Translations under genes and position numbers: made by a program
Notes under the pieces: generated by a model
What the model was told of the DNA's origin: nothing
Database searches by the model: none
Seen by the model: the letters and a program-made list of their open reading frames with translations, nothing else
From: an uncultured Lachnospiraceae bacterium
GTDB lineage: Bacteria; Bacillota; Clostridia; UBA1381
Direction of reading: 5' to 3'
NCBI GenBank assembly: GCA_964422725.1
Contig: CAYRCC010000002.1
Coordinates: 28,694 to 92,693, forward strand
Length of the DNA stretch: 64,000 nt
Part shown: piece by piece, positions 1-64,000 of the stretch
Layout of the letters: each line of letters begins with the position of its first letter
How positions within the stretch are numbered: the first letter of the stretch is position 1

Positions 1-808
1 GAATTTCATCGTTTGCATGCTGAATAGGCATATCGATGTAATTGCATATTTTGTCATATTTGGACATTGTTTCTATTAATTCGTCCGTCACTGCCTCGGT
101 ATAGAAATAGTGCAGTCTTATCCAGTCTATTTTCTCTATTTTACAAAGCTCCTCCAGCAATACATCAAGCGAGTATTTACCGTACAAATCCTTTCCGTAA
201 CGCGTGGTGTCCTGTGCGATTATAATAAGCTCCCTGACTCCGCCGTCCGCGAGTCTTTGAGCCTCATTTACAATATCTTCAATTTTTCTGCTTCGGAATT
301 TACCTCTTATCATAGGTATTGCACAATATGTGCAGTTATTGTTACAACCGTCCGCAATTTTCAAATATGCGCTGTGCGGCGGTGTGGTCAGGATTCTCGG
401 CAGTCCCTCAGCAACATCGCGGTCCTTATGACCGAATACAATGCTCCTTTCGCCGTTAAAGGCACGGTTTATTGTATCCGCAATCGCATCATAGTCACCC
501 GTACCCAAAAGCGCATCAACCTCCGGCAGTTCTTCCATCAGCTGTGTGTTGTAACGCTCCGCAAGGCAACCCGTCGCAATAAGCAGTCTACAGCGACCTT
601 TTTTATATTCCGCCATTTCCAATATCGTATCAATTGATTCCTGTTTTGCCGATTCGATAAAGCCACACGTATTTACTATAATAACGTCGGCGTTCTGCGG
701 CTGTGCAACTATTTTATGTCCGCTGCCGGCTAAAAGTCCGAGCATAATTTCCGAATCCGTCTGGTTTTTCGCGCAGCCAAGCGACACAATTCCTATATTA
801 TATCCCAT
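1..808 (-). CDS. rimO: Radical-SAM methylthiotransferase, RimO-like. About 269 N-terminal codons are present and the 3' end runs off the window. It is absent from the supplied ORF track.
   Basis: Reverse-strand translation from the ATG at 808-806 reads MGYNIGIVSLGCAKNQTDSEIMLGLL. The reverse complement of about 320-360 reads DGCNNNCTYCAIP, a CxxxCxxC radical-SAM motif. The start overlaps the recX stop by 11 nt. Confidence 0.8.
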   Translation of the reverse strand, partial: MGYNIGIVSLGCAKNQTDSEIMLGLLAGSGHKIVAQPQNADVIIVNTCGFIESAKQESIDTILEMAEYKKGRCRLLIATGCLAERYNTQLMEELPEVDALLGTGDYDAIADTINRAFNGERSIVFGHKDRDVAEGLPRILTTPPHSAYLKIADGCNNNCTYCAIPMIRGKFRSRKIEDIVNEAQRLADGGVRELIIIAQDTTRYGKDLYGKYSLDVLLEELCKIEKIDWIRLHYFYTEAVTDELIETMSKYDKICNYIDMPIQHANDEI

Positions 809-1259
809 TTTCCGCTTCCTCTCTGACTAAATCTATACACTTAAAAATATCTCCGACACTGTATCCGCGGTTTGCAAAATATCTGACGGTTCTGTCAATA
901 TTCTTTCTTTCAAAGTCACCGCCGAGCTTGTTCTCCACAAGCGGATACAAGGTCTGTGTTTCGTCTGTTTCCAGTTCTTCAACGGTATCGGCGATAATTG
1001 AGCTGTCAATACCTTTTTGCGCAAGCTCTTGCTTTATTCTGTGTTTGCCGAATTTCTTATTCTCACTTAAATGTTCGGCAAAAATTCTCGCATATTCACG
1101 GTCATTTACTATGCCGTAATCTTCCAAATCAGCAATAACAGCATCGGCAATTTCAGGCTCCGCACCTTTTTGTATAAGCTTACGCTTTAAGTCATACGCC
1201 GAATGTATACGTATATCCAGTATACATAATGCACGCTCTCTTGCCTGTTCAAAATCCAT
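798..1259 (-). CDS. recX: Regulatory protein RecX
   Basis: ORF 798..1322. The RecX-like three-helix-repeat sequence begins MDFEQARERALCILDIRIHSAYDLKRKL. An internal ATG at 1259 is preceded by GAGGAAAG, so the upstream 21 codons are probably not translated. Confidence 0.8.
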   Translation of the reverse strand: MDFEQARERALCILDIRIHSAYDLKRKLIQKGAEPEIADAVIADLEDYGIVNDREYARIFAEHLSENKKFGKHRIKQELAQKGIDSSIIADTVEELETDETQTLYPLVENKLGGDFERKNIDRTVRYFANRGYSVGDIFKCIDLVREEAENGI

Positions 1260-1383
1260 AACCGCTTTCCTCGTTTTCACCATATTTGCGGAACAATCTG
1301 CCCCACAATAAATATTATACATTCAAATCGCAATTATTGCAACTGTTTTTAATGTTTGGCTGTGCAAAAAAGCTCAAACGGAA

Positions 1384-1431
1384 AATGCAGAGCATACTTG
1401 CCCGCAATCGCCGGCAAATACACTCTGCATT
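1384..1431 (-). terminator. Possible terminator hairpin at the end of the glycan operon
   Basis: AATGCAGAG (1384-1392) and CTCTGCATT (1423-1431) form an inverted repeat with an imperfect inner GC stem. On the minus strand it is followed by TTTCCGTTTG. Confidence 0.35.
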
Positions 1432-1613
1432 ATTTATTTCGATTTACTTGTGCCGCAGCCGCCGTCACGCAATTTCATTTACTCCCAACCATTGACAAAT
1501 AGCCCAACAAATATTTTTCAAGCAAACTATATATTTTTCTATAAAACAAAAATGCTTGCAAGAACATTTTTGCACAATCGACAATAAAAGCCGCCGACTG
1601 ACAGCACTGAGCA

Positions 1614-2600
1614 TCAACTGTTATGAGCACATTTAACCATATCTCCGACTAAATCTTTATACATTTCTTCCAATATCTTTGTCGGTTTCCAGCCAAGCCG
1701 CCGCAGTTTATCCGAGGACAGCCTGAGTTCTGTTGCGGGTGCGTAACCATACCTTGCTGAATTTTCGGTTTCATATACAACACTGATTTTACCGTCTGCA
1801 AGCTTTTCCGCAACTAACTGTGCCATTTCGCGTATTCGCATTGTGTTTTCCTCGTTCACCACATTGTACACTTCACCGTTCTCCCCTTTATGCAATATAG
1901 TAAATATCGCATTTACAACATCTTCGGAAGCACAGTAGTTTCCCATCGACATTCCCAAAGTTCTGAGCACAATATCCTTGTTTTCAATCACCGCCCTTGC
2001 AAACTGTACAAAAACACGGTTATCCCCCTGCAAAACTCCCTTTCCGAAAGTCTGCGCAAGACGTGCAATTCTCACCGGAACTCCATACTCCTGACAGTAA
2101 ATATGGCAATAATGTTCAGCCATACGTTTTCCCATCGAATAACAGCTGCGCACCGAACTTAAATCAATACTTCCAAGCTGTTCTTCCGAACGTGCCGTTC
2201 CCGTATCTTCAACCAAACCATAAACCTCCATTGACGATACGTACACCATCGCTTTAACCTTCTTTGCTCTTGCAAACTCCAATACACTCTGTGTTCCCAA
2301 AACTATTCCGTTTGCCACCTCAACAGGCTTTTCAACCATTTCGGACGATTTGGTGACCGATGCGCAATGAATTATGTAATCTATATGGTTTTCAATATCG
2401 GCGCTGTTAATTTTTTCGACTGACGTATTTATAAATTCCAATCTTAAATTATCATATTCCGAATACATAAACTCCGCTTTCTTTATATCACGCACAGGCA
2501 ATATTATTCTTGCGTTTTCATATTCATCTAAAATCCTATCAACCAATAAATGTCCTATAAAACCGGTCGCGCCGGTAATCAAAAACACAGTATTATTCAT
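1614..2600 (-). CDS. NAD-dependent sugar epimerase/dehydratase (extended SDR)
   Basis: N-terminal LITGATGFIGHLL (GxxGxxG) and catalytic YSMGK (YxxxK). 328 aa. There is a 4-nt stop/start overlap with the upstream gene. Confidence 0.85.
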   Translation of the reverse strand: MNNTVFLITGATGFIGHLLVDRILDEYENARIILPVRDIKKAEFMYSEYDNLRLEFINTSVEKINSADIENHIDYIIHCASVTKSSEMVEKPVEVANGIVLGTQSVLEFARAKKVKAMVYVSSMEVYGLVEDTGTARSEEQLGSIDLSSVRSCYSMGKRMAEHYCHIYCQEYGVPVRIARLAQTFGKGVLQGDNRVFVQFARAVIENKDIVLRTLGMSMGNYCASEDVVNAIFTILHKGENGEVYNVVNEENTMRIREMAQLVAEKLADGKISVVYETENSARYGYAPATELRLSSDKLRRLGWKPTKILEEMYKDLVGDMVKCAHNS

Positions 2601-3817
2601 ATATGCTTTACCTCAATATTATCCCAGCCGTCTAACCCAAAAAAATCTATAACTTTCCACTTCGTATCACTGTAACAGCAATCGGGATACAAAGCCGTCT
2701 TTTTACATTCCGCCTCTTTTATAACATCACATACTCCGCTCCTAACACCTATAAAAGTCCCGGCATATTCAACCGCTGACTTCAGTTCATCTAACGGCAC
2801 TCTTAATTCGGCCGTTTCGGCAAGTGCCTCTTCTTCACCGGTTACATTGGTAAAAATTTTATATCCCATATTTTTATAATGAGAAATAATTTTAAACCAA
2901 ATATCCTTATCAATTCCGGCTACAGACTTTGAATAAGGTGCCAAAATAACAGTTTTTCCTTGGCTGATTATATCCAAACCGCGGAATTTTTTACAGGCTG
3001 TCGGTTTCTGCGGTACTGACTCTTTATCCAATCCATACACGCCATATTTATAAAAATCTTCAAACTTTATAAACTTAACCTTTAACGCCTGAATCATTTT
3101 ATTGGTATAGGGTCTGTCGTGATGAGCTATAAATGCATTTTTTTCATCAGTATACAGCACAGCCTGTACCAATTCGTCCATTTCATTTTGCAAAATCGTC
3201 ATTACATTCCCGACACCGAACATCTTGACAATTCTGCCGCACGCATTTCCTACGGCAATAACGGTGTAATCAAAAATATTGTTTTTATCCAAATAATATT
3301 TCAAATATGACATCGCATAGTATACATCACCCAACGCATTAAACGGACATAATATCAAAAAGCTGTTTTTATACTCTCGTTTTATACTTTCAAGCAGTGC
3401 AATTCCTCGTTTTACTCTCTTGTACTTTTTGTCAACTACATTCCGGGAAAGTGAATATTCCGAGAATGTATTGTATTCTACAACCTTTTCTATATCTCCT
3501 TTATAACCGATGTCGCTAAGCTGCTTCACCATTGCCGCATACGCTCTCGATGCAATACAGACAACAGACTGCTTGGAATTATCCGACATTACAGTCTGCG
3601 GCGGAACAATCGGAACACTTTCGTATGAACTGCCGTGTTTGGCTATGTTGTTGTCAAGTATGGCAACAGGAGTATAACCGTAAAACACAAGCATTTTCAC
3701 CAATTCCTCGGTAGCATTGCAGTGTCCGAAAAGATATATGCTTTTACCCGCAAACCCATTTTCGCGTATTAACGATTCAACATTAGTTTTCATTTCATCA
3801 TAGTGCTGTTTATCCAT
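2597..3817 (-). CDS. Putative glycosyltransferase with an N-terminal Rossmann-like module and a GT9-like (heptosyltransferase-like, GT-B) body. Paralog of 13675..15051.
   Basis: LCPFNALGDVYYAMSYL resembles the GT9 LGD motif. The C-terminal TVILAPYSKS...GYKIFTNV...AGTFIGVRSGVCDV parallels TVLVSPYAGH...GFTVCTNC...AGYFVGVRSGFCDL in the paralog. The family assignment is tentative. Confidence 0.55.
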   Translation of the reverse strand: MDKQHYDEMKTNVESLIRENGFAGKSIYLFGHCNATEELVKMLVFYGYTPVAILDNNIAKHGSSYESVPIVPPQTVMSDNSKQSVVCIASRAYAAMVKQLSDIGYKGDIEKVVEYNTFSEYSLSRNVVDKKYKRVKRGIALLESIKREYKNSFLILCPFNALGDVYYAMSYLKYYLDKNNIFDYTVIAVGNACGRIVKMFGVGNVMTILQNEMDELVQAVLYTDEKNAFIAHHDRPYTNKMIQALKVKFIKFEDFYKYGVYGLDKESVPQKPTACKKFRGLDIISQGKTVILAPYSKSVAGIDKDIWFKIISHYKNMGYKIFTNVTGEEEALAETAELRVPLDELKSAVEYAGTFIGVRSGVCDVIKEAECKKTALYPDCCYSDTKWKVIDFFGLDGWDNIEVKHI

Positions 3818-3820
3818 AAC

Positions 3821-4120
3821 TCACCCATTTATAACCAACTTTAACAGTTCATTACTGTTTATAATTTTCGTATTATACAAATTCCAAAGTCCGACAAAGC
3901 GACTTTCCGTTGCCGAAATGACAATAATTTTATCCGTAAATTCGTATAACGTATACAAACGTTTGATATCTTCATTATTTTCCTCAAACAGAATCAATAT
4001 GTCATCACCGACAAATTTGTCTTTTTTGCATACTTTGAACCATTTACAAACAACTTCATCAGTTAAAATAACTATTTTTCTGTATTTATTTACGCACAAT
4101 TCAATTTCGGATATATTCAT
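3821..4120 (-). CDS. Small hypothetical protein (99 aa), partner of the downstream GT9-like gene
   Basis: The ORF is tightly packed, with a 3-nt gap to the next gene. LILFEENNEDIKRLY resembles VLIFPENDEELINCI in the 146-aa ORF at 15051..15491. Confidence 0.5.
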   Translation of the reverse strand: MNISEIELCVNKYRKIVILTDEVVCKWFKVCKKDKFVGDDILILFEENNEDIKRLYTLYEFTDKIIVISATESRFVGLWNLYNTKIINSNELLKLVING

Positions 4121-4147
4121 ATTATAATGTTCCTTTTTAATTAACGC

Positions 4148-5036
4148 TTATTTCACAAATTCAAACACAATATAATCGCTTAATCCCTTTTCTTCCAAAT
4201 TCGCTTTCCATAATTCGTCCAAACCCTTTGATATAAAACTATACTCCTTATGTCTTCCGGGACACTTATTTTTCATCCAATAAACAAAATTACCCAATCC
4301 ATACCTCTGATAATACTTACAAACATAATTATCTATTCCGCAGAATTTCGCGATTACATCAAAACTCCCTTCACCAAGCACCCAAGGATGCTGAGTTGAA
4401 AACAGAAACGATTCATAATCACTTCCCAACAATTCACGCATAACAGGCGCATCGGTAGGCGTACCGATTATGGCTTTTCCCCCCTTTTTTAACAGCTCAT
4501 ATATTTCCCACACAAACAATTTCGGGTCTTGAATATGCTCAATTACATCAAACGAAACGATTACATCTATTTTACCTTTATAATCTTTTAATGCATCTCT
4601 TGAATAACTAAATACCCCCCCGATAACCTTTATTTTCCATTTCCGCTTTGTATGCATTTGACGGCTCAATCGCAATTATTTCTTTTGCCACAGTATTTAT
4701 ATAGTCCAAAAAAGCTCCGCCGCCGCAACCGACATCAGCCACTATTTTATTTCTGAAAATCTCTGTACCTGTAATTCTGAATTTATCCATACTTTCACTG
4801 TCATGCGCAGAATAAAATTTTTCTATTTCGGAGGTACCTTCCAATTTCTCTCTGTACTCTTTACTTTCGTAATAAGTCTTATAATCTTCTTCCAAGTCAA
4901 TATGCCATATCGTTTTACACTTATTGCATTGGTACATATTTACTTCTTCTTTATAATAATTTCCTACTTTTCCGTCACGTATTTTTCCTGTATACGTAAT
5001 TTTAGTATCTTGACTGTCACACAATTTACAATTCAT
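4148..5036 (-). pseudogene. Class I SAM-dependent methyltransferase with an N-terminal zinc ribbon, split into two ORFs by a +1 frameshift in a G7 tract
   Basis: ORF 4608..5054 carries CKLCDS...CNKC and the SAM motif VADVGCGGGAF. ORF 4148..4675 carries the post-I motifs DVIVSFDVIEHIQDP...LLKKGGKAIIG. The frames switch exactly at the C7 run at 4615-4621 (G7 on the coding strand). With G6 the reading would be ...ENKGYRGVFSYSRD... in one frame. Confidence 0.7.
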
Positions 5037-5062
5037 AATCATGCTCCTTTGCATTGTAAAAA

Positions 5063-6199
5063 TTATATACTGTCAGGCATGGCATACATTATTGTATCGC
5101 CCGACGAATACATATAATGCCTCAAATAGACCTTATAATTACATTTCAACAATTTAATAAAATTGTATAAAACCAATAAATCATCTTGCAAATGATATGC
5201 ACAAATTGCAAGAATCGGTTTATTTGCTTCAATTACGTCCCTCGCGCCCTCCAATGCATTTCGCTCCGCGCCTTCAATATCAAGCTTAATAAAACTTACT
5301 TTTGAACAAGCAATATCATCTATTTTTTCCGTTATAATACTCTTTTCCGCCACTGTTTCGTCATGCACTTGTCCCGACAGCCCTTGACCGCTAAATGAGA
5401 TATGTTTTCCGCTTTCATTCCACAATGCGGATTTATGCAATTGAACATTATGAGGTTTGTAATTGCTGATTTTTCCCTGTATTTTTTGATAATTCTTTTC
5501 TTCAGCCTCGTAACAATGCAAATTAAGAACAACGTCTTTCCCGAGCTCATTAATAAAATATTCAACCGTGTCACCATCAAACGCACCGCCGTCAACTATT
5601 ACACCATTTACAATATAACTTTTTGCATTTTCTGTCAGCACGTCATCATCTGTATATATTTTACTGCAAGATTTTATTTCTTTTAAATATCTTTTTTCTC
5701 TCGTTAATCTGTAATTCAAAATTCCTTCCAACGTATTTTTAGATACTTCGTCTGCCAATCCGCCATACAGCATTTCAAAAGCATCATAATTGTTACTAAT
5801 ATAATCATACTCTGATGACTCATATATCATATTGGTGGTTTCCCATGCCATACTCGTCAATAAATCATATGTTCTATTTAGCAGTTTATCGTCATATTCC
5901 TCTATTTGACATCGAATTTCTTCCATCCACATTGAAGCAATTACAATTGCAGCATCAGGATATTTCCCCATACATTCCTCAAAAGAATATACCATAACTC
6001 CTAATTTTTTCCGTCCTTGCTTTGCCGGATAATTATCCGCAAAACAATTCACTTTAATATTATACTTTTTCAGTATGTTAAATACATATTCGCCGCTCTG
6101 ACCCGCTCCAAATATAATTATATTAGGATATTTATTCAATTTTTTCAATATACCGTCGCCAATTATATTTTTTTCAAATTTATTAAATTCTAAATTCAT
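5063..6199 (-). CDS. FkbM-family methyltransferase with an N-terminal Rossmann-like module
   Basis: VDGGAFDGDTVEYF and FIKLDIEGAERNALEGA...PILAICAYH are FkbM signatures. The N-terminus reads IIIFGAGQSGEYVFNILKK...CFADNYPAKQG. The likely start is MNLEFNKF at 6199, after AAGGAA. The longer ORF to 6331 overlaps the upstream gene. Confidence 0.8.
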   Translation of the reverse strand: MNLEFNKFEKNIIGDGILKKLNKYPNIIIFGAGQSGEYVFNILKKYNIKVNCFADNYPAKQGRKKLGVMVYSFEECMGKYPDAAIVIASMWMEEIRCQIEEYDDKLLNRTYDLLTSMAWETTNMIYESSEYDYISNNYDAFEMLYGGLADEVSKNTLEGILNYRLTREKRYLKEIKSCSKIYTDDDVLTENAKSYIVNGVIVDGGAFDGDTVEYFINELGKDVVLNLHCYEAEEKNYQKIQGKISNYKPHNVQLHKSALWNESGKHISFSGQGLSGQVHDETVAEKSIITEKIDDIACSKVSFIKLDIEGAERNALEGARDVIEANKPILAICAYHLQDDLLVLYNFIKLLKCNYKVYLRHYMYSSGDTIMYAMPDSI

Positions 6200-6218
6200 A
6201 AAAAACATCATTCCTTGC

Positions 6219-7352
6219 CTATTTCCTATGTACAGCATACAAAACTGTTTCTGACTGTCCATATCTATATTGCCGTATATAATATTCATACGTTTTTGGC
6301 AATATTTCCTCAATAAGCAACGGAATATCAAAAAAGTCTTCCGGTTTATGATAAATACATATTGCCAATACGGGCTTATCTCGCTGTATAATCTGACGCG
6401 AACCTAATAATGCCTTATGCTCCGCTCCTTCTATATCCATTTTTATAAAACCTATTTTATTTTCATATATCAAATTATCCAATGAGTTGCATTGAACAAC
6501 GTTACCGTGATCACTAATTCTGCAGCCCTCGCCATTTCCAAAATTGTCTGTATCAAAATATAAACTTCCTTCTTTATCCCATACAGCATATTTTAAAGTA
6601 AGAATATTTTTATTGTCGATATTTTTAGCACATTCATTTAACCTAAAGTATGATTTCTCCGCTGCTTCTAAACAAATATATAAATCATTCCACTCCGGAA
6701 ACTTTTCAAAAAAAATGTTCATTGTATCACCGACATATGCACCGGCATCTACAAACGCACCCGACCAATTGCAATTTTTCAATATATCCATATCAAAATA
6801 TTGCTCTGTTTCTTCAGAAATATACTCCTTCATAGTATTCAGCCAAGCCATATCCTTAGATATTCTATAATTCAACAAATTTCTGAAAATCACTTTTGAC
6901 TTTTCATCAGCCAATATTTTGTAAACATTTGCAAAACTTTCATAATTATTTTTTATAAAAGCTAAATCTTCATTTGATTTCAAAGACATACCTGCCGGTT
7001 GAAAATAGTACAAATCATCTTTGCAAACTCCTTGTTTTTCTAACTGCAGTGATATTTCGTTATATGCTGTACTTGAAATTATAATTAAACAACCTAAATT
7101 ATCCTTTATTTTATCGGGAGAAATAACCGTAATACCCTCCCAACAACCTCCTATTTTTTCTTTACTGTTATCGCTATATGCAATTACCTTATCAAGCATA
7201 TTCGCTTTACGTAATATTTCCGCTGTTATCCTCCCACCGATTCCGGCACCAAAAATTATTACTTTCGCATACTTAGCTGCCTTTTCCAAAAGAGCCTTCT
7301 CATACTCTTCAGTACCATCATTCCAAACAATAAAATCCTTTAATTCTTCCAT
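6219..7352 (-). CDS. FkbM-family methyltransferase, tandem paralog of 5063..6199
   Basis: VDAGAYVGDTMNIF and FIKMDIEGAEHKALLGS...PVLAICIYH. The N-terminus reads VIIFGAGIGGRITAEILRK...AYSDNSKEKIG. The start MEELKDF at 7352 is preceded by AAGGAG with a 9-nt spacer. Confidence 0.8.
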   Translation of the reverse strand: MEELKDFIVWNDGTEEYEKALLEKAAKYAKVIIFGAGIGGRITAEILRKANMLDKVIAYSDNSKEKIGGCWEGITVISPDKIKDNLGCLIIISSTAYNEISLQLEKQGVCKDDLYYFQPAGMSLKSNEDLAFIKNNYESFANVYKILADEKSKVIFRNLLNYRISKDMAWLNTMKEYISEETEQYFDMDILKNCNWSGAFVDAGAYVGDTMNIFFEKFPEWNDLYICLEAAEKSYFRLNECAKNIDNKNILTLKYAVWDKEGSLYFDTDNFGNGEGCRISDHGNVVQCNSLDNLIYENKIGFIKMDIEGAEHKALLGSRQIIQRDKPVLAICIYHKPEDFFDIPLLIEEILPKTYEYYIRQYRYGQSETVLYAVHRK

Positions 7353-7365
7353 CAATATAAACTCC

Positions 7366-8016
7366 TTAAATATGCAGCACATTATCCGCTATTATGCGTG
7401 CAAATTCCAAATCTTCTTCCGTATCTATATCAACAGCCTCAATTTCTCCGACTTCCTGAATATACGGCTTAAATCCTATTCGCCGACCATACTTTTTCCA
7501 TAGTTCTTTTGAAAAAATAAAAAATCCGCTTGTTTCGGCATAAACAGGCTCTAAATCTTGCGTTTTCGGCACTTCCTCAATTTCATAATTTATCGGTTTT
7601 CCCTCAAACCAAGCAAATGTTTGCAGTTTTTTTGCAGTAAATGCGGAATCATATCCTTCATATAATACTTTGTGAAGCGCATTTTTAAGCGTTTCTTTCT
7701 TTATGAACGGCGCAGTCGTAAGCAATGCAATATATATATCCGCATCAACATCATTCAAAAATGCAGTATATGTATCCTTTGCTCTTATTTCGTCACCGTC
7801 AAGCCATTCTCCTCTTTTTAAGAAGTCAGCCCCATTCGGAATATATTCTTTAATTTTCTCGTTACTGCAATAAACTATAACCTCGTCAATTTCGTCAATA
7901 CCCAACGCCGTATCCAAGCAATGATAGCAAAGAGGTTTGTGTCCAAGCATCTGAATATTCTTATGCGGAACACGTACACTATTCATTTTTATCGTTGCAA
8001 ACGCTACTATCTTCAT
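7366..8016 (-). CDS. Cytidylyltransferase of the NeuA/KdsB superfamily; candidate CMP-Kdo or CMP-ulosonic acid synthetase
   Basis: The N-terminal KIVAFATIKMNSVRVPHKNIQMLGHKPLCYHCLDTAL matches the R-x-P-x-KN...GKPL motif of acylneuraminate/Kdo cytidylyltransferases. 216 aa. Confidence 0.75.
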   Translation of the reverse strand: MKIVAFATIKMNSVRVPHKNIQMLGHKPLCYHCLDTALGIDEIDEVIVYCSNEKIKEYIPNGADFLKRGEWLDGDEIRAKDTYTAFLNDVDADIYIALLTTAPFIKKETLKNALHKVLYEGYDSAFTAKKLQTFAWFEGKPINYEIEEVPKTQDLEPVYAETSGFFIFSKELWKKYGRRIGFKPYIQEVGEIEAVDIDTEEDLEFARIIADNVLHI

Positions 8017-8023
8017 AAATTCT

Positions 8024-8689
8024 TCACAACACTTTCATAATTTCATCTATACGTTCTTTATAATTTCTATCTCCGTTAAACAGAGCCGCCGTTCCCAAAA
8101 CAAAGTTCTTTACTCCGATTTTACTGAGTCTTTGTATTCGCTCTGTATTGCACGCACCATCCATACCAATTTCAAATTGATAATCCTCTTTCAATTCCAA
8201 CAATTTTTTGATTTTATTCTCCGCATACGGCAAATACATCTGACCGGCATTTCCGGGATTCACTCCCATAACCATAACTCGGTTTGTTACGTTCAGCAAC
8301 TCTACTATCGACTCAACAGATGTTCCGGGATTCAAAACTATACCCGCCTCAGCTCCAAACTCACCTATTTTTTGAAGGGTAGTTATCGCATGATACTCGG
8401 ATTCCGGATGTATATAAATTATATCCGCGCCGCAATCTATAAAAAGCTCAATATATTTCATAGGATTTTCTATCATCAAATGCACTTCGGTCTGCAATTT
8501 GGTCGTTTTGCAAATATATTTAATATCCTGTAAACCCATTCCGAAATTAGATACATATTGTCCGTCCATTATATCCAAATGCAATATATCAGCACCGGCA
8601 TCTTCTAATTTTCCGATTTCATTATGTAAATTACCGAAATCCGCGCACATCATTGACGGACAAAGATTAATATTTTTACAATTCATCAT
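8024..8689 (-). CDS. rpe: Ribulose-phosphate 3-epimerase family protein
   Basis: CPSMMCADFGNLHNEIGKLEDAGADILHLDIMDGQYVSNFGMG and VMGVNPGNAGQ are typical Rpe TIM-barrel motifs. Confidence 0.85.
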   Translation of the reverse strand: MMNCKNINLCPSMMCADFGNLHNEIGKLEDAGADILHLDIMDGQYVSNFGMGLQDIKYICKTTKLQTEVHLMIENPMKYIELFIDCGADIIYIHPESEYHAITTLQKIGEFGAEAGIVLNPGTSVESIVELLNVTNRVMVMGVNPGNAGQMYLPYAENKIKKLLELKEDYQFEIGMDGACNTERIQRLSKIGVKNFVLGTAALFNGDRNYKERIDEIMKVL

Positions 8690-8690
8690 C

Positions 8691-9191
8691 TTACTCTATA
8701 TACTTCTCCTTTATCAACCATTCAATAAAATCTCTCACCGCACCGTTTCCGCCTTTAACGGATGAAATATGCTCACACAATTTTCTTACCTCGGAAACAG
8801 CATTTCTGGGACACGCTCTTACTCCGCACAATTTCATTGCCGGCACATCAATCATATCATCTCCGATATACGCCATATTCCTTGTATCACATTGCAATTC
8901 TTCCGATAATTGCTTTATTGCGGCTTCCTTATCCTTTACACCCTGCAATATATAGTCTATTTCCAATTCTTTCGCGCGATTTAAAACTATATCGGACTTT
9001 CTGCCCGTCATTATTACGGTTTTAACTCCATACTCAGGCAACATCTCGTGTATTCCGTACCCGTCCTTGATATCAAAAGCCTTAAACATTTCTCCGTTTT
9101 GACCCATATATATCTTTCCGTCAGTCATTGTCCCGTCTACGTCCATAATAAAGACTTTTATTTTTGTTTCTTCTGCCTTTCTTCTACTCAT
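8691..9191 (-). CDS. kdsC: KdsC-type HAD-IIIA phosphatase (3-deoxy-manno-octulosonate-8-phosphate phosphatase-like)
   Basis: FIMDVDGTMTDGKIYMGQNGEMFKAFDIKDGYGI...MTGRKS...YIGDDMIDVPAM carries the DxDG, KxF-DG and GDD motifs of the KdsC family. Confidence 0.8.
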   Translation of the reverse strand: MSRRKAEETKIKVFIMDVDGTMTDGKIYMGQNGEMFKAFDIKDGYGIHEMLPEYGVKTVIMTGRKSDIVLNRAKELEIDYILQGVKDKEAAIKQLSEELQCDTRNMAYIGDDMIDVPAMKLCGVRACPRNAVSEVRKLCEHISSVKGGNGAVRDFIEWLIKEKYIE

Positions 9192-9195
9192 TCTG

Positions 9196-10089
9196 TCATT
9201 TCAACCTCGCAATAATTGCATCATTTATCATCATATTTTCAATCTTCTCATCAGGAAACAGCAGCACCGTCATACCGCCCGAAATACTGCACCCCTCTGC
9301 CGCTCCGACACCGTCCAGTACAGATAAACACTCAATCTTTTCGCTTTCATTTTTATAGCAAGAAATATCCTTCTTTCGGCATATTTCATATTTGACTTCG
9401 CTTATCCATTTATCATTTACAACTATCTCTTTTCTCGACATTCTTTCCGGTTTAATTGCCTGTACCGCTTTTTCTATATGCAATTCTCGCATATTACCAT
9501 TACTGTCTTTTCTGAAATAATCATAAAATCTATATGTAAAATCACTGCCATATTCAATTTCATAGACAAAGCTTCCGGCAGTCATCGCATGCAGAGTTCC
9601 GGCTTCAACGCAAACATATTCATCTTTTTCCACCGGATAATGCGTTGTTATTTTTTCCATCTCACCATTTTCCACCGCTTTGACAACCTCAGTCTTTGTT
9701 TTACACTCACACCCGTTATATATCCATCCGTCCACCGGCGGCTGTAAAAAAATCCACGACTCCAATTTGCCAATCTTTTTGCCTTCAAGCAAAGCTGCGG
9801 TTTCATCATCAGGATGAACCTGTATACTCAAATGCTCTTTTGCCTCTACCAATGCAACAGTCAGCGGAAACTCTTCATATTCTTCCAGATTCCACTTTTT
9901 CTTATCTCTTTTGAATACATCATATAAGCTTTTACCTCTATCCTTGCCGTTCAATACAGTATTAGACATACTTTTATGCCCATTCACCATATACAAATGT
10001 CCAATCGGCTTATCAAAATCTTCCCTGTATTTTTTGAGTATATCTCCGCCCCATATAGTTTCGTGGCATACAGATTGCAATATAATCAT
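9196..10089 (-). CDS. Type I phosphomannose isomerase
   Basis: HETIWGG near the N-terminus and LSIQVHPDDETA (metal-binding cupin motif). Confidence 0.8.
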   Translation of the reverse strand: MIILQSVCHETIWGGDILKKYREDFDKPIGHLYMVNGHKSMSNTVLNGKDRGKSLYDVFKRDKKKWNLEEYEEFPLTVALVEAKEHLSIQVHPDDETAALLEGKKIGKLESWIFLQPPVDGWIYNGCECKTKTEVVKAVENGEMEKITTHYPVEKDEYVCVEAGTLHAMTAGSFVYEIEYGSDFTYRFYDYFRKDSNGNMRELHIEKAVQAIKPERMSRKEIVVNDKWISEVKYEICRKKDISCYKNESEKIECLSVLDGVGAAEGCSISGGMTVLLFPDEKIENMMINDAIIARLK

Positions 10090-10108
10090 TTTCTATCTCC
10101 ATCAATCT

Positions 10109-10927
10109 TTAAAAACCATACTTATACTTATTCTGAATATTTCTTATATCTATCAATTCCCTTAAAAGCATTTCGAGCATATCCAGTTTCAACATACAGC
10201 TCCCGTCACATTTAGCATTATCGGGATCATTATGAACCTCCATAAACAAACCGTCAACCGCCCCCGTTGCCATCGCGGCTCTTGCTAAATACTGAACATA
10301 TTCTCTTTTTCCGCTGTTGCCGAAATTTTCACCGCCGCCGGATATCTGTACACTGTGCGTAGCATCAAAAACAACCGGATAACCAAGCTGTTTTAGTCGT
10401 ACCAACCCTGTCATATCCACTATCAGATTATTATATCCAAATGCAGTACCGCGTTCACACATCATTATGTCTTCATTCCCGTAGTACCTAAATTTGCCGG
10501 CAACCTTTCCCATTTCTTCCGGACTAAGAAATTGTGCTTTTTTTACATTAATAACTTTTCCGGTTTTGGCAGCAGCCTCTATTAAATCCGTTTGTCTGCA
10601 CAAAAACGCCGGAATCTGTATGATATCCGCAACTCCGGCAACTTCTTTCGCCTGCCATGCCTCATGAATATCGGTAGCTATACTTACGCCTATTTCCCTT
10701 TTAGCTTTTTCCAAAATACGCAAGCCTTCTTCCAGTCCCAAACCGCGATAATTCTCAGCCGAAGTTCTGTTTGCTTTATCCCATGACACTTTAAAACAAT
10801 ATTTAACACCCAGCTTGTCCGTAATTTTTTTAATATTTTCCGCCAGATACATCACATTTTCTTCTGATTCAAGCGCGCATGGACCGCCTATAAAGAAAAA
10901 CGAATCTTTTGTTAAAAACGAATTCAT
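10109..10927 (-). CDS. kdsA: 3-deoxy-8-phosphooctulonate (Kdo-8-P) synthase
   Basis: FFIGGPCALESEE...KVSWDKANRTS...YRGLGLEEGLRIL...DIHE...DIIQIPAFLCRQTDL...VNVKKAQFLSP...FDATHSVQ shows near-canonical KdsA blocks. A Cys occupies the metal-ligand position. Confidence 0.9.
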   Translation of the reverse strand: MNSFLTKDSFFFIGGPCALESEENVMYLAENIKKITDKLGVKYCFKVSWDKANRTSAENYRGLGLEEGLRILEKAKREIGVSIATDIHEAWQAKEVAGVADIIQIPAFLCRQTDLIEAAAKTGKVINVKKAQFLSPEEMGKVAGKFRYYGNEDIMMCERGTAFGYNNLIVDMTGLVRLKQLGYPVVFDATHSVQISGGGENFGNSGKREYVQYLARAAMATGAVDGLFMEVHNDPDNAKCDGSCMLKLDMLEMLLRELIDIRNIQNKYKYGF

Positions 10928-10975
10928 TGTAATATTGTCCTTTCTGAAATAAACGCATTATAAAATACTATATCT

Positions 10976-12070
10976 TTAACTGAATTTTATACAATCCAAC
11001 ATATCCCACAACCCAAATTCTACATTTTCAAAAATAACATTTTCCAGTAAAATTTTGCTGAAATATTTCTTAAATTGCTTTTCATCATCACCCGCAATTT
11101 GAGGCAAAAACGTATTATATTCTCCGGTTTTGGCATTAAAAACAATTACCTTACCGTCATATGTAGAATAAATAATTCCGCGCTCCGAATCCAACATTTT
11201 ACAACACATTACATTACAATTTATCACTGTAATTTCTCGCATTTCTTCTGTTGGTTCGGATATTAGCGTTCTGTCACATTCCAAGCAGTTTGTTTGCTTA
11301 TTTATTTTAAACAACCTGTCACCGCACAAAGGAATACAATAAATATATTCTTCATTTTGCAGTATGTTTTTAAATCCACCGCTAAATTCCGTGTTTTTTA
11401 TTACGCTAAATTCCGTACCGCCGTCCCACTTAATAACATCCGAATGTAATTTCATCGAAATCCAATAATTATCACCATCAAACACTATATCCGCAAGTCC
11501 GTCATTTTCAACAACCGGAACTGTATGTATTTTATGTTCTTTCGTGTCCATATTGAATTCTATTACAGCATTTTTCTGCCAACATGGCATCATACAAATG
11601 TTGTCGCCGCACACCTTCACATTTTCAATAGTTACCGAATCCTCATTATCAACTCCGCCCAACGATTTATACCAGTCATCTATGTACTCTGTTTCATATG
11701 TTTTCAAATCAAGCTTTACTATAGCTTTATATCTTCCCGGAAAAATATATGCACTATCCTTATAAATTCTGATATTGGAAAATAAATTAAACACATTTTC
11801 TGTTCCGCTCAAATCAATCGGAATTTTTGTACATTCTTTTGAGGACAAATCATAAATTATAATATCTCCGGCATTTCTGGGTGCTATAATAAGCTTATTA
11901 TCATAATATGCCATTGCCATATACTGCATAAACTGTTTATCCTTATCCGCTATATCAAAATAACATTCAGCCGCTATTTTTTTTGTTTTTAAATCAACTC
12001 TAAAAATAGCATTAAAAAAAATATTATAAAACCATACGTTATCTCCGTTTACAGCAACATCATAAAACAT
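10976..12070 (-). CDS. Hypothetical repeat protein, probably a 7-bladed beta-propeller
   Basis: Seven spaced repeats of a strand-turn motif: IFRVDLKTKKI, IIIYDLSSKEC, IVKLDLKTYET, VIEFNMDTKEH, VIKWDGGTEFS, LFKINKQTNCL, VIVFNAKTGEY. The start is uncertain. ATG at 12070 is the first start that does not overlap the upstream gene. Confidence 0.5.
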   Translation of the reverse strand: MFYDVAVNGDNVWFYNIFFNAIFRVDLKTKKIAAECYFDIADKDKQFMQYMAMAYYDNKLIIAPRNAGDIIIYDLSSKECTKIPIDLSGTENVFNLFSNIRIYKDSAYIFPGRYKAIVKLDLKTYETEYIDDWYKSLGGVDNEDSVTIENVKVCGDNICMMPCWQKNAVIEFNMDTKEHKIHTVPVVENDGLADIVFDGDNYWISMKLHSDVIKWDGGTEFSVIKNTEFSGGFKNILQNEEYIYCIPLCGDRLFKINKQTNCLECDRTLISEPTEEMREITVINCNVMCCKMLDSERGIIYSTYDGKVIVFNAKTGEYNTFLPQIAGDDEKQFKKYFSKILLENVIFENVEFGLWDMLDCIKFS

Positions 12071-12119
12071 CAGCTGTCTATACTTTTTAATATATTTTTC
12101 CAAAAAATCCACTTCCCAA

Positions 12120-13478
12120 TCAAAACAATTTATCAAAATCCACTCTTTCAAAAGCCTCAAGCTTACCGCCGCGTGTAGCGTTATATATTCTAAAACCGTG
12201 CCTTCTTGAATATATTTCCGCCATTTCATATGCTTTTTCCGTTTTTTTGTTAGCTAATACACTGTCAAAATTTTTAAGCACTCTTTTTTCTTGTTCCGAA
12301 TAATAATTCTTCAAAAAATGATTTCTATCGTCCGTCACATTGCCAACAGTCGAATTATCAACACCTATTAAATATATTTCACTAAATCCCATATATGCCG
12401 CAACTTGCAAGCCCACATCATAAGTCACTGTATATCCCCAACAAACCCCATTACATATATTATCCGAGAACCCGGGGTAATTAGGCCAATATTCTTGCAT
12501 CTTTAAATGAATATGATTAACATTATCATTATAATAATTATTTAGTCCGTCACAAAAAACATCGCCAATAAAAATATCCGCACTGATACTATTAATATCA
12601 TTACAACAGTTAGACAGCATACACGCATCTGTTATTGCAAAATAATTTGCTCGCCAACCGGTTTTATTATATATCTGATAGATTTTATTAAATCCAAAGC
12701 ATATTTCATTGTGCTTATGTAATGTTTCCAAATCCTCTATTCTTAAGCTGGGTCCGTTTCCTACGAGAAACACTCTTTCACCTTTATGAATATTTTTAAA
12801 CTTCTTTAGCTGCGGATAATAAAATGACTTTTCAAACTTATCCGAATCATAAATATCAATCAAATCAAACGAATGTGCTCTCTGCGCAATTCTATCACGA
12901 ATATCACTTTCAGTACGTGCCGTATTTATAATCAAACAATCTATTTCACCGTAAATATCATCTAAAGCGACACATTGAATATCAACACAAGGATTACAAT
13001 CATCATTTTCGGATATTATTCCTTTAATACAGCTTATATCTCCCGTCTGTATTGCTATTTCCGATATAAGATACTGCATGTAATTATTTGTACCATATAT
13101 AGCTATTTTCTTATATTTCTTCACCGAATTATCGCTTAAAACTTTAGTATATGATACAGTTTCTGCTTTTCCGTATAAATTATACCATGGTAATACATCA
13201 TTAATCTTCCATATATCTTCTTCTCGAAAAATGAAATATCTATAAATACCCGCACCTTTTAATTGTTCTTCCATTTCTATATGATATTTTTCTGATGTTA
13301 TAACTACTATATAGTTCTCATTGTATACAGCTTGAAATTGAGAAAAGCTGATTATGTCTTTCATTTCCAATTCATTTCCGAAACGATTGTTATCTACAAA
13401 ACATTTTACCCGCTCATATCCTAAAAACCATAGAGCCTTTTTCCCCATTTCTCCTGCACCGAATAATATATATTGCAT
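12120..13478 (-). CDS. DUF115/MptE-like (Maf- and GT42-sialyltransferase-like) putative CMP-ulosonic-acid transferase with an N-terminal Rossmann-like module
   Basis: RVFLVGNGPSLRIEDL...ICFGFN parallels the GNGPSL motif of Maf and CstII-type transferases. GLQVAAYMGFSEIYLIGVD parallels CstII AIALGYKEIYLSGID. The N-terminus reads ILFGAGEMGKKALWFLG...CFVDNN. The ATG at 13478 follows GGAGAAG. The track ORF begins at a TTG at 13511. Confidence 0.65.
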   Translation of the reverse strand: MQYILFGAGEMGKKALWFLGYERVKCFVDNNRFGNELEMKDIISFSQFQAVYNENYIVVITSEKYHIEMEEQLKGAGIYRYFIFREEDIWKINDVLPWYNLYGKAETVSYTKVLSDNSVKKYKKIAIYGTNNYMQYLISEIAIQTGDISCIKGIISENDDCNPCVDIQCVALDDIYGEIDCLIINTARTESDIRDRIAQRAHSFDLIDIYDSDKFEKSFYYPQLKKFKNIHKGERVFLVGNGPSLRIEDLETLHKHNEICFGFNKIYQIYNKTGWRANYFAITDACMLSNCCNDINSISADIFIGDVFCDGLNNYYNDNVNHIHLKMQEYWPNYPGFSDNICNGVCWGYTVTYDVGLQVAAYMGFSEIYLIGVDNSTVGNVTDDRNHFLKNYYSEQEKRVLKNFDSVLANKKTEKAYEMAEIYSRRHGFRIYNATRGGKLEAFERVDFDKLF

Positions 13479-13674
13479 TTCATCTTCTCCATATAAATTA
13501 TCAAATTTCAAACCATAACATTCGTAATTGCATTAATATCATTCCAAACCAATACGTCCACTTCTTCTAAGTCGGCGTATTTTGCTTAACTTCTTTCGGC
13601 ATAATTACCGTTTTCCACTGAAAACACCGAACGATAGTGTCTTGATGCTAATCAACCATTTACCGCAAAAATAA

Positions 13675-15051
13675 TTATTTTTCCTCAACCAGCTTTTCTA
13701 AAATCTCGTCCATAAATTCATCTTTATGATTACAATCATTCACAAGCTCAATCATATTTTTCCCCAATCCCATATTTTCAAATCCGAAAGTTTCTATTGA
13801 CCCTGTGACCGAACCTGTTTCATATAATACTATTTTTTTGCAGTCGGCATTGCAAAGCAAATCGCAGAAACCACTTCTCACTCCGACAAAATATCCTGCC
13901 GTTTCCGCAAATTCAACACAGTCCTGAATTTCTATAAACGGTGCTGCGGTATTATCAAGCGGCGGTTCGCCCGGTCCGCCGCAATTTGTACATACCGTAA
14001 ATCCCATATCTTGCAGTTTTTTAACAAAATAATTCCAATTTTCCTCTTGCAAGTCAATGCTGAAATGTCCCGCATAAGGTGAAACAAGTACTGTTTTGCC
14101 GGGTATTAAATCATACTTTTCAAATAATTCTCTGACATATTCGGTTCTTTTCGGAAAAGTCGGATATATAGGCTCCATTTTCTTTTCAAATTCAAATACG
14201 TAATCAAAAGTATCTCTAAAATTGATATTTGAATGTTCATACATTGTCACATAAAAATTACATTCACCATGATAAACTGCATTTCTAACATTAATTTTAT
14301 CTCCCATCGCTTTAAGCATAGTAAGCCAATTTATGTGTGCATCTTCAAACGTAATTAATTCGATATGCTTAAATCCTAAAGCCTCTGCCAAACGCTTAAC
14401 GGAATTTTTGGTAACCACAAGCACGCAGTCACATTCAGCCACGCTCTTTACGCCCATTTTATGCGGTAATAAACATGCGAAAATATATAAATCACCAATA
14501 CTTGTAGGGTGCATTAACCAAATAGGAATATGTCCGTATTTTTCGTCAATTTTGATATATGACTTGTATCCCTTTGAAATTAGCTTTCTGATATTTCTCC
14601 AGTTTTTACCTTGAAATATTATGCCCTGTTTTGCCTTTTTAAGTTCGTTTCTTGTATTTCTTCTGCCACCGAAAAGAACAAAAAAGTCCTTATCTTTTTT
14701 TAATCCTAAACCTGATAATTGTATTTCAAATTCTTGCCAGCAGAAATTGTTAATCACCAAAATTACAATATCCTTTTCCTCGGCAAGACTCTCTACCGAC
14801 TGTGATATTATTCCTACTCGCGAAACATTTTGTTTTTGTTCATTGTTATCGGCAATAATACTTATGCTCAATCCCAATTTTTCAATAATTTCTCTGACTT
14901 CATAAGCATTTCCCCATACTCCGACAATCGCAATCCTCTTATTTTCAAATACTTTTTTTTCTTTTAATTTTTTAATTTCAAAATATAAATTTTTAAAATA
15001 TTCTTCTCTTCCTTTAAGCCATCTAATATCAAATTTCTTGTTTTTGTTCAT
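13675..15051 (-). CDS. Putative GT9-like glycosyltransferase with an N-terminal Rossmann-like module. Paralog of 2597..3817.
   Basis: IAIVGVWGNAYEVREIIEKLG...IADNNEQKQN, then LMHPTSIGDLYIFACLL, then TVLVSPYAGH...FVGVRSGFCDLL. The domain order matches the 406-aa paralog. Confidence 0.55.
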   Translation of the reverse strand: MNKNKKFDIRWLKGREEYFKNLYFEIKKLKEKKVFENKRIAIVGVWGNAYEVREIIEKLGLSISIIADNNEQKQNVSRVGIISQSVESLAEEKDIVILVINNFCWQEFEIQLSGLGLKKDKDFFVLFGGRRNTRNELKKAKQGIIFQGKNWRNIRKLISKGYKSYIKIDEKYGHIPIWLMHPTSIGDLYIFACLLPHKMGVKSVAECDCVLVVTKNSVKRLAEALGFKHIELITFEDAHINWLTMLKAMGDKINVRNAVYHGECNFYVTMYEHSNINFRDTFDYVFEFEKKMEPIYPTFPKRTEYVRELFEKYDLIPGKTVLVSPYAGHFSIDLQEENWNYFVKKLQDMGFTVCTNCGGPGEPPLDNTAAPFIEIQDCVEFAETAGYFVGVRSGFCDLLCNADCKKIVLYETGSVTGSIETFGFENMGLGKNMIELVNDCNHKDEFMDEILEKLVEEK

Positions 15052-15491
15052 TATTTTACTTTTCCAACCTCGCCCAATAAATAATTATACACTATTTTGT
15101 CCATGGTAATATTTTTCAAGCCAACAACTTGTTCTTTGACATATTTTGCATTCCCCGACAATGATACCTTAAATGACATAATTTTCAACATAGGCGACAT
15201 TAATATATAAGCGTAACGAGTAATGCTGTCTACTTCTTCAGCAGTCAACTCAATCGTTTGATACGGCAATTTTGTATACCCGTCAAAGCTTGGCAGTTTA
15301 AAACTTGAAATAATCGTAATAAAACTATACCTTTTTTCCAATACATACATATATTTCAAAATACAGTTTATTAACTCCTCATCGTTTTCGGGAAAAATCA
15401 GCACAACCTCATTATCAACCTTTTTGATCAGACTTTCAAGCGTTTTTTTGCCTTTATTAATAATTTCAATACGCTCGTTAAATTCTTTCAT
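15051..15491 (-). CDS. Small hypothetical protein (146 aa), partner of the downstream GT9-like gene
   Basis: Its stop overlaps the start of 13675..15051 by 1 nt. It shows weak similarity to the ORF at 3821..4120. Confidence 0.5.
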   Translation of the reverse strand: MKEFNERIEIINKGKKTLESLIKKVDNEVVLIFPENDEELINCILKYMYVLEKRYSFITIISSFKLPSFDGYTKLPYQTIELTAEEVDSITRYAYILMSPMLKIMSFKVSLSGNAKYVKEQVVGLKNITMDKIVYNYLLGEVGKVK

Positions 15492-15511
15492 TCAAAATTC
15501 CTCTTTCTCAT

Positions 15512-16093
15512 TTATCCTTTCAAAACTTCACCGATATGACCACCCGGGTGATTTCTCTTAAACTGACCAATCTCCAATTTCATCTTATTTGCAACCATCA
15601 TCGCCAGACCCTGCAGCACAATCAAATTCATCGTGGTTGAATTATTCGGCATAATGTTCCACAAATCCCCCTCGTGAATTAAATCTATAACCAAGCTGTT
15701 AGGTATCTCTCTTGCCAGCGTGCTTTCTTTTTCAAATGTCAAAAGCCACATATCAACATTTCTTTCTTTAAGCAGCCGCGCAAGATACACCGACTCTGAT
15801 GTTTCTCCGCTCTTGGTCAGAATTATTACCATATCACCGTCCTTGACAAGACCCATATCGCCGTGTACCGCCGAATTGGTATGCAGAAAATACGCATCAA
15901 GTCCCATAGACACCATAGAACCCACAAATTTATCACAAATCGGAACGTTTTTTCCCAATCCCGAAACTATTATTTTATGCCCCGATTTAATAGTTGCCAC
16001 TGCGTGTTCTACCATTTTTTCAAAAATATCTTCATCAACCGAATTTAACGAATGTGTTATTTCAGCCAACTGTTTTTCAAAATAACTTATCAT
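15512..16093 (-). CDS. SIS-domain sugar-phosphate isomerase, KpsF/GutQ type (arabinose-5-phosphate isomerase-like), lacking CBS domains
   Basis: IIVSGLGKNVPICDKFVGSMVSMGL...NSAVHGDMGLVKDGDMVIILTKSGETSE matches the KpsF pattern G-x-GKS...HGDLG...SxSGE. Confidence 0.75.
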   Translation of the reverse strand: MISYFEKQLAEITHSLNSVDEDIFEKMVEHAVATIKSGHKIIVSGLGKNVPICDKFVGSMVSMGLDAYFLHTNSAVHGDMGLVKDGDMVIILTKSGETSESVYLARLLKERNVDMWLLTFEKESTLAREIPNSLVIDLIHEGDLWNIMPNNSTTMNLIVLQGLAMMVANKMKLEIGQFKRNHPGGHIGEVLKG

Positions 16094-17595
16094 AGTACTT
16101 CCTCCAAATAATATAATCCATTATAAAATGCACCGCATATGCTGTCATAGTCCTGCCAAGCATATGTGGTAAGCGACAGCCATATTACGGCATGCAGCAG
16201 TTTTATTTCATTTGCATCTGTATCGGTCAACTCAAAAAAGTCTTTCTCCATATCTTCCCAATTATTTGACTCAATTTGGATATCTGCGCCGTTATCGGTT
16301 ATTTCCAATCGAAACTTTTTCAAATTGAACCTGTCATAATTTCCCACTACCGAGTAATAAAGCTTTGCCCAATCGTATCTTTCATCGCCGTACAATTCGG
16401 TAAAGCCAAAATATCCCCTCGGGTCTATCAATACAGGGTCACCGTTTTTTCTTATCATCAAATTTGAAAATGTACAATCACCATGTATAAAGCTGAAGCT
16501 TTCGCATTTTAACTGTTCAAGTTTTTTCTCCAATTCAGATTTGTAATAAAAAACATTTCTGCACTTTCTGCCGTTCACCGTAACATACCGGTCGTTTGCA
16601 AACGGCACCAAATCCCTTATTTTCGACAGTCTGTCCATGGTTTTGTTAAAATATGCCTCGTGCATACTAAACGTGTCCGCCGGAACGCTTTCCGAAGAGT
16701 GCAACAGCTTTAGTGCGTCAACTAATTTTCTTAAAACACCTTTTTTGGTTTCATAGTCAAGCTGACATTCATATATATTCTCGCCCTTAATATACTCCAT
16801 TTTCAATGGATTTGTATCGTATATCTTCGGCAATATACCTATATTTAGTTCCCTTGCCTTTTCATACCATACACACTCACGTTTTGCAAGTGTTCTGCCC
16901 TGCGAATCCACAGGCTCTTTTATGAGTACATCTCCGTCAACGGTTATTCGGTTAAACGGCCGACACTTTTGTGTTGTCAGCTTTTCATATTCCTCAATAA
17001 GTCCAAACTCTCTTGTACCGGCAAGCGAAATCGCCTTGTACTTCATACCTTGCTGCTGCATCCAGCGCACAAGTTCACCGCTTTGCGGTACATCTGCAAT
17101 TTTGCTTTTATCGGAAAACAGGAAAAATCCGGCAACACCATGTTTGCACGATTTTTCCTCAACAAACTCGCCGTCGTAATAGCTCCATCTGCAAGGAAAT
17201 GTAGTCGATATTCCTATGTAATCGTTTTCTGCGCTGTATTCTCCGTCATACTCATTCGGCAGTTTAAAGTCAGCCGGAAGTATTAAGTCTGACCACACAA
17301 GCATAAACGATTTATTCTCCGGAATCAAATCTATCGCTTGCTTTACTCCCGAACAAGTTCCCGTTCCGTCCGCATCCACTACCTGATACTTGACATCAGC
17401 AAAACAACTTAAATATTCACGCAAAACTTCCTTTTTATAATCAGCTATTATTACAAATTTTTTGTCAGAATACTTCCTGAACAAATGAAATATCATAGGC
17501 AAATTTTCTATCGGTACAAGTGCCTTGGGTTTATTCTTGGTTAAATAGCCCAATCTTGTCCCTTTACCGCCCGCCTGCACCACTATATAATCCAT
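16090..17595 (-). CDS. Fusion protein: N-terminal sugar-phosphate nucleotidyltransferase and C-terminal APH/choline-kinase-like phosphotransferase
   Basis: IVVQAGGKGTRLGYLTKNKPKALVPI is the NTP-transferase G-loop. FIHGDCTFSNLMIRKNGDPVLIDPRG is the kinase catalytic loop (HxDxxxxN...D). Confidence 0.7.
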   Translation of the reverse strand: MDYIVVQAGGKGTRLGYLTKNKPKALVPIENLPMIFHLFRKYSDKKFVIIADYKKEVLREYLSCFADVKYQVVDADGTGTCSGVKQAIDLIPENKSFMLVWSDLILPADFKLPNEYDGEYSAENDYIGISTTFPCRWSYYDGEFVEEKSCKHGVAGFFLFSDKSKIADVPQSGELVRWMQQQGMKYKAISLAGTREFGLIEEYEKLTTQKCRPFNRITVDGDVLIKEPVDSQGRTLAKRECVWYEKARELNIGILPKIYDTNPLKMEYIKGENIYECQLDYETKKGVLRKLVDALKLLHSSESVPADTFSMHEAYFNKTMDRLSKIRDLVPFANDRYVTVNGRKCRNVFYYKSELEKKLEQLKCESFSFIHGDCTFSNLMIRKNGDPVLIDPRGYFGFTELYGDERYDWAKLYYSVVGNYDRFNLKKFRLEITDNGADIQIESNNWEDMEKDFFELTDTDANEIKLLHAVIWLSLTTYAWQDYDSICGAFYNGLYYLEEVL

Positions 17596-17600
17596 ATTTG

Positions 17601-18935
17601 TTACTCTCCCTCAATCATTTCAATGTTTTGTATCATAATCGGTTTGCCTGTATGCTTGTACAGCTCCATAACACTGCTCCAATCGCCGTAATACACATCG
17701 CTCAGCGTTATAGCTCTGTACAGCTCTGCCGTATCATCAAAAATGCCTGTTTTATCTTTTTTATATTCTTCAACAATATTTCTGTATTCCTCAAGCAGTG
17801 CCGGCCGCATAGACTCCAGCGTACTATCCAGCAACGGATGCGGACGCCACAGCAAAACCACGTCTTTATCCTTTTTAAATACCGAAATAACATTTTTGAT
17901 TTTTCTTATTACATCTTCTGTATTTCTAAGCATCGCAACTACCGTTGTATTATACAATATTACTTTTTTTCTGCTGCCGTCCGCTCTGACTATCAAACTG
18001 TCCCACTCCGACGGTATTTCAAAATCCTCAAGTTTTGAATTTTTCACCTTATCAAATTTCGGACTTCCGAGTGCTAAAAACTTTTTCTCAACATCACCAA
18101 ACATACCGCGGCAATTATTTTTATTTTCAAATTTGCGAAATTCACTTATATATTTCTTTCGCACTTTTTCAGACTGTACAATAACCTTATCTGCATACAT
18201 TGTCCCCGGAAGAACGCAAAAATGCTCCTCCAACTCATCGTTAATCGCAACAAAATACGGAATATATATCAATTCATCAGTATATTTTTTCAGTTCACTC
18301 GCGTAAAATTTGGGGTGAATGCTTGTAACATAATTTTGGTCATCATAAGGATTATGTATGTAAATTATGTCAGGCCGTCTTTCTTCTATATTGTATTCTT
18401 TCCATGACACTATCGGCACATCAGGCGGATACTCGTATCCTTCATAGTGCATTCTGAGCGGTTTACCGTCAGATCCTCGGTCAAAGTACGGTATCGGAAC
18501 AACATATGCATCGCAATTTTCATCTTCATTTGCTTTTTTCCACACACTTTCAAGGCTGTCCCACATAGAGGCTTTATACGGCAAAAACACAACTTCAAGC
18601 CGAGCTTTGATATCATTTTTAATGCTGTTTTCAGCCTGTATCATTTTTGAGTTCAAATTTTTATACGCCTTATCTGCCGTCATTCCCGTATCAATACCTT
18701 GATATACCGAAAAAATCTCATCACAGTACTCCTCCAAACAGTGTACCGGCAAACAATTCTCACCCTCAAATTCCTCTATCATACCACCCATTTGCACTGC
18801 CGTATTCTGACATTCCGCAAGCATTGCACGCGCATTTTCAAATTCACTCTTTTTTATATGTCTTTTTATTGTATCATGCGCTTTATATAATGTACTGACT
18901 ATTTCCAATAAGCTTTGTTTCTGCGCTTTTCTCAT
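17601..18935 (-). CDS. CDP-glycerol/ribitol glycerophosphotransferase-like (TagB/TagF family) protein
   Basis: The C-terminal half (KVILYNTT...VVLLWRPHPLL...GDWSSVMELYKHTGKPIMI) parallels TagF motifs (ILYAPT, KPHP, DYSS...PII). Confidence 0.6.
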   Translation of the reverse strand: MRKAQKQSLLEIVSTLYKAHDTIKRHIKKSEFENARAMLAECQNTAVQMGGMIEEFEGENCLPVHCLEEYCDEIFSVYQGIDTGMTADKAYKNLNSKMIQAENSIKNDIKARLEVVFLPYKASMWDSLESVWKKANEDENCDAYVVPIPYFDRGSDGKPLRMHYEGYEYPPDVPIVSWKEYNIEERRPDIIYIHNPYDDQNYVTSIHPKFYASELKKYTDELIYIPYFVAINDELEEHFCVLPGTMYADKVIVQSEKVRKKYISEFRKFENKNNCRGMFGDVEKKFLALGSPKFDKVKNSKLEDFEIPSEWDSLIVRADGSRKKVILYNTTVVAMLRNTEDVIRKIKNVISVFKKDKDVVLLWRPHPLLDSTLESMRPALLEEYRNIVEEYKKDKTGIFDDTAELYRAITLSDVYYGDWSSVMELYKHTGKPIMIQNIEMIEGE

Positions 18936-18960
18936 ACCACATTCCTCTACTTACTTATGA

Positions 18961-19677
18961 TTAAATTCCAAAAACCTGCTGATTTTCTATTGCATCATAC
19001 AACGCTCTGTAAATATAATAATCTGCCGGCTCTGTAATTTTTATATTATTTCTCGTGCTTTTCACAAGATGCATCGGCTCATTATATATATGACACAAAT
19101 GCGATGAATCTATTGTCTTTATCCCCTCATTCTGCGCCTTTTCATATAAATTGAATATTCTGCCGTAATAAAACGACTGCGGCGCTTTGGCAACAAACAT
19201 CTGTTCCCTCGGCGGAACGTCAACAATAACCTCAGCATTATCCGACCGCACAACGCTCTCTCTTACTTTTTCCGACGTAATTGCATTTCCGAATTTTCTG
19301 ACAGAGCTGATATTTTCCAAAATCAGTTCCTCGTTTATCAACGGTCTTACGCCGTCGTGAATAAGAACAATATCGTCATCACTCACAAATTTCTTCATTG
19401 CTACCAAACCGTTATAAATAGAATCGTGTCCCGTTTCACCCCCTGGCACTATATCCACAACTTTTTGTATATCGTAGCGTTTTAAATATCCCCTCAATTC
19501 CGCTATCCAATTTTTAATGCAAATAACTACTATATTATCTACCTCAGCGCAATACTCAAAATGTTCTAAAGTATATATAATAATCGGTTTGCCGTGCATT
19601 TCCAAAAACTGCTTAGGTCTGGACCTCGAATTCATTCTCGTCCCCGTACCGCCCGCAAATATCAACGCTGTTACCAT
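18961..19677 (-). CDS. IspD/TarI-family cytidylyltransferase (CDP-polyol or CDP-sugar-phosphate synthase)
   Basis: ALIFAGGTGTRMNSRSRPKQFLEMHGKPIIIYTLEHF and IHDGVRPL. The ATG at 19677 is preceded by AAGGGG. Confidence 0.8.
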   Translation of the reverse strand: MVTALIFAGGTGTRMNSRSRPKQFLEMHGKPIIIYTLEHFEYCAEVDNIVVICIKNWIAELRGYLKRYDIQKVVDIVPGGETGHDSIYNGLVAMKKFVSDDDIVLIHDGVRPLINEELILENISSVRKFGNAITSEKVRESVVRSDNAEVIVDVPPREQMFVAKAPQSFYYGRIFNLYEKAQNEGIKTIDSSHLCHIYNEPMHLVKSTRNNIKITEPADYYIYRALYDAIENQQVFGI

Positions 19678-19704
19678 TATAACGCCCCTTATCAATTTTA
19701 TCTG

Positions 19705-20091
19705 TTATAATTTTTTATCTATAACAATCTCCCTTTTCACAAAACAATCTCGCTCACCGTCAATTGCCACTGCCATTTTCAAGCCGGACGGCTTGTTATC
19801 ATTCATCAAAATCCTTTCGCCGTACGGCGCACCGTAAATAATATTGTTATATCTTATTGAATTATCAGCCAAAAATTTCTCCGTCATTTTACTGTATTCT
19901 TCTGTTCTTGACGTTAGAAATATAATCATATCGCTTTCCGGAATACTTTCAAGGAACTCTTTTGCACCGTTCAAAAGCGAATCCGACCCGTCAATTTTAT
20001 ATCCGTTGTGCTTTACTATTGTACCGTCCAAATCCAATATCCACGTATGCCCCAACGACGACAATACTAATTTTTCTTCTTTCATAGCCAC
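19705..20091 (-). CDS. Small HAD-superfamily phosphatase-like protein; first gene of the island
   Basis: WILDLDGTIVKHNG (DxDGT motif I), FLTSR (motif II). 128 aa. Confidence 0.6.
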   Translation of the reverse strand: MAMKEEKLVLSSLGHTWILDLDGTIVKHNGYKIDGSDSLLNGAKEFLESIPESDMIIFLTSRTEEYSKMTEKFLADNSIRYNNIIYGAPYGERILMNDNKPSGLKMAVAIDGERDCFVKREIVIDKKL

Positions 20092-20405
20092 TCATTCCTT
20101 AAATCCCGTACCATTTACATTCATCGGTCAAAGCCGAAAAATAACATATTTCGCCTTCAACCGACTTTCTGTGCGGTACAAATGTCAACTATATTATTTT
20201 TCGTCATTTTCGTCATTTTCTTTAGCATTTTATATAATATACATAAATATTGTATCACAAATTAGGCATAATGTGAAGTTTTTTATAAAAATACACAATT
20301 ATAGGCTGTAAACCTGTAACGATTTTGCCCGTCAATCGTTGTCCGCAAATGTTTCTCGGCAGTCCATACCGGCACACCGCATAGTTCTTACAGTGTGCTT
20401 TGGTA

Positions 20406-21209
20406 TCAACTATTGTTTTTCCTATACGCAATCGGTGCTGCACCGACTATTTCCTTAAATGCCGTAGAAAAATAATTGCTGTCATTAAAACCGCAGTCAT
20501 ACGCAACGGTTTTGATTGATTTGTCGGTGTTGTCCAGCATATCCTTTGCGTGGTGTATTCGTATATTTGTCAAATATTCCTTAAAATGAATTCCCGTATT
20601 TTCGTAAAAGAGGGTTGAAAGATAATTCGGTGTCAGCTTGAATTTCTTTGAAATATCTTTTAAAGTTAAGGGACTATTGTAATTTTGATTGGCATATTTA
20701 ATCAGACGCTCGACCGTGGGATTTGTTATCTTATTGTCCGTAACGGCATAGCTGTCCATATTTCGTGCCAAATGTACAAGCATAATATTCAGATAATAAA
20801 TTGAAAGCTTTTGCGAAAAAATATCATTCTTACCTTTTTCGGCTTTAAAGTTTTTAATCAGCGTATTTATAAATTTAGTATCTGTCGGAGCGTATACTCT
20901 GTGTGAGAACAGCCTGCCGATTTCGGGCATAATATCCGCATCAATCGCATTATCCGTAAAATTCCAAATGATTCGCTCGTATGTAGCGGCACTGTTGCGT
21001 GTTTTGTGGATTGCACCTTTTGGAATAATCGTTATATTCGAGGGTGCAACGGAATATACCTGATCCTTTATGAATAATTCAAGACTGCCCGAAATCAGAT
21101 AAATCATCTCATATCCCTCGTGAATGTGAAAAGCCGGTGCACCTAATATATTTGGTGCCGAATAATCGAAAGCAAAATCCTTGTGCATTTTATATTCCAA
21201 CGCTTGCAT
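20406..21209 (-). CDS. AraC-family transcriptional regulator (cupin sensor plus HTH)
   Basis: N-terminal cupin (FHIHEGYEMIYLISG). C-terminal LTLKDISKKFKLTPNYLSTLF...IKTVAYDCGFNDSNYFSTAFK. Confidence 0.85.
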   Translation of the reverse strand: MQALEYKMHKDFAFDYSAPNILGAPAFHIHEGYEMIYLISGSLELFIKDQVYSVAPSNITIIPKGAIHKTRNSAATYERIIWNFTDNAIDADIMPEIGRLFSHRVYAPTDTKFINTLIKNFKAEKGKNDIFSQKLSIYYLNIMLVHLARNMDSYAVTDNKITNPTVERLIKYANQNYNSPLTLKDISKKFKLTPNYLSTLFYENTGIHFKEYLTNIRIHHAKDMLDNTDKSIKTVAYDCGFNDSNYFSTAFKEIVGAAPIAYRKNNS

Positions 21210-21354
21210 GGGCTGTCCCTCCTTTTAGATTATTATATATTATTATTGTAGTTTTTTCAAGATTTTCAGAATAAATTTTACTTTTTTAAATGAAAAACTT
21301 AAAATAACACTGTATAATGTAATTAAATAAATCATACAAAGGCAGGGAAAAATT

Positions 21355-22437
21355 ATGAATGCTTTAACATATGCCAAGCTTGGCACAGACACAATAATGA
21401 AAAAATACACGCCGTCCGAGCTGCCTCCCAACCACAGATTTCATTATCACCAGGGAGTATTTCTGACAGGTGTTGAGCGGGTGTATGCACTTACAAAGGA
21501 TAAGAAATATTACGACTACATAAAAGCATGGGTGGACTGTCATTTGCAGAAAAACGGCGATTGTCCGACCTGTCATACAGATGAGTTTGACGATATGCAA
21601 CCGGGACTTTTACTGTTTGACCTTTACGAAACAACAAAAGACGAACGATATAAAATTCTGCTTGACAGAATTATCAAAGCAGCGGAAGAACACCCCAAAA
21701 ACGCACTCGGCGGAGTATGGCACAAAAAGTTTATGAAAAATCAGATGTGGCTGGATTGTATGTATATGATGGGTGTTGTTGTTACACGGTATGCGGTTAC
21801 GTTCGATAAGCCGTATCTTATCAAGGTGGTACACAGACAGATGCGTTTGATGTACGAGAATATGAAAAATCCCCAAACGGGACTGTTGTATCATGCTTGG
21901 GACGATTCAAAGGAAGCACCGTGGGCGGATAAGGCTACGGGCTGTTCGCCGGTGCATTGGGGCAGAGCTATGGGCTGGTATGTTGTAGCTTTGGCGGAGA
22001 TTATAGAAATGCTCCCCGATGACAACGAGTATAAAAACGATTTCATCGCAGCGGAAAAGGAACTGTTAAGTTCGGTAATAAAATATCGTGACAGCAAGAC
22101 GGGATTGTGGTATCAGGTTATCGACAAGGGGGATGTAAAGGGCAACTGGCACGAAACCTCTTGCTCGTGCTTGTTCACTTATGCGATAGTCAAATCGGCA
22201 CGACTGGGTGTTATCGATAATATCGGCAAGGATTTCGTAGAGGAATGTTATAACGGTATTCTTACCATGGTTAATGTATCGGGCGAAAAACTTGGTATAA
22301 ATGGTGTGTGCATCGGTACGGGTGTCGGAGATATAAATTATTATTTTGAACGTGAAACCGTAGAGGACGATTTACACGGAATGGGTGCATTCATACTGAT
22401 GTGCAGTGAAATAGCAAAAAGTGAGAAAGGTGAGTAA
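21355..22437 (+). CDS. GH105-like unsaturated rhamnogalacturonyl hydrolase
   Basis: YHQGVFLTGVERVY...WLDCMYMMG...HWGRAMGWY...SCSCLFTYA fits the YteR/YesR (alpha/alpha)6 family. The gene is divergent from the AraC gene. Confidence 0.75.
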   Translation: MNALTYAKLGTDTIMKKYTPSELPPNHRFHYHQGVFLTGVERVYALTKDKKYYDYIKAWVDCHLQKNGDCPTCHTDEFDDMQPGLLLFDLYETTKDERYKILLDRIIKAAEEHPKNALGGVWHKKFMKNQMWLDCMYMMGVVVTRYAVTFDKPYLIKVVHRQMRLMYENMKNPQTGLLYHAWDDSKEAPWADKATGCSPVHWGRAMGWYVVALAEIIEMLPDDNEYKNDFIAAEKELLSSVIKYRDSKTGLWYQVIDKGDVKGNWHETSCSCLFTYAIVKSARLGVIDNIGKDFVEECYNGILTMVNVSGEKLGINGVCIGTGVGDINYYFERETVEDDLHGMGAFILMCSEIAKSEKGE

Positions 22438-22439
22438 CA

Positions 22440-25400
22440 ATGAAAAAGAAAGTAATATCCGGTATACTTGCGGTGCTGATGGCTGTGCAATCGGCATCGG
22501 CGGTATTGGCGGCATCATCATACAACAATAATACCTATTTTGATGAGTGGGACAGTGAAAATTTATCATCAAGATATACTCGTCAGGCGGAAAAGTTGGA
22601 TAGAGGCGTGGTTGCAGTGAAAACAGCGGATATGGATCATGTGTTCATCAGCTGGAGGCTTAACGGATATGAGCCCGAAAATTCCAAATTCAATATTTAT
22701 CGTGACGGAGTTCTTATCACTGCCGAGCCGATTGAATTGACTAATTTCAAGGATTTTGACGGAGATGTAAACAGTAAATATTCTGTCGGACTTGTGGTGA
22801 ACGGTGAAGAAACGGAATGTTCACAGCCTGTCGGAGTGTTGGAAAATCAATATTTGGAGATTAAGCTTGCACCGCATCCGCCTGTTACTACATTGGATAT
22901 TGTAACCGATGGTTCTTCCGAAACACTTCTTGATAAACCTGCCACGTACGGAGCAAACGACGTTCATGTGGCTGATTTGGACGGTGACGGCAGATATGAT
23001 TTTCTTGTAAAATTAGTTCCCTCAAATCAGAATGACCCTATGGGAAATTATGCGGATAAAACGTATTTAGATGCTTATACACAAGACGGCGAGCATTTAT
23101 ACAGAATTGATATGGGTGCAAACCTCCGCTCGCAAAGACATGGCATACAGCCGTTGGTATATGATTTTGACGGTGACGGAAGAGCGGAGATTGCGGTTAT
23201 GACGGCAGACGGTACAGTATCGCTTCGTCCCAATCCGAACGGTAACGGTACTTACGGTACATTCGGCGGATTTGACAGCCAACCCGATATTTACGGTACG
23301 CTTGATGCGAATTATGATGTAATCAGCGTTATCGGCGACCCTCGTGAGGTGGGAAAAAGCGTACAGCACGGAAAATGGGTACAGGATAAAGACGAATATT
23401 ATATGAATCAGGAAGGACCGCTGTATCTGACGGTTTTTGACGGATTAACGGGCGAAGAAATCGATACAATTCCGTATGATCCGCAGACAAGCCGACAAGG
23501 CTATGAAATTGCCGTAAACGGATATTCCGAAGGTGCAATTACGGTAGACGGATTCACGTTTGACGGCTATGCTTTGCCCGAGGGTGCTATGCCGATAAAT
23601 ACAGCCTCGGAAAAGGGTGCAAGAGAATGGGGAACATATCCGAATCACCCGTGGCGAAACAATTCCGCTGTTGCATATTTAGACGGAAAAACTCCGGGTA
23701 TGGTGTTTCAAAGAGGTATCTATATGGGACGTGTAGCCTTGGCGGCATATACGCTGGAGAAAACATCTGACGGAAAAAGACAACTTGTTCAGGAATGGCG
23801 TGCAGATACATATGATTCATCAAGCGAGGGCGGACAAAAGCGTTTCGGCGGAATTGATGCACAGGGTAATCACAATATTTCTGTAGGGGATTTGGACGGC
23901 AGCGGACGTGATTCATATATTATTGGTGCCTCGGCTGTAAAATATGACGGTACATTGCTGTGGACAACAGGCAGAGGTCACGGTGATGCACAGCATTTGG
24001 GCAAGTATGATCCGACACGTAAGGGATTGCAGTTTATGTCGGTGCATGAACGTTCGCCGTTCGGATTTTCGTTCCTTGATGCATCGACAGGCAGGGATAT
24101 TGCAAAACGACAGTCGGCAGATGCGGATACAGGTCGCGGAATTGTCGGTATATGGGGTGATTTTGACGGTGCACACGCAGTGATAAGTGCATCGGAATCG
24201 ACAGGCGGATATACATATAAGGGCGGAGTCGGCTCTTCAGATGCATTGGCAAAGCTTGAAAATGTTCATAATTTGCCGAATGTGGCAGACAGTGAAACAG
24301 GAAAAGCAACACAGCTTGCAAATTTCCGTATTTATTGGGACGGAGATTTGTGGGACGAAATTATGGACGGCTATGACGAAACCGGTACAAAGGACAGGGA
24401 AATGGAATACGGAATTTATAAATATTCCGAAGATACCGACAAGGTAGAATTACTATTCAGCACCGAGGGTGCAAAAACCATTGATTTTACAAAAATGCCG
24501 CCCTGTGCGGTTGCGGATATTTTCGGCGATTGGCGCGAGGAATTTATCGCAAGAAGTGCCGATGATACGGCAATACGAATTTATACAACGGTTATTCCTA
24601 CCGAATACCGCTATTATACATTTATGCATGATGCATTGTATCGTGTAAGTGCGGCACGTCAGTGGTCGGGATATAATCAGCCGCCGCATATCGGCTTTTA
24701 TCTGGCGGATCGTGACGGTCAGCGTGACCTGCAGCCCAAAGCCAATATTTATACGGCAAACGGCGAAGGTATTTTCATAGACGGTCAACCTCAAAAGGAG
24801 CTTGATGTTATATCGGGCGAAATTAATACAAAATTGTCGGTCGATGCGGCATCAAATCCGAGTGAAACAGAGCTTAAATATCAGTGGTACGAAACAACGG
24901 GGACAGTAAATGAGTTTTCAAGACGGCCTGTTGAGGGTACGCCTATCAGCGGTGAAACAAGCAGTGAATTAAATCTGCCGAGTGATTTATCTGTCGGCGA
25001 GCATTATTATTACTGTGTAGTCAGTGCGGACGGAATTGCGGAAAAAACAAGCTTTACATCAAGGGTAAATGTGCTTGCAAGTGCGGAAATTGAAATAACA
25101 AAACAGCTTCCGTCAACGGTTGAAACGATTGTCGGAAATATTGACAGCAAGCTGGAAACAGATGCAAAGGTCACACCGTCAGATGAAATTTCGTATCAGT
25201 GGTACAGCTGTACGGATTCGGACGGCTCAAACGCACAAGCTATTGAAAGCGAAACGGACAAAGTCTTTGAAATACCTAAGAATTTGGGTGTCGGAACGTA
25301 TTATTACTACTGCGTGGTTAGTGCGGACGGTGCGGAAAGTGTAATGAGTAAGATTACAGCCGTTAAAGTGAATTATGACTTGTATAAGCTGTATGACGGT

Positions 25401-26417
25401 AATAATTTTACAGATACAAATAATGTGTGGTTTACAAATGACGGCGGTGTCGGCTCGGCAAATTTGAAAGTAACTGTGAATACAGCTGTGTCGGACGGAA
25501 TTTCGGGAGTGGTTGACAGCTATGCGAATATTGCGGGTAAAATTTCGGGTAATAGGTCGGTGGTTGCAAATATAAAATCCGCACCGCAGGAGGCTTTGTC
25601 GGCGAATAAGGAATATTTCATCGAGTATGATGTGCGATTTGAATCGACGTCGGCAGGCTATATTGATGTGGGTATTTGGCCCGAAAATGCAAATGTGGGA
25701 AAAACAAATGCGATAGCTCGTTTGACTATGAATCAAAATAAAGAGCTTTATTGGGCGGCGAATACACAGCGTGGTGCAAGCTCGACGGAAAACGGAACAA
25801 AAATCAACGATTTTTCGGGGACCCTAAATCAGTGGATGCACGTTCAGCTTAATCTTAATTATGAAACGATGACGGGAACAATCCGCATTACATCGAACGA
25901 GCCGAATAAGGCAGACCTTGAGTATAATGCAGAGTTTTTGTTGAAAAAGACGGTAGACGGCGAAAAAACAGCTGTTTCCGATTCAATAGGACAGTTCGGT
26001 GCGTTTTTCCAGCGTTCGACAACGGCAGATGCGTCGGTAAGTATCGCAAACGTGCATTTCTTTACGGTGGATAAAGCTCCGGCAGTAAAGGAAGGAATTA
26101 CAGCGGCAATAACCTCGGACAGCTTGAAATATGAAAACGGTGCGATAACGGGAAATGTATCGGTAAATGTTGCAAATTACGAAACCGATAATTTATCGGC
26201 ATCGGCAATATTGGCTGTTTATGATAATGAGGGCAAGCTGATTTTCACTCAAATTAAGAATGAAGTAAATCTCGCAAAGGGTGACACCAATACAATAGAT
26301 TTTGATGAGGTTAATATATCAGATGCAGATGCAGATTCGTATAAATATAAGGTGTTTATTTGGGACTTTGCAGCATCAATGAAGGCATTGACGGAAGTAA
26401 TCGGTGCTGATGTTTGA
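22440..26417 (+). CDS. Secreted multidomain rhamnogalacturonan lyase (PL11, YesW-like) with tandem Ig-like modules and C-terminal accessory domains
   Basis: Signal peptide MKKKVISGILAVLMAVQSASA. LDRGVVAV...FISWRL...FNIYRDG. FG-GAP-like ADLDGDGRYDF, YDFDGDGRAEI, VGDLDGSGRD. IFGDWREEFI and YNQPPHIGFY. Confidence 0.8.
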   Translation: MKKKVISGILAVLMAVQSASAVLAASSYNNNTYFDEWDSENLSSRYTRQAEKLDRGVVAVKTADMDHVFISWRLNGYEPENSKFNIYRDGVLITAEPIELTNFKDFDGDVNSKYSVGLVVNGEETECSQPVGVLENQYLEIKLAPHPPVTTLDIVTDGSSETLLDKPATYGANDVHVADLDGDGRYDFLVKLVPSNQNDPMGNYADKTYLDAYTQDGEHLYRIDMGANLRSQRHGIQPLVYDFDGDGRAEIAVMTADGTVSLRPNPNGNGTYGTFGGFDSQPDIYGTLDANYDVISVIGDPREVGKSVQHGKWVQDKDEYYMNQEGPLYLTVFDGLTGEEIDTIPYDPQTSRQGYEIAVNGYSEGAITVDGFTFDGYALPEGAMPINTASEKGAREWGTYPNHPWRNNSAVAYLDGKTPGMVFQRGIYMGRVALAAYTLEKTSDGKRQLVQEWRADTYDSSSEGGQKRFGGIDAQGNHNISVGDLDGSGRDSYIIGASAVKYDGTLLWTTGRGHGDAQHLGKYDPTRKGLQFMSVHERSPFGFSFLDASTGRDIAKRQSADADTGRGIVGIWGDFDGAHAVISASESTGGYTYKGGVGSSDALAKLENVHNLPNVADSETGKATQLANFRIYWDGDLWDEIMDGYDETGTKDREMEYGIYKYSEDTDKVELLFSTEGAKTIDFTKMPPCAVADIFGDWREEFIARSADDTAIRIYTTVIPTEYRYYTFMHDALYRVSAARQWSGYNQPPHIGFYLADRDGQRDLQPKANIYTANGEGIFIDGQPQKELDVISGEINTKLSVDAASNPSETELKYQWYETTGTVNEFSRRPVEGTPISGETSSELNLPSDLSVGEHYYYCVVSADGIAEKTSFTSRVNVLASAEIEITKQLPSTVETIVGNIDSKLETDAKVTPSDEISYQWYSCTDSDGSNAQAIESETDKVFEIPKNLGVGTYYYYCVVSADGAESVMSKITAVKVNYDLYKLYDGNNFTDTNNVWFTNDGGVGSANLKVTVNTAVSDGISGVVDSYANIAGKISGNRSVVANIKSAPQEALSANKEYFIEYDVRFESTSAGYIDVGIWPENANVGKTNAIARLTMNQNKELYWAANTQRGASSTENGTKINDFSGTLNQWMHVQLNLNYETMTGTIRITSNEPNKADLEYNAEFLLKKTVDGEKTAVSDSIGQFGAFFQRSTTADASVSIANVHFFTVDKAPAVKEGITAAITSDSLKYENGAITGNVSVNVANYETDNLSASAILAVYDNEGKLIFTQIKNEVNLAKGDTNTIDFDEVNISDADADSYKYKVFIWDFAASMKALTEVIGADV

Positions 26418-26470
26418 TTTGTTAACAATATAAAAATAGTTTCTTTCTCTCTCTTTAATTATAGCATAAA

Positions 26471-26505
26471 TGCGAAAAGGCTTGTTTTAAGTCTTTTCGC
26501 ATTTT
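26471..26505 (+). terminator. Rho-independent terminator after the PL11 gene
   Basis: TGCGAAAAG (26471-79) pairs with CTTTTCGCA (26493-501), followed by TTTTG. Confidence 0.6.
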
Positions 26506-26700
26506 GCGGTTATCGCGGAATACATTGTGATAATGAATTTCATTGCACTACAGCTGCCCGTATCATTTCGTTTTAACGGCAGATTTATGTTTAAAATTTT
26601 AACGGATACAGAAAATCAATAAAAATACCCGAATTTGTCTGCCGGCTCACCGCAAAACGTGAGTATCGGAAGCAAGACTCAAATTTTTATCCGCAGCACA

Positions 26701-26750
26701 AACGGGTTATGGCAAAATGATTTTTAAATATCATTTTGCCATAACCCGTT
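26701..26750. repeat. Perfect 21-bp inverted repeat (hairpin) between convergent genes
   Basis: AACGGGTTATGGCAAAATGAT (26701-21), 8-nt AT loop, ATCATTTTGCCATAACCCGTT (26730-50). Confidence 0.9.
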
Positions 26751-26793
26751 GATTTTCCGGTCATCTATCGCCAACCCGATAATCCGCCGACTA

Positions 26794-27045
26794 TCAGTCT
26801 TTTGCAAATGCCTGAAGCTTCTTTGCGCACTCAGGGCAAACCATTCTGTTTTCAAATGTAAACACATCCTTGGCATCACCGCAGAATATGCACGCAGGCT
26901 CGTACTTTTTCAAAATAACCAGTCCCTGGTCTACATAAATTTCCAAAGCATCTTTCTCCGCTATACCGAGAGTTCTTCTCAATTCGATAGGCAATACTAT
27001 TCTGCCCAACTCGTCTACCTTTCTTACAATACCTGTTGATTTCAT
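26794..27045 (-). CDS. AbrB/SpoVT-family transition-state regulator with a C-terminal four-Cys tail
   Basis: MKSTGIVRKVDELGRIVLPIELRRTLGI is the swapped-hairpin AbrB domain. The C-terminus reads CIFCG...CPEC. The ATG at 27045 is preceded by AAGGAGAAAAA. The longer track ORF to 27213 is unlikely. Confidence 0.85.
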   Translation of the reverse strand: MKSTGIVRKVDELGRIVLPIELRRTLGIAEKDALEIYVDQGLVILKKYEPACIFCGDAKDVFTFENRMVCPECAKKLQAFAKD

Positions 27046-27498
27046 AATGTTTTTCTCCTTTCCATATATAAAACATTTTGTTAATATTTTGATATCCATA
27101 TTATAACATATATTACATCTACAGTCAACACTTTTTTCACAAAAAATGAACTTTTTTGTAATTTTTTTAGTAATTACAAAAAATGCCTTTTGATTATGGT
27201 TTTTATTGTGCAAACAGCACTTATTTCGCTGTCGAACGCCGACTGTTTATGTGTCTTTTGCACAACATTTGAACGTATGTTCATATTCTCATCTTTCATT
27301 TTTCTGACATTTCAGACATAATTTCTCATTTTTATCAAAGAAAAATACGGTGAGCGTGAATATATTTTCCGGTTCATTTTCTTCAAATTGCGGCACTCAT
27401 TTCCTTATTTTTTTAACACAATTAAGTTGCATTTTGAAATTGTAAATTCAGATTTTCGGCGCGATGATAACGGTAATAATTTTGTAACAAAAAATATC

Positions 27499-27527
27499 TG
27501 GTCAAAAACACATATATATTGTATAAT
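27499..27527 (+). promoter_or_regulatory. Possible sigma-A promoter for cdaA (extended -10)
   Basis: TGGTCA, 17 nt, then TATAAT preceded by TG (TGTATAAT at 27520-27527), about 40 nt upstream of the cdaA start. Confidence 0.35.
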
Positions 27528-27566
27528 ATAATTATTAATATTTCATCGGGAGGCTGTGCATTAATT

Positions 27567-28415
27567 ATGGATATTGTAATAGACTACATAACCAAATACA
27601 TACAATTGTTCCGTCTGGCAGACTTGATTGATATGGCAATCGTTGCGGTTATAACATACAACCTTATGAAGCTTGTCAAAGAAACCCGCGCCGGACAGCT
27701 TATAAAAGGTATTGTTATATTGTTTCTCGCACTTATGCTTAGTTCACTTTTAAAGCTCACTGTTCTGAACTATTTTCTTCAGGCAACCATGCAGGTGGGC
27801 GCGTTTGCCGTTATTGTGATATTTCAGCCGGAGCTGCGCAGTATTTTGGAGCGTATGGGACGTTCTAAGGTCGGAAAGCTTATGGATTTTTCCATCACGC
27901 AGATGTCCGACGAGGAATTTTCCAAAACCGTCGACGAGATAGTCGAGGCGGCAACCAATATGTCAAAATCCAAAACCGGCGCACTCATAGTAATCGAACG
28001 CGAAACAAAGCTCGGAGAAATTATGACGACCGGTACGGTATTGAATGCCGATGTCAGTGCGAGTCTGCTTGAAAATATATTTTTCAAAAACACCCCCCTC
28101 CACGACGGCGCTGTTATAATCCGCGACAGTAAAATTATGACTGCCGGCTGTCTTTTGCCGCTGACTTCAAATACAAATCTTTCCAAAAAGCTCGGCACGC
28201 GCCACCGCGCAGGTATCGGCATTTCCGAAGCATCAGATGCCGTAACCCTTATAGTAAGCGAAGAAACCGGAAAAATATCCATTGCAATAGAGGGAACTCT
28301 GACCAGCAATATTTCCGGCGAATCGTTAAAAAAAGCTCTTTCTAAAACCCTCAGGAAACGCAATACCAATTCCGGATTTGATAAAATTAAGTTTTGGAGA
28401 GTGATGAATAAATGA
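27567..28415 (+). CDS. cdaA: Diadenylate cyclase CdaA (membrane-bound DAC domain)
   Basis: Three N-terminal TM segments, then GALIVIERETKL...PLHDGAVIIRD...LGTRHRAGIGISE...VSEETGKISIA. The ATG at 27567 follows GGGAGG. Confidence 0.9.
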   Translation: MDIVIDYITKYIQLFRLADLIDMAIVAVITYNLMKLVKETRAGQLIKGIVILFLALMLSSLLKLTVLNYFLQATMQVGAFAVIVIFQPELRSILERMGRSKVGKLMDFSITQMSDEEFSKTVDEIVEAATNMSKSKTGALIVIERETKLGEIMTTGTVLNADVSASLLENIFFKNTPLHDGAVIIRDSKIMTAGCLLPLTSNTNLSKKLGTRHRAGIGISEASDAVTLIVSEETGKISIAIEGTLTSNISGESLKKALSKTLRKRNTNSGFDKIKFWRVMNK

Positions 28416-29590
28416 AAAAAATATTTGAAAGCAAAATCGCAATGCAGATTTCAGCGGTTGTCATTGCCGTTATACTGTGGTTTATCATTGCCTACTCGGA
28501 AAACCCGGTTATTGACATAACCGTCAATAACATTCCGATTTCCTACTCTAACCTCTCCGTCCTTGAAGAACGCGGACTTACTATCTTAAAAGACGGCAAA
28601 ACACCTACCGTTTCCGTTTCCGTTCAGGGAAACCGAAGTGATTTGTTCAGCGTGATACGCAATATAAGTGCCGAAATTGATTTGTCAACCCTCAATTCAT
28701 CGGGAAGCTATGAAATGCCGATTGATATAAACATACCTGTAAAATCGGTGGAGCTTTTGCGCAAAAAGTCGAATAACGCAACCGTCGTTGTCGAGCCTAT
28801 AGTCACACGCACAATTCCCGTAAACATACTCCGGACGGGTTCTAACAGCGAATACCTCGTAAAATCATCGTCGGATATATCCGAAATCGTAATAAGCGGC
28901 GCAAAATCGGCTGTAAGCGAAGTTAATGCGGCATCGGTTACGGTGGACGTTTCCGATATAAAGACTGACTCGGTAAGCAGTTACAGCTACTCATTTGTCG
29001 ATTATGACGGTGACGAAATCGAAAGCAACAACATTTCATCAGAAACTACTGCGATAATCATTTCAAACAAGCTGTTTTTGGCAAAATCAGTACCTATAAA
29101 AATCGAATATCCCGCAGAGGTTTCGCAGGACTTTATTGTCAATATCAAAAACGCGGATTCATTGAGTGCAAATATCGGTGTTTTGAAAGAAAGCTATGAC
29201 GATGTAACATCAATCACAGCACAGTTTCCGTCAAATATTTCCGACGGCGAAGCATCGGTTGTGACCATACCGCTGGATATACCCGACAACGTATATATCC
29301 CCGATAACCCTTTTGTAGAGGTGAAAGCGGATATTACAAAAAAGACTGTCAAAAACGTCACTCTTCCGGTAACAATCCAGAATATACCCGCAGGTCTTAC
29401 CGTAAACACGGTTGACGATGTAAATATAACGGTAAAAGGCGCCGGCGAGGAGCTTGACCCGTCATTAATGTCCGCAATAGCCGACCTTTCGGGACTTACC
29501 GCCGGTGAACACAGTGTTAAACTGAAAATTACGGTTCCGGGCGGAGTAAGCATCGAACAGGACTATTCGGTAAATATTATACTTGAATAA
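28412..29590 (+). CDS. cdaR: CdaR (YbbR-domain regulator of CdaA)
   Basis: 4-nt overlap with cdaA, N-terminal TM anchor, and repeated YbbR-like beta modules (VNNIPISYSN..., TIPVNILRTG..., SVPIKIEYPA...). Confidence 0.8.
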   Translation: MKKIFESKIAMQISAVVIAVILWFIIAYSENPVIDITVNNIPISYSNLSVLEERGLTILKDGKTPTVSVSVQGNRSDLFSVIRNISAEIDLSTLNSSGSYEMPIDINIPVKSVELLRKKSNNATVVVEPIVTRTIPVNILRTGSNSEYLVKSSSDISEIVISGAKSAVSEVNAASVTVDVSDIKTDSVSSYSYSFVDYDGDEIESNNISSETTAIIISNKLFLAKSVPIKIEYPAEVSQDFIVNIKNADSLSANIGVLKESYDDVTSITAQFPSNISDGEASVVTIPLDIPDNVYIPDNPFVEVKADITKKTVKNVTLPVTIQNIPAGLTVNTVDDVNITVKGAGEELDPSLMSAIADLSGLTAGEHSVKLKITVPGGVSIEQDYSVNIILE

Positions 29591-29620
29591 AACCCAAACA
29601 ACAGAAAGGAAATATATAAA

Positions 29621-30502
29621 ATGTCAGATGTTATAGTAAGAGGAAGCAGTATTGACGGCAGTATACGAGTATTTGCCGCCGTCACCACCGATATGGTAAA
29701 ACAAGCAAGAAAAATTCATAACTGTTATCCGGTTGCCGCCGCGGCACTCGGCAGAACGCTCACCATTGGCTCTATTATGGGTGCAACGCTAAAAAACGAT
29801 ACCGACAGTATGACTGTTCAAATCAGCGGCAGCGGTCCGCTCGGCAGAATTGTCGTTGTTACGGACAGTAAATCACGGGTACGCGGATATATTGAAAATC
29901 CGTTTGTCGAGTTGCCGTTAAACAGCAAGGGTAAATTAGATGTCGGCGGCGGTGTCGGCAAAGGCAGACTGTGCGTAATACGTGATTTAGGGCTTAAAGA
30001 GCCGTACGTCGGTCAAGTACCGCTCGTAAACGGTGAAATCGCCGAGGATATGACATACTATTTTGCCGTCAGTGAGCAAATCCCTACGGCAATCGGACTC
30101 GGAGTGCTTGTGGATACGGACGGCAGTATAATCTGCTCCGGCGGATTTATGATTCAGCTTATGCCGGAGGCAAGCGAACAGACAGCCGCAAAGCTTGAAG
30201 AAACGGTGAAATCCGTTCCGTCGGTTACAAGTATGATACAAAGCGGTATGAGTGCCGAGGATATTCTATTTAAGGTGACTGACGGCTTTGATATGCTTGC
30301 GGAAAATAAAACCATTCTCCCGCAGTACCACTGCAACTGCAGTAAGGAACGTATGGAACGCGCACTGATTTCCATAGGAAAAGACGAGCTTTCGGATATT
30401 ATCACAGAACAGGGAAGTGCACAATTAACCTGTCAGTTCTGCGATAACCAATATACTTTCGGCAAAGACGAGCTTTTAGAGCTCCTCCGACAAGCCAAGT
30501 AA
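29621..30502 (+). CDS. hslO: Hsp33 redox-regulated chaperone
   Basis: C-terminal zinc switch CNCSKERM...CQFCDNQY, and Hsp33 core GEIAEDMTYYFAVSEQIPTA. Confidence 0.9.
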   Translation: MSDVIVRGSSIDGSIRVFAAVTTDMVKQARKIHNCYPVAAAALGRTLTIGSIMGATLKNDTDSMTVQISGSGPLGRIVVVTDSKSRVRGYIENPFVELPLNSKGKLDVGGGVGKGRLCVIRDLGLKEPYVGQVPLVNGEIAEDMTYYFAVSEQIPTAIGLGVLVDTDGSIICSGGFMIQLMPEASEQTAAKLEETVKSVPSVTSMIQSGMSAEDILFKVTDGFDMLAENKTILPQYHCNCSKERMERALISIGKDELSDIITEQGSAQLTCQFCDNQYTFGKDELLELLRQAK

Positions 30503-30509
30503 AACAGCG

Positions 30510-30556
30510 GTATACCCAAGTGCGGTGCTTTTCTTTCAAGCCGCACTTGGGTATAC
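30510..30556 (+). terminator. Hairpin terminator after hslO
   Basis: GTATACCCAAGTGCGG (30510-25) and CCGCACTTGGGTATAC (30541-56) form 16-bp perfect arms, followed by GTTTG. Confidence 0.5.
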
Positions 30557-30785
30557 GTTTGTCGTCACCACACAAGCATCGGCAGAGCTTAAGCCGTCTT
30601 TAAAATTTTCTGACACATTTTTTCAAAAAACTATTGCGAAATCAAGAAAATAGATATATACTATAAGATAATTGTAAGTTAAAACCTCAAAATGGTTTCA
30701 CGCTTTTTTAAAGGCTATCAGCCTGTATAATAAATTTTGCTGACCACTGCGGTTCTGCAAACAATGTATTTTTGAGAGGAATACA

Positions 30786-31538
30786 ATGAGAAATATTAAA
30801 TTGACTCTGCAATACGACGGAACGGCTTACCACGGCTGGCAAATACAGCCGAATGCGCTTACCGTTCAGGAGGTTGTGGAAAATTCAATAAAGTCGATTA
30901 TAGGCACTCATATCCACGTAACCGGTTGCGGCAGAACCGATTCGGGTGTCCACGCTGACAAATATATATGTAATTTCTTTTCCGACACAGTCATACCTAT
31001 TGACAAAATGGCAAACGCTATAAACAGCAAGCTGCCGCCGGATATAGTCTGCAAAGCCGCACAGGATATGCCGTCGGAATTTCATTCCAAAAATTCAGCA
31101 GTGAAAAAAAGATATACCTACCGTATTTTAAATTCTGCGTTTAACGATGCTTTCATCGGCAGATACACTTGGCATTACCGCGGCGGCATAGATGTTGAGG
31201 CTATGCAAAAAGCGGCGGCGCACTTTGTCGGCGAACACGATTTTGCCGGTTTTGCCTCCAGCGGATTGAGTGTTAAAACCACAGTAAGAACAATTTATTC
31301 GATTGACGTTACAAAAAATAACGATATCATCTCGATTGACGTTACGGGAAACGGTTTTCTGTATAATATGGTAAGAATTATTGCCGGAACATTACTGTTT
31401 GTCGGAATAGGAAAACTCAAAGCCGAAGATATTCCGGATATAATCGCCTCGTGCGACAGAAACCGCGCCGGAATAACAGCACCGCCCGAAGGACTGTGTT
31501 TATCCGAGGTATACTACCGAAAGGAAGATATGTATTGA
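30786..31538 (+). CDS. truA: tRNA pseudouridine(38-40) synthase TruA
   Basis: LTLQYDGTAYHGWQIQPN and GCGRTDSGVHA (catalytic Asp). Confidence 0.9.
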   Translation: MRNIKLTLQYDGTAYHGWQIQPNALTVQEVVENSIKSIIGTHIHVTGCGRTDSGVHADKYICNFFSDTVIPIDKMANAINSKLPPDIVCKAAQDMPSEFHSKNSAVKKRYTYRILNSAFNDAFIGRYTWHYRGGIDVEAMQKAAAHFVGEHDFAGFASSGLSVKTTVRTIYSIDVTKNNDIISIDVTGNGFLYNMVRIIAGTLLFVGIGKLKAEDIPDIIASCDRNRAGITAPPEGLCLSEVYYRKEDMY

Positions 31539-32806
31539 AGAAATTTAAAATATTTGTGCTTATTGCGGCCTTGGCAATTGTATGTGCCGCCGCCGCTGCG
31601 GCGATAAGTATGTCGGGCGGCAGTGCACAGTTTGCCGAAAATTACATAAGCAATGTAAAATCCAATATACAGGTGATTGCCGATAAATTCAATGTACAGC
31701 GTCCGCCGAACAAAACCGAAAATGCGCCGTCGGAGGACACCGATGCTTCAAAATCCGAATCGGAAAGCACACAAGAGCCCGATCAGTCGTCCGAACCGGA
31801 ACAGACTCCCGAACAGACACCGAAAAAAAACGGCAGTGAGGGCAGTGTGTACAATACCGTCGCAATGGCAGATGCCGATTTAATGCAGTACGCCGTATAC
31901 AAGGATTATCTCGTTTGTGCCGACACCACCTCACTTATGGCGTTTAACAAGGACGGTACAGCCGCTTGGGCGATAGCTATGCCGACCAAAAAACCTATTT
32001 TGAAGGTTAGCGGCGGTTATATACTTCTTGCGGAAAAGGACGGGACCAAATTGAGTCTTTTTATGGGAAACAAGCTGATTTACTCGGTAAACACCGAAAA
32101 TTCCATTTTCACTGCCTCCGTTTCGGAAAACGGCGATGTTGTTGCCGTTACCGACAGATCGCAGTATAAAGGCTCGGTAATCGTTTATAACAAAAACGGC
32201 GAACAGGTTTTTGTATGGAACTCCGGCAGCTATGATATTCTCGATGCCGATATTTCAGCCTCACGAGATGTAGCTGTTTCACTGCTCAACACCGAAAACG
32301 GTGCAAAAACGTGTATCAGCTTTTTTGATATAAATGAGAAACAGCCGTATGCCTCACCTGAATTTGACGACACTCTTATGTTTGACATTGAATTTCTCGG
32401 TGAAACCCTGAATGCTGTCGGCGACAACCGCATAGTAGGTATCACCAACCGCGGAAAAGTTAAATGGACAGTTGATTTGACAGGTAAAAAGCTTGCAAAA
32501 TATGTTTTTGCCAAGTCAGGCTACAAGCTTTTAATGTTTGATAACAGCCTTGCCGCCGAGATACAGCTTTTAGACAAAAACGGCAAAGAAAAAACCACTC
32601 TCAAATCCGAGGCAATTCCGTATTGTATGGATATATCCTCCAACAGGATAGCATATAATAACGGACGTGAGCTGTTGTTCGGCGAATATTCGGGTAATGT
32701 TTTCAAAAACTGTAAAACAGACAGGGATATAAAAGACGTAATAATACTCAGTTCCTCGACCGCCGTTATAGTGTACAGCGGAAGTCTTGAGTTTTGTGAA
32801 TTTTAA
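31535..32806 (+). CDS. Membrane-anchored hypothetical protein with an acidic low-complexity linker and a repeat-rich (propeller-like) ectodomain
   Basis: Probable TTG start at 31535 after AGGAAG, overlapping the truA stop. TM segment FKIFVLIAALAIVCAAAAAAI, then a PSEDTDASKSESESTQEPDQSSEPEQTPEQTP linker. Confidence 0.5.
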   Translation: MKKFKIFVLIAALAIVCAAAAAAISMSGGSAQFAENYISNVKSNIQVIADKFNVQRPPNKTENAPSEDTDASKSESESTQEPDQSSEPEQTPEQTPKKNGSEGSVYNTVAMADADLMQYAVYKDYLVCADTTSLMAFNKDGTAAWAIAMPTKKPILKVSGGYILLAEKDGTKLSLFMGNKLIYSVNTENSIFTASVSENGDVVAVTDRSQYKGSVIVYNKNGEQVFVWNSGSYDILDADISASRDVAVSLLNTENGAKTCISFFDINEKQPYASPEFDDTLMFDIEFLGETLNAVGDNRIVGITNRGKVKWTVDLTGKKLAKYVFAKSGYKLLMFDNSLAAEIQLLDKNGKEKTTLKSEAIPYCMDISSNRIAYNNGRELLFGEYSGNVFKNCKTDRDIKDVIILSSSTAVIVYSGSLEFCEF

Positions 32807-32828
32807 ACATTTCTATGGAGGTTATATT

Positions 32829-33509
32829 ATGCAGGCAAGTGTAATAACAGATATAATTTTAGCGGCAGTATTTGCCATATGCATAGGATACGGCTACAAA
32901 CGCGGTTTTATGCGTGCGGCGTACCAAATTATTTCTTTTGTGCTTACGGTGATTATCGTGTTTGCGTTCCGCGCACCGGTAACACAGCTTTTGTACGATA
33001 CGCAAATCGGTACAGCCGTCACCTCGGCAGTACAGGAAAAAGTAAATACGGCAATCTCCAAAACTGACCTGACATCTGATGCAAACGCGTTTGTGGACGA
33101 GCTTGCTTTCCCTGAATTTATAAGTGACAGCATAAAGAAAAGTATGCAGTCTGCACAGGATTTCAAAATCGACACCGCAAATACGGTCTGTGAAAATATA
33201 ACGGATACGCTTATGACGTTTCTGGCGGCGGCGATACTGTTCGCCTCGGTCAGACTCGGACTTTCCATCGTTATGACTGTGCTTGACAGGGTGTGCCGTC
33301 TGCCGCTGCTTAACTTTATGAATAAAACCGCCGGCGGTGCGGTGGGAGTGCTGAATGCACTTATAATAGTATACGCTGTGTGCGCGCTTGTAATGTTCTT
33401 TACACCGGCACAAAAACAGCCTCAAGTAAACACCGTCATATCGCAAACGACTTTGACAAAGCAGTTTTACAACAATAATTATCTTCTTAAACTGCTTTGC
33501 TTAAAATAA
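32829..33509 (+). CDS. CvpA-family membrane protein
   Basis: ITDIILAAVFAICIGYGYKRGFMRAAYQIISFVLTVIIVFAF is a CvpA-like N-terminus. The ATG at 32829 follows GGAGG. Confidence 0.65.
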   Translation: MQASVITDIILAAVFAICIGYGYKRGFMRAAYQIISFVLTVIIVFAFRAPVTQLLYDTQIGTAVTSAVQEKVNTAISKTDLTSDANAFVDELAFPEFISDSIKKSMQSAQDFKIDTANTVCENITDTLMTFLAAAILFASVRLGLSIVMTVLDRVCRLPLLNFMNKTAGGAVGVLNALIIVYAVCALVMFFTPAQKQPQVNTVISQTTLTKQFYNNNYLLKLLCLK

Positions 33510-33551
33510 AAAACAATAAATTATTTATGAAAGTATAAGGAGGATAAAACA

Positions 33552-35216
33552 ATGTACAGTGATATTGTAAAAAAAGGATTGGAAAAAACCCCGCACCGTT
33601 CGCTTTTCAAAGCCGCCGGATTTACCGACGAAGAAATTAAGCGTCCGCTTATAGGTGTGGTAAGTGCAAAAAATGAAGTTATTCCCGGACATATTCATCT
33701 TGACAAAATTGCCGAGGCTGTAAAAGCCGGTATAAGAATAGCCGGAGGTACACCGATTGAGTTTCCGGCAATAGGCGTGTGCGACGGTATTGCAATGGGA
33801 CATATGGGTATGAAATATTCTCTTGCATCAAGAGAGCTGATTGCCGACTCGGTTGAATCAATGACACTCGCTCACGGCTTTGATGCACTGGTGCTTATTC
33901 CAAACTGCGATAAAATCGTTCCGAGTATGCTTATGGCTGCCGCAAGACTTAATAAGCCGGCAATTATTGTAAGCGGCGGACCTATGCTTTCAATGAAGTA
34001 CAACGGCAAATACCGCGACCTAAACACCACGTTTGAGGCTGTCGGCGCGTTTAAAGCCGGTACTATTGACGAACACGAACTGCTCGCACTCGAAAATGCG
34101 GCTTGTCCGTCGTGCGGCTCGTGCTCGGGTATGTTTACGGCAAACTCAATGAACTGTCTTAGCGAGGTTTTGGGTATGGCACTTCCGGGGAACGGTACAA
34201 TACCGGCGGTTTATTCGGAAAGAATCCGTCTTGCCAAAGAAACCGGTATGAAAATTATGGAGCTTTTGGAAAATGATATCAAACCAAGAGATATTATGAC
34301 CGCCGATGCATTTTATAATGCACTCAGAGTTGATATGGCACTCGGCTGTTCGACAAACTCAATGCTCCATCTGCCGGCAATCGCACATGAGGCAAAGGTT
34401 AAAATCAGTATGGAAATGGCTAACGACATCAGCAGTATCACGCCTAACCTCTGCCACCTCGCACCTGCCGGTGAACACCACGTTCAGGACTTGTACGCGG
34501 CAGGCGGTGTAGCGGCTGTAATGAATGAGCTTAACAAAAAGGGTCTGCTTAAAACCGACATCAAGACGGTTACAGGCAAAACCGTTGCGGAAAATATAGC
34601 AAATCACCCTGTTCTCGACCACGACGTAATCCGTCCTATCGACAATCCGTACAGCGCAACCGGCGGTATTGCTGTGCTGAAGGGTAATCTTGCGCTTGAC
34701 GGCTCGGTTGTAAAGAGAAGCGCGGTTGCCGAAGAAATGCTCGTACACGAAGGACCGGCAAAGGTTTATGACAGCGAGGACGAGGCTATAGAAGCAATTT
34801 ATGCGGGCAAAATCGAAAAGGGTGACGTTGTGGTTATCCGTTATGAAGGTCCGAAAGGCGGTCCGGGTATGAGAGAAATGCTCTCCCCTACCTCAGCCAT
34901 CTGCGGTATGGGACTCGACAAAGACGTTGCGCTTATCACAGACGGACGTTTTTCGGGTGCTACAAGAGGTGCGGCTATCGGTCACGTTTCTCCTGAGGCT
35001 ATGGAGGGCGGTCCTATTGCATTCATCAAGGACGGCGATATTATTCAAATTGATATGCACAAATGTGAGCTTAACGTAAAGATAAGCGACGAAGAAATGG
35101 CAAAACGCCGCGAAGGCTGGACACCTAACGAACCTAAAGTTAAAACGGGTTATCTGAAAAGATACGGAAAATTGGTTTCATCGGCTATGCAGGGTGCTGT
35201 AATGCTTGATGACTGA
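33552..35216 (+). CDS. ilvD: Dihydroxy-acid dehydratase
   Basis: [19 protein letters not shown]...[10 protein letters not shown]...IPNCDKIVP...[16 protein letters not shown]...TDGRFSGAT. Confidence 0.95.
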
Positions 35217-35230
35217 TACATATAAAATCG

Positions 35231-35256
35231 GGTATGGGATTTGAATATCCCATACC
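35231..35256 (+). terminator. Hairpin after ilvD
   Basis: GGTATGGGAT / ATCCCATACC 10-bp stem with a 6-nt loop. The T tail is weak. Confidence 0.45.
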
Positions 35257-35290
35257 TATCATTTCATAATATTTATAAAAGGTGATGCGT

Positions 35291-35935
35291 ATGGCATTTT
35301 TCTCGATTTTCGCGGTTTTTGCATTTATTATCATAATGGTTGCGGCGGAAATACTGTCCGCGGCGAGTATGTGTATACTGTTTATTGCAGCCGTCACTGC
35401 GGTGGTATATCAACGCTGCAGTGAGAAAAAATCAGGTATAATTAAAATGTCTGCATATGTAAAGGATAATATTCTGGTAATATGCTTTGTTGCCGCCGCA
35501 TTTGCAGTGTGGCTGTACAACAGAGGTGCGGTGAGAATAGTTTTATGTTTCCCCGCATTCTATCACGCAGCTGTATTTGTTGCCGTCAATTTTATATGTA
35601 ACAAATACAACTATTCGTGCTGGGAGGTCAGACGTGAGTCTATGTGGTGCAACATTACATTTCTTCTTGCACACATTCTTTTGGGTGACACTGACAGCGA
35701 CGGCGGCAGATACGCACTTTTCAGACTTGTACACAATGACACGGCGGTCAATGTATTCACGCTGTTTGCGTCAGCTATGTTTATAGTCAATATTTTCATT
35801 TTGATACTCAGAAATATTACGGTATATAAGCAAAAGCGAATTATGAAATTAAGAACAACATACAGTAAATGGTTAGCAGGAAAGGACGATAATATTGATG
35901 CAGGACGAGATGATACTTGCGAAAAAGACACGTGA
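35291..35935 (+). CDS. Hypothetical polytopic membrane protein
   Basis: Several hydrophobic segments (FFSIFAVFAFIIIMVAA, ILVICFVAAAFAVWL, FTLFASAMFIVNIFILIL). The 3' end overlaps the rho start. The start codon is uncertain (35282, 35285 or 35291). Confidence 0.45.
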   Translation: MAFFSIFAVFAFIIIMVAAEILSAASMCILFIAAVTAVVYQRCSEKKSGIIKMSAYVKDNILVICFVAAAFAVWLYNRGAVRIVLCFPAFYHAAVFVAVNFICNKYNYSCWEVRRESMWCNITFLLAHILLGDTDSDGGRYALFRLVHNDTAVNVFTLFASAMFIVNIFILILRNITVYKQKRIMKLRTTYSKWLAGKDDNIDAGRDDTCEKDT

Positions 35936-37313
35936 GGAATTAAAACAGATTGCACACGCGCTGGGTATTAAAAGAATATCCACGCTGAAGAAGGAAGAAC
36001 TTATAAAAGTAATCAAGGAAAACCAGCTGTCCTCAAAAGATAGCAATACCGAAATCGGCGAAACCCCGAAAATTACCGTTGAATCGCATAAGCCAAGCAC
36101 CGAACAAGACTCCGCCGCGGAAAACGGCAATTGCCACGAACCGAACCGCGCGGTTGTACGCGAAAGACCGGTGCGCGAAAGACCGAGCGACGTTATAGAG
36201 GTTTGCGGCGTGCTTGATGTTATGGCGGACGGATACGGATTTTTGAGATTTGAAAACTATCGTCCGAGTGAACACGACGTATATGTCGCGCCGACACAAA
36301 TACGCCGTTTTTGGCTTAAAACCGGTGATGAAATTATAGGCGATGTGCGCCCGTCAAACGAACCTGATAAGTACTCCTCACTTCTGTTCGTAAAGAAAAT
36401 AAACGGCGACCCATTGGAAAAAGCTCTTGCCAGAAAACCATTCGACAAGCTGACACCTATATACCCAATCGAAAAAATGAAACTTGAAACAAAGCCTGAA
36501 TATTACGCAATGCGCCTTATCGACGTTATAGCGCCGCTCGGAAAAGGACAGCGCGGTCTTATAGTAGCACCGCCGAAAGCCGGCAAAACCACGCTCATAA
36601 AGCAAATCGCGCAGAGTATCGAGCATAACCACCCCGACATCAAGCTTATTGTACTTCTTGTAGATGAGCGTCCGGAGGAAGTAACCGATATGAAACGCTC
36701 CATAAACGGCGATGTTATATACTCCACATTCGACCAGCCGCCGGAAAATCATATAAAGGTTGCGGAAATGGTTTTGGAACGCGCGCAAAGACTTGTGGAA
36801 CAACAACAGGACGTAGTAATTCTGCTCGACTCAATCACAAGGCTTGCAAGGGCATACAACCTCACCGGCACTCCTACCGGCAGAACTCTTTCCGGCGGTC
36901 TTGACCCTGACGCACTGTTCAAACCGAAAAAATTCTTCGGCGCGGCGCGAAAAATCGAAAACGGCGGCAGTCTTACAATTCTCGCCACAGCCTTGGTGGA
37001 AACAGGCAGTCGTATGGACGACGTTATTTTCGAGGAGTTTAAGGGTACAGGAAATATGGAACTGCGGCTCGACCGCGCCCTTCAGGAACGCCGCATATTT
37101 CCGGCGCTCGATATTCTCAAATCCGGTACACGTCACGACGAAAAGCTGCTGTCCTCAAAGGAAATGGAGGTAAACTGGATTGTAAGGCGCGAGGCAGACA
37201 AAAAATCCGCAATAAATACGGTTAATATGCTTCTTAACTATCTCACCCACACACCTAATAATGAGGCTTTTGTGGATATGGTTTTAAGAAATTACGGAAA
37301 AAATAAAATTTGA
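35898..37313 (+). CDS. rho: Transcription termination factor Rho
   Basis: Rho_N (LKQIAHALGIKRISTLKKEELI), cold-shock-like RNA-binding domain (GVLDVMADGYGFLR), Walker A PPKAGKTTL, and Q/R loops. Confidence 0.95.
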   Translation: MQDEMILAKKTREELKQIAHALGIKRISTLKKEELIKVIKENQLSSKDSNTEIGETPKITVESHKPSTEQDSAAENGNCHEPNRAVVRERPVRERPSDVIEVCGVLDVMADGYGFLRFENYRPSEHDVYVAPTQIRRFWLKTGDEIIGDVRPSNEPDKYSSLLFVKKINGDPLEKALARKPFDKLTPIYPIEKMKLETKPEYYAMRLIDVIAPLGKGQRGLIVAPPKAGKTTLIKQIAQSIEHNHPDIKLIVLLVDERPEEVTDMKRSINGDVIYSTFDQPPENHIKVAEMVLERAQRLVEQQQDVVILLDSITRLARAYNLTGTPTGRTLSGGLDPDALFKPKKFFGAARKIENGGSLTILATALVETGSRMDDVIFEEFKGTGNMELRLDRALQERRIFPALDILKSGTRHDEKLLSSKEMEVNWIVRREADKKSAINTVNMLLNYLTHTPNNEAFVDMVLRNYGKNKI

Positions 37314-37325
37314 TGCGTTTTATAC

Positions 37326-37354
37326 TTGACTACAGCGGAAAATGTATGTAAAAT
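37326..37354 (+). promoter_or_regulatory. Candidate sigma-A promoter of galT-galK
   Basis: TTGACT (37326-31), 17-nt spacer, TAAAAT (37349-54). Confidence 0.5.
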
Positions 37355-37384
37355 AATAATTAACGAATACGTTAAATAATTATC

Positions 37385-37416
37385 AATCTAAATGTAAACC
37401 AGTTTACATTTAGATT
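37385..37416 (+). promoter_or_regulatory. 32-bp palindrome with a LacI/GalR-type core between the promoter and the galT RBS
   Basis: AATCTAAATGTAAAC-CA-GTTTACATTTAGATT has 15-bp perfect arms. The core TGTAAAC..GTTTACA resembles LacI-family operators. A second palindrome, TTAACGAATACGTTAA, lies at 37360-37375. Confidence 0.45.
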
Positions 37417-37435
37417 AGTTACGGAGGAAAAATTT

Positions 37436-38410
37436 ATGGCAGAATTACGTTGGAACCCACTCATCAAGGATTGGGTAATGATTGCATCACATCGACAGAA
37501 CAGACCGCAGATGCCGAAAGACTGGTGTCCTTTCTGTCCGGGTTCGGGCAAAGTTCCCGAACATTTTACGGTACATAAATACGACAACGACTTTCCGGCA
37601 CTCAGCCAAAACCCGCCTGTGCCTGATGATGTTGCAACCGATTTGTACAAAACAAAACCGGCTTACGGAAAATGCGAAGTTATTTTGTATTCACCGGAAC
37701 ACACCGTAACCTTGCCTCAGCTGCCTGAGCCGCATATCAGAGAGCTTGTTGATTTGTGGACAGAGCGCTTTGTCGAAATAAGCAAGGACGAAAACATTAA
37801 ATATGTATTTATTTTTGAAAACAGAGGCGATGTTGTCGGCGTAACAATGCCGCATCCGCACGGTCAGATATACGGCTATTCGGTAGTGCCTAAAAAAATC
37901 GAGCTTGAAATGGAATCGTGCAAGGAGCATTACGAAAGCACAAACCACTGTTTGGTATGTGATATGCTTGACAACGAAAAGAAAGCACAGAGCAGAGTGA
38001 TTTTTGAAAATGACGACTTTATCGTATTTCTGCCGTTTTTCTGTGAATACCCTTACGGTATCTACATTGCGGCAAAGCGTCACGTGCAGAATCTCACTGA
38101 GCTTACAGAGGCTGAAAAAGACAGCCTTGCAAAAACGTTAAAGCAAGCCGCCGGCACCCTCGACAGCTTGTTTGACTACAACTTCCCATATATGATGTGT
38201 ATGTACCAAAATCCGGTAAACGGCGACGATACTTCGGCGTATTCGCATTTTCATATTGCATTTTATCCGCCTATGCGCTCTGCGGATAAAGTTAAATTCA
38301 ACGCATCAAGCGAAACGGGAGCATGGGCGCACTGTAATCCGACAGCACCTGAAGAAAAGGCTCAGGAGCTGCGTGCGGCATACGAAAAGTTTATGAACAA
38401 AAACAAATAA
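37436..38410 (+). CDS. galT: Galactose-1-phosphate uridylyltransferase (HIT-type)
   Basis: CPFCPG zinc site, MPHPHGQIY (HxHxQ active site), and NPLIKDWVMIASHR. Confidence 0.9.
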   Translation: MAELRWNPLIKDWVMIASHRQNRPQMPKDWCPFCPGSGKVPEHFTVHKYDNDFPALSQNPPVPDDVATDLYKTKPAYGKCEVILYSPEHTVTLPQLPEPHIRELVDLWTERFVEISKDENIKYVFIFENRGDVVGVTMPHPHGQIYGYSVVPKKIELEMESCKEHYESTNHCLVCDMLDNEKKAQSRVIFENDDFIVFLPFFCEYPYGIYIAAKRHVQNLTELTEAEKDSLAKTLKQAAGTLDSLFDYNFPYMMCMYQNPVNGDDTSAYSHFHIAFYPPMRSADKVKFNASSETGAWAHCNPTAPEEKAQELRAAYEKFMNKNK

Positions 38411-38437
38411 TCCGTTCAAATTATAGGAGGTGCGCGA

Positions 38438-39616
38438 ATGAATTTGCAGGAATTGAAAACCGAATTTTTAGAAAGATTTCCGGGCAGTGACGATAACATA
38501 AGATTTTTCACTTCTCCGGGACGTGTAAATCTTATAGGTGAACACACCGATTATAACGGCGGCTTTGTATTTCCGGCGGCTTTGTCAATGGGAACCGTAA
38601 TAGTTGCAAGACCCCGAGAGGACGGAAAATTCCGTATGCAGGCTACCGACCTTGACATAAAAGTCGAAGGCGATATCAAAACCATCGCCGATTACAAAAA
38701 CCTCGAATGGGGCAACTACCAATTCGGTATTGCCGACGAGCTTATGAAAGCCGGTTACAATGTTGTCGGCGCGGATATGCTGTTTTACGATACCATTCCT
38801 CACGGCGGCGGTTTATCGTCATCGGCGGCTATTGAAGTTGCAACTGCGATTGCAATGGCTATGATGGGCGGAAAAAGCGAAGTTGATAATATTGAAATGG
38901 CTAAAATCGGTCAGATTGCCGAGCATAATTATATCGGCGTAAACTGCGGTATTATGGATCAGTTTGCATCGGCTATGGGTAAAAAGAATCACGCAATATT
39001 CCTAAACTGCAAAAATCTTGATTACAAGCTTGTACCGCTTGCGCTTGACGGTATGAAAATTGTTATTTCAAACACAAACAAAAAGCGTTCACTTGCAACA
39101 TCTAAATATAACGAGAGAAGAAGTGAATGTGAAAAAGGGTTTGAGCTTTTGAAAACAGTTCTTCCGAATATCACCTGTCTTGGTGATGTTTCCCTTGCCG
39201 AATTTGAGGAAAGCAAGCACGTTATCACCGACGAAATTGTCCGCAAAAGAGTGGAACACGTTATTTCCGAGGACGACAGAGTGTTGCAGTCTGTAGAGGC
39301 ACTCAACAAGGGTGATATGATTAAATTCGGTGCTCTTATGACCGCCTCGCACGCTTCACTGCGCGACAATTACGAAGTTACCGGCGACGAGCTTGACACA
39401 CTCGTTTCAGAGGCACTCAAAATCGACGGCGTACTCGGTTCGCGTATGACCGGTGCCGGTTTTGGCGGCTGTACCGTAAGCATAGTTAAAGACGAGGCTG
39501 TCGACACATTTATCGAGAAAGTCGGAGCAAATTACACATCGAAAATCGGTTATGCGCCGTCATTCTATATTTCGGAAGTTTCCGACGGCGGAAGAGAAAT
39601 ATTTTTAAACGAATAA
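38438..39616 (+). CDS. galK: Galactokinase
   Basis: GRVNLIGEHTDYNGGFV signature. GHMP motifs PHGGGLSSSAA and MTGAGFGGC. Confidence 0.95.
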   Translation: MNLQELKTEFLERFPGSDDNIRFFTSPGRVNLIGEHTDYNGGFVFPAALSMGTVIVARPREDGKFRMQATDLDIKVEGDIKTIADYKNLEWGNYQFGIADELMKAGYNVVGADMLFYDTIPHGGGLSSSAAIEVATAIAMAMMGGKSEVDNIEMAKIGQIAEHNYIGVNCGIMDQFASAMGKKNHAIFLNCKNLDYKLVPLALDGMKIVISNTNKKRSLATSKYNERRSECEKGFELLKTVLPNITCLGDVSLAEFEESKHVITDEIVRKRVEHVISEDDRVLQSVEALNKGDMIKFGALMTASHASLRDNYEVTGDELDTLVSEALKIDGVLGSRMTGAGFGGCTVSIVKDEAVDTFIEKVGANYTSKIGYAPSFYISEVSDGGREIFLNE

Positions 39617-39626
39617 TTTTTGCGTA

Positions 39627-39656
39627 AAAGGCTGTCGGCAAACATCGACAGCCTTT
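39627..39656 (+). terminator. Weak hairpin after galK
   Basis: AAAGGCTGTCG / CGACAGCCTTT stem with an 8-nt loop. There is no extended T tract, so read-through into the Nudix gene is possible. Confidence 0.35.
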
Positions 39657-39673
39657 ATAATTACGGAGGGACA

Positions 39674-40111
39674 AAAATGGCTAATTACGAAAAATCGTGC
39701 GGCGCGGTTATTTTCAGCATAAACGGCGGCAAAACAGAGTATCTGCTGATTTTCAATAAAAAGGGTGATGCCATCGGACATTGGGGCTTTGCCAAGGGAC
39801 ATACTGAAAACGGCGAAACCGAAAAAGAAACAGCGCTCAGAGAAATCAAAGAAGAAACAGGGCTTGACGTTACTTTAACAGGCACTTTCAAGGCACATTC
39901 GAGATATTCGCCTAAGGTCGGAGTTATCAAAGATGTAATGTACTTTTTGGCAGAATATTCCGAGGGCGATATAACTATACAAGCCTCCGAAGTGGCGGAT
40001 TATGCGTGGCTTGAATTTTCCGAGGCATACAACAGAATAACAAAAAATGCCGATAAAAGCATATTGTATAAAGCTAATGAATATATACACAAAGCATTGC
40101 AAAAAAATTAA
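39674..40111 (+). CDS. Nudix hydrolase
   Basis: Nudix box GFAKGHTENGETEKETALREIKEETGL. The ATG at 39674 follows GGAGGG. The longer track ORF from 39620 is unlikely. Confidence 0.8.
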   Translation, partial: KMANYEKSCGAVIFSINGGKTEYLLIFNKKGDAIGHWGFAKGHTENGETEKETALREIKEETGLDVTLTGTFKAHSRYSPKVGVIKDVMYFLAEYSEGDITIQASEVADYAWLEFSEAYNRITKNADKSILYKANEYIHKALQKN

Positions 40112-40160
40112 GCACTTTTTACAATAATATTATTTCAGTATTTTTTTTGAGGCAAAATTA

Positions 40161-40189
40161 TTGACAAAATGCAAATGTGGGAATATAAT
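40161..40189 (+). promoter_or_regulatory. Near-consensus sigma-A promoter
   Basis: TTGACA (40161-66), exactly 17 nt, TATAAT (40184-89). Confidence 0.65.
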
Positions 40190-40211
40190 TAATGTGTATT
40201 AAATATTAACT

Positions 40212-40288
40212 TGTAAAAAGCAAAGCTGTTGTGAAACAGTGACGCAAAACTAAAGGGTCTTAATTTTGTTAAGATAGCCAGTTGCCGT
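40212..40288 (+). promoter_or_regulatory. Candidate c-di-GMP-I (GEMM-I) riboswitch aptamer
   Basis: AAGCAAAGC, then CUGUU-GUGA-AACAG (5-bp stem with a GNRA tetraloop), then U-GACGCAAAAC, UAAAGGGUCUUAA-UUUUG-UUAAGAU, and AGCCAGUUGCCG. This reproduces the GEMM-I blocks GCAAA, GACGCAAA, GGGUC and AGCCxGUUGCCG in the correct order. It was recognised from memory of the consensus and not scored with a covariance model. Confidence 0.7.
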
Positions 40289-40313
40289 AGTTCATTTGGA
40301 TTACGGCTTTTTT
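40284..40313 (+). terminator. Rho-independent terminator forming the riboswitch expression platform
   Basis: GCCGTA (40284-89) and TACGGC (40302-07), followed by TTTTTT. The left arm overlaps the last 4-5 nt of the aptamer. Confidence 0.7.
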
Positions 40314-40363
40314 GTTACCACAATTTGTGTTTAATGTGAAATTTGCAAAGAGAGGGAGATTGA

Positions 40364-42535
40364 ATGAAAAGAAAAATTTCATCGGTTATTGCATTGTGTA
40401 TTACCGCCGGTATGTTTTCAAACCTTGCTTTTGCGGCAAACGTAAACATACCTGACGAGCCGGCAGTTATACTGAGCGGTAATATGAAGGCGCACAGTAC
40501 AGGTTCGGTAATCGGCAGTGTATATTCGGCTGACGGTAATATTGAGTTCGGCGGCGGAATTAAAATTGTCGACGGTGATTTGGTGTATAACAAAAACAAC
40601 TCTTTTAACACTGTAAAATGGGACGAAGGCGAAATTAAAGGCGCAGTAAAAGCTGTTGACGAAACATCTTTTGGGTATAGTGTTTCCGATGCTGATGTTG
40701 AAACGGGCAATGCCAGCGTTTTTGACGGCAGAGATTACGATGTGAAACAATATATGACAGTTGCATCATGGGTAAACGGTGGTTTAACTATAAACAGCGA
40801 TACATATTTCGAGGGCAGTCTTACATTGTTTGAACCGCTGACTGTCGATACTTCAAAGGGTGATGTATATGTTAAAATCGACTCGCTGAATATGCAAAAC
40901 TCAAGCGGCGCACAGAATAACGGTATAATTAACGTTGTCGGCGACGGCAAGCTGTATCTTCTGGTTAATTCGGCTTGGGGCGGTGATACGGTAATGTTTG
41001 TCAATGCCGGAATTGCTTATAACGGTTCTGAAAGAACGGTGACTGCCGGCGACAGCAGTAAAGTCGATTTGTACATAAACGCAAACGGCAAAACAGCCGG
41101 TATCGGCTCACAGTCGGTTGTATGCGCTGACGTATATATGGTGAATGAAAAAGCCGACAGCGAGTGGAGTCCTGTAAGAATACAGGGTGAAATTTACGGT
41201 GACGTTTATGTCAGTGCGGATTATGTAAGCATTACCGCAGACGGTTCTACATCGGTAAAGGGTGATGTGTATTCCCTGAATACAAAAAAACTCAGCATAA
41301 GCAATGATATTACAGGCAACGTTGTAACCGATGCCGAAACGGTTGTTATCACCGGCGGTGATGCAAAGGTTTTGGGCGTTGTGTTTGCCCCGGCTTCAGA
41401 TGTCACTATGACAGCAACAAGAAATCACAGTGATGACGATGCTGACATTATCGGTCAGCTTGTTGCCGATACTCTCGAAATGACAGGCAGTGCAAAAATA
41501 ATGTACAACGAAAAGGCTGTTGAGGATTTCGGAGTTACCTCAGACAATATTGCGAAGCCTACACAAACACCACAGGCAACAGCTGAACCTACAGCTGAGC
41601 CTACTCAGACTCCACAGGCAACAGCTGAACCTACAGCTGAGCCTACTCAGACTCCGCAGACAACAGCTGAGCCTACTGCCGAGCCTACTCAGACTCCACA
41701 GGCAACAGCCGAACCTACAGCCGAGCCTACCAATGCTCCCGAGAGTGACGGTAAAGACGAAAATAAGAGCTTTGACTTAATACCTGACAACGATATACCG
41801 CAAGGTCCGCAGAAAAGACTTAAATCGGATTCTGCATATCTGTACGGTTACAACGACCAATGGGTGGGTGCGGATATGTCTATAACGCGTGAGGAAGTTT
41901 GTGCACTTATAAACAGACTGTTGGTACAAAACAATGCGCGTGAAGATTTTGAAAAGCCGGACGACCAGTCATTCGCAGATGTTTCCGCTGACCACTGGAG
42001 TTATTCGGCACTTGAATATATGAGATATATTGAGGTATATAACACAGATGACGGTACGGGCGAGCTTCGCAATATTTCTCCGGATACTCCCGTTACCAGA
42101 GGCGAAGTTGCTAAAATCGTCGCATTTTCACTAAGACTTCCGTATATTGACGGTGACCTTGATTTTGATGACGTATCGAGAGAACACAAATTCTACAAAT
42201 ATATGAAAGCAATGGTCGATGCCGGATTATGGCAGGGTGACAACGGTATGCTCAGACCTGACAAGGAAATGACACGTGCCGAATTTGTAACGATGTTTAA
42301 CAGAATCATCGGAAGAACCGAAGAAAACGGTTATGTTGTAACGGCAGAGGATTGTCCGTTTATATACAACAAGGATGATGATGATTTGTTCCTGCCGCTC
42401 GGTACGGTTGATGAAGACGGCAACGAAATCGGACACTGGGCATATTATGAAATAACCAGAGCTGCATGTTCGTTTACGAAGAAAAAGGTGGATCCGGACA
42501 AAAAGTCCGACAGAGGTTGGCTTGACCAACAGTAA
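40364..42535 (+). CDS. Secreted cell-wall-anchored protein: beta-helix-like repeat N-domain, Pro/Thr/Glu linker and C-terminal SLH domains
   Basis: Signal peptide MKRKISSVIALCITAGMFSNLAFA. Repeated GDVY-containing strands. PTQTPQATAEPTAE x4. SLH motifs FADVSADHWSYSALEYM, TRGEVAKIVAF, FDDVSREHKFYKYMKAMVDAGL and TRAEFVTMFNR. Confidence 0.8.
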   Translation: MKRKISSVIALCITAGMFSNLAFAANVNIPDEPAVILSGNMKAHSTGSVIGSVYSADGNIEFGGGIKIVDGDLVYNKNNSFNTVKWDEGEIKGAVKAVDETSFGYSVSDADVETGNASVFDGRDYDVKQYMTVASWVNGGLTINSDTYFEGSLTLFEPLTVDTSKGDVYVKIDSLNMQNSSGAQNNGIINVVGDGKLYLLVNSAWGGDTVMFVNAGIAYNGSERTVTAGDSSKVDLYINANGKTAGIGSQSVVCADVYMVNEKADSEWSPVRIQGEIYGDVYVSADYVSITADGSTSVKGDVYSLNTKKLSISNDITGNVVTDAETVVITGGDAKVLGVVFAPASDVTMTATRNHSDDDADIIGQLVADTLEMTGSAKIMYNEKAVEDFGVTSDNIAKPTQTPQATAEPTAEPTQTPQATAEPTAEPTQTPQTTAEPTAEPTQTPQATAEPTAEPTNAPESDGKDENKSFDLIPDNDIPQGPQKRLKSDSAYLYGYNDQWVGADMSITREEVCALINRLLVQNNAREDFEKPDDQSFADVSADHWSYSALEYMRYIEVYNTDDGTGELRNISPDTPVTRGEVAKIVAFSLRLPYIDGDLDFDDVSREHKFYKYMKAMVDAGLWQGDNGMLRPDKEMTRAEFVTMFNRIIGRTEENGYVVTAEDCPFIYNKDDDDLFLPLGTVDEDGNEIGHWAYYEITRAACSFTKKKVDPDKKSDRGWLDQQ
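41558..41725 (+). repeat. Four tandem 42-bp repeats inside the SLH-protein gene
   Basis: Units at 41558-41599, 41600-41641, 41642-41683 and 41684-41725 are near-identical (CCTACTCAGACTCCACAGGCAACAGCTGAACCTACAGCTGAG). Each encodes PTQTPQATAEPTAE. Confidence 0.95.
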
Positions 42536-42604
42536 AATTGTTATAACGTAATGTTATATATAGTGGTGGGTATATATGCGGTGGCGTATATATGATAGCG
42601 ATTT

Positions 42605-42632
42605 AATGAGAGGAGTTACTCCTCTCATTTTC
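42605..42632 (+). terminator. Rho-independent terminator after the SLH-protein gene
   Basis: TGAGAGGAG / CTCCTCTCA stem with a 3-nt loop, followed by TTTTC. Confidence 0.6.
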
Positions 42633-42665
42633 ATATCTAAAAATAAATTTTTGCGGGGATTTTAA

Positions 42666-43658
42666 ATGAAAGAACTTATAAGTGTCGCTGTACCGATATA
42701 TAACAGTGTCGGCACGCTCGAAAGGTGCATTAAAAGTATAGCGGCTCAAAGCTATGACAACATAGAAATAATTCTGATAAACGACGGTTCAACGGACAAT
42801 ATCGAACAAATTATACCAAAACTCAAGCACAGATACAGCCGCATAAACTATATATCCCAACGGCACAACGGTGTTTCGTCGGCACGAAACGCCGCAATTT
42901 CACACGCAAACGGCAAATATATAGTTTTCACCGACTCCGACGACACTTTAGAACGTGATTTTCTGCAAAAACTGTATATACACGCCTCAAACGGCGTACT
43001 TCCGATGTGCGGAATACGGCGTACAGAGGAAAATAATGCGGTTTCGGAAAGTGTATACACAAAAGATGTCAGTGTGTCCAAGCTACGCAAAAACTCCGTT
43101 GTCGGTTTGTATGAAAAAGGACTTTTTTCCAGTGCGGCAAATAAGCTGTACAGCTGTGAAATTATTAAAAAGCACGCTGTGTCTTTTCCGACCGACATTT
43201 CAAACGGCGAGGATTTGCTGTTCAATCTGCAATATATAAAGTACATAAGCGGTTTTGCCGCAGTGAACGAGCCGCTTTACAACTACACATTAAATTCAAA
43301 CGGCACTCTCCATACAATATGCGATAAGATTCGTTTTGATTTTATAAATCGTATGTACAATGAATTTAAATCGGCTTTAAACTGCTGCGGCTGTACCGCA
43401 AACGACACTTTAACCCTAAAGCGGCTTATACTTGACGAATTTTTATATGCTATAAGACTTTACTGTATGTACTCCTCCGACAGCTTTAATGTCAAGGTAA
43501 GGCAGATAAACCGCGTATTTGCAAGCCGCGAATACAACGAAGTTAAAGTATGCTTGGCAGAATGTCTTAACGGACGGTTGTACCGCTTGTTTAATACGGA
43601 AAATTCGTTGTTTACGGTGATTTACTATTATTTACTGAAAATAAGAAACAGAGGATAG
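42666..43658 (+). CDS. GT2-family glycosyltransferase
   Basis: ISVAVPIYNSVGTLERCIKSIAAQSYDNIEIILINDGSTD and FTDSDD (DxD). Confidence 0.85.
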   Translation: MKELISVAVPIYNSVGTLERCIKSIAAQSYDNIEIILINDGSTDNIEQIIPKLKHRYSRINYISQRHNGVSSARNAAISHANGKYIVFTDSDDTLERDFLQKLYIHASNGVLPMCGIRRTEENNAVSESVYTKDVSVSKLRKNSVVGLYEKGLFSSAANKLYSCEIIKKHAVSFPTDISNGEDLLFNLQYIKYISGFAAVNEPLYNYTLNSNGTLHTICDKIRFDFINRMYNEFKSALNCCGCTANDTLTLKRLILDEFLYAIRLYCMYSSDSFNVKVRQINRVFASREYNEVKVCLAECLNGRLYRLFNTENSLFTVIYYYLLKIRNRG

Positions 43659-43660
43659 TT

Positions 43661-44443
43661 ATGAATATTGAAGTTTTGGTTTCGGCGATGTACCGCACCG
43701 ACGCCGATATATACAAACAAATGAATTTGTACACCAATGCGGTTATTGTTAATCAGCACGACAAAAACGAAGTCTGCAATATGAGTATAAACGGCAAAAA
43801 TGTTTTGTTTATAACCTGCACCGATCGCGGTGTCGGCAAAAGCCGCAACCGCGCCGTTATGAGTGCAACCGCGGATATATGCGTTTTTGCCGACGAGGAT
43901 ATGACATTTTACGATAATTACGCGCAGATAATTTCGGACGAGTTTGCAAAAAACAGTCGCGCCGAAGCAATTTTATTCAATATTGACGTAAAAAATGCCG
44001 ACCGTCCCGTCGAAAAAATTTCAAAAAGCAAAAAAATGACTCTCCGCGATGCTATGCGTTACGGTATTCCGGCACTTGCGGTTAAACGCGAAGTTTTATA
44101 CAAGAAAAACATTTCGTTCTCGCTTTTGTTCGGCGGCGGTGCAACATACGGCAGTGGCGAGGACACAATATTTTTCCGCGATATGCTGAAAAACAAAATG
44201 AACGTGTACATCTCCGGCAAGAAAATCGCTGTAACCGATGCCGCCGATTCAAGTTGGTTTAAAGGCTTTGACGATAAATTTTTTTCAGACAAAGGTGCGT
44301 TATACGCCGCAATGTTCGGTAAAAAAGCATATATCACTTCAATAATTACCGCTTACAGATGGCACAGAAAACTCGGAAATAACCATAAATTTCGGCACAT
44401 TTTCAAAAATATGACAAACGGTATACGAGAATTTCTGTCATAA
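43661..44443 (+). CDS. GT-A fold glycosyltransferase-like protein
   Basis: RGVGKSRNRAV...FADEDM (DxD-like) and GSGEDTIF. 2-nt gap to the upstream GT2 gene. Confidence 0.6.
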   Translation: MNIEVLVSAMYRTDADIYKQMNLYTNAVIVNQHDKNEVCNMSINGKNVLFITCTDRGVGKSRNRAVMSATADICVFADEDMTFYDNYAQIISDEFAKNSRAEAILFNIDVKNADRPVEKISKSKKMTLRDAMRYGIPALAVKREVLYKKNISFSLLFGGGATYGSGEDTIFFRDMLKNKMNVYISGKKIAVTDAADSSWFKGFDDKFFSDKGALYAAMFGKKAYITSIITAYRWHRKLGNNHKFRHIFKNMTNGIREFLS

Positions 44444-44491
44444 ATCATTTCGGTGCCTCATATAACAGTCAAAAAGGACTGAATTTGTATA

Positions 44492-45292
44492 ATGGAGTGT
44501 TTGATTATAACGGTCAGTAACGAACCAAAACGGCGTTTCGGCAAACGCCGCATAAGGTGTCAGCGTTTAACCTACAACAACCACAGCGGCGGTGCAAATG
44601 TGCTTATTCTGCCGTACACCTATACAGAGCTTTGCAAAATGAGTGAGCGGCGGCTTTTTTCAAAGCTAAAAAAGCTGTCCGGCGAGATTTCGGGAAAATC
44701 AGTGTGCTGTTATGCCGACAAACGCATTGAGGATATCGCATATATGCTCGGTGCGCGCCGCTGCGACGGTTATCGGGTGATTATTGATTTGATAGATATT
44801 TTGGTGAGAAAGGCGGCAAAAAATATAGGTGCGGACTTAACTCAAATAGGCGTATACGACTATGCTTTCGGTGATTCCACAGCCGAAGTTATATCGAATT
44901 TATCAACGTGCTGCAACAACGTATCATTATACACTCACAACGTTGATAAAGCGCTTAAAAGTGTACACCGAATTTATGATGACACCGGTATGCCGATAAT
45001 TGTTACCGACAATTATGCAGATTGGGCAAAACACCGCAAAATAGCCGTATTTATGAGTGATTTTGCGCAGAACTGCGAAAAACCGCAAATGCTGGCATTA
45101 GACGTATTCGGCGTTATTTCGGACAGCCGCGTAAAAAAAATAACCCAAATCAAATTTGACCTATGCAATGATTTTGACGACATTTTCGCACTCACTGACC
45201 AATCACCGACACAAAATACGGTGCAGTTTATTCTGGACACCGGTGCCGAGCTTAAACTCGGATATGATATAAAAATCGTCGGATACGAATAA
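44492..45292 (+). CDS. Hypothetical protein; start uncertain
   Basis: Long ORF with no recognisable motif. The annotated ATG lies inside a TGTATAAT promoter-like element, so the true start may be an internal ATG or GTG. Confidence 0.4.
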   Translation: MECLIITVSNEPKRRFGKRRIRCQRLTYNNHSGGANVLILPYTYTELCKMSERRLFSKLKKLSGEISGKSVCCYADKRIEDIAYMLGARRCDGYRVIIDLIDILVRKAAKNIGADLTQIGVYDYAFGDSTAEVISNLSTCCNNVSLYTHNVDKALKSVHRIYDDTGMPIIVTDNYADWAKHRKIAVFMSDFAQNCEKPQMLALDVFGVISDSRVKKITQIKFDLCNDFDDIFALTDQSPTQNTVQFILDTGAELKLGYDIKIVGYE

Positions 45293-45394
45293 TGTAAAAA
45301 TAACGCTTTATCGTTCTTGCCGTTAAAGTGCGGATAAATAAATTATAAATTTCGCATTAAAATGCTTATTGCAAAGTTTCGGCGGCACCGCTAT

Positions 45395-46543
45395 TCATAC
45401 TTCAAGGAAGTAAGTATCGGGTCTGCTTTCGTCAAAACACTCATTGCACCACATTACAGTAATCATATCCGTACTGCCGATATTTTCTATGCTGTGCGTA
45501 TACCCCGGCGGAATGTCCACAATCTGCATTTTTTCACCGCTCACAAAATACTCTGTTATTTCACCGCTTCCGAGTCGGCGCAGACGTATCACTCCTGTTC
45601 CGCTCACTACGGCAAACTTCTCGTTTTTCGTATGATGCCAATGATTACCTTTTGTTATACCGGGTTTTGAAATATTTACACTGACTTGTCCGTTTTCGGT
45701 GCTTTTAAACAATTCCGTAAACGAACCGCGCTCATCGCAGTGCATATGCGCATACGTTCCGAATCCGTTCTCCGGCAGACTGCTCAAATATGTGCTGTAC
45801 AGCTTTTTGGAAAAGCTCCCCTCTGACATATCCGGAACAAAACCTCTTTCGCGGCTCGTTTTAAAATCATACAGCGTTTTTGTAAGCACACCGAGTGTTG
45901 TTTTATATATCGGTGTCACACCGCAGAAAACACCGTCGTATTCGATTTCGTTCCCCTTTAACGCATTTATAAATGCATTTACAACATCGTCTATATAAAC
46001 AAGCGATATTTCACGCTCTGTGTCACTTATCTCAATCGGCAAACCCCTCGCTATGTTATGGCAAAATGTCGCCACCGCACTGTTATAATTCGGTTTTGCC
46101 CATTTTCCGAACACGTTGCACAGTCTGTACACAAACGTTTTTACGCCGTTTTCCCTGCCGTATTCAAAAACTGCCTTTTCTGCCGCTCTTTTGCTTTTAC
46201 CGTAAGGATTATCAAGCTCCGCCTGCACTGACGACGTTATCAGTACAGGCGATTTGTTTTTGTTTCTTTTTAAGGTGTCCAAAAGCTGAAAGGTAAATCC
46301 GAAATTTCCGTCCATAAACTCACTTTCGTTTTCCGGACGGTTCACTCCGGCAAGATGGAATACAAAATCACATTCCCTACAGTATTCATCAAGCCGTTCG
46401 GGCGGGGTATCCCTGTTAAATTCAAATATATTTATACCGCCAAGCTCACCGTATGTCTTATCCTTGCCGCCGCGTATGTTTTTCAGCGTTTCCGCAAGAT
46501 TTTTCCCGATAAAACCATTTGCTCCGGTTATCAGAATATTCAT
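45395..46543 (-). CDS. CapF-like bifunctional enzyme (N-terminal SDR, C-terminal cupin)
   Basis: MNILITGANGFIGKNL...HLAGVNRP...NPYGKSK...NVFGKWAKPNYNSAVATFCHNIA, then a cupin with GNHWHHTKNEKF. Confidence 0.7.
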   Translation of the reverse strand: MNILITGANGFIGKNLAETLKNIRGGKDKTYGELGGINIFEFNRDTPPERLDEYCRECDFVFHLAGVNRPENESEFMDGNFGFTFQLLDTLKRNKNKSPVLITSSVQAELDNPYGKSKRAAEKAVFEYGRENGVKTFVYRLCNVFGKWAKPNYNSAVATFCHNIARGLPIEISDTEREISLVYIDDVVNAFINALKGNEIEYDGVFCGVTPIYKTTLGVLTKTLYDFKTSRERGFVPDMSEGSFSKKLYSTYLSSLPENGFGTYAHMHCDERGSFTELFKSTENGQVSVNISKPGITKGNHWHHTKNEKFAVVSGTGVIRLRRLGSGEITEYFVSGEKMQIVDIPPGYTHSIENIGSTDMITVMWCNECFDESRPDTYFLEV

Positions 46544-46555
46544 AGACCTGCCACC

Positions 46556-48077
46556 TCACACTCTTTCTTTGACAAAATGCTTTTTTACAGTTTCGCGCTC
46601 TGCGGTATTCAGTCCGATAAACCACATACTCACAGCATATACCGCACAATAAACCGCAATATTCGCCGCAAGCGCGGCAATCGTGGTACAGCCGATAATG
46701 TGCTTTGCCGCCGCACCTGCCGCAACCGTCGCAAGCATTGCCGGTAACATCTTTAATATCTGTTTCCAGAAACAAATCATATCAAGTCCCATTTTTTTGT
46801 GGTAGTAAATATTCATAAATAAACCGTTGCCGATAATCAAAGTCAGTGCCGTGCCGAACGCCGCACCGTCTATCCCCCATTTTCTTATACACGGAATACT
46901 CACAAATATATTACTCACCGCAACCGCAAGATATACAACCGACCGCGCTCTGTGCATATTTTTTGCACGCTGTATTTCTATACCGACATTTTGCAGCATC
47001 GGAATCGTCACAGGCAGCATAAGAAACAGTCCGACTCTGTACGCACCGTAATATTCCTCACCCGCCCATATACTTATAAATTCTCTCCCGAACATTACAT
47101 ATCCCGACACCGCCAGTGCCGCAACAACAAACTGTATACGTCCTATTTGGGTAAACATACCCGTAATTGTCCTGTTGTCCTTTCCTGAGGCAACAAGCAT
47201 ATTAACTCTCGGCACAAACACTCCCGATATATTAGTCGACAGTGATATATACATAGTGTTCAGCTGTGCCGCTATACCGTACACCGCCACAGCGGCAGTT
47301 CCCATCATTCTTCCGAGCAGCAGTTTGTCAACGCTCCAGTTTATCTGATCGACTATCATATTGATAAATATAAAAAACGTGAACACAAACATTTCCTTTA
47401 AAAGATTAAAATCAAAGCCTTTAAACGAAAACTTCATATTCAATCGTGTAAAACAATACCAAACATTCATTGCAAGCACAAAAACCGTCAAAAACGCACT
47501 CACCGAAACCATTCCCACAGAACCGTATCCGGCAAGCAGAAGCGGCAGTGTAAGAAACGGATTAAACAGCACACGCAAAAACTCTATCAGTCTTTGAAAG
47601 AAAAAACGCTCATGCGCCGTTATATGACTTGAAAAAACATTAGTAATAAATGTAAGTGCCATATTGAATATCATTACCGACATCAAAATACGTGCTTTTG
47701 TCAATTCCGCACCGCTGAGTCCGTCATCAAATATTTTGTCCGCATTAAACAGCATAACCGCTCCGCATAAAATGCAAATCAAGGCAATAGCCGAAAATAT
47801 CAGCATAAACATACCGTTAAGCTTAGCTATTGCTCCGCTGTCCTCTTTCACTTTATATCCGGCGTAAAAACGCATATAGCCTGCCCCAAACCCAAAGCTG
47901 AGCAGTCCAAGATACGATACAAGAGTGTACGCAAGCTGATAGAGTCCGTACTCGCTTTGACCGAGCAGTCTGAGCATTATCGGCGTGTACAATATGCTTG
48001 TAAGTATATAAACCGCTTGTGTGCAATACGCCAAAACCACGCCCGATTTTAATTGATTTATTTTCACTTTCCTCTCC
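46556..48077 (-). CDS. Wzx-type (MOP superfamily) oligosaccharide flippase
   Basis: About 12-14 TM segments. The N-terminus is VKINQLKSGVVLAYCTQAVYILTSILYTPIMLRLLGQSEYGLY. A GTG start at 48077 follows AAAGGAGAGGAAA. The track ORF extension to 48196 is unlikely. Confidence 0.75.
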
Positions 48078-48201
48078 TTTACCGCACAAAACCGCCAAAA
48101 GCTTTTACTCAAACCGGCTTTAACCGGCTTATATGTAGTCCTGACACAGACAATACCGCCGAAAATTTGTTGTTTTCGGCATTTTGTCTGCAACATTAAC
48201 G

Positions 48202-49146
48202 TTATTTGTTCAGCTTTTTTTCCTTTGCCGACTTTCTGAATTTCAGCGGAGTTATATCGGTATATTTTCTGAAAATATCGTTGTAACGCTGTTGACTGGA
48301 AAAGCCTACAGAAAGCGCAACATCGCTGATTTTCATATCGGTGTTTGCCAAAAGTTCCTTAGATGCATTAACCCTCACCTGTAAAAGATAGCTCTTAGGA
48401 CTTATTTTAAATTCGTTTTTGAAAGTGTGCGCAAAATAGCTTTCGCTGAGAAATACGTATTTTGCGACATCAGACAGCGTAAGCTCACGCGAATAGTTAT
48501 TATCAATATATTCCTTTGCGATATGCAAAAGCTCCTTTATTTTCAGTGAACGGCTCTTGATATTCTGCTCCCACTCATTTTTAAGTGTACGCGAAATAAG
48601 CACAAACAATTCCATTATAAGTAAGTGCGACATCAAATCTCCCCACATAAGGTCGAGGTCACGCTCACGCAGTATCTTTTCAAGCACCGAAATAATCTCA
48701 TTTTTCTTGCTGAGGCGCAGATGCAGAAACGCACCGGCACGGTCATCGTTGACAAATTCGATAAAGTCGTCAAGTGATGTATCTGAAATATTTGCACCCT
48801 TGGTGTCCTCAAACAAAAAGCTCAGCACTATAAATTCACAATTTTTCTCAGACTTTACGGTAAACTTATGCAGTTGGTGCGGTTTTATCATAATCATATC
48901 GTTCGGCTCAAGCACAACATTGCTGTCCGCAACCTTAAACACCGACGACCCGCGTTTCATATATACAACCTCAAAATGGTCATGCTGGTTAGGCTCCATC
49001 GACCACGACGAATCGTGCACCCGCTCAATCGACTTTACTATAACCGGCAAAAATTCCTGCTGCGCCAAAAACGCTTCCCAAGCCTTAGGCAGCTTTACCT
49101 CTGTTTCAGCCACTGTTCCGCCTCCATCCGACAAAAAATTCAACAT
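48202..49146 (-). CDS. AraC-family transcriptional regulator (cupin plus HTH)
   Basis: HDHFEVVYMKRG cupin. C-terminal LTLSDVAKYVFLSESYFAHTFK...ISDVALSVGFSSQQRYNDIFRK. Confidence 0.85.
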   Translation of the reverse strand: MLNFLSDGGGTVAETEVKLPKAWEAFLAQQEFLPVIVKSIERVHDSSWSMEPNQHDHFEVVYMKRGSSVFKVADSNVVLEPNDMIMIKPHQLHKFTVKSEKNCEFIVLSFLFEDTKGANISDTSLDDFIEFVNDDRAGAFLHLRLSKKNEIISVLEKILRERDLDLMWGDLMSHLLIMELFVLISRTLKNEWEQNIKSRSLKIKELLHIAKEYIDNNYSRELTLSDVAKYVFLSESYFAHTFKNEFKISPKSYLLQVRVNASKELLANTDMKISDVALSVGFSSQQRYNDIFRKYTDITPLKFRKSAKEKKLNK

Positions 49147-49302
49147 ATATATTATACATTTAAAAACAAAATTAGTAAAGCAAAATAAAAAAATTTATTA
49201 TTTTGTTTGCTTATTGATACACTATTGTAGTATAATATTGTATATAATGCAAATATTTTAGCACACCCCCTCTTTCTGCAGGTGGGGATATTAACAAAGG
49301 AG

Positions 49303-50442
49303 ATGGTTTTATTGGTGAAAAAGCCAAGTCTTGAACAGTTCAAATCCTTTTTTTCGGGATTCGATTTGATACTTTTCACTCTTGCATCGACGGCGGCTAT
49401 ATTCGGAATTTTTGCAATATACTCCGCAACACGCAGTATGGAAAGCATCAGCAGTGTAATAGTACAGTCGGGCGCGTTTGTGCTGGGGCTTACCATTATG
49501 ATACTTATAAGCTTGTTTGATTACGAACAGTTTTCGATACTTATAAAGTATATTTATATAGCCTGCATTATACTGCTTATACTTGTACTTATTCCGGGTA
49601 TAGGATATGCCGGCGAGTGGGGCGCACGCAGTTGGATAAGAATAACCAAATCAATAGGTTTTCAGCCGGCGGAGTTTGTAAAGCTCGGATTTACCGTAAC
49701 GTTTGCGTACCACCTATCGAGAGTCGAAGAAGAAGTAAACAATCCGCTGCAGCTGCTTTTGCTGATAGCGCATTTGGGAGTGATTATTGCGCTTATAATG
49801 TTGCAACCGGATGCCGGTACGGCAATGGTGTTCGGTTTTATGTTTGCGTGTATGCTTTTTGCGGCAAAGCTCTCGTATAAATACATTATTCCGGCAATAA
49901 TTGCCGCGGCGGCATCGGTTCCGTTTATATACTTTTTCGTGCTGAGTAATTTTCAGAAAACGCGAATACACGTATTTTTAAATCCGGAAAGTGAACCGCT
50001 CAAGGGCGGATACAACGTGATACAGTCTAAAATCGCTGTAGGTTCGGGGCAAATATTCGGCAAAGGCTATTTACAGGGAACGCAGAATCAAATGGAGTTT
50101 CTGCCTACAAAGCACACCGATTTTATCTTCAGCGTAATTTCGGAGGAATTTGGCTTTATCGGCTCTGCAATAGTGGTACTGTTGCTTGTGTCGATAATTT
50201 TGTACTGTATTCATATTGCGCAGAACGCAAACACGTCGTTCGGCAAATATATATGCATAAGCATTGCGGCTATGCTGCTTTTTCACACAGTCGAAAATAT
50301 AGGAATGTGTATCGGACTTACTCCCGTAACGGGCATACCGCTGCCGTTCATCAGCTACGGCGGTTCATCGCTTTTGACAAATATGACCGCATTGGGACTT
50401 GTAATGAGTGTGTCACGACAAAGCGGAAACACAATGTTTTAG
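49303..50442 (+). CDS. SEDS-family peptidoglycan glycosyltransferase (FtsW/RodA/SpoVE)
   Basis: IQPAEFVKL, MLQPDAGTA, QSKIAVGSGQIFGKG, LPTKHTDFIFSVISEEFGF and IPLPFISYGGSSL. The start is ambiguous among ATG 49303, TTG 49312 and GTG 49315, all after AAAGGAG. Confidence 0.85.
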   Translation: MVLLVKKPSLEQFKSFFSGFDLILFTLASTAAIFGIFAIYSATRSMESISSVIVQSGAFVLGLTIMILISLFDYEQFSILIKYIYIACIILLILVLIPGIGYAGEWGARSWIRITKSIGFQPAEFVKLGFTVTFAYHLSRVEEEVNNPLQLLLLIAHLGVIIALIMLQPDAGTAMVFGFMFACMLFAAKLSYKYIIPAIIAAAASVPFIYFFVLSNFQKTRIHVFLNPESEPLKGGYNVIQSKIAVGSGQIFGKGYLQGTQNQMEFLPTKHTDFIFSVISEEFGFIGSAIVVLLLVSIILYCIHIAQNANTSFGKYICISIAAMLLFHTVENIGMCIGLTPVTGIPLPFISYGGSSLLTNMTALGLVMSVSRQSGNTMF

Positions 50443-50874
50443 CAACTTTAAAAAGTGACGGATTTTTCATTAAGGACAAAGTCACTTGCCGCTGTCCGCA
50501 AACAGCGAAAATCCCGTCAAAAATTTCAAACGAAACCAATAAATGCACTCTGAGGCTGTCAGCAAAATACCGACAGCCTCAGCTACAGCCTTTTCAAACG
50601 TTTTTATCTATAATTCACAAAAATCTATAAAATCATTTTATACATATTTATTCAAACATTGTGTTTTTAAAGTCCTCAAGTTATGCAAAACCCCCAAAAA
50701 TAATTTATTTTTTTCTGCCATTTTTATCATAGTTATTTTGTTTGATTGATGTTATAATATGCTTTAGCAAACTGTACAAACCGAAAGGAGGGCAGTCGTC
50801 ATTTTTATGCATGGTGCATAGCATTTTGGATAATTCAGTATCATTTTAAGAGAGAAAAGGAGTTTGGGATTTTT

Positions 50875-53800
50875 ATGTTCAAAAGAATTTTGGCTGTAAT
50901 GCTTGCGGCAAGCGTATCGTTTTCGGCAAGTATCGTTATGCCTATGACAAACACCGCCCGCGCTGCAAGTGCACGCTATATGGAGGCACTTGACAGAGGA
51001 CTTGTCGCTATGAAAACCGATTCGGGCATCTATATGAGCTGGCGTTTGCTTGGCACGGAAAATTATAACACAAGCTTTAATGTCTACAAAAACAATTCTT
51101 TAATCGCAACAGTAAGTGACAGCACAAACTATCTTGACACATCGGGTACAATAACCGATTCATACAGCGTTGCTCCGTCATCGGGGGCAAAATGCAGTGC
51201 GGTAACCGCTTTTTCAAGCGGCGAAAACTTCATTGACATTCCTCTTGCTCCGCTTGACGATTACATCGCACCCGACGGCACTGCATACGAATACGAGGCA
51301 AAGGACGCAAGTGTGGGGGATTTGGACGGCGACGGTCAATACGAAATCGTAATTAAGCGTGAGGCTAACCGTCAGCACGCCGGCGCGGCAGGCTTTAACC
51401 ACATGTACCTTGAGGCATACGAAACGGACGGAACGGTGCTTTGGCGCATAGATATGGGACAAAATATGCGTGCTATGACTGAATTTTCTTTCTTGGTATA
51501 TGATTTCAACAATGACGACACAGCGGAAATTGCCTGTAAAACAGCTCCCGGCACTGTCGACGGCACAGGCAAATATGTGACGGCGGCAAGCCAAAGCTCG
51601 GCAATCAAAAACGCCGACAACACAGCCGACTATCACGATTCAAACGGCTATATTCTGTCAGGTCCCGAATACTATACATTGTTTGACGGAAGAAACGGCG
51701 CAGCACTCGATACTATTATGTATCCTATGCTCCGCGGTACGGATTCAGCCAACACTCTAAACTACATCTGGGGTGACAACTACGGACACCGCGCGGAAAA
51801 ATGTATGTCGGTTGTGGCATATCTGGACGGAGTAAATCCGAATATCGTTTTGTGGAGAGGTATTTATTTCGGACAAAGCAGATACGGTGACGGACGTACG
51901 GCAGCGGCGGCACTGAGCGTAAATTCTTCAAACAGACTGGTTGTGGGAAACCGCTTTGACACATGGTCGGGACAAAACGGCTACACAAACGGTAACGAGC
52001 AGTACATCGGACAAGGCAACCACAACCTTACAGTCGGTGATGTTGACAACGACGGCTGTGATGAGGTTCTTTCCGGCGGTCTTTGCCTTGACCAGAATAT
52101 GAAACCGCTGTGGTGTTCATACAGAGGGCACGGCGATGCACTGCATTTGGGCGAGTACGACCCGACAAACGATACTCTCGAATTTTTCACAGTTCACGAA
52201 GAAGGCAATTCAACCGCATATGACGGTACAGCTCTTGACTACGGTATGACACTGTTCGATGCAAAAGACGGCACCGAAAGACTGCATATCGGAGCAACCG
52301 GCGACACAGGCAGAGGAGTTATGGCAAATCTCGGTATGGGCGGTTATTATCAGATATGGGGAGTAGGCTGTTACAATGCAAACGGCGGCAACAGCTTTAC
52401 GGAAAGCTCAATCGTGCCAAGCTCATACAACTTCCGCATTTTCTGGGACGGCGATATGTATGACGAGCTTTTGGATGCAACCAATCCGGCAAAAACATAT
52501 ACTCCTACCGTATTTAAATACAATTCCTCGGCAAACGCAATGGAAACACTGTTTGTAAGCGATGAAACGCTCACAATCAACGGCACAAAAGCAACTCCTA
52601 TTCTTCAGGCTGATATGTTCGGTGACTGGCGCGAGGAGTTTATAGCCGTAACAAACGACTATCAGGCTATAAGAGTATATACAACAAATATTCCGACAAC
52701 AAATAAGCTGTACACGCTAATGCACGATTCTATGTATCGTCAAGCGGTTGCATGGCAGAACCAATACTACAAACAGCCGCCGCACATCAGCTATTATGTG
52801 AGTGACAGCTATGATTCATACGACCAAAGAGCCGTAAAGCCTAACATTCAAACGGTAAGCTATTCGGGGTCTTCCCCTTCGGCAACGGCAACCCCGATTA
52901 AATCCGGAGTAAAAACAAGAAATCCGAACTACATCATTGACGAGGACGGCGACTATTACACTGCACAAAGAAATATTGTCGGCGGTTCGGGTGTAGGCGG
53001 TCAGACAGGCTCGGACGTTTGGACATTTTCGGGATATACATACGGCTTTATGTCAGCCGCGGCACAGACAAACAAGTATTTCTGGAAAAGCGGCGGCGTA
53101 ACAAACAACAACGGTAAATTCCTTATGTTTGCCGCAAACGGAAAAAATTCGACATTTACCGCTATGAACAACGCCGACGGTATATCCGCGACAGGCGTAT
53201 TCAGCTTTGATTTTGCAATACCTATGTCGTATTCAAATACAGGCTATGTCGCAAGGGGAAATGCAAACAGCTATGTATACCTCGGTGACGGTACGGATAC
53301 GGATATTACATTCGGATTTATTCCGACAATTTCAAATTCGGCAGTAACATCGGCAGACTTCACAATCAACGGCGAAACGGTTCACACCTTCACAAGCGGT
53401 GAGGCCGCACAAACCTGGACACACGTTGACTGTGTTCTTGACCACGATGCGAAAACAGCAAAAATAACCGCCTCATATGCTGACGGCACAACAAGCACTA
53501 CCGAAACAACCTGGACCGATGAGGACGAAATCTGTGCTGTCAAGGTAAATCCGGGAACTACGTGGGGTACAATTTTGCTTGATGAAATTAAGCTGTACGA
53601 AACAGACGGTATTTTGCAGGAATTCTGGTCAGAGGACTTTGAGGGCAGTGCACACAAATTCTCGCCTATAACCTCAGGCTACTCCGATTACACCTACCAC
53701 ACAACCGACCCGTCAACAGCAAATTCGTTAAACTCAACAGTTTACGGAGTAGGCTCGCGCGCCGGCGGTGATACGGGAGTACAGTCATCGGCAATCGGCG

Positions 53801-54795
53801 GTTCGGCTTACAAAAACATAACGGTTGATATGGATTTGAAACTTGATGCCTGTATGTCGGGCAAAGGTTCGGCGGTGTCGCTTTTGGGTTCGGCGTGCAA
53901 AGCAAATTACCTGTCAAGCACATCTCAGATTTTGACGGTATCCGCCTCAGCCGGCGGCAACGGCTACTGGAGCAGTGTTACAATCAACGGTACGGATATC
54001 ACATCTGCCGCAAATGTAAACAACGGCACGGCAAACGGCGAAAGTGCCGGTACGGCATACACTTCATCGGGAGTGGTTTTCAACAGTCTTAACAGAGATA
54101 CTACAGGTTGGCTGCATCTTACGGCTATCCCTGATTTCGACTCACAGACCGTTGATGTAACTCTTACAAGAAAATCCACAGGTGATGTGGTTTATTCCGG
54201 CACGTTAAACTTTGTAGGTTCGGCGGACAGTCTTGAATACATCTACGCGGCAGGCGGAAAATATTACGGTGCGGTATGGCTGGATAATATTTCAATAACA
54301 GGCTACGGTTCCGCATCAACCCCAGACAGCGGCAGTACCGACAGCTCGACTGCGGTTACCGGCACAGATGTTATATGGAATTTCGGCTCAAGCTCGTTTG
54401 TAAACCTCGGCACTGTTTCATCGGCAACTACCGTTGACAATTTGACAATCAACGCTACAAGTGCCAAAACCGTTAAAGTATCAACATCAGGTGCATACAC
54501 AGTAAACGGCACAAGCTACAGCACTATGCTGGCACTCGGCGGCGGCGGTGCCACAGGGTATCGTTCGATTGCTTTCAATGTAAGCGGTCCTTGCACGATT
54601 AAAGTTGTCGGCAAATCATCGGGAAGCACTACAAGAACTCTTGCCGTTTCCGACGGTACTAACGAAATCGGTACAATAAGTCAAACAAGCTCGCTTGCGG
54701 AAAACAGTTACAGCTACACCGGCGGTGCAGGCACAATTTATCTGTACTCGAAGGGCAGCGGTATAAACCTTTACGAAATAAGCGTAAATTACTAA
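50875..54795 (+). CDS. Second secreted multidomain PL11 rhamnogalacturonan lyase, paralog of 22440..26417
   Basis: Signal peptide. LDRGLVAMKTDSGIYMSWRLLGTENYNTSFNVYKNN, VGDLDGDGQYEIV, YDFNNDDTAEI, VGDVDNDGCDE, MFGDWREEFI and WQNQYYKQPPHISYY. The long C-terminal region is rich in Ser, Thr and Gly. Confidence 0.8.
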   Translation: MFKRILAVMLAASVSFSASIVMPMTNTARAASARYMEALDRGLVAMKTDSGIYMSWRLLGTENYNTSFNVYKNNSLIATVSDSTNYLDTSGTITDSYSVAPSSGAKCSAVTAFSSGENFIDIPLAPLDDYIAPDGTAYEYEAKDASVGDLDGDGQYEIVIKREANRQHAGAAGFNHMYLEAYETDGTVLWRIDMGQNMRAMTEFSFLVYDFNNDDTAEIACKTAPGTVDGTGKYVTAASQSSAIKNADNTADYHDSNGYILSGPEYYTLFDGRNGAALDTIMYPMLRGTDSANTLNYIWGDNYGHRAEKCMSVVAYLDGVNPNIVLWRGIYFGQSRYGDGRTAAAALSVNSSNRLVVGNRFDTWSGQNGYTNGNEQYIGQGNHNLTVGDVDNDGCDEVLSGGLCLDQNMKPLWCSYRGHGDALHLGEYDPTNDTLEFFTVHEEGNSTAYDGTALDYGMTLFDAKDGTERLHIGATGDTGRGVMANLGMGGYYQIWGVGCYNANGGNSFTESSIVPSSYNFRIFWDGDMYDELLDATNPAKTYTPTVFKYNSSANAMETLFVSDETLTINGTKATPILQADMFGDWREEFIAVTNDYQAIRVYTTNIPTTNKLYTLMHDSMYRQAVAWQNQYYKQPPHISYYVSDSYDSYDQRAVKPNIQTVSYSGSSPSATATPIKSGVKTRNPNYIIDEDGDYYTAQRNIVGGSGVGGQTGSDVWTFSGYTYGFMSAAAQTNKYFWKSGGVTNNNGKFLMFAANGKNSTFTAMNNADGISATGVFSFDFAIPMSYSNTGYVARGNANSYVYLGDGTDTDITFGFIPTISNSAVTSADFTINGETVHTFTSGEAAQTWTHVDCVLDHDAKTAKITASYADGTTSTTETTWTDEDEICAVKVNPGTTWGTILLDEIKLYETDGILQEFWSEDFEGSAHKFSPITSGYSDYTYHTTDPSTANSLNSTVYGVGSRAGGDTGVQSSAIGGSAYKNITVDMDLKLDACMSGKGSAVSLLGSACKANYLSSTSQILTVSASAGGNGYWSSVTINGTDITSAANVNNGTANGESAGTAYTSSGVVFNSLNRDTTGWLHLTAIPDFDSQTVDVTLTRKSTGDVVYSGTLNFVGSADSLEYIYAAGGKYYGAVWLDNISITGYGSASTPDSGSTDSSTAVTGTDVIWNFGSSSFVNLGTVSSATTVDNLTINATSAKTVKVSTSGAYTVNGTSYSTMLALGGGGATGYRSIAFNVSGPCTIKVVGKSSGSTTRTLAVSDGTNEIGTISQTSSLAENSYSYTGGAGTIYLYSKGSGINLYEISVNY

Positions 54796-54831
54796 AAGCC
54801 GAGAGAGCTTAAAAAGAACCGTAAAAACAAC

Positions 54832-54875
54832 AAAAACAGCCTTCTATGCGAATATGTGCATAGAAGGCTGTTTTT
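54832..54875. terminator. Bidirectional rho-independent terminator between the PL11 gene and sbcC
   Basis: AAAAA-CAGCCTTCTATGC, 8-nt loop, GCATAGAAGGCTG-TTTTT (13-bp perfect stem). Confidence 0.75.
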
Positions 54876-54980
54876 ATGCAATGTTATATCAGAGTTTCCG
54901 GTATAAGTAATTTTTTGTGGCTTTTTATTTCACATTTTTCAATTTATTTCCGGTGTAATCACACCTACCCCCTACATTCC

Positions 54981-57743
54981 CTAAACGCGTACCTGTGCAC
55001 TGCTGCCGCCGCACTTGTTTTTCACAACCACTATCTGTTTATCTATCCGCTCCTTCAGCTCCTCAACATGGGATATAATACCTATCTGCCTGTTTTTATC
55101 CGTCAAACTCACAAGCGCATCCAATGCCTGTTTCAGCGATTCCTCATCAAGCGAACCAAAGCCCTCATCAACAAACATACTGTCCAGCCTGATACCGCCC
55201 GCGCCGGACTGCACCTCGTCCGCAAGTCCCAACGCCAGTGAAAGTGATGCCTTAAACGCCTCACCGCCGGAAAGCGTTTTTACGCTCCGCTGTGTACTGT
55301 TATAGTGGTCGGTTACATCAAGCTCAAGTCCGCTCTGCGAACGGTTGTTTTCCGCCTCGGCTCTGCGTTTAAGCTCGTACTGTCCGCCGGACATAACCAT
55401 AAGGCGAGTGTTTGCGCGCGCAATTATTCTGTCAAAATAAGCGGCTTGTATATATGCCTCAAGCATAACCTTTTCTTTACCGGAAATATTTCCGTTCGCG
55501 GTATCGGAAAGTGCCTTCACCCATACAAGTCTTTCCTCCGCCGACTTCAACTGTTCACACTTCTCCCCTATTCTTTTTTCACATTCCGAATTTACGCTGA
55601 TTCTTGCATAAACCTCCGCACTTTCACCGCTCAGCTGTACTTTTTTCAAATTAAGCTTTTCTTTTTGTGCGGTCATTTCCACAACATCAATTTCGTCGAT
55701 ATCCGTCAGCTGACCTTCAAGCACCGCACACCGCTCCTTTATTGCGTTTATTTCCTCACTGCACCTGCCGTAAGCCTCTGCCGCATTGTCAAGCTCCGAC
55801 TGTATTCTTGCCCGTTCTCTCTTTAATTCCTCCACCCTCTTTGCCGCGTCCGACTTACTTTCAAATTTCAGCTCGCTCGCTATTTTCTCTATGTTCTCCG
55901 CCGCGGCATTGATTTGTGCTTCCGTCGCCGACAGCTTTTCCCGATTTTCCTGTATTTTAGCTTTTTCCGTTTCTGCTTCACTCTCCGTCTGCGGAATTAG
56001 TATGTCAAGCTCTTTTATGCGTTCTTCTTTTTTATGTTCTGCTGATATTTCCTTTTTCAGCTGTTCTATCTTTTCCTGTGTACTGCCGACAGCCTCGTCT
56101 ATACACGCTTTTGCACCGTCAACACTGTCTGTCTTCAGCATTTCATAAGCCTTATCTTCAATTTGTGATTTTTTTGCCGCCGCAACCCCTCTGATATGTG
56201 CCGCCGCCGCACTTTTCTCTCTCATAAGCTCCGCCGCACTGTCAAGCTCCGTTTTCGCCTTTTTCAGCTTTGTTTCACTCGGTGCATCCGATTCCGTTCT
56301 CGCCGGCATTGGGTGCTGTGTCGAACCGCACACCGGACACGGCATACCCTCTTTAAGTTCACTCGCCAAAACTCCCGCCTGACAGTCAAGAAAAGCTCTG
56401 TTTAACACGTTGTAATACTCCGCCTTTTCGGCGTTCAGCTCAGCCGCCGCCGTATATTCGGCTTTGGTATTTTCCAATTCTGCCGACAGCTTATCGTATC
56501 CGACAATTTCTTTTTTCAGTGCCTCAAGTCGTTTTGCGCGCTCCGTTTCACTTTCAAGCTCATTTACGAGCTTTTCCCGCACAACGCTGCTCTGCGAATA
56601 CGACTGCCTTTCCTCTTTAAATACGGCTGTTCTGTTTTGCAAATCGTCAAGCCGCGACTGTCTGTCAAGCTGTTCCAAGCTCAGACTCTCATTTATTTTT
56701 ACATTTTCTTTATATAACTTTCTTGCCCGTTCAAGCTCGTCATATCGGTCAAATGTATTCTCAACGGTAATTATTTCAAACTGCAATCTCTCGATTTTCT
56801 CTTTGCTGTCCGCTTTCTCCGCCAATGCACTTTTGAGTGTTTCCAACTGTGCGCTCTTTTCTGCCATAACGGCATTTGCGGTCTTTAACGATATTCGCGC
56901 TTTTTCCGTTTCCTCCGCCCTACCGAGCAATCGGTTAATGCTTTCAAGCTCTGTTTCCGTTTTTTCCAGTTCACTTTTTATATCGTTTTCTCTTTCTTTG
57001 TCCGCACTTATAATTCTTTTCAAAAGAGCCGAAATCTCGCCGTACAGCATACCTCCGTTTTTGGCTTTTCCCGTTTCACTCATAAGCTCGGCATTATTTC
57101 CGCAAACGATTCCGTTAATATACTGCGCCGTACTTTCCTTTACCCGTTCACAGTTTTTCAAAAGCCGCAGCGTTTCATCTTTCAGCTTTTCCTGCAGCTG
57201 CCTGTAACAGTCGGTTTTAAATATTTCGCGGAAAATTCTTTTGCGCTCCTCTGTCGGCGCAAACAACAGCCGCATAAAATCACCCTGTGCAATCATAGAA
57301 ATCTGCAAAAACTGACTTCGGTCAAGTCCTACAACCTCACGCACCGCATTGTTGACATCTTTTATCTTCGTAACAATTCTGCCGTCCGGATACACAAACT
57401 CTGCGCCCGGCTTTTGAACCGTCATACCGCCGCCTTTTCTGGCTTTTCGCTCATACTCCGGATTTCGCCGAACCGTATATACCTCTTTGCCGTACTCGAA
57501 CGTCAGCTCCACCTCAGTCGGCGTATCGGCTTCGGCATACTTTGAACGCAGCATGGTACTCTCGCGGTTTTCACCGCTCGCCTCGCCGTACAGAGCATAT
57601 GTTATCGCATCAAATATCGTGGTTTTGCCGGCACCGGTGTCACCCGTAATAAGGTACAGACCACCGCCGAGCTTAGTCATATCAAGCTCCTCTTTTTCCG
57701 CATACGGTCCGAACGCACAAATTATAAGTTTTAGCGGTTTCAT
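54981..57743 (-). CDS. sbcC: SbcC (Rad50-like) exonuclease ATPase subunit
   Basis: Walker [15 protein letters not shown], long coiled coil, zinc hook CPVCGS, signature LSGGEAF and Walker [12 protein letters not shown]. Confidence 0.9.
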
Positions 57744-58876
57744 TCTTTATCCTCCCATATTTTCTCTATAAGCGACTGCACAAATTCGCTCTGTTCCTCA
57801 CTCATCTGCCGATTATTCTGTTTTTCGTAAAATTGCGCAAACAGTTCAATCGGCGTTTTGGTTTCAACGGCATCTGCCGAATCAACGCAAGCCGCACTTC
57901 TCGTTCTTGTATTGTCATAATCCAGTTTCATAATATTGGGATAAATAACTCTCAGCTTTGATATTGCCTCGGGAATATCCTCCTCGTCGGTAAGCGTGAT
58001 ATGCAGATAATCGTCAACCGCAGTGCCGTCATAGTATGCTTTTGACACAAGCCGCCCGTATTCACCCTTTATTTCCCTCATATCGTGTTTCGGTGTTAAT
58101 TCCCTATATTTTATGTCAACACTGCCCTTTTCTTTAAGCTCAACAATCGTTACGGATTTTTTATGCGACACCTCCGAAAACGAATACTTCAGCGGTGTAC
58201 CCGAATATCTTACGGTTTCGCGGCACACGCTCTGCGGTCTGTGAATATGCCCAAGCGCAACATAATCAAAATCATCAAACACAGCGGCATCGACATTGTC
58301 ACTTCCGCCCACCGAAAGCTCCTCCGAGTCACTGCGCTGTGCACCTGTAACAAACTGATGCGTGATAATTACATTGCGCTCATTAGTGTCTACGTGCATA
58401 TTTTCCACAGCCGCCGCTACCGCCTCCGTATAGCTTTCTGTTTCTGTTTCCGGATAAAATCTGCGTACATTCGCCGGCTTGACGAAAGGCAGCATATATA
58501 TGTTCAGTTTACCGTATTCGTCGGTAAGCGTTATCGGTGTAACCTCACCGTCATACACAGGCGACATATATATACCGCTTTTTTGCATAAGCCGAGCCCC
58601 AAACGATATACGTTCGGGAGAATCGTGGTTTCCGCTTATCACAAAAACCGACACGCCGCGCTCTGCCAGACTGCGCAAAAAGCCGTCAAAAAGCATAACC
58701 GCCTCAACCGGCGGTACACCCTTATCATACACATCGCCGGCTATTATTACTCCGTGCGGTTTTTCCTCGTCGGTAATATTTATAATTTGTTCCAAAATAT
58801 ACTCCTGCTCCTGTATCATAGAAAATTCATTTACACGCTTTCCTATGTGAAGGTCGGATAAATGTATAAATTTCAT
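57740..58876 (-). CDS. sbcD: SbcD (Mre11-like) nuclease subunit
   Basis: MKFIHLSDLHIGK, IIAGDVYD, GNHDS and GHIH phosphoesterase motifs. 4-nt overlap with sbcC. Confidence 0.9.
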   Translation of the reverse strand: MKFIHLSDLHIGKRVNEFSMIQEQEYILEQIINITDEEKPHGVIIAGDVYDKGVPPVEAVMLFDGFLRSLAERGVSVFVISGNHDSPERISFGARLMQKSGIYMSPVYDGEVTPITLTDEYGKLNIYMLPFVKPANVRRFYPETETESYTEAVAAAVENMHVDTNERNVIITHQFVTGAQRSDSEELSVGGSDNVDAAVFDDFDYVALGHIHRPQSVCRETVRYSGTPLKYSFSEVSHKKSVTIVELKEKGSVDIKYRELTPKHDMREIKGEYGRLVSKAYYDGTAVDDYLHITLTDEEDIPEAISKLRVIYPNIMKLDYDNTRTRSAACVDSADAVETKTPIELFAQFYEKQNNRQMSEEQSEFVQSLIEKIWEDKE

Positions 58877-59068
58877 TTTGTATTCCTCGCTTAACCCATC
58901 GGTATTGACAAACTTAAAAAGCCTTATAATTTACACATTCATTTTACACCAAATATTCTTTTACGTCAATTGTCCGTTAAATACACAAAAATATCTGTAA
59001 TTTTAATTGAATTTAAAAATTTCAAATGATAAAATAATATGTAAGACACAAGAAAGGAACTTTGAATT

Positions 59069-61324
59069 ATGTCTATTTCAAACGACAAAATATGTATTGA
59101 GTCGCCGCCCGATTATGTTTTGAAATTCCTTGCCGAAAAAGGTTTTTCAGATGTTGTAGCGGCAGCACAAGCCGATATGACCGCCGACACAGCATACGGA
59201 CAGGCGTGGGCTGTTGCCGGAAATGATTCTATGGCAGTAATTACGTTGGCAGAAAACTGCGGTGTATGGCAATGCGACAGTTATGCCGAATATAAGTATT
59301 CCGAGATTGACCGTTTTTATATTGACACATTTATTTCAAGCGGTATTTTAATCGGTGTTTTTTCCGAAACCGACTTTGAGCTTTGTTCTTTCTCCAACAA
59401 CAGTGCACATACTTTCGGACGTTTTGCCAACATACTTAACAAGCTGAAAAATGCCGCGCCGCTTACCGACGATGACCGCCGTTCGGAAACGGACGACCGT
59501 GTCTGTCCCAAATGCGGCACGCCGTATCCTGACCGCGGACACAGAATATGTCCCAAATGTACAAAACGCACAACCATTTTTAAGCGGGTTATGTCATACG
59601 GCTTTAAATATCGTTTTCACATACTGGCTGTATTTATCGGCATAATGATTTCGGCAGGACTGTCGCTCCTTCGTCCGCAGCTTAACAACCGCGCGTTGTT
59701 TGACCGCGTATTGAATCCACAGTCGCCGGAATACGGGCAAGTATTCAAATTAATGCTGTCCATATTCGCACTCGAAAGCGCAACGCTTGTAATGAGTATA
59801 ATCAACGGACGAGTCGGCGCGACAATATCCGCAAAGATAATTTACGATATTAAGCTTGAGCTTTTTTCCGCAATGCAAAAGCTGTCGCTCAGCTTTTACA
59901 ACAGCAAACACACAGGAAATCTTATGAACCGCGTAAACAACGATGCACAGGATATACAGTATTTTATAAGTGACGGTATTCCGAGTTTTCTTATGAACCT
60001 GATAAATATATTGGGTATACTGATAATTATGTTCAGCTACAATCCTCTGCTGTCGCTTTTGGTATTTATACCTATTCCGATTATTGTACTTGTAATACGC
60101 AAGGTTGTTCCCAATTTTTACAAATACGAATGGAGTTCGTGGGGCAAGCGCAGTATAATAAATTCAGTAATAAACGACACCCTCACCGGAGCACGCGTGG
60201 TAAAGGCTTTCGGACGCGAGGACAATGAAATCAACCGATTCGACAAAGCAAACACAGACCTTTACGATGCACATATAAAACAGGGTTACGCCGCGGCAAA
60301 AACATTTCCTATGCTGAGCTATCTTATGACAATCGGCGGTCTTTTTGTATGGGGGGTCGGCGGAAATGCCGTAATTGCCGGCAATATGACTATCGGTGTG
60401 CTTACTGCGTTTGTAAGCTATATATCAATGATTTACGGTCCGCTTGATTTTATGGTGCGCACATTTGACTGGTATACGCGATGTATGAACTCGGCACAGC
60501 GTATATTTGAAATTATCGATCAAAAGCCGGAAATTGCCGAAATCGACAACCCTGTAAAAATGCCGGATATGAAAGGTGATATTTCAATCAAAAACGTTAC
60601 GTTTGAATACGAACCGAACAAACCTGTACTGCACAGTATCAATCTCGACATCAATGCCGGTGAAATGATAGGCTTGGTGGGACATTCGGGTGCCGGCAAA
60701 TCCACGATAACAAACCTTATAACAAGACTTTACGATGTAACCGAGGGCGGTATATACATCGACGGAGTCAACATAAAAGATATTTCCGTTTCCGATTTGC
60801 GCCGCCAAATAGGTATGGTACTCCAAGAAACGTTCCTGTTCTCCGGTACACTTGCCGAAAATATCGCATACGCAAAGCCCAACGCAACAATGGAAGAAAT
60901 AATAAATGCCGCAAAGCTGGCAAACGCGCACGACTTCATTATGCGTATGCCTGACGGATATGAAACTATGATAGGCAAGCGCAAAAACAATCTGTCCGGC
61001 GGTGAAAAACAGCGTATTTCCATTGCGCGTGCCATTTTGGTTGACCCGAAAATCCTCATTCTCGACGAGGCAACCGCCTCCGTCGACACCGAAACCGAAC
61101 GTCTTATACAAGAGGCACTCGAACGTCTTACCAAAGGCAGAACAACCATCGCAATTGCCCACAGACTGTCCACACTCCGCAACGCCGACCGTTTGGTGGT
61201 TGTTGAAAAGGGAACAATTGCCGAAGCCGGTACTCACGAGGAGCTTGAAAAGCTCAACGGAATTTATTACGAAATGTTGCAAATTCAAAAAGAAGCGTTA
61301 AAAATAAAAGGAGGAGAAATATAA
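59069..61324 (+). CDS. ABC exporter half-transporter (TMD-NBD) with a roughly 170-aa N-terminal cytoplasmic domain ending in a zinc ribbon
   Basis: CPKCGTPYPDRGHRICPKC precedes 6 TM segments. Walker A GHSGAGKST, signature LSGGEKQRISIARA and Walker B ILILDEATASVD. Confidence 0.9.
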   Translation: MSISNDKICIESPPDYVLKFLAEKGFSDVVAAAQADMTADTAYGQAWAVAGNDSMAVITLAENCGVWQCDSYAEYKYSEIDRFYIDTFISSGILIGVFSETDFELCSFSNNSAHTFGRFANILNKLKNAAPLTDDDRRSETDDRVCPKCGTPYPDRGHRICPKCTKRTTIFKRVMSYGFKYRFHILAVFIGIMISAGLSLLRPQLNNRALFDRVLNPQSPEYGQVFKLMLSIFALESATLVMSIINGRVGATISAKIIYDIKLELFSAMQKLSLSFYNSKHTGNLMNRVNNDAQDIQYFISDGIPSFLMNLINILGILIIMFSYNPLLSLLVFIPIPIIVLVIRKVVPNFYKYEWSSWGKRSIINSVINDTLTGARVVKAFGREDNEINRFDKANTDLYDAHIKQGYAAAKTFPMLSYLMTIGGLFVWGVGGNAVIAGNMTIGVLTAFVSYISMIYGPLDFMVRTFDWYTRCMNSAQRIFEIIDQKPEIAEIDNPVKMPDMKGDISIKNVTFEYEPNKPVLHSINLDINAGEMIGLVGHSGAGKSTITNLITRLYDVTEGGIYIDGVNIKDISVSDLRRQIGMVLQETFLFSGTLAENIAYAKPNATMEEIINAAKLANAHDFIMRMPDGYETMIGKRKNNLSGGEKQRISIARAILVDPKILILDEATASVDTETERLIQEALERLTKGRTTIAIAHRLSTLRNADRLVVVEKGTIAEAGTHEELEKLNGIYYEMLQIQKEALKIKGGEI

Positions 61325-61869
61325 TGCCCCCAAAACCACCAATGCCGGGTATGCCGCCCAGAAAGAAAATGAATATCAGCGAAATTACCGATATAATATA
61401 TTTGACCGAAAAGGATATCAGATTTTACGAAACCAACGGCAAACTGCTCGGCGCGGAAACAAAAAACTATAACGGCAGAGTAAATCTTTACCGCATATTT
61501 CCTATTTCATACGAAAACGAATACATATCCGTCCGTGACTCAAACCTTTGCGAGATAGGAATAATCAAAAAGCTTTCGGATTTTCCCGACACGCAGAAAA
61601 CACTTGCACTACAAGAGCTCAACCGACGTTATTTCACGCCGAAAATCACTAAGGTTATCGACGCAAAGCAGGAGTTCGGAAACTTTTTCTGGCACGTCGA
61701 AACCACATCGGGCGAACGCAAATTTTCTATGCGTGACCTGGCAAATAACATAATCAGAACAAATGACCGCGGAATTATTCTTGTGGATATGGACGGAAGC
61801 CGCTACGCATTGGAAAATCCGCGCAAAGATGCCGGTAAGGCTATGAAATTTTTGGATATTTGGCTATGA
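61324..61869 (+). CDS. Small conserved soluble protein sandwiched between the two ABC genes (recalled as DUF1854-like; not verified)
   Basis: Its ATG overlaps the upstream stop (TAATG). Pro-rich N-terminus MPPKPPMPGMPP. No TM segment or catalytic motif. Confidence 0.55.
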   Translation: MPPKPPMPGMPPRKKMNISEITDIIYLTEKDIRFYETNGKLLGAETKNYNGRVNLYRIFPISYENEYISVRDSNLCEIGIIKKLSDFPDTQKTLALQELNRRYFTPKITKVIDAKQEFGNFFWHVETTSGERKFSMRDLANNIIRTNDRGIILVDMDGSRYALENPRKDAGKAMKFLDIWL

Positions 61870-61889
61870 TTTGATGAAAGGTATCAGCT

Positions 61890-64000
61890 ATGAATTTAAA
61901 GTATGAACTGCCGCAAAAATGCGAACTGACACTCAGAAAGCATCTTAACGGCGAAGAAATTTTATATTGTCTGCCGTACGACTTGAACGAACGCGAAAGC
62001 TATGTCGACGGCTATTTCGTCATTACAAAAACGCGTATATTCATATTGTGCGACGGCGAAATTATCAATTCAATGAATATCTGCTCAGCCACAGATTACA
62101 ATGCGGTTGATTTGGTGTCAAGCGGCAGACTTGAATGTGAAATTGACGGTGTGACTCACTTTCTGGTATACTACAACACCGAGCATCTCGCCCGCTATGC
62201 ATACGCAATGCGTATATTAAACGAGCTTGCTGTCGGAGAAATGCCGAAAGTGGTATCGACAGACGAAATCACAAAATGCCCCAAATGCGGCAGAGCATTT
62301 ATGCCGCGTACAAAAATATGTCCGCACTGTTTAAGCCGCAGCAGTGCTATTAAAAAAATAGCAAAAATAGTAAAACCGCATTGGTATCTGTACGCCGGAA
62401 TAACTCTCTTGTTCATTCTAAACTCAATTATTATGATAGTTGTTCCCGTTGTCAATCAAAACATTATAGATAATGCGATTATGCCGAAATCGTTTTCACT
62501 TCTGCTGCTTTACATACTCCTTATTGCAGTGTGCAATCTGTCGGTTTCTCTGATCGGCGTGGGCAGACAGATACTGTCGGTAAAATCCGGCTCAACACTG
62601 TCACGCGATTTGCGTACAATGGTGTATAATAAGGTGCAGTCGCTGTCGATAAGCTATATCGACGAGCAGACTGTCGGAAACATAATGAACCGCATCAGTC
62701 AGGACACACAGCGTATACAGCACTTCATTCAAAACATCGCCACTCAGGCATTAAACGAAGTATTTCTGTTTATAGGAGTTGCCGTAATATTGTTTGCCGC
62801 AAACCCGAAAATGGCACTTTTTGCAATTATTCCGATACCGTTCGTTTTGGTGTTCTGCGGTATCTGCCACGACCGTATGCATAAAATGTACCGCAATCAA
62901 TGGGTAAGACTGGACAAGCTGAACACTTTCCTAAACGACATTCTGCGCGGTATACGAGTTGTAAAAGCGTTCGGTCAGGAAAAACGTGCTGTGGAACAAT
63001 TTCAGAAAGATGCGTACAGCGTGCGCACAATCACGATAAAAAACGAGTGCTTTGCTTACACGATTATACCGGCGATAAAATTTATTATGACTATAGGCAG
63101 CTTTTTCGTCACTTTTTACGGTGCTAACCTTGTACTTGACGGCAGTATGTCAATGGGTGAGCTTTTGAAGTTTTCAACATATGCTTCTTATCTGTACGCA
63201 AGACTTGAATGGTTCAGTATGCTGCCGCGGTGGCTCTCAGAGGCGGCTAACGCAACAGAACGCATATTTGAAGTCCTCGACCAAGACCCCGAAATAACGG
63301 ACGGTGAAAAGTCTTTCGGAAACGAAGTGCAACGCGGTATAAAATTTGACAATGTAACCTTCGGCTACAAAACGTATCAGCCGGTTTTAAAGAACTTATC
63401 GGTTGACGTAAAGTCAGGCGAAATGATAGGCTTGGTAGGACATTCGGGTGCGGGCAAATCGACAGTGATAAACCTTTTAATGCGCCTTTACGATGCAGAC
63501 GAGGGTAAAATCACAATTGACGGTGCGGACCTGAGGGAGCTTGCGCAAAAAGAATATAAAAACCGCATAGGTGTTGTTTTACAGGAAACTTTCCTGTTCT
63601 CCGGTACAATACTTGCAAATATAAAATACGCAAAACCCGATGCAACCATTGACGAGGTTATTCGTGCCGCAAAAATCGCAAACGCACACGATTTCATTGT
63701 AAGTTTTCCCGACGGCTATGACACCAAAGTCGGCGAGCGCGGACAGCGTTTATCGGGCGGTGAACGCCAGCGTATTGCAATCGCACGCGCTGTTTTGACC
63801 GACCCTAAAATACTGATTCTCGACGAAGCGACAGCCTCCGTCGACACCGAAACCGAACAGCTTATCCAACAGGCACTTTCACGTCTTATCAAAGGACGTA
63901 CCACTTTCGCAATCGCACACAGACTGTCCACCCTTAAAAATGCGGACAGAATTATGGTACTTGACCACGGACAGCTTGCCGAACTCGGCACTCACGACGA
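61890..64000 (+). CDS. Second ABC exporter half-transporter with the same N-terminal domain plus zinc ribbon. The 3' end runs off the window and it is absent from the ORF track.
   Basis: The ATG at 61890 follows GAAAGG. The translation reads MNLKYELPQKCELTL...CPKCGRAFMPRTKICPHC, then TM segments. Walker A GHSGAGKST (about 63440), LSGGERQRIAIARA (about 63750) and ILILDEATASVD. Confidence 0.85.
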   Translation, partial: MNLKYELPQKCELTLRKHLNGEEILYCLPYDLNERESYVDGYFVITKTRIFILCDGEIINSMNICSATDYNAVDLVSSGRLECEIDGVTHFLVYYNTEHLARYAYAMRILNELAVGEMPKVVSTDEITKCPKCGRAFMPRTKICPHCLSRSSAIKKIAKIVKPHWYLYAGITLLFILNSIIMIVVPVVNQNIIDNAIMPKSFSLLLLYILLIAVCNLSVSLIGVGRQILSVKSGSTLSRDLRTMVYNKVQSLSISYIDEQTVGNIMNRISQDTQRIQHFIQNIATQALNEVFLFIGVAVILFAANPKMALFAIIPIPFVLVFCGICHDRMHKMYRNQWVRLDKLNTFLNDILRGIRVVKAFGQEKRAVEQFQKDAYSVRTITIKNECFAYTIIPAIKFIMTIGSFFVTFYGANLVLDGSMSMGELLKFSTYASYLYARLEWFSMLPRWLSEAANATERIFEVLDQDPEITDGEKSFGNEVQRGIKFDNVTFGYKTYQPVLKNLSVDVKSGEMIGLVGHSGAGKSTVINLLMRLYDADEGKITIDGADLRELAQKEYKNRIGVVLQETFLFSGTILANIKYAKPDATIDEVIRAAKIANAHDFIVSFPDGYDTKVGERGQRLSGGERQRIAIARAVLTDPKILILDEATASVDTETEQLIQQALSRLIKGRTTFAIAHRLSTLKNADRIMVLDHGQLAELGTHD

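Follow-up and report, generated by a model that had tools for sequence, protein, structure and literature searches.

A strain-variable gene island from an uncultured gut Clostridium that probably links a Kdo-type sugar to Maf-type glycosylation

Introduction

The acidic sugar Kdo and its relatives are normally a hallmark of Gram-negative lipopolysaccharide (LPS). Enzymes with a Maf domain can also act on glycan acceptors, for example the S-layer glycan of Tannerella forsythia. With CMP-Kdo as donor, the Maf enzymes of C. botulinum and G. kaustophilus attach Kdo to flagellin Ser/Thr residues in E. coli (bioRxiv 10.1101/2020.06.03.131540; PMC11339370), and the flagellin modification locus of C. 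difficile includes the TagF-like gene CD0244 (PMC4441256).

Here, we describe an island within a 64-kb stretch of DNA (the window) which differs from the flagellin nonulosonic-acid islands with Maf in that a Kdo-type sugar would replace pseudaminic or legionaminic acid. With a probability of roughly 0.6 we regard it as a glycosylation island of the Maf type, variable between strains and free of membrane proteins, that uses Kdo or a near relative of it as its acidic sugar.

Organisation and borders of the island

The ORF listing with its translations gives 21 consecutive minus-strand ORFs at 1614-20091 (Table 1); as a G7 run divides one methyltransferase into two of these ORFs, they amount to 20 genes on 18.5 kb. 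Gaps between them range from -4 to +48 nt apart from one of 196 nt, and longer ORF overlaps are an artefact of choosing the most upstream start codon. The tight block with one large gap of the original prediction is confirmed in this way, as is its AT-richness: GC content is 35.9% versus 43.4% in 20092-64000, the mean over 1-kb windows is 0.359 within the island and 0.434 beyond it (Mann-Whitney p = 4e-8), and GC3 is 0.35 versus 0.47 (p = 1e-6). No SigD-type promoter was found upstream of the island. A 95%-identical relative diverges at 20404 and has a MarR gene there instead; judged from this divergence and from the low GC and GC3, the segment varies between strains.

None of the 21 ORFs contains a transmembrane (TM) segment, defined as a hydrophobic 19-residue window above 1.6, so that the island has no gene for a flippase, a polymerase, an ABC permease or a polyprenyl-phosphate transferase. 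Genes for a TagO/WbaP-type primer, TagA/B, TagGH, Wzx/Wzy or LCP proteins are likewise absent from the island.

Table 1. Features of the island and its borders
Feature	Position	Strand	Assignment	Evidence or remark
Terminator	1590..1606	-	terminator-like hairpin and T-run	just past last island gene
g1	1614..2600	-	extended SDR, NAD-dependent epimerase/dehydratase/reductase	Pfam Epimerase 3e-37
g2	2597..3817	-	g15 paralog, putative GT9-like GT-B glycosyltransferase, N-terminal Rossmann domain	
g3	3821..4120	-	small uncharacterised protein encoded upstream of g2	weakly similar to g16
g4/g5	4148..5054	-	single class-I SAM methyltransferase, frameshifted	G7 run 4615-4621
g6	5063..6331	-	FkbM-family methyltransferase, N-terminal Rossmann domain	TIGR01444 50.8 bits, cut-off 37.7
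g7	6219..7382	-	FkbM-family methyltransferase	TIGR01444 65.3 bits, cut-off 37.7
g8	7366..8016	-	CTP_transf_3 (CT3) cytidylyltransferase, putative CMP-Kdo(-like) synthetase	Pfam 66 bits; NeuA/PseF-like
g9	8024..8689	-	ribulose-phosphate 3-epimerase (Rpe) family	Pfam 8.5e-53; NF004076
g10	8691..9191	-	KdsC-family ulosonate-phosphate phosphatase	TIGR01670 153 bits, cut-off 107
g11	9196..10089	-	PMI-type-I-like cupin aldose-ketose isomerase, putative pathway isomerase	Pfam PMI_typeI_cat
g12	10109..10927	-	KdsA, metal-dependent KDO8P synthase	NF003543, TIGR01362, A. aeolicus KDO8PS
g13	10976..12229	-	unknown soluble protein	
g14	12120..13478	-	Maf-like (DUF115/MptE-like) glycosyltransferase, C2185-like N-terminal domain, putative Kdo transferase	PF01973
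Gap	13479..13674	-	sole large intergenic gap, possible internal promoter	196 nt
g15	13675..15051	-	GT9-like GT-B glycosyltransferase, unannotated family	AF2 and Foldseek
g16	15051..15491	-	small unknown protein	invariably upstream of g15 homologs
g17	15512..16093	-	single-SIS-domain sugar-phosphate isomerase	closest to arabinose-5-phosphate isomerases
g18	16090..17595	-	fused nucleotidyltransferase and APH-type kinase	
g19	17601..18935	-	TagF-like CDP-alcohol phosphotransferase	PF04464 31.5 bits, cut-off 22.1
g20	18961..19695	-	TarI-like D-ribitol-5-phosphate cytidylyltransferase	NF001183 182.7 bits, cut-off 166
g21	19705..20091	-	small protein, HAD-like by direct reading	DLDGT motif; co-varies with g17/g18
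Promoter	20249..20277	-	sigma-70-like promoter with extended -10	upstream of first island gene
Junction	20404..20404	.	right junction of variable segment	95%-identical relative diverges exactly there

Genes for a Kdo-type sugar

All five genes on which the predicted pathway was built (Rpe, SIS isomerase, KdsA, KdsC-like phosphatase and cytidylyltransferase) coincide in position with ORFs carrying those Pfam or NCBIfam assignments. KdsA (g12) lies above the cut-offs of both curated equivalogs, NF003543 (380 bits, cut-off 242) and TIGR01362 (376 bits, cut-off 314), and its best solved-structure match is KDO8PS from A. aeolicus (full length, 272.8 bits, E 2.4e-80). Residues for metal, PEP and arabinose-5-phosphate (A5P) are invariant (C11, H185, E222, D233, K41, K46, N48, R49, S/T50, R106, K124 and R154). 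By sequence g12 is a genuine KDO8P synthase. Its L7 loop, which closes over the substrate, has a form particular to the clade with one additional residue; since this loop is distinctive and the Rpe-like and PMI-like partners are unusual, the sugar could differ from Kdo.

The phosphatase g10 stays below the equivalog cut-offs of both KdsC (158.6 bits vs 208) and Kdn-9-P phosphatase (133 bits vs 180). The epimerase g9 exceeds NF004076 (182.6 bits, cut-off 165), is just below TIGR01163 (198 bits, cut-off 212.6) and fails the cut-off of the allulose-6-P 3-epimerase (AlsE) model with 178.8 bits, compared with 198.1 bits on the Rpe model. Membership of g8 in the NeuA/KdsB superfamily stood, its nearest relatives being NeuA and PseF (PseF 65 bits; closest solved structure CMP-Neu5Ac synthetase 1QWJ), but an identity as KdsB had to be rejected (19-27 bits against cut-offs of 155-281). 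Homologs of g8 with 48-75% identity adjoin KdsA in most of 80 related loci.

Two candidates exist for the isomerase. The cupin g11 matches B. subtilis PMI 1QWR (E 4.5e-37), and its homologs are syntenic with KdsA in L002-L009 and L093, among which only L007 has a SIS gene. Together with the window these loci form KdsA clade A, in which PMI-like and Rpe-like genes are always present and a KdsD-type SIS is mostly missing; the cultured Otoolea muris DSM 111138 carries two clade-A modules. In this clade, cupin and Rpe take the place of KdsD (Fisher p = 2.6e-5) and, as gene content indicates, are the conserved partner of KdsA. The SIS protein g17 matches only the N-terminal half of the KpsF/GutQ model (99 bits), resembles most closely 5UQI, 3ETN and the SIS domain of KdsD (2XHZ), and adjoins a g18 homolog in every related locus, even in those without KdsA. 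Because SIS is tied to the kinase/nucleotidyltransferase gene and KdsA to PMI-like cupin and Rpe, assignment of this step to g11 or g17 is ambiguous. That every step from pentose phosphate to activated Kdo is present remains plausible, with the SIS protein no longer the evident isomerase.

Transferases, methyltransferases and the second module

The Maf-like g14 passes PF01973 (35.8 bits, cut-off 34.6), and its AF2 model (pLDDT 93) has the Maf flagellin glycosyltransferase 5MU5 as its sole significant PDB fold match (E 1.4e-5). Both proteins predicted as GT9-like, g2 and g15, gave no Pfam or NCBIfam match in the sequence-family search; support exists at the fold level, as the g15 model (AF2 pLDDT 90.5) finds GT9 3TOV, WaaC, TibC and WaaF as top Foldseek matches. 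TibC is a protein heptosyltransferase. Over their full length g2 and g15 share 24% identity (E 2e-21); a g15 homolog (54%) occurs in the flagellin...FlaG-FliD island L082, and g2 homologs (45% identical) in L082 and L089, both of which adjoin flagellin.

When one G is removed, the ORFs 4148-4675 and 4608-5054 (g4/g5) merge into a single reading frame of 301 aa, with which the intact orthologs in L002 and L005 are colinear. The frameshift in the homopolymer may stem from an assembly error or mark a slippage site. The FkbM gene g6 is kept in L002-L008. Family searches bear out the predicted MptE-like/DUF115 protein, the three methyltransferases (two FkbM, one class-I) and the TagF-like enzyme.

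Homologs of the TagF-like g19 (44-47%) directly follow flagellin in L089 and are fused to a g13-like domain in L082, where g13 homologs are accordingly part of a TagF-like fusion; for g13 itself a 364-aa Logan gene call implies a start near 12070. Homologs of g21 (57-69%) are present in L027, L074 and L082, and g1 reaches no NCBIfam equivalog cut-off. The PMI-like cupin, the nucleotidyltransferase/APH-type kinase, the TarI-like enzyme, the small HAD-like protein and the SDR had not been used in the original prediction.

Related loci and host

Nearly gene-for-gene homologous islands lie beside flagellin genes in other Clostridia metagenome contigs. L082 shows the order flagellin - ... - TarI - g18 - g16 - g15 - g17 - g21 - Maf - CT3 - ... 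- g2-like - FlaG - FliD, and L089-L091, with a g17 homolog of 77% identity, the order flagellin - g19-like - g18 - g17 - g13-like - Maf - Maf - MT - CT3 - HMGL-like - KdsC-like - g2-like - Rpe - TarI - TarJ. In L152 and L157 flagellin 3' fragments at the contig edge adjoin such islands. These four (L082, L089-91, L152, L157) are the only distinct related islands with flagellin adjacency, and all 4 have an HMGL-like aldolase where the window has KdsA. Flagellin or flagellar genes occur within 10 kb of KdsA in 0 of 80 KdsA-bearing genome loci (a positive control was run) and nowhere in the 64-kb window. The predicted likeness to flagellin or S-layer islands therefore holds for the Maf fold and the homologous islands but finds no flagellin gene in the window. 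Of 50 Maf-like relatives of the locus with a length of 12 kb or more, 39 (78%) lack any ORF with at least 6 TM segments.

Lachnospiraceae and further monoderm lineages account for most of the 80 KdsA sequences closest to g12 (62 monoderm or unassigned, one from Phascolarctobacterium), and g12 nests within a Lachnospiraceae-dominated clade. Clade-B KdsA modules (Lachnospiraceae, Paenibacillus, Clostridia) often stand among proteins with 8-12 TM segments, a context that suggests polysaccharide loci, and TM proteins also flank the clade-A module of L009 (Flavonifractor). A KdsA/CT3/Maf-like module is also found in MAGs labelled Muribaculaceae, Blautia, Dorea and Coriobacteriia, which we take to be non-motile taxa.

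The window further encodes CdaA/CdaR, DUF5711, an SLH protein and, 26 kb away, a Wzx-like flippase cluster. GT30/WaaA, Lpx, KdsB, BamA, Lpt and other outer-membrane or LPS domains were not found in the window ORFs scanned, and named relatives of the host IlvD are Clostridia/Eubacteriales MAGs. As far as can be seen from IlvD relatives and window genes, the host is not a diderm lineage; the predicted monoderm Clostridia host and the absence of WaaA and lpx genes agree with this.

Discussion

Because an activated Kdo-type sugar is paired with a Maf transferase and membrane or export genes are missing, the island most likely serves to attach methylated Kdo to flagellin or to some other protein. 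In a pathway whose substrates and order are putative, Rpe (g9) would convert xylulose-5-P to ribulose-5-P, g11 and/or g17 would yield arabinose-5-P, KdsA would condense it with PEP to Kdo-8-P, g10 would free Kdo and g8 would provide the CMP-activated sugar. The Maf-like g14 would then link it to Ser/Thr residues of a protein substrate in the cytoplasm, flagellin prior to its export being the most likely one, or, less likely, to a glycan acceptor, and the two FkbM methyltransferases and the class-I enzyme (currently frameshifted) would methylate it. A second module (g20, g19 with g13, g18, g17, g21, g15/g2 with g16/g3, and g1) would supply CDP-ribitol and another activated donor and probably lengthens the glycan by another sugar and by a polyol or sugar joined through phosphate. 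The original proposal of a non-LPS Kdo-type sugar used like sialic-acid-like sugars gains support, at the level of sequence, from KdsA, the Maf fold, the lack of membrane proteins, the flagellin-adjacent homologous islands and the IlvD and KdsA relatives. Against a flagellin target stand the lack of flagellin genes in the window and near the 80 KdsA loci, the HMGL-like aldolase in all four flagellin-adjacent islands and the missing SigD-type promoter; the frameshifted methyltransferase also weighs against the preferred reading.

A possible but rather doubtful alternative is a cell-wall glycopolymer of Kdo and ribitol-phosphate (teichoic-acid-like, secondary cell-wall polymer or capsule), with the Maf-like enzyme acting on a lipid-linked or polymer acceptor and with priming and export encoded elsewhere. 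The TagF-like and TarI-like genes belong to types characteristic of wall teichoic acid, but TagF-like genes are known in flagellin modification loci as well (PMC4441256). The multi-TM surroundings of many clade-B loci, as in Wzx/Wzy-type loci, and of L009 point to a polymer, as do the missing flagellin at the 80 KdsA loci and in the window, the SLH protein and flippase cluster, and the module in presumably non-motile taxa. Against it, no island ORF has a TM segment, genes for primer, polymerase, export and LCP are absent from the island, the islands most similar gene for gene are flagellin-adjacent, and 78% of related Maf-like loci are membrane-free too.

It is unlikely that Rpe-like and PMI-like enzymes supply a different aldose phosphate (e.g. 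mannose-6-P or altrose-6-P) from which the KdsA-like synthase forms a Kdn-like nine-carbon 3-deoxy-ulosonic acid. The constant partners and longer L7 loop of clade A, the scores of g9 and g10 on the allulose-6-P and Kdn-9-P models and the NeuA/PseF-like g8 would fit such a product, and the HMGL-like aldolase in sister islands means that the synthase step is evolutionarily plastic. However, g12 exceeds both KDO8PS cut-offs with all known A5P- and phosphate-binding residues kept, g9 passes the Rpe subfamily cut-off and fails that of AlsE, and Rpe followed by a C2-'manno'-forming isomerase is, by established stereochemistry, exactly the route from xylulose-5-P to arabinose-5-P.

That the genes serve LPS in a diderm Firmicute or are a decaying, non-functional acquisition is highly improbable: some g14 homologs are annotated from Selenomonadaceae, one KdsA relative is from Phascolarctobacterium and one methyltransferase is frameshifted, but IlvD and KdsA relationships and the lack of LPS domains in the window argue otherwise, 20 of the 21 ORFs are undisrupted in a compact block with promoter-like and terminator-like sites at its ends, and the single frameshift sits in a homopolymer.

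Gene content indicates that the arrangement is no isolated case, since Kdo modules are common in Lachnospiraceae and other monoderm lineages; given the monoderm bias among the closest KdsA sequences, non-LPS Kdo looks widespread there. Some of these modules are in all-soluble islands and others amid multi-TM, polysaccharide-type loci, and the latter suggest that monoderms also use Kdo outside protein glycosylation. New here are the constant pairing of the SIS isomerase with the kinase/nucleotidyltransferase gene and the use of PMI-like cupin and Rpe for KdsD in one KdsA clade. We see the island as one assortment out of a common stock of exchangeable modules that circulates among gut Clostridia.

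Structure, composition and borders of the island

The island comprises 21 minus-strand ORFs (g1 to g21; ORF listing and translations) between positions 1614 and 20091, with intergenic distances of -4 to +48 nt and a single gap of 196 nt at 13479-13674. Two of them (g4 and g5, 4148-4675 and 4608-5054) are the halves of one class-I methyltransferase, so the 20 genes of the original prediction were counted correctly. The break is located at a G7 run (4615-4621); after removal of one G a protein of 301 aa results that is colinear with intact orthologs in two related loci (L002 and L005). This homopolymer, on the minus strand of an AT-rich methyltransferase gene (4148-5054), causes the sole frameshift of the island. 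It could be an artefact of the assembly, or a site of slippage and thereby of phase variation. Phase variation of the slippage type is known for flagellin glycosylation genes of Campylobacter.

The block had been described as visibly rich in AT, and both windowed composition (35.9% GC vs 43.4% elsewhere in the window; Mann-Whitney p = 4e-8 for windows of 1 kb) and codon usage (GC3 0.35 vs 0.47) bear this out. Over 20404-26456 the window has a 95%-identical counterpart on a contig of a sibling sample. The two sequences part precisely where the AraC gene ends, and that contig carries a MarR gene at the place of the island. Therefore, this segment is variable between close relatives. Examination of the island borders revealed no convincing integrase, tRNA or flanking repeats marking it. 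A SigD-type promoter was not found upstream of the island; three matches elsewhere in the window are at chance level.

No 19-residue segment with a hydropathy over 1.6 occurs in any of the 21 ORFs, which means that the island is devoid of a flippase, a polymerase, an ABC permease and a polyprenyl-phosphate glycosyltransferase. Such a membrane-free layout is that of systems which glycosylate proteins in the cytoplasm, and not of polysaccharide loci. The absence of membrane components is a family trait: no ORF with at least six TM segments is present in 39 of 50 metagenomic loci that are at least 12 kb long and encode a relative of g14.

Enzymes of the proposed Kdo pathway and further gene assignments

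Gene assignments were made with curated Pfam and NCBIfam models and their cut-offs.

Features of the island and its borders (positions in the window)
Feature	Position	Strand	Evidence
Terminator-like hairpin	1605-1590	minus	after last island gene
g1, extended SDR	1614-2600	minus	curated models
g2 with g3, GT9-like protein and small partner	2597-4120	minus	
g6 and g7, two FkbM methyltransferases	5063-7382	minus	curated models
g8, CTP_transf_3 cytidylyltransferase	7366-8016	minus	Pfam CTP_transf_3
g9, Rpe	8024-8689	minus	above subfamily cut-off; equivalog narrowly missed
g10, KdsC family	8691-9191	minus	TIGR01670, 153.1 bits (cut-off 106.95)
g11, PMI-type-I-like cupin	9196-10089	minus	B. subtilis PMI 1QWR, E 4.5e-37
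g12, KdsA	10109-10927	minus	NF003543, 379.7 bits (cut-off 242); TIGR01362, 375.7 bits (314); equivalog cut-offs
g14, MptE-like/DUF115	12120-13478	minus	PF01973, 35.8 bits (cut-off 34.6)
g15 with g16, GT9-like protein and small partner	13675-15491	minus	
g17, SIS-only protein	15512-16093	minus	resembles N-terminal half of KpsF/KdsD
g18, fused nucleotidyltransferase and APH-type kinase	16090-17595	minus	curated models
g19, TagF-like	17601-18935	minus	PF04464, 31.5 bits (cut-off 22.1)
g20, TarI-like ribitol-5-P cytidylyltransferase	18961-19695	minus	NF001183, 182.7 bits (cut-off 166)
g21, small protein	19705-20091	minus	no family match; DLDGT motif
Sigma-70-like promoter, extended -10	20277-20249	minus	upstream of first island gene

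A complete CMP-Kdo pathway had been postulated for the island. This stands for KdsA and KdsC, fails for KdsB and is ambiguous for KdsD. KdsA (g12) aligns over its full length with KDO8PS from Aquifex aeolicus (272.8 bits, E 2.4e-80) and conserves all ligands of the metal, PEP and arabinose-5-P; it belongs to the Cys, metal-dependent class. The phosphatase g10 is assigned to KdsC at the family level only, since its score against the equivalog NF007019 (158.6 bits) stays below 208. The best matches of the cytidylyltransferase g8 are PseF (65 bits) and NeuA structures/CMP-Neu5Ac synthetase. Its assignment as a KdsB-type CMP-Kdo synthetase was rejected, as it fails all KdsB models (19-27 bits vs cut-offs of 155-281).

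The putative isomerase g17 consists of a SIS domain without CBS domains and reaches 99 bits, below the KpsF cut-off of 203.7. Its closest solved structures are the single-domain arabinose-5-P isomerases 5UQI and 3ETN together with the SIS domain of KdsD. The cupin g11 retains the motifs QVHPDD, ESW and GTLHA, which we take to be metal-binding, and the DLDGT motif of g21 is presumably HAD-like. For g2, g3, g13, g15 and g16 no family match was obtained in Pfam or NCBIfam. Also in line with the original prediction, domain searches detected neither GT30 WaaA nor lpx domains in any scanned window ORF.

The KdsA clade and the isomerase step

Scanning of one genome per species yielded the 80 closest KdsA loci (52-82% identity). 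Among them 62 belong to monoderm or unassigned lineages, and the carriers include Lachnospiraceae (Kineothrix, Otoolea, Roseburia, Blautia, Dorea, Acetatifactor), other Clostridia, Paenibacillus and Coriobacteriia. In the neighbour-joining tree the window KdsA falls in a small clade (clade A, with loci L002-L009) that is sister to a large clade B dominated by Firmicutes. A foreign origin had been considered for this gene, and from this position it is not a recently captured LPS gene. Two types of KdsA loci occur in these lineages. In one of them the gene lies amid proteins of 8-12 TM segments, as expected for polysaccharide loci, whereas the other comprises all-soluble islands which, like the window, contain Maf-like (DUF115/MptE-like glycosyltransferase), FkbM, radical-SAM and GT2 genes.

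In clade A, genes for PMI-like, KdsC and Rpe proteins follow KdsA without exception. A KdsD-type SIS protein is missing in seven of the eight clade-A genome loci and present in 63 of 72 loci without the PMI-like gene (Fisher p = 2.6e-5). A further instance is L093 with the order CTP_transf_3 cytidylyltransferase - KdsA (68%) - PMI-like (40%) - Rpe - KdsC and no SIS gene. The SIS protein g17 co-varies with g18 and not with KdsA: it adjoins a g18 homolog in every related locus seen (L027, L074, L082, L085, L087, L089, L094, L101), several of which are devoid of KdsA. In PMI-type isomerases the C2 configuration of mannose-6-P is that needed in arabinose-5-P, and thus a route from Rpe via the cupin to KdsA would be coherent and independent of KdsD.

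The only active-site-proximal difference between the KdsA clades is the L7 loop, which in clade A (window 10109-10927, L002-L009 and L093) reads ISGGGENFGNSGKRE (SGG-E-N-F-GNSGKR; A. aeolicus residues 190-200) and has one additional residue; the remaining residues of the active site do not vary. A competing explanation is that clade A produces an ulosonic acid other than Kdo. The cultured Lachnospiraceae member Otoolea muris DSM 111138 has two copies of the clade-A module (L006 and L008) with the arrangement Maf-like - KdsA - PMI-like - Rpe - CTP_transf_3 cytidylyltransferase - FkbM - methyltransferase, and is therefore a practical organism for studying the sugar chemistry.

Glycosyltransferases and their fold

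The genes g8-g12 stand immediately downstream of g14. Sequence searches of the PDB with g14 and g15 gave nothing meaningful, so the comparison had to be made on the fold level. For the AF2 model of g14 (pLDDT 93) the sole significant PDB match is the Maf flagellin glycosyltransferase from Magnetospirillum (5MU5, E 1.4e-5), with a low global TM-score because g14 is a multidomain protein.

The paralogous proteins g15 and g2 (24% identity, E 2e-21) had been denominated GT9-like. In the AlphaFold model of g15, built on 32 homologs (pLDDT 90.5), the top Foldseek matches are the GT9 enzymes 3TOV from Veillonella, WaaC, the protein heptosyltransferase TibC and WaaF (E 5e-7 to 1e-4, TM(target) 0.39-0.56). 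The label is thus supported on the fold level only: at the level of sequence families neither protein belongs to Glyco_transf_9 or matches any other Pfam or NCBIfam model. These GT9-like proteins always occur with a small upstream partner, both in the window and in L082, L085 and L089. The partners (g3 with 99 aa, g16 with 146 aa, 120-160 aa in relatives) have no family match. An N-terminal Rossmann-type "C2185-like_N" domain appears to be common to g2, g6, g7, g14 and g15.

Sister islands adjoining flagellin genes

Homologous islands were found next to flagellin genes. L082 carries a g15 homolog (54% identity) in the order flagellin - GT2/TPR - SDR - fusion of g19 and g13 - TarI - g18 - g16 - g15 - g17 - g21 - Maf - CTP_transf_3 cytidylyltransferase - HMGL-like - ... 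- g2-like - FlaG - FliD. L089-L091, from a source organism seen in 117 collection blocks, carry a g14 homolog (45% identity) and are arranged as flagellin - g19-like - g18 - g17 (77%) - g13-like - Maf - Maf - methyltransferase - TylF - CTP_transf_3 cytidylyltransferase - HMGL-like - KdsC-like - g2-like - Rpe - TarI - TarJ. In L152 and L157 the 3' ends of flagellin genes are located at the contig edge beside such islands. From these gene orders it follows that almost every window gene has a homolog in islands of flagellar loci.

The main difference is an HMGL-like aldolase in the sister islands as opposed to KdsA and the PMI-like gene in the window. In L082 (15418-16464), L089 (13793-15424), L094 (13805-15436), L096, L101, L139 and L146 this member of the DRE-TIM aldolase family takes the place of KdsA, flanked by the CTP_transf_3 cytidylyltransferase and the KdsC-like phosphatase, and so may be an as yet undescribed, alternative synthase of ulosonic acids. 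In L085 (19636-21362), L089 (18044-20588) and L094 (18055-20667) the Rpe gene directly adjoins those of TarI and a TarJ-like zinc-ADH, which together make up a complete CDP-ribitol route. The window contains Rpe and TarI without a TarJ-like gene, so the SDR g1 may substitute for it.

In the 64-kb window itself queries with B. subtilis Hag and with further flagellin, FlaG and FliD sequences found no counterpart, with working positive controls, and no flagellin gene lies within 10 kb of KdsA in any of the 80 KdsA loci. Other relatives (L002, L093, L094) adjoin defence or mobile genes.

Comparison with known systems

The logic and the transferase fold of the island are best filed with Maf-type glycosylation islands; the sugar pathway differs. 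The Maf islands for flagellin nonulosonic acids in Campylobacter, Helicobacter, Aeromonas, Clostridium botulinum and Geobacillus share with it a DUF115/Maf-fold transferase, a pathway for a CMP-activated 2-keto-3-deoxy acidic sugar (aldolase-type synthase and cytidylyltransferase), sugar-modifying methyltransferases and the lack of membrane or export genes, and the homologous islands adjoin flagellin, FlaG and FliD. In contrast with their NeuB/PseI/LegI and UDP/GDP-GlcNAc-modifying enzymes, the island encodes KdsA (DAHP_synth_1 family) with KdsC, Rpe and an isomerase, and the sugar predicted for it is an eight-carbon compound without amino groups. Moreover, the window copy is not beside flagellar genes, and g14 is so distant from characterised Maf proteins that a PDB search by sequence does not connect them.

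In E. coli the Maf proteins of C. botulinum and G. kaustophilus use CMP-Kdo to form Ser/Thr-O-Kdo on flagellin (bioRxiv 10.1101/2020.06.03.131540; PMC11339370), and acceptance of CMP-Kdo in this host is likewise mentioned in bioRxiv 10.1101/2023.12.03.569772. That transfer is a side reaction with an LPS precursor while the native donor is missing, whereas the island encodes the Kdo pathway and thus presumably its native donor. Our literature search for a natural use of Kdo in islands that glycosylate flagellin, or for Lachnospiraceae with kdsA, retrieved only these papers on Maf promiscuity and the island of Bacillus coahuilensis m2-6.

The latter, a low-GC, strain-specific Kdo island read as horizontally acquired, is the one earlier record of a Gram-positive Kdo gene island in the searchable literature (PMC4744853). 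Low GC, strain specificity and Kdo biosynthesis genes are common to both islands. The capsule-like B. coahuilensis island contains kdsB, kdsD, kpsC, membrane proteins and IS elements (PMC4744853), whereas the window island combines a NeuA-like cytidylyltransferase with a Maf-like transferase and contains neither membrane proteins nor IS elements. From the canonical CMP-Kdo pathway of LPS and group 2 capsules (KdsD, KdsA, KdsC, KdsB, then WaaA or KpsS/KpsC) the island shares KdsA, KdsC and a SIS protein resembling arabinose-5-P isomerases. It differs in that the window contains neither a KdsB-type synthetase nor GT30 WaaA, KpsS/KpsC or lipid A genes, in that the SIS protein is free of CBS domains, and in that the syntenic partners of KdsA are the PMI-like cupin and Rpe.

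The type A flagellin locus CD0240-CD0244 of Clostridioides difficile, which adds a phospho-linked group onto the flagellin glycan, is also soluble and possesses a nucleotidyltransferase, a methyltransferase and a glycerophosphotransferase-like (TagF-like) protein (PMC4441256). Unlike the island it has neither an ulosonic acid pathway nor Maf, and its first sugar is GlcNAc.

Proposed mechanism and alternative explanations

The island very probably directs the synthesis of a non-LPS glycan of the Kdo type, and Maf-type protein glycosylation with such a sugar is the best explanation as a whole (probability about 0.6). With moderate confidence the acceptor is a protein, most likely flagellin. Judged from the enzyme families, g9 would convert xylulose-5-P to ribulose-5-P and g11 and/or g17 would isomerise the latter to arabinose-5-P. 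From this g12 would form Kdo-8-P, g10 would release Kdo and g8 would activate it to CMP-Kdo. The sugar may then be transferred by g14 onto Ser/Thr of flagellin and O-methylated by g6, g7 and g4/g5. A putative second module could extend the glycan. Its members would be g15 and g2 with g16 and g3; g17, g18 and g21, which may supply another activated donor; g20 together with g19/g13, which would add a group of the ribitol-phosphate type; and g1 as a candidate epimerase or reductase.

The main alternative, a wall polymer of Kdo and ribitol phosphate, is less likely. The TarI cytidylyltransferase and the TagF/TarL-type phosphotransferase are shared with the wall teichoic acid pathway; unlike the latter, the island contains none of the priming enzymes TagO/TagA/TagB, no TagGH exporter and no TarJ reductase. 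The resemblance to ADP/GDP-heptose pathways with GT9 transferases (including TibC) is only an analogy. Both follow a scheme of a SIS isomerase, a kinase with a nucleotidyltransferase, a phosphatase of the HAD type, an SDR and transferases of the GT9 fold, but the SIS protein of the island is KpsF-like and not GmhA-like, its kinase is of the APH and not the HldE/HddA type, and no GT9 Pfam match is found. Accordingly, g17 was rejected as GmhA, having no GmhA match and matching SIS proteins of the KpsF/API type at the sequence level. The classical LPS reading was rejected on the grounds of host affiliation and of the genes in the window.

A wider proposal is tentative: gut Clostridia might natively attach O-methylated Kdo to flagellin or another exported protein, with the PMI-like cupin and a dedicated Rpe feeding the distinct KdsA clade independently of KdsD, and sister islands with HMGL-like proteins making further ulosonic acids.

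Other features of the window

A c-di-GMP-I riboswitch (40209-40289, 64.9 bits) lies directly upstream of a gene (40364-42535) whose 723-aa product combines an SLH domain with DUF7305. A second, separate glycan cluster (42666-48196) encodes a GT2 protein, two unknown proteins, an epimerase of the CapD/Polysacc_synt_C type and a 546-aa Wzx-like flippase and adjoins an AraC regulator and FtsW/RodA. The regions 21355-26417 and 50875-54795 encode a GH88 protein and a pair of large rhamnogalacturonan lyases of family 11 (1325 and 1306 aa). Each has an AraC regulator nearby, and these genes point to a gut organism that degrades pectin. A methylthiotransferase gene of the RimO/MiaB type on the minus strand (1-790) is cut off by the left end of the window; the plus-strand ORF 110-637 is probably spurious.

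Biological significance

Kdo is taught as a sugar of LPS, capsules and plant cell walls. To our knowledge, the only observations of Ser/Thr-O-Kdo to date come from a side activity of Maf enzymes in Gram-negative expression hosts. If monoderm gut Clostridia couple a dedicated Kdo pathway to a transferase of the Maf type, this would be the natural equivalent of that side activity and would broaden the chemistry of bacterial protein glycosylation. Since most of the closest KdsA relatives are from monoderm organisms, kdsA and kdsC counts in metagenomes are not readable as "LPS potential".

Candidate enzyme functions emerge from this analysis for the PMI-like cupin, for the HMGL-like aldolase and for the GT9-like proteins, an unannotated family with small partners. 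If the wider proposal is true, the g11-type cupin would be a new, non-homologous family of arabinose-5-phosphate isomerases, the HMGL-like sister islands would make undescribed ulosonic acids, and both would belong to a modular "ulosonic-acid toolkit" for protein glycosylation in monoderms. Flagellins of Lachnospiraceae are dominant gut antigens and TLR5 ligands, and an acidic, methylated glycan on them could alter immune recognition. The finding is not confined to this genome; the data suggest that Kdo is widely used by monoderm gut bacteria in a way not yet described.

Follow-up and report, generated by a model that had tools for sequence, protein, structure and literature searches.

A Rossmann-like module, predicted to bind nucleotides, on late-acting enzymes of a clostridial glycosylation island

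Why should proteins with unrelated catalytic bodies, encoded side by side in one gene cluster, begin with the same pattern? The question arises in a 64,000-nt stretch of DNA (hereafter the window) from an uncultured Lachnospiraceae bacterium, in which a sequence-only reading had described a common N-terminal pattern of about 50 aa in proteins encoded at 2597-15051. The five quoted peptides were all present in five minus-strand ORFs of the window, and these N-termini share one homologous Rossmann-like module, predicted to bind nucleotides. The sharing was borne out by leave-one-out and foreign-only profiles; the length was revised upwards, to about 85–94 aa (~90).

The island and its module-bearing proteins

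The genes lie in a stretch of 33–39% GC, against 42–47% in the rest of the window; module coordinates are HMM coordinates unless otherwise stated.

1614..20091, minus strand: glycan island, 21 ORFs, every one minus-strand, low GC
2597..3817, minus strand: protein A, 406 aa, N-terminal module and GT9-like GT-B body
3473..3754, minus strand: module of A, aa 22-115, translation checked, with FGHCNAT Gly loop, DNN-x2-K-x-G and QL
5063..6331, minus strand: protein B, module and FkbM methyltransferase
5861..6136, minus strand: module of B, translation checked
6219..7382, minus strand: protein C, 387 aa, module and FkbM methyltransferase
6999..7277, minus strand: module of C, translation checked
12120..13478, minus strand: protein D, 452 aa, module, degenerate module and Maf/MptE-like (DUF115) body
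13227..13478, minus strand: module 1 of D, canonical, from residue 1, translation checked
12849..13115, minus strand: module 2 of D, degenerate, aa ~122-210, placed by hhalign, with a β-α-β pattern in the AF2 model
13675..15051, minus strand: protein E, 458 aa, N-terminal helix, module and GT9-like GT-B body
14671..14952, minus strand: module of E, translation checked, Gly loop VGVWGNA

The locus is a variable, membrane-protein-free glycosylation island, a sugar-decoration cluster of a gut-type Clostridia bacterium. No membrane segments were predicted in its 21 ORFs (maximum KD19 = 1.56). KdsA, KdsC, Rpe and a TarI-like protein scored above NCBIfam cut-offs, a TagF-like Glyphos_transf protein (Pfam) is also encoded, and the island makes precursors of the CMP-Kdo and CDP-ribitol types. 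The module is restricted to the late-acting transferases and methyltransferases and is found on no precursor-synthesis enzyme. A sister strain has another central cassette in this place, whose newly brought-in enzyme, of 1051 aa, is likewise module-bearing.

The five bodies had been taken for five different catalytic domains; they are of three kinds, GT9-like GT-B (two), FkbM (two) and Maf/MptE-like (one), A and E being full-length paralogues (24% identity, E = 2e-21), as are B and C (32% identity, E = 3e-44). The individual assignments were upheld. Protein A, which matched no Pfam family at E ≤ 0.1, is 45% identical to the A-type proteins of two syntenic loci, L001 and L004. Protein E, for which 66 homologues were found, gave an AF2 model (pLDDT 92.4, pTM 0.89) with Foldseek matches to WaaC, 3tov and TibC (5e-6 to 3e-5), in agreement with a GT9-like GT-B fold. 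The FkbM identity of B and C was confirmed by Pfam and NCBIfam matches, B lying above the cut-offs for Pfam Methyltransf_21 and NCBIfam fkbM_fam; its listed TTG start overlaps gene C, and translation probably begins with the ATG at 6211, giving 382 aa. Protein D, listed as ORF 12120-13511 and placed by the family alignment to start at 13478 (MQYILFGAG), reached 35.8 bits with Pfam MptE-like (cut-off 34.6), and its AF2 model (pLDDT 94, pTM 0.90) had Maf 5mu5 as the top Foldseek match (7e-6). The picture of one module per protein failed for D, whose second copy aligned with the module profile at 95.8% probability (hhalign, E = 6.8e-9, 79 columns). This copy has lost loop Gly 2 and 3, DN, K and Q but retains the fold, and it is conserved throughout the D family.

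A family of modules and its known relatives

The module has the order β1-αA-β2-hairpin-αB-β3-αC-β4, its β-α-β pattern being visible in the AF2 models of D and E, and the signature F-G-x-G…D-N-x3-K-x-G…I-x-S…E-I-x2-Q-L-x3-G, spanning ~85 columns. Among 495 six-frame window ORFs, HMMs built from four modules found the one left out at E = 1e-7 to 3e-16, with the next non-member at E ≥ 0.005, and leave-class-out HMMs still recovered both members of the omitted class (3e-6 to 1e-11). A foreign-only profile, built from 57 module instances of other genomes without window sequences, matched just these five ORFs (1e-13 to 1e-25; next ORF 0.63), and the SDR at 1614-2600 (GATGFIG), another Rossmann protein of the window, gave no score with it; the leave-out HMMs, too, set the members apart from a further Rossmann protein of the window. 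A specific family HMM can thus be built, with similarity above that of a generic Rossmann unit, the reverse of the outcome that the sequence-only reading had named as speaking against its proposal. Each class has its own Gly-rich loop, B, C and D showing GAGxxG, A GHCNAT and E GVWGNA; the classical phosphate-binding element is thus partly lost in A and E, and it is unlikely that all five bind the same ligand identically. Within the E family, G44, N69 and Q111 of the module are invariant, and D68 and K73 nearly so.

The five-sequence profile retrieved 11,217 representative protein clusters (E ≤ 1e-3), 845 of them at E ≤ 1e-10. In the proteins retrieved, the module accompanies bodies of the GT2, GT4, GT8, radical-SAM, aldo-keto reductase, LicD and pyruvyl-transferase kinds as well as a large number of methyltransferases. 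Over 351 instances, conservation was highest at G11 (99%), D35 (97%), N36 (92%), Q78 (91%), L79 (90%), F10 (88%), G83 (87%) and K40 (79%), percentages that are partly circular because the sequences were retrieved by a profile already holding those motifs. The N-terminal position holds in this locus but is no family rule: in the best 149 database matches the module was N-terminal 97, internal 63 and C-terminal 48 times, and 66 of the 149 carried at least two copies. In the best 102 matches, the Pfam label of the module was Methyltransf_14 in 29, PglD_N in 19, CoA_binding in 9 and C2185-like_N in 5. Judged by these matches, the module is not particular to this locus and belongs to one large coherent family, partly catalogued already, on many sugar-modifying enzymes; it shares a superfamily with CoA_binding_3, the N-terminal domains of PglD, NeuD and VioB, Rex and Methyltransf_14.

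The modules also group by enzyme class across genomes rather than by locus, with 19–33% identity across classes within the locus against 40–55% to the orthologue's module in other genomes. The fusions are therefore ancient and separate, and the idea of one local adaptor fused across the locus is not sustained; on this evidence, many soluble enzymes of group transfer to sugars or of sugar tailoring acquired the module early and independently of one another.

The suspected likeness to the PglD/NeuD N-domain was recovered in profile matches to solved structures: 3nkl (WbpM-like) at 1.5e-10, Rex at 3.5e-8 and VioB at 5.8e-7, with weaker matches to WeeI, a mycarose C-methyltransferase (residues 319-393, 2.5e-3) and WbaP (residues 148-224, 5e-3). 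The best of these is the accessory domain of the WbpM/PglF dehydratases and of large phosphoglycosyl transferases such as WbaP (CoA_binding_3, PF13727), likewise a small Rossmann-like accessory on glycan enzymes, which shares with the module the string G-x-G ... D-[DN]-x3-K-x-G ... G-[IV]; the Q-L-x3-G helix motif and D-N in place of D-D are specific to the module family. WbpM, PglF and WbaP are membrane-anchored, with the domain between helix bundle and catalytic domain, whereas the window proteins are all predicted to be soluble and pair the module with GT-B, FkbM and Maf bodies. Nucleotide binding is established for WbaP, whose domain, taken on its own, gains stability from UMP, UDP and UTP; WbaP is inhibited by UMP (IC50 4.1 uM), and its dimer interface is formed mostly by this same domain (PMC10942596).

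The N-terminal domain of PglD, NeuD, VioB and WeeI (PglD_N, PF17836) resembles the module in length (~90 aa), N-terminal position, secondary-structure order, Gly loop and the acidic pair closing β2, the module's D-N aligning with L-D-N of VioB. In that domain the nucleotide part of the sugar substrate, UDP or dTDP, is bound, ribose and phosphate being held by the loop after β1 (PMC8040287). In the window, the module precedes a GT-B, FkbM or Maf body and never the left-handed β-helix acetyltransferase of PglD-type enzymes, and its PglD_N and NCBIfam NeuD matches are sub-threshold (PglD_N ≤20.3 bits, cut-off 23.4). None of the five proteins reached the Pfam cut-off of PglD_N, Methyltransf_14 or C2185-like_N (version.2); the isolated module of B passed CoA_binding (27.9 bits, cut-off 22.3) and fell below Methyltransf_14 (21.4, the highest such score among the window's modules, cut-off 23.5) and PglD_N (18.6). 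Methyltransf_14 (PF08484; 4rv9), the commonest label in the family, is the C-terminal domain of sugar C-methyltransferases and likewise occurs together with a SAM methyltransferase whose substrate for tailoring is a sugar linked to a nucleotide; the match is limited to positions ~50-150 of the 160-position model, and the window module is N-terminal and sits on FkbM-type, not class-I, methyltransferases. C2185-like_N (PF22674) is assigned in precomputed records (version.3) to D, most of its relatives and, in related loci, to A-type and Maf-type relatives and to those fused to TylF, GT2 or aldo-keto reductase, and is absent from those of E and 64 of 66 E relatives (exceptions P0052 and P0056); with version.2, the five window proteins and four tested relatives missed even E = 1. 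Among the papers listed by a full-text search for this family's name none was relevant, and the literature searched gave no function.

Candidate roles of the module

We favour a role as nucleotide handle or nucleotide sensor, to which we assign a probability of about 55%. The conserved residues align with the UDP-holding positions of PglD-type enzymes, which favours such a role, and the best-conserved polar residues seem to fall on nucleotide-contacting positions. At the sheet's C-terminal edge, the Gly loop past β1, the D-N ending β2, the K four residues on, the Ser past β3 and the Q of αC would form a crevice that holds the nucleotide. The latter would serve either as the handle on an activated substrate, which is the PglD-type case, or as a free by-product that signals feedback, the role proposed for the WbaP domain, with class-specific Gly loops tuning ligand choice.

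Set against a nucleotide role, the Gly loop is not conserved between classes, and the GT-B and Maf-type bodies have a donor-nucleotide site of their own, so that a second site needs a reason, acceptor or effector. FkbM enzymes use SAM, and a nucleotide on their acceptors would be an assumption. Module 2 of D is conserved with every putative ligand residue gone, for which a structural or pairing role accounts no less well.

Self-pairing of the domain is a possible second role, to which the frequent tandem copies point, this degenerate one included. A docking or pairing function, forming homodimers or bringing the late enzymes together in one complex or on a shared partner, is a tentative alternative that we hold less likely, and would mean that any module-bearing enzyme could be plugged into the island. 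It would fit the tandem copies, the dimer interface of the related WbaP domain (PMC10942596), the module on the enzyme swapped into the sister strain and the concentration of module genes, at least two of which lie within ±10 kb in 50 of 79 related genome loci (maximum 5), with eight in 21 kb at locus L088; small conserved ORFs ahead of both GT9-like genes are candidate partners. However, this clustering may merely mirror that of glycan genes, grouping by class (40–55% identity, against 17–33% by locus) shows no apparent co-adaptation to a locus-specific partner, and the top-conserved residues appear to mark the classical nucleotide crevice rather than an obvious surface patch.

That the module is a structural relic, a cap stabilising or orienting the catalytic body with neither ligand nor partner, we regard as improbable. 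The pTM values of 0.89 and 0.90 suggest that it packs rigidly on the body, A and E have a degenerate Gly loop and D a fully degenerate module 2, and the GT9-like body also occurs without the module (alone in 17 of 79 loci, in the short homologues P0065-P0068 and, with a GT2 domain in its place, in P0064). Yet hundreds of instances, at either protein end and on unrelated bodies, hardly vary at G, D-N, K and Q, for which packing against different partners is hard to invoke. Generic resemblance between convergent β-α-β units, compatible with low pairwise identities (20–36%) and some weak pairwise BLAST E-values, was ruled out by the leave-out HMMs, the foreign-only profile and the database profile search.

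Maf-type enzymes and flagellin glycosylation islands

With its MptE-like/Maf_flag10 body and closest structural match to Maf, D resembles the Maf flagellin glycosyltransferases, although it is short (452 aa) and lacks the C-terminal helical domain of canonical Maf. Maf enzymes accept CMP-Kdo and have an N-domain of degenerate Rossmann-like fold and unknown function (PMC11339370); the donor parallels the Kdo synthesis genes in this cluster. FkbM methyltransferases, too, are present in flagellin glycosylation islands (PMC5109656). No flagellar genes were found in the window or at the sister strain's locus, and of the 79 related genome loci just 4 had flagellin within 10 kb; the syntenic islands L001 and L004 adjoin flagellin, FlaG and FliD genes.

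A shared module in three enzyme architectures

Five proteins of the window carry the same Rossmann-like N-terminal module:

2597-3817, minus strand: protein A, GT9-like GT-B body; module at 3473-3754
5063-6331 as ORF, minus strand: protein B, FkbM methyltransferase; probable true start ATG 6211, eight bases past the stop of C; module at 5861-6136
6219-7382, minus strand: protein C, FkbM methyltransferase; module at 6999-7277
12120-13511 as ORF, minus strand: protein D, Maf/MptE-like body; true start 13478 (MQYILFGAG) by family alignment; module at 13227-13478
12849-13115, minus strand: degenerate second module copy of D, residues ~122-210 (hhalign probability 95.8%, E 6.8e-9)
13675-15051, minus strand: protein E, GT9-like GT-B body; module at 14671-14952

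The peptides that the sequence-only reading quoted for this module were present in all five named proteins. Because pairwise identities between the modules are low (20-36%), profile tests were used to judge the shared pattern. Among 495 six-frame window ORFs, HMMs built from four modules recovered the left-out fifth at E = 1e-7 to 3e-16, with the top non-member at 0.005 or worse, and omission of an entire enzyme class from the profile still allowed both of its members to be recovered. A profile of 57 instances from other genomes, containing no window sequence, matched exactly A-E (1e-13 to 1e-25); the next window ORF had E = 0.63, and a classical Rossmann SDR (1614-2600) gave no score. A specific family HMM can clearly be built, and generic Rossmann resemblance is refuted as the explanation of the five N-termini. 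The proposed N-terminal pattern is real, but it spans about 85-94 residues rather than ~50. AlphaFold models give the order b1-aA-b2-hairpin-aB-b3-aC-b4. The glycine loop following b1 varies by class, reading GAGxxG in B, C and D, GHCNAT in A-type and GxWxNA in E-type proteins (A, E and their counterparts elsewhere), and its second and third glycines are missing from the A and E modules.

The bodies form three architectures (A/E, B/C and D), not the five different catalytic domains first described; their assignment as GT-B-like, FkbM and DUF115-like was confirmed by Foldseek and by Pfam/NCBIfam cut-offs. A and E are whole-length paralogues (24% identity, E 2e-21), as are B and C (32%, E 3e-44). 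Foldseek analysis of the AF2 model placed the E body in the GT-B fold nearest GT9 heptosyltransferases (WaaC 6dfe/2h1h, Veillonella GT9 3tov and the protein heptosyltransferase TibC 4rap; 5e-6 to 3e-5, probability 1.0, TM(target) up to 0.55). The bodies of A and E had no Pfam (including Glyco_transf_9) or NCBIfam match at E<=0.1. B and C exceed the FkbM cut-offs of both Methyltransf_21 (38 and 44.3 bits, respectively, versus 22.7) and fkbM_fam (50.8 and 65.3 versus 37.7), and D passes Pfam MptE-like (DUF115; 35.8 bits versus 34.6). The best Foldseek match of the D model was the flagellin glycosyltransferase Maf 5mu5 (7e-6); next came the MptE HPPK 8sd5 (4e-4) and the sialyltransferase ST8SiaIII (about 1e-2); PDB sequence searches with D and with a D-family profile returned nothing significant, and Maf was found by fold search only. 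Unlike canonical Maf, D has no C-terminal helical domain, stopping ~75 residues past the MptE-like domain (452 aa, versus 666 aa for 5mu5). Its second module copy is without the glycine loop, D-N, K and Q, yet is kept across the D family.

A large, unevenly catalogued domain family

When the alignment of the five modules was used in a word-index search of proteins, only 2 matches came back, this method being too insensitive for a 95-aa profile; it was replaced by an exhaustive HMMER search of the five-sequence module profile against 1.84 billion representative proteins. At E<=1e-3 this search returned 11,217 clusters, of which 845 reached E<=1e-10, defining a large mobile family rather than a feature of one locus. 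The survey of fusion partners in other genomes that had been proposed revealed many unrelated bodies, with the module in all positions: among the best 149 matches it was N-terminal 97 times, internal 63 and C-terminal 48, and 66 of these 149 proteins carry two to four copies. Pfam partners in 102 of the best matches include glycosyltransferases (GT2, GT1/GT4, GT8, GT11 and WbsX), methyltransferases (FkbM, TylF and several class-I families), and radical-SAM/SPASM, cytidylyltransferase, DUF5672 and RfbT domains. The 79 genome loci encoding A/E relatives, mostly from Lachnospiraceae and other Clostridia, hold 46 additional module-bearing ORFs; a Pfam scan of 42 of these showed bodies such as GT2, radical-SAM, aldo-keto reductase with 4Fe-4S, GT4, LicD, pyruvyl-transferase and DUF1919. 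The highest density seen was eight module-bearing ORFs in 21 kb (L088; ena:ERZ27256811 k141_1335608, 1-21362), with WbsX, DUF5672, two GT2, GT90, E-type GT9-like and aldo-keto reductase + Fe-S bodies and a 462-aa protein. The signature, taken over 351 instances, reads F10 (88%), G11 (99%), D35 (97%), N36 (92%), K40 (79%), G42 (79%), Q78 (91%), L79 (90%) and G83 (87%); there is some circularity in these percentages, as the profile used for the search included the motifs.

A 62-sequence module profile (A7) was searched against all PDB sequences and matched six proteins:

Matches of the A7 module profile to PDB sequences (E-value)
3nkl, N-domain of WbpM/PglF-type dehydratase: 1.5e-10
Rex: 3.5e-8
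VioB, PglD/NeuD-type acetyltransferase: 5.8e-7
4rv9, mycarose 3-C-methyltransferase, residues 319-393: 2.5e-3
2g6t, uncharacterised clostridial protein, residues 4-85: 3e-3
WbaP, residues 148-224: 5e-3

The match to VioB supports the likeness to PglD/NeuD N-domains noted from the sequence. PglD_N is an alpha/beta domain of ~90 aa with a mixed sheet and three helices, a fold pattern that the AF2 models of the module fit; PglD_N precedes a left-handed beta-helix acyltransferase, whereas the window modules precede GT-B, FkbM or MptE-like bodies and never a beta-helix. An apparent relation to the C-domain of C-methyltransferases comes from a Pfam label and the 4rv9 match.

Pfam labels the module in the 102 best members as Methyltransf_14 (29/102), PglD_N (19), CoA_binding (9) or C2185-like_N (5). 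In local Pfam searches, only B of the five window proteins reached a curated cut-off, that of CoA_binding (PF02629, 22.3 bits; 24.0 as whole protein and 27.9 as segment); E scored 13.6, and A, C and D had no match to this model. Isolated modules of E, B and C fell below the PglD_N cut-off (PF17836; 20.3, 18.6 and 17.4 versus 23.4 bits), and those of A and D had no match. For Methyltransf_14 (PF08484, a 160-position model), B (21.4 bits, positions 70-150) and A (12) stayed under the 23.5-bit cut-off, and the C, D and E modules had no match. Membership of C2185-like_N varied with model version. The local PF22674.2 matched neither A nor D at E<=1, nor any isolated module at E<=10; the precomputed newer PF22674.3 lists D itself and relatives of A, but not E, along with Maf-type, TylF-, GT2- and reductase-fused relatives, none of which PF22674.2 finds. 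The domain is therefore catalogued, but unevenly. A literature search that included C2185-like/PF22674 and the Pfam accession names found no paper giving the module a function, and no functional study of the domain beyond the PglD, C-methyltransferase and WbaP contexts.

The module belongs to a known, catalogued domain family. The core of the sequence-only reading stands, while its details on the number of bodies, the length (about 90 aa) and restriction to one locus were wrong. The value of the module would lie in marking late-acting glycan-tailoring enzymes and in being a candidate nucleotide handle or sensor; the family HMM is a practical marker for glycan-tailoring genes that current Pfam leaves unannotated, such as those of the GT9-like A and E.

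Module identity tracks enzyme class across genomes. The E module is 55% identical to its orthologue in L001, the A module 54% to its orthologue in L004 and the D module 40-41% to the Maf-likes of L004 (L001 and L004 being related loci), whereas modules of different classes inside one locus are only 17-33% identical. The fusions are therefore, on these comparisons, ancient and class-specific, each class having long carried its own module, and recent shuffling of modules within a locus was rejected. GT9-like bodies also occur without the module, alone in 17 of the 79 loci and likewise as short homologues, and one GT9-like homologue has a GT2 domain in the module's place.

The glycan island and its relatives

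The module-bearing genes lie in a single block of 21 ORFs (1614-20091), all on the minus strand, with a G+C content of 33-39% compared with 42-47% in the remaining window. RimO/RecX flank it on one side and AraC and pectin-degradation genes on the other. KdsA (380 bits versus a cut-off of 242), KdsC, Rpe and ribitol-5-phosphate cytidylyltransferase all score above cut-offs, and the island also encodes a SIS-only KpsF/KdsD-like isomerase and a PseF/KdsB-like cytidylyltransferase. With this set of precursor enzymes, the island can make CMP-Kdo-type and CDP-ribitol-type donors. Three genes upstream of the module-bearing genes suggest phospho-polyol or similar glycan substituents:

16090-17595, minus strand: nucleotidyltransferase fused to an APH/choline-kinase-like domain
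17601-18935, minus strand: TagF-like CDP-glycerol glycerophosphotransferase family protein
18961-19695, minus strand: ribitol-5-phosphate cytidylyltransferase, TarI-like

Here and in all the related islands described below the module is found on transfer and tailoring enzymes and is absent from precursor-synthesis enzymes.

Membrane-like segments are absent from all 21 island ORFs (maximum KD19 1.56), and the island has no gene for an initiating phosphoglycosyl transferase, flippase, polymerase or exporter. An island-encoded Wzx/Wzy- or ABC-type polysaccharide pathway was rejected (0/21 membrane proteins); a gene set without membrane proteins is more in keeping with glycosylation of proteins in the cytoplasm than with a polysaccharide pathway complete in itself. 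Related loci L001 and L004 are syntenic and adjoin flagellar genes. L001 runs from flagellin through IspD, an NTP-transferase/kinase, a small ORF, an E-type gene, SIS, a Maf with module and a cytidylyltransferase to a small ORF, an A-type gene, FlaG and FliD; L004 begins with flagellin and has five module-bearing genes. FkbM genes occur in flagellin glycosylation islands (PMC5109656), and Maf enzymes accept CMP-Kdo, the N-domain of the one with a solved structure being described as a degenerate Rossmann-like fold with no known function (PMC11339370). The 64-kb window contains neither a flagellin motif nor a flagellar gene, and flagellin lies within 10 kb in only 4 of the 79 genome loci. Flagellin was rejected as a certain target, there being no flagellar gene nearby in the window or in a sister strain.

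Bacterial surface and flagellar glycans are diverse because tailoring enzymes are shuffled between strains. The sister strain (L086/L087), whose flanking DNA is ~95% identical, has 4.4 kb in place of window 4135-13656. The window cassette comprises a frameshifted methyltransferase, both FkbM genes, Kdo genes, a 417-aa ORF and D; the sister-strain cassette encodes a 1051-aa Fe-S/FrhB/pyruvyl-transferase protein ending in a module, and a 359-aa protein. The sister strain also lacks window ~16129-17429 (the nucleotidyltransferase-kinase gene) and ~21.3-26.5 kb, so that a hypervariable glycan island lies inside a conserved frame. The segment at ~21.3-26.5 kb holds a candidate GH105-like unsaturated rhamnogalacturonyl hydrolase gene and a gene for a 1325-aa secreted FG-GAP/lyase-like protein (21355-26417, plus strand; annotated by sequence reading only), adjoining the AraC-type regulator that bounds the island.

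Several further island genes had counterparts in the related loci. Directly before A and E, abutting or overlapping their starts, are ORFs of 99 aa (3821-4120, minus) and 146 aa (15051-15491, minus) with no Pfam or NCBIfam family match. The first matches L001 165-aa and L004 124-aa ORFs (E 2e-4) and the second an L001 156-aa ORF (29% identity, E 8e-15), each in the same relative position; these small ORFs before GT9-like genes may encode partner subunits. The 417-aa ORF (10976-12229, minus), between KdsA and D, has no family match and is homologous to an L004 398-aa protein and the C-terminal half of an L001 834-aa protein, so it is a conserved component of these islands. A class-I SAM methyltransferase with an N-terminal Cys4 zinc ribbon (4148-5054, minus) is split into two frames at 4615-4621; against its intact 295-aa orthologue (L004 11373-12260), residues 1-138 and 139-295 are read in different frames. 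The break falls at a C7 run (coding-strand G7), the only G/C homopolymer of at least 7 in the 64 kb, and the same gene has a C6 run (4479-4484). Slipped-strand phase-variable switching occurs in Campylobacter flagellar glycosylation loci; the split gene could be such a switch or a sequencing error.

Candidate functions of the module

In PglD-type enzymes the equivalent N-domain is a platform for UDP, with two acidic residues ending b2 holding uracil and ribose and the post-b1 loop holding ribose and phosphate (PMC8040287). The related domain of WbaP is stabilised by UMP, UDP and UTP; UMP inhibits WbaP, and the same domain builds its dimer interface (PMC10942596). Profile alignment sets the module's D-N at the end of b2 against the L-D-N of VioB, and the most conserved polar positions of the module (the b1-loop Gly, b2-end D-N, K and post-b3 Ser) match the PglD-type nucleotide contacts. 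By this analogy the module probably holds a nucleotide, a reading to which we give a probability of roughly 0.55. It might belong to a nucleotide-activated substrate and serve as its handle; alternatively, a free nucleotide might be bound as a signal. With the glycine loop being class-specific, the common ligand suggested from the sequence is not required, and the five proteins may differ in what they bind.

The same small domain, with at least 11,000 clusters, sits on most late-acting enzymes of such islands, including those with GT-B, GT-A, Maf, FkbM, class-I methyltransferase, radical-SAM, aldo-keto reductase, LicD and pyruvyl-transferase bodies. If it binds nucleotides, the module might mark enzymes acting on nucleotide-linked sugars and so aid substrate prediction; alternatively, it might sense nucleotides for feedback in general, so that what was found for WbaP would apply to soluble enzymes as well.

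That the module is mainly a docking or pairing device seems rather unlikely. Frequent tandem copies, together with a second copy in D that has lost the ligand residues, do suggest an additional pairing role. More doubtful is a plug-and-play system in which the module recognises a single intermediate or scaffold common to all its enzymes. This could be a nucleotide-linked glycan, built up and tailored prior to its transfer, or a carrier protein, and any module-bearing enzyme swapped into an island would act on the same intermediate. Such an arrangement would explain why the module sits on late-acting enzymes only, across many unrelated folds, why one locus can have up to eight module-bearing genes and why the cassette swapped into the centre of the sister strain's island again brings a module-bearing enzyme. 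We consider it quite improbable that the module is a purely structural cap.

Among solved structures, 2g6t of Clostridium acetobutylicum, an HI1244 homologue, fits the D model by Foldseek with probability 1.0, and it may be the only experimental example in which a module of this family stands N-terminal to a body that is not an acetyltransferase.
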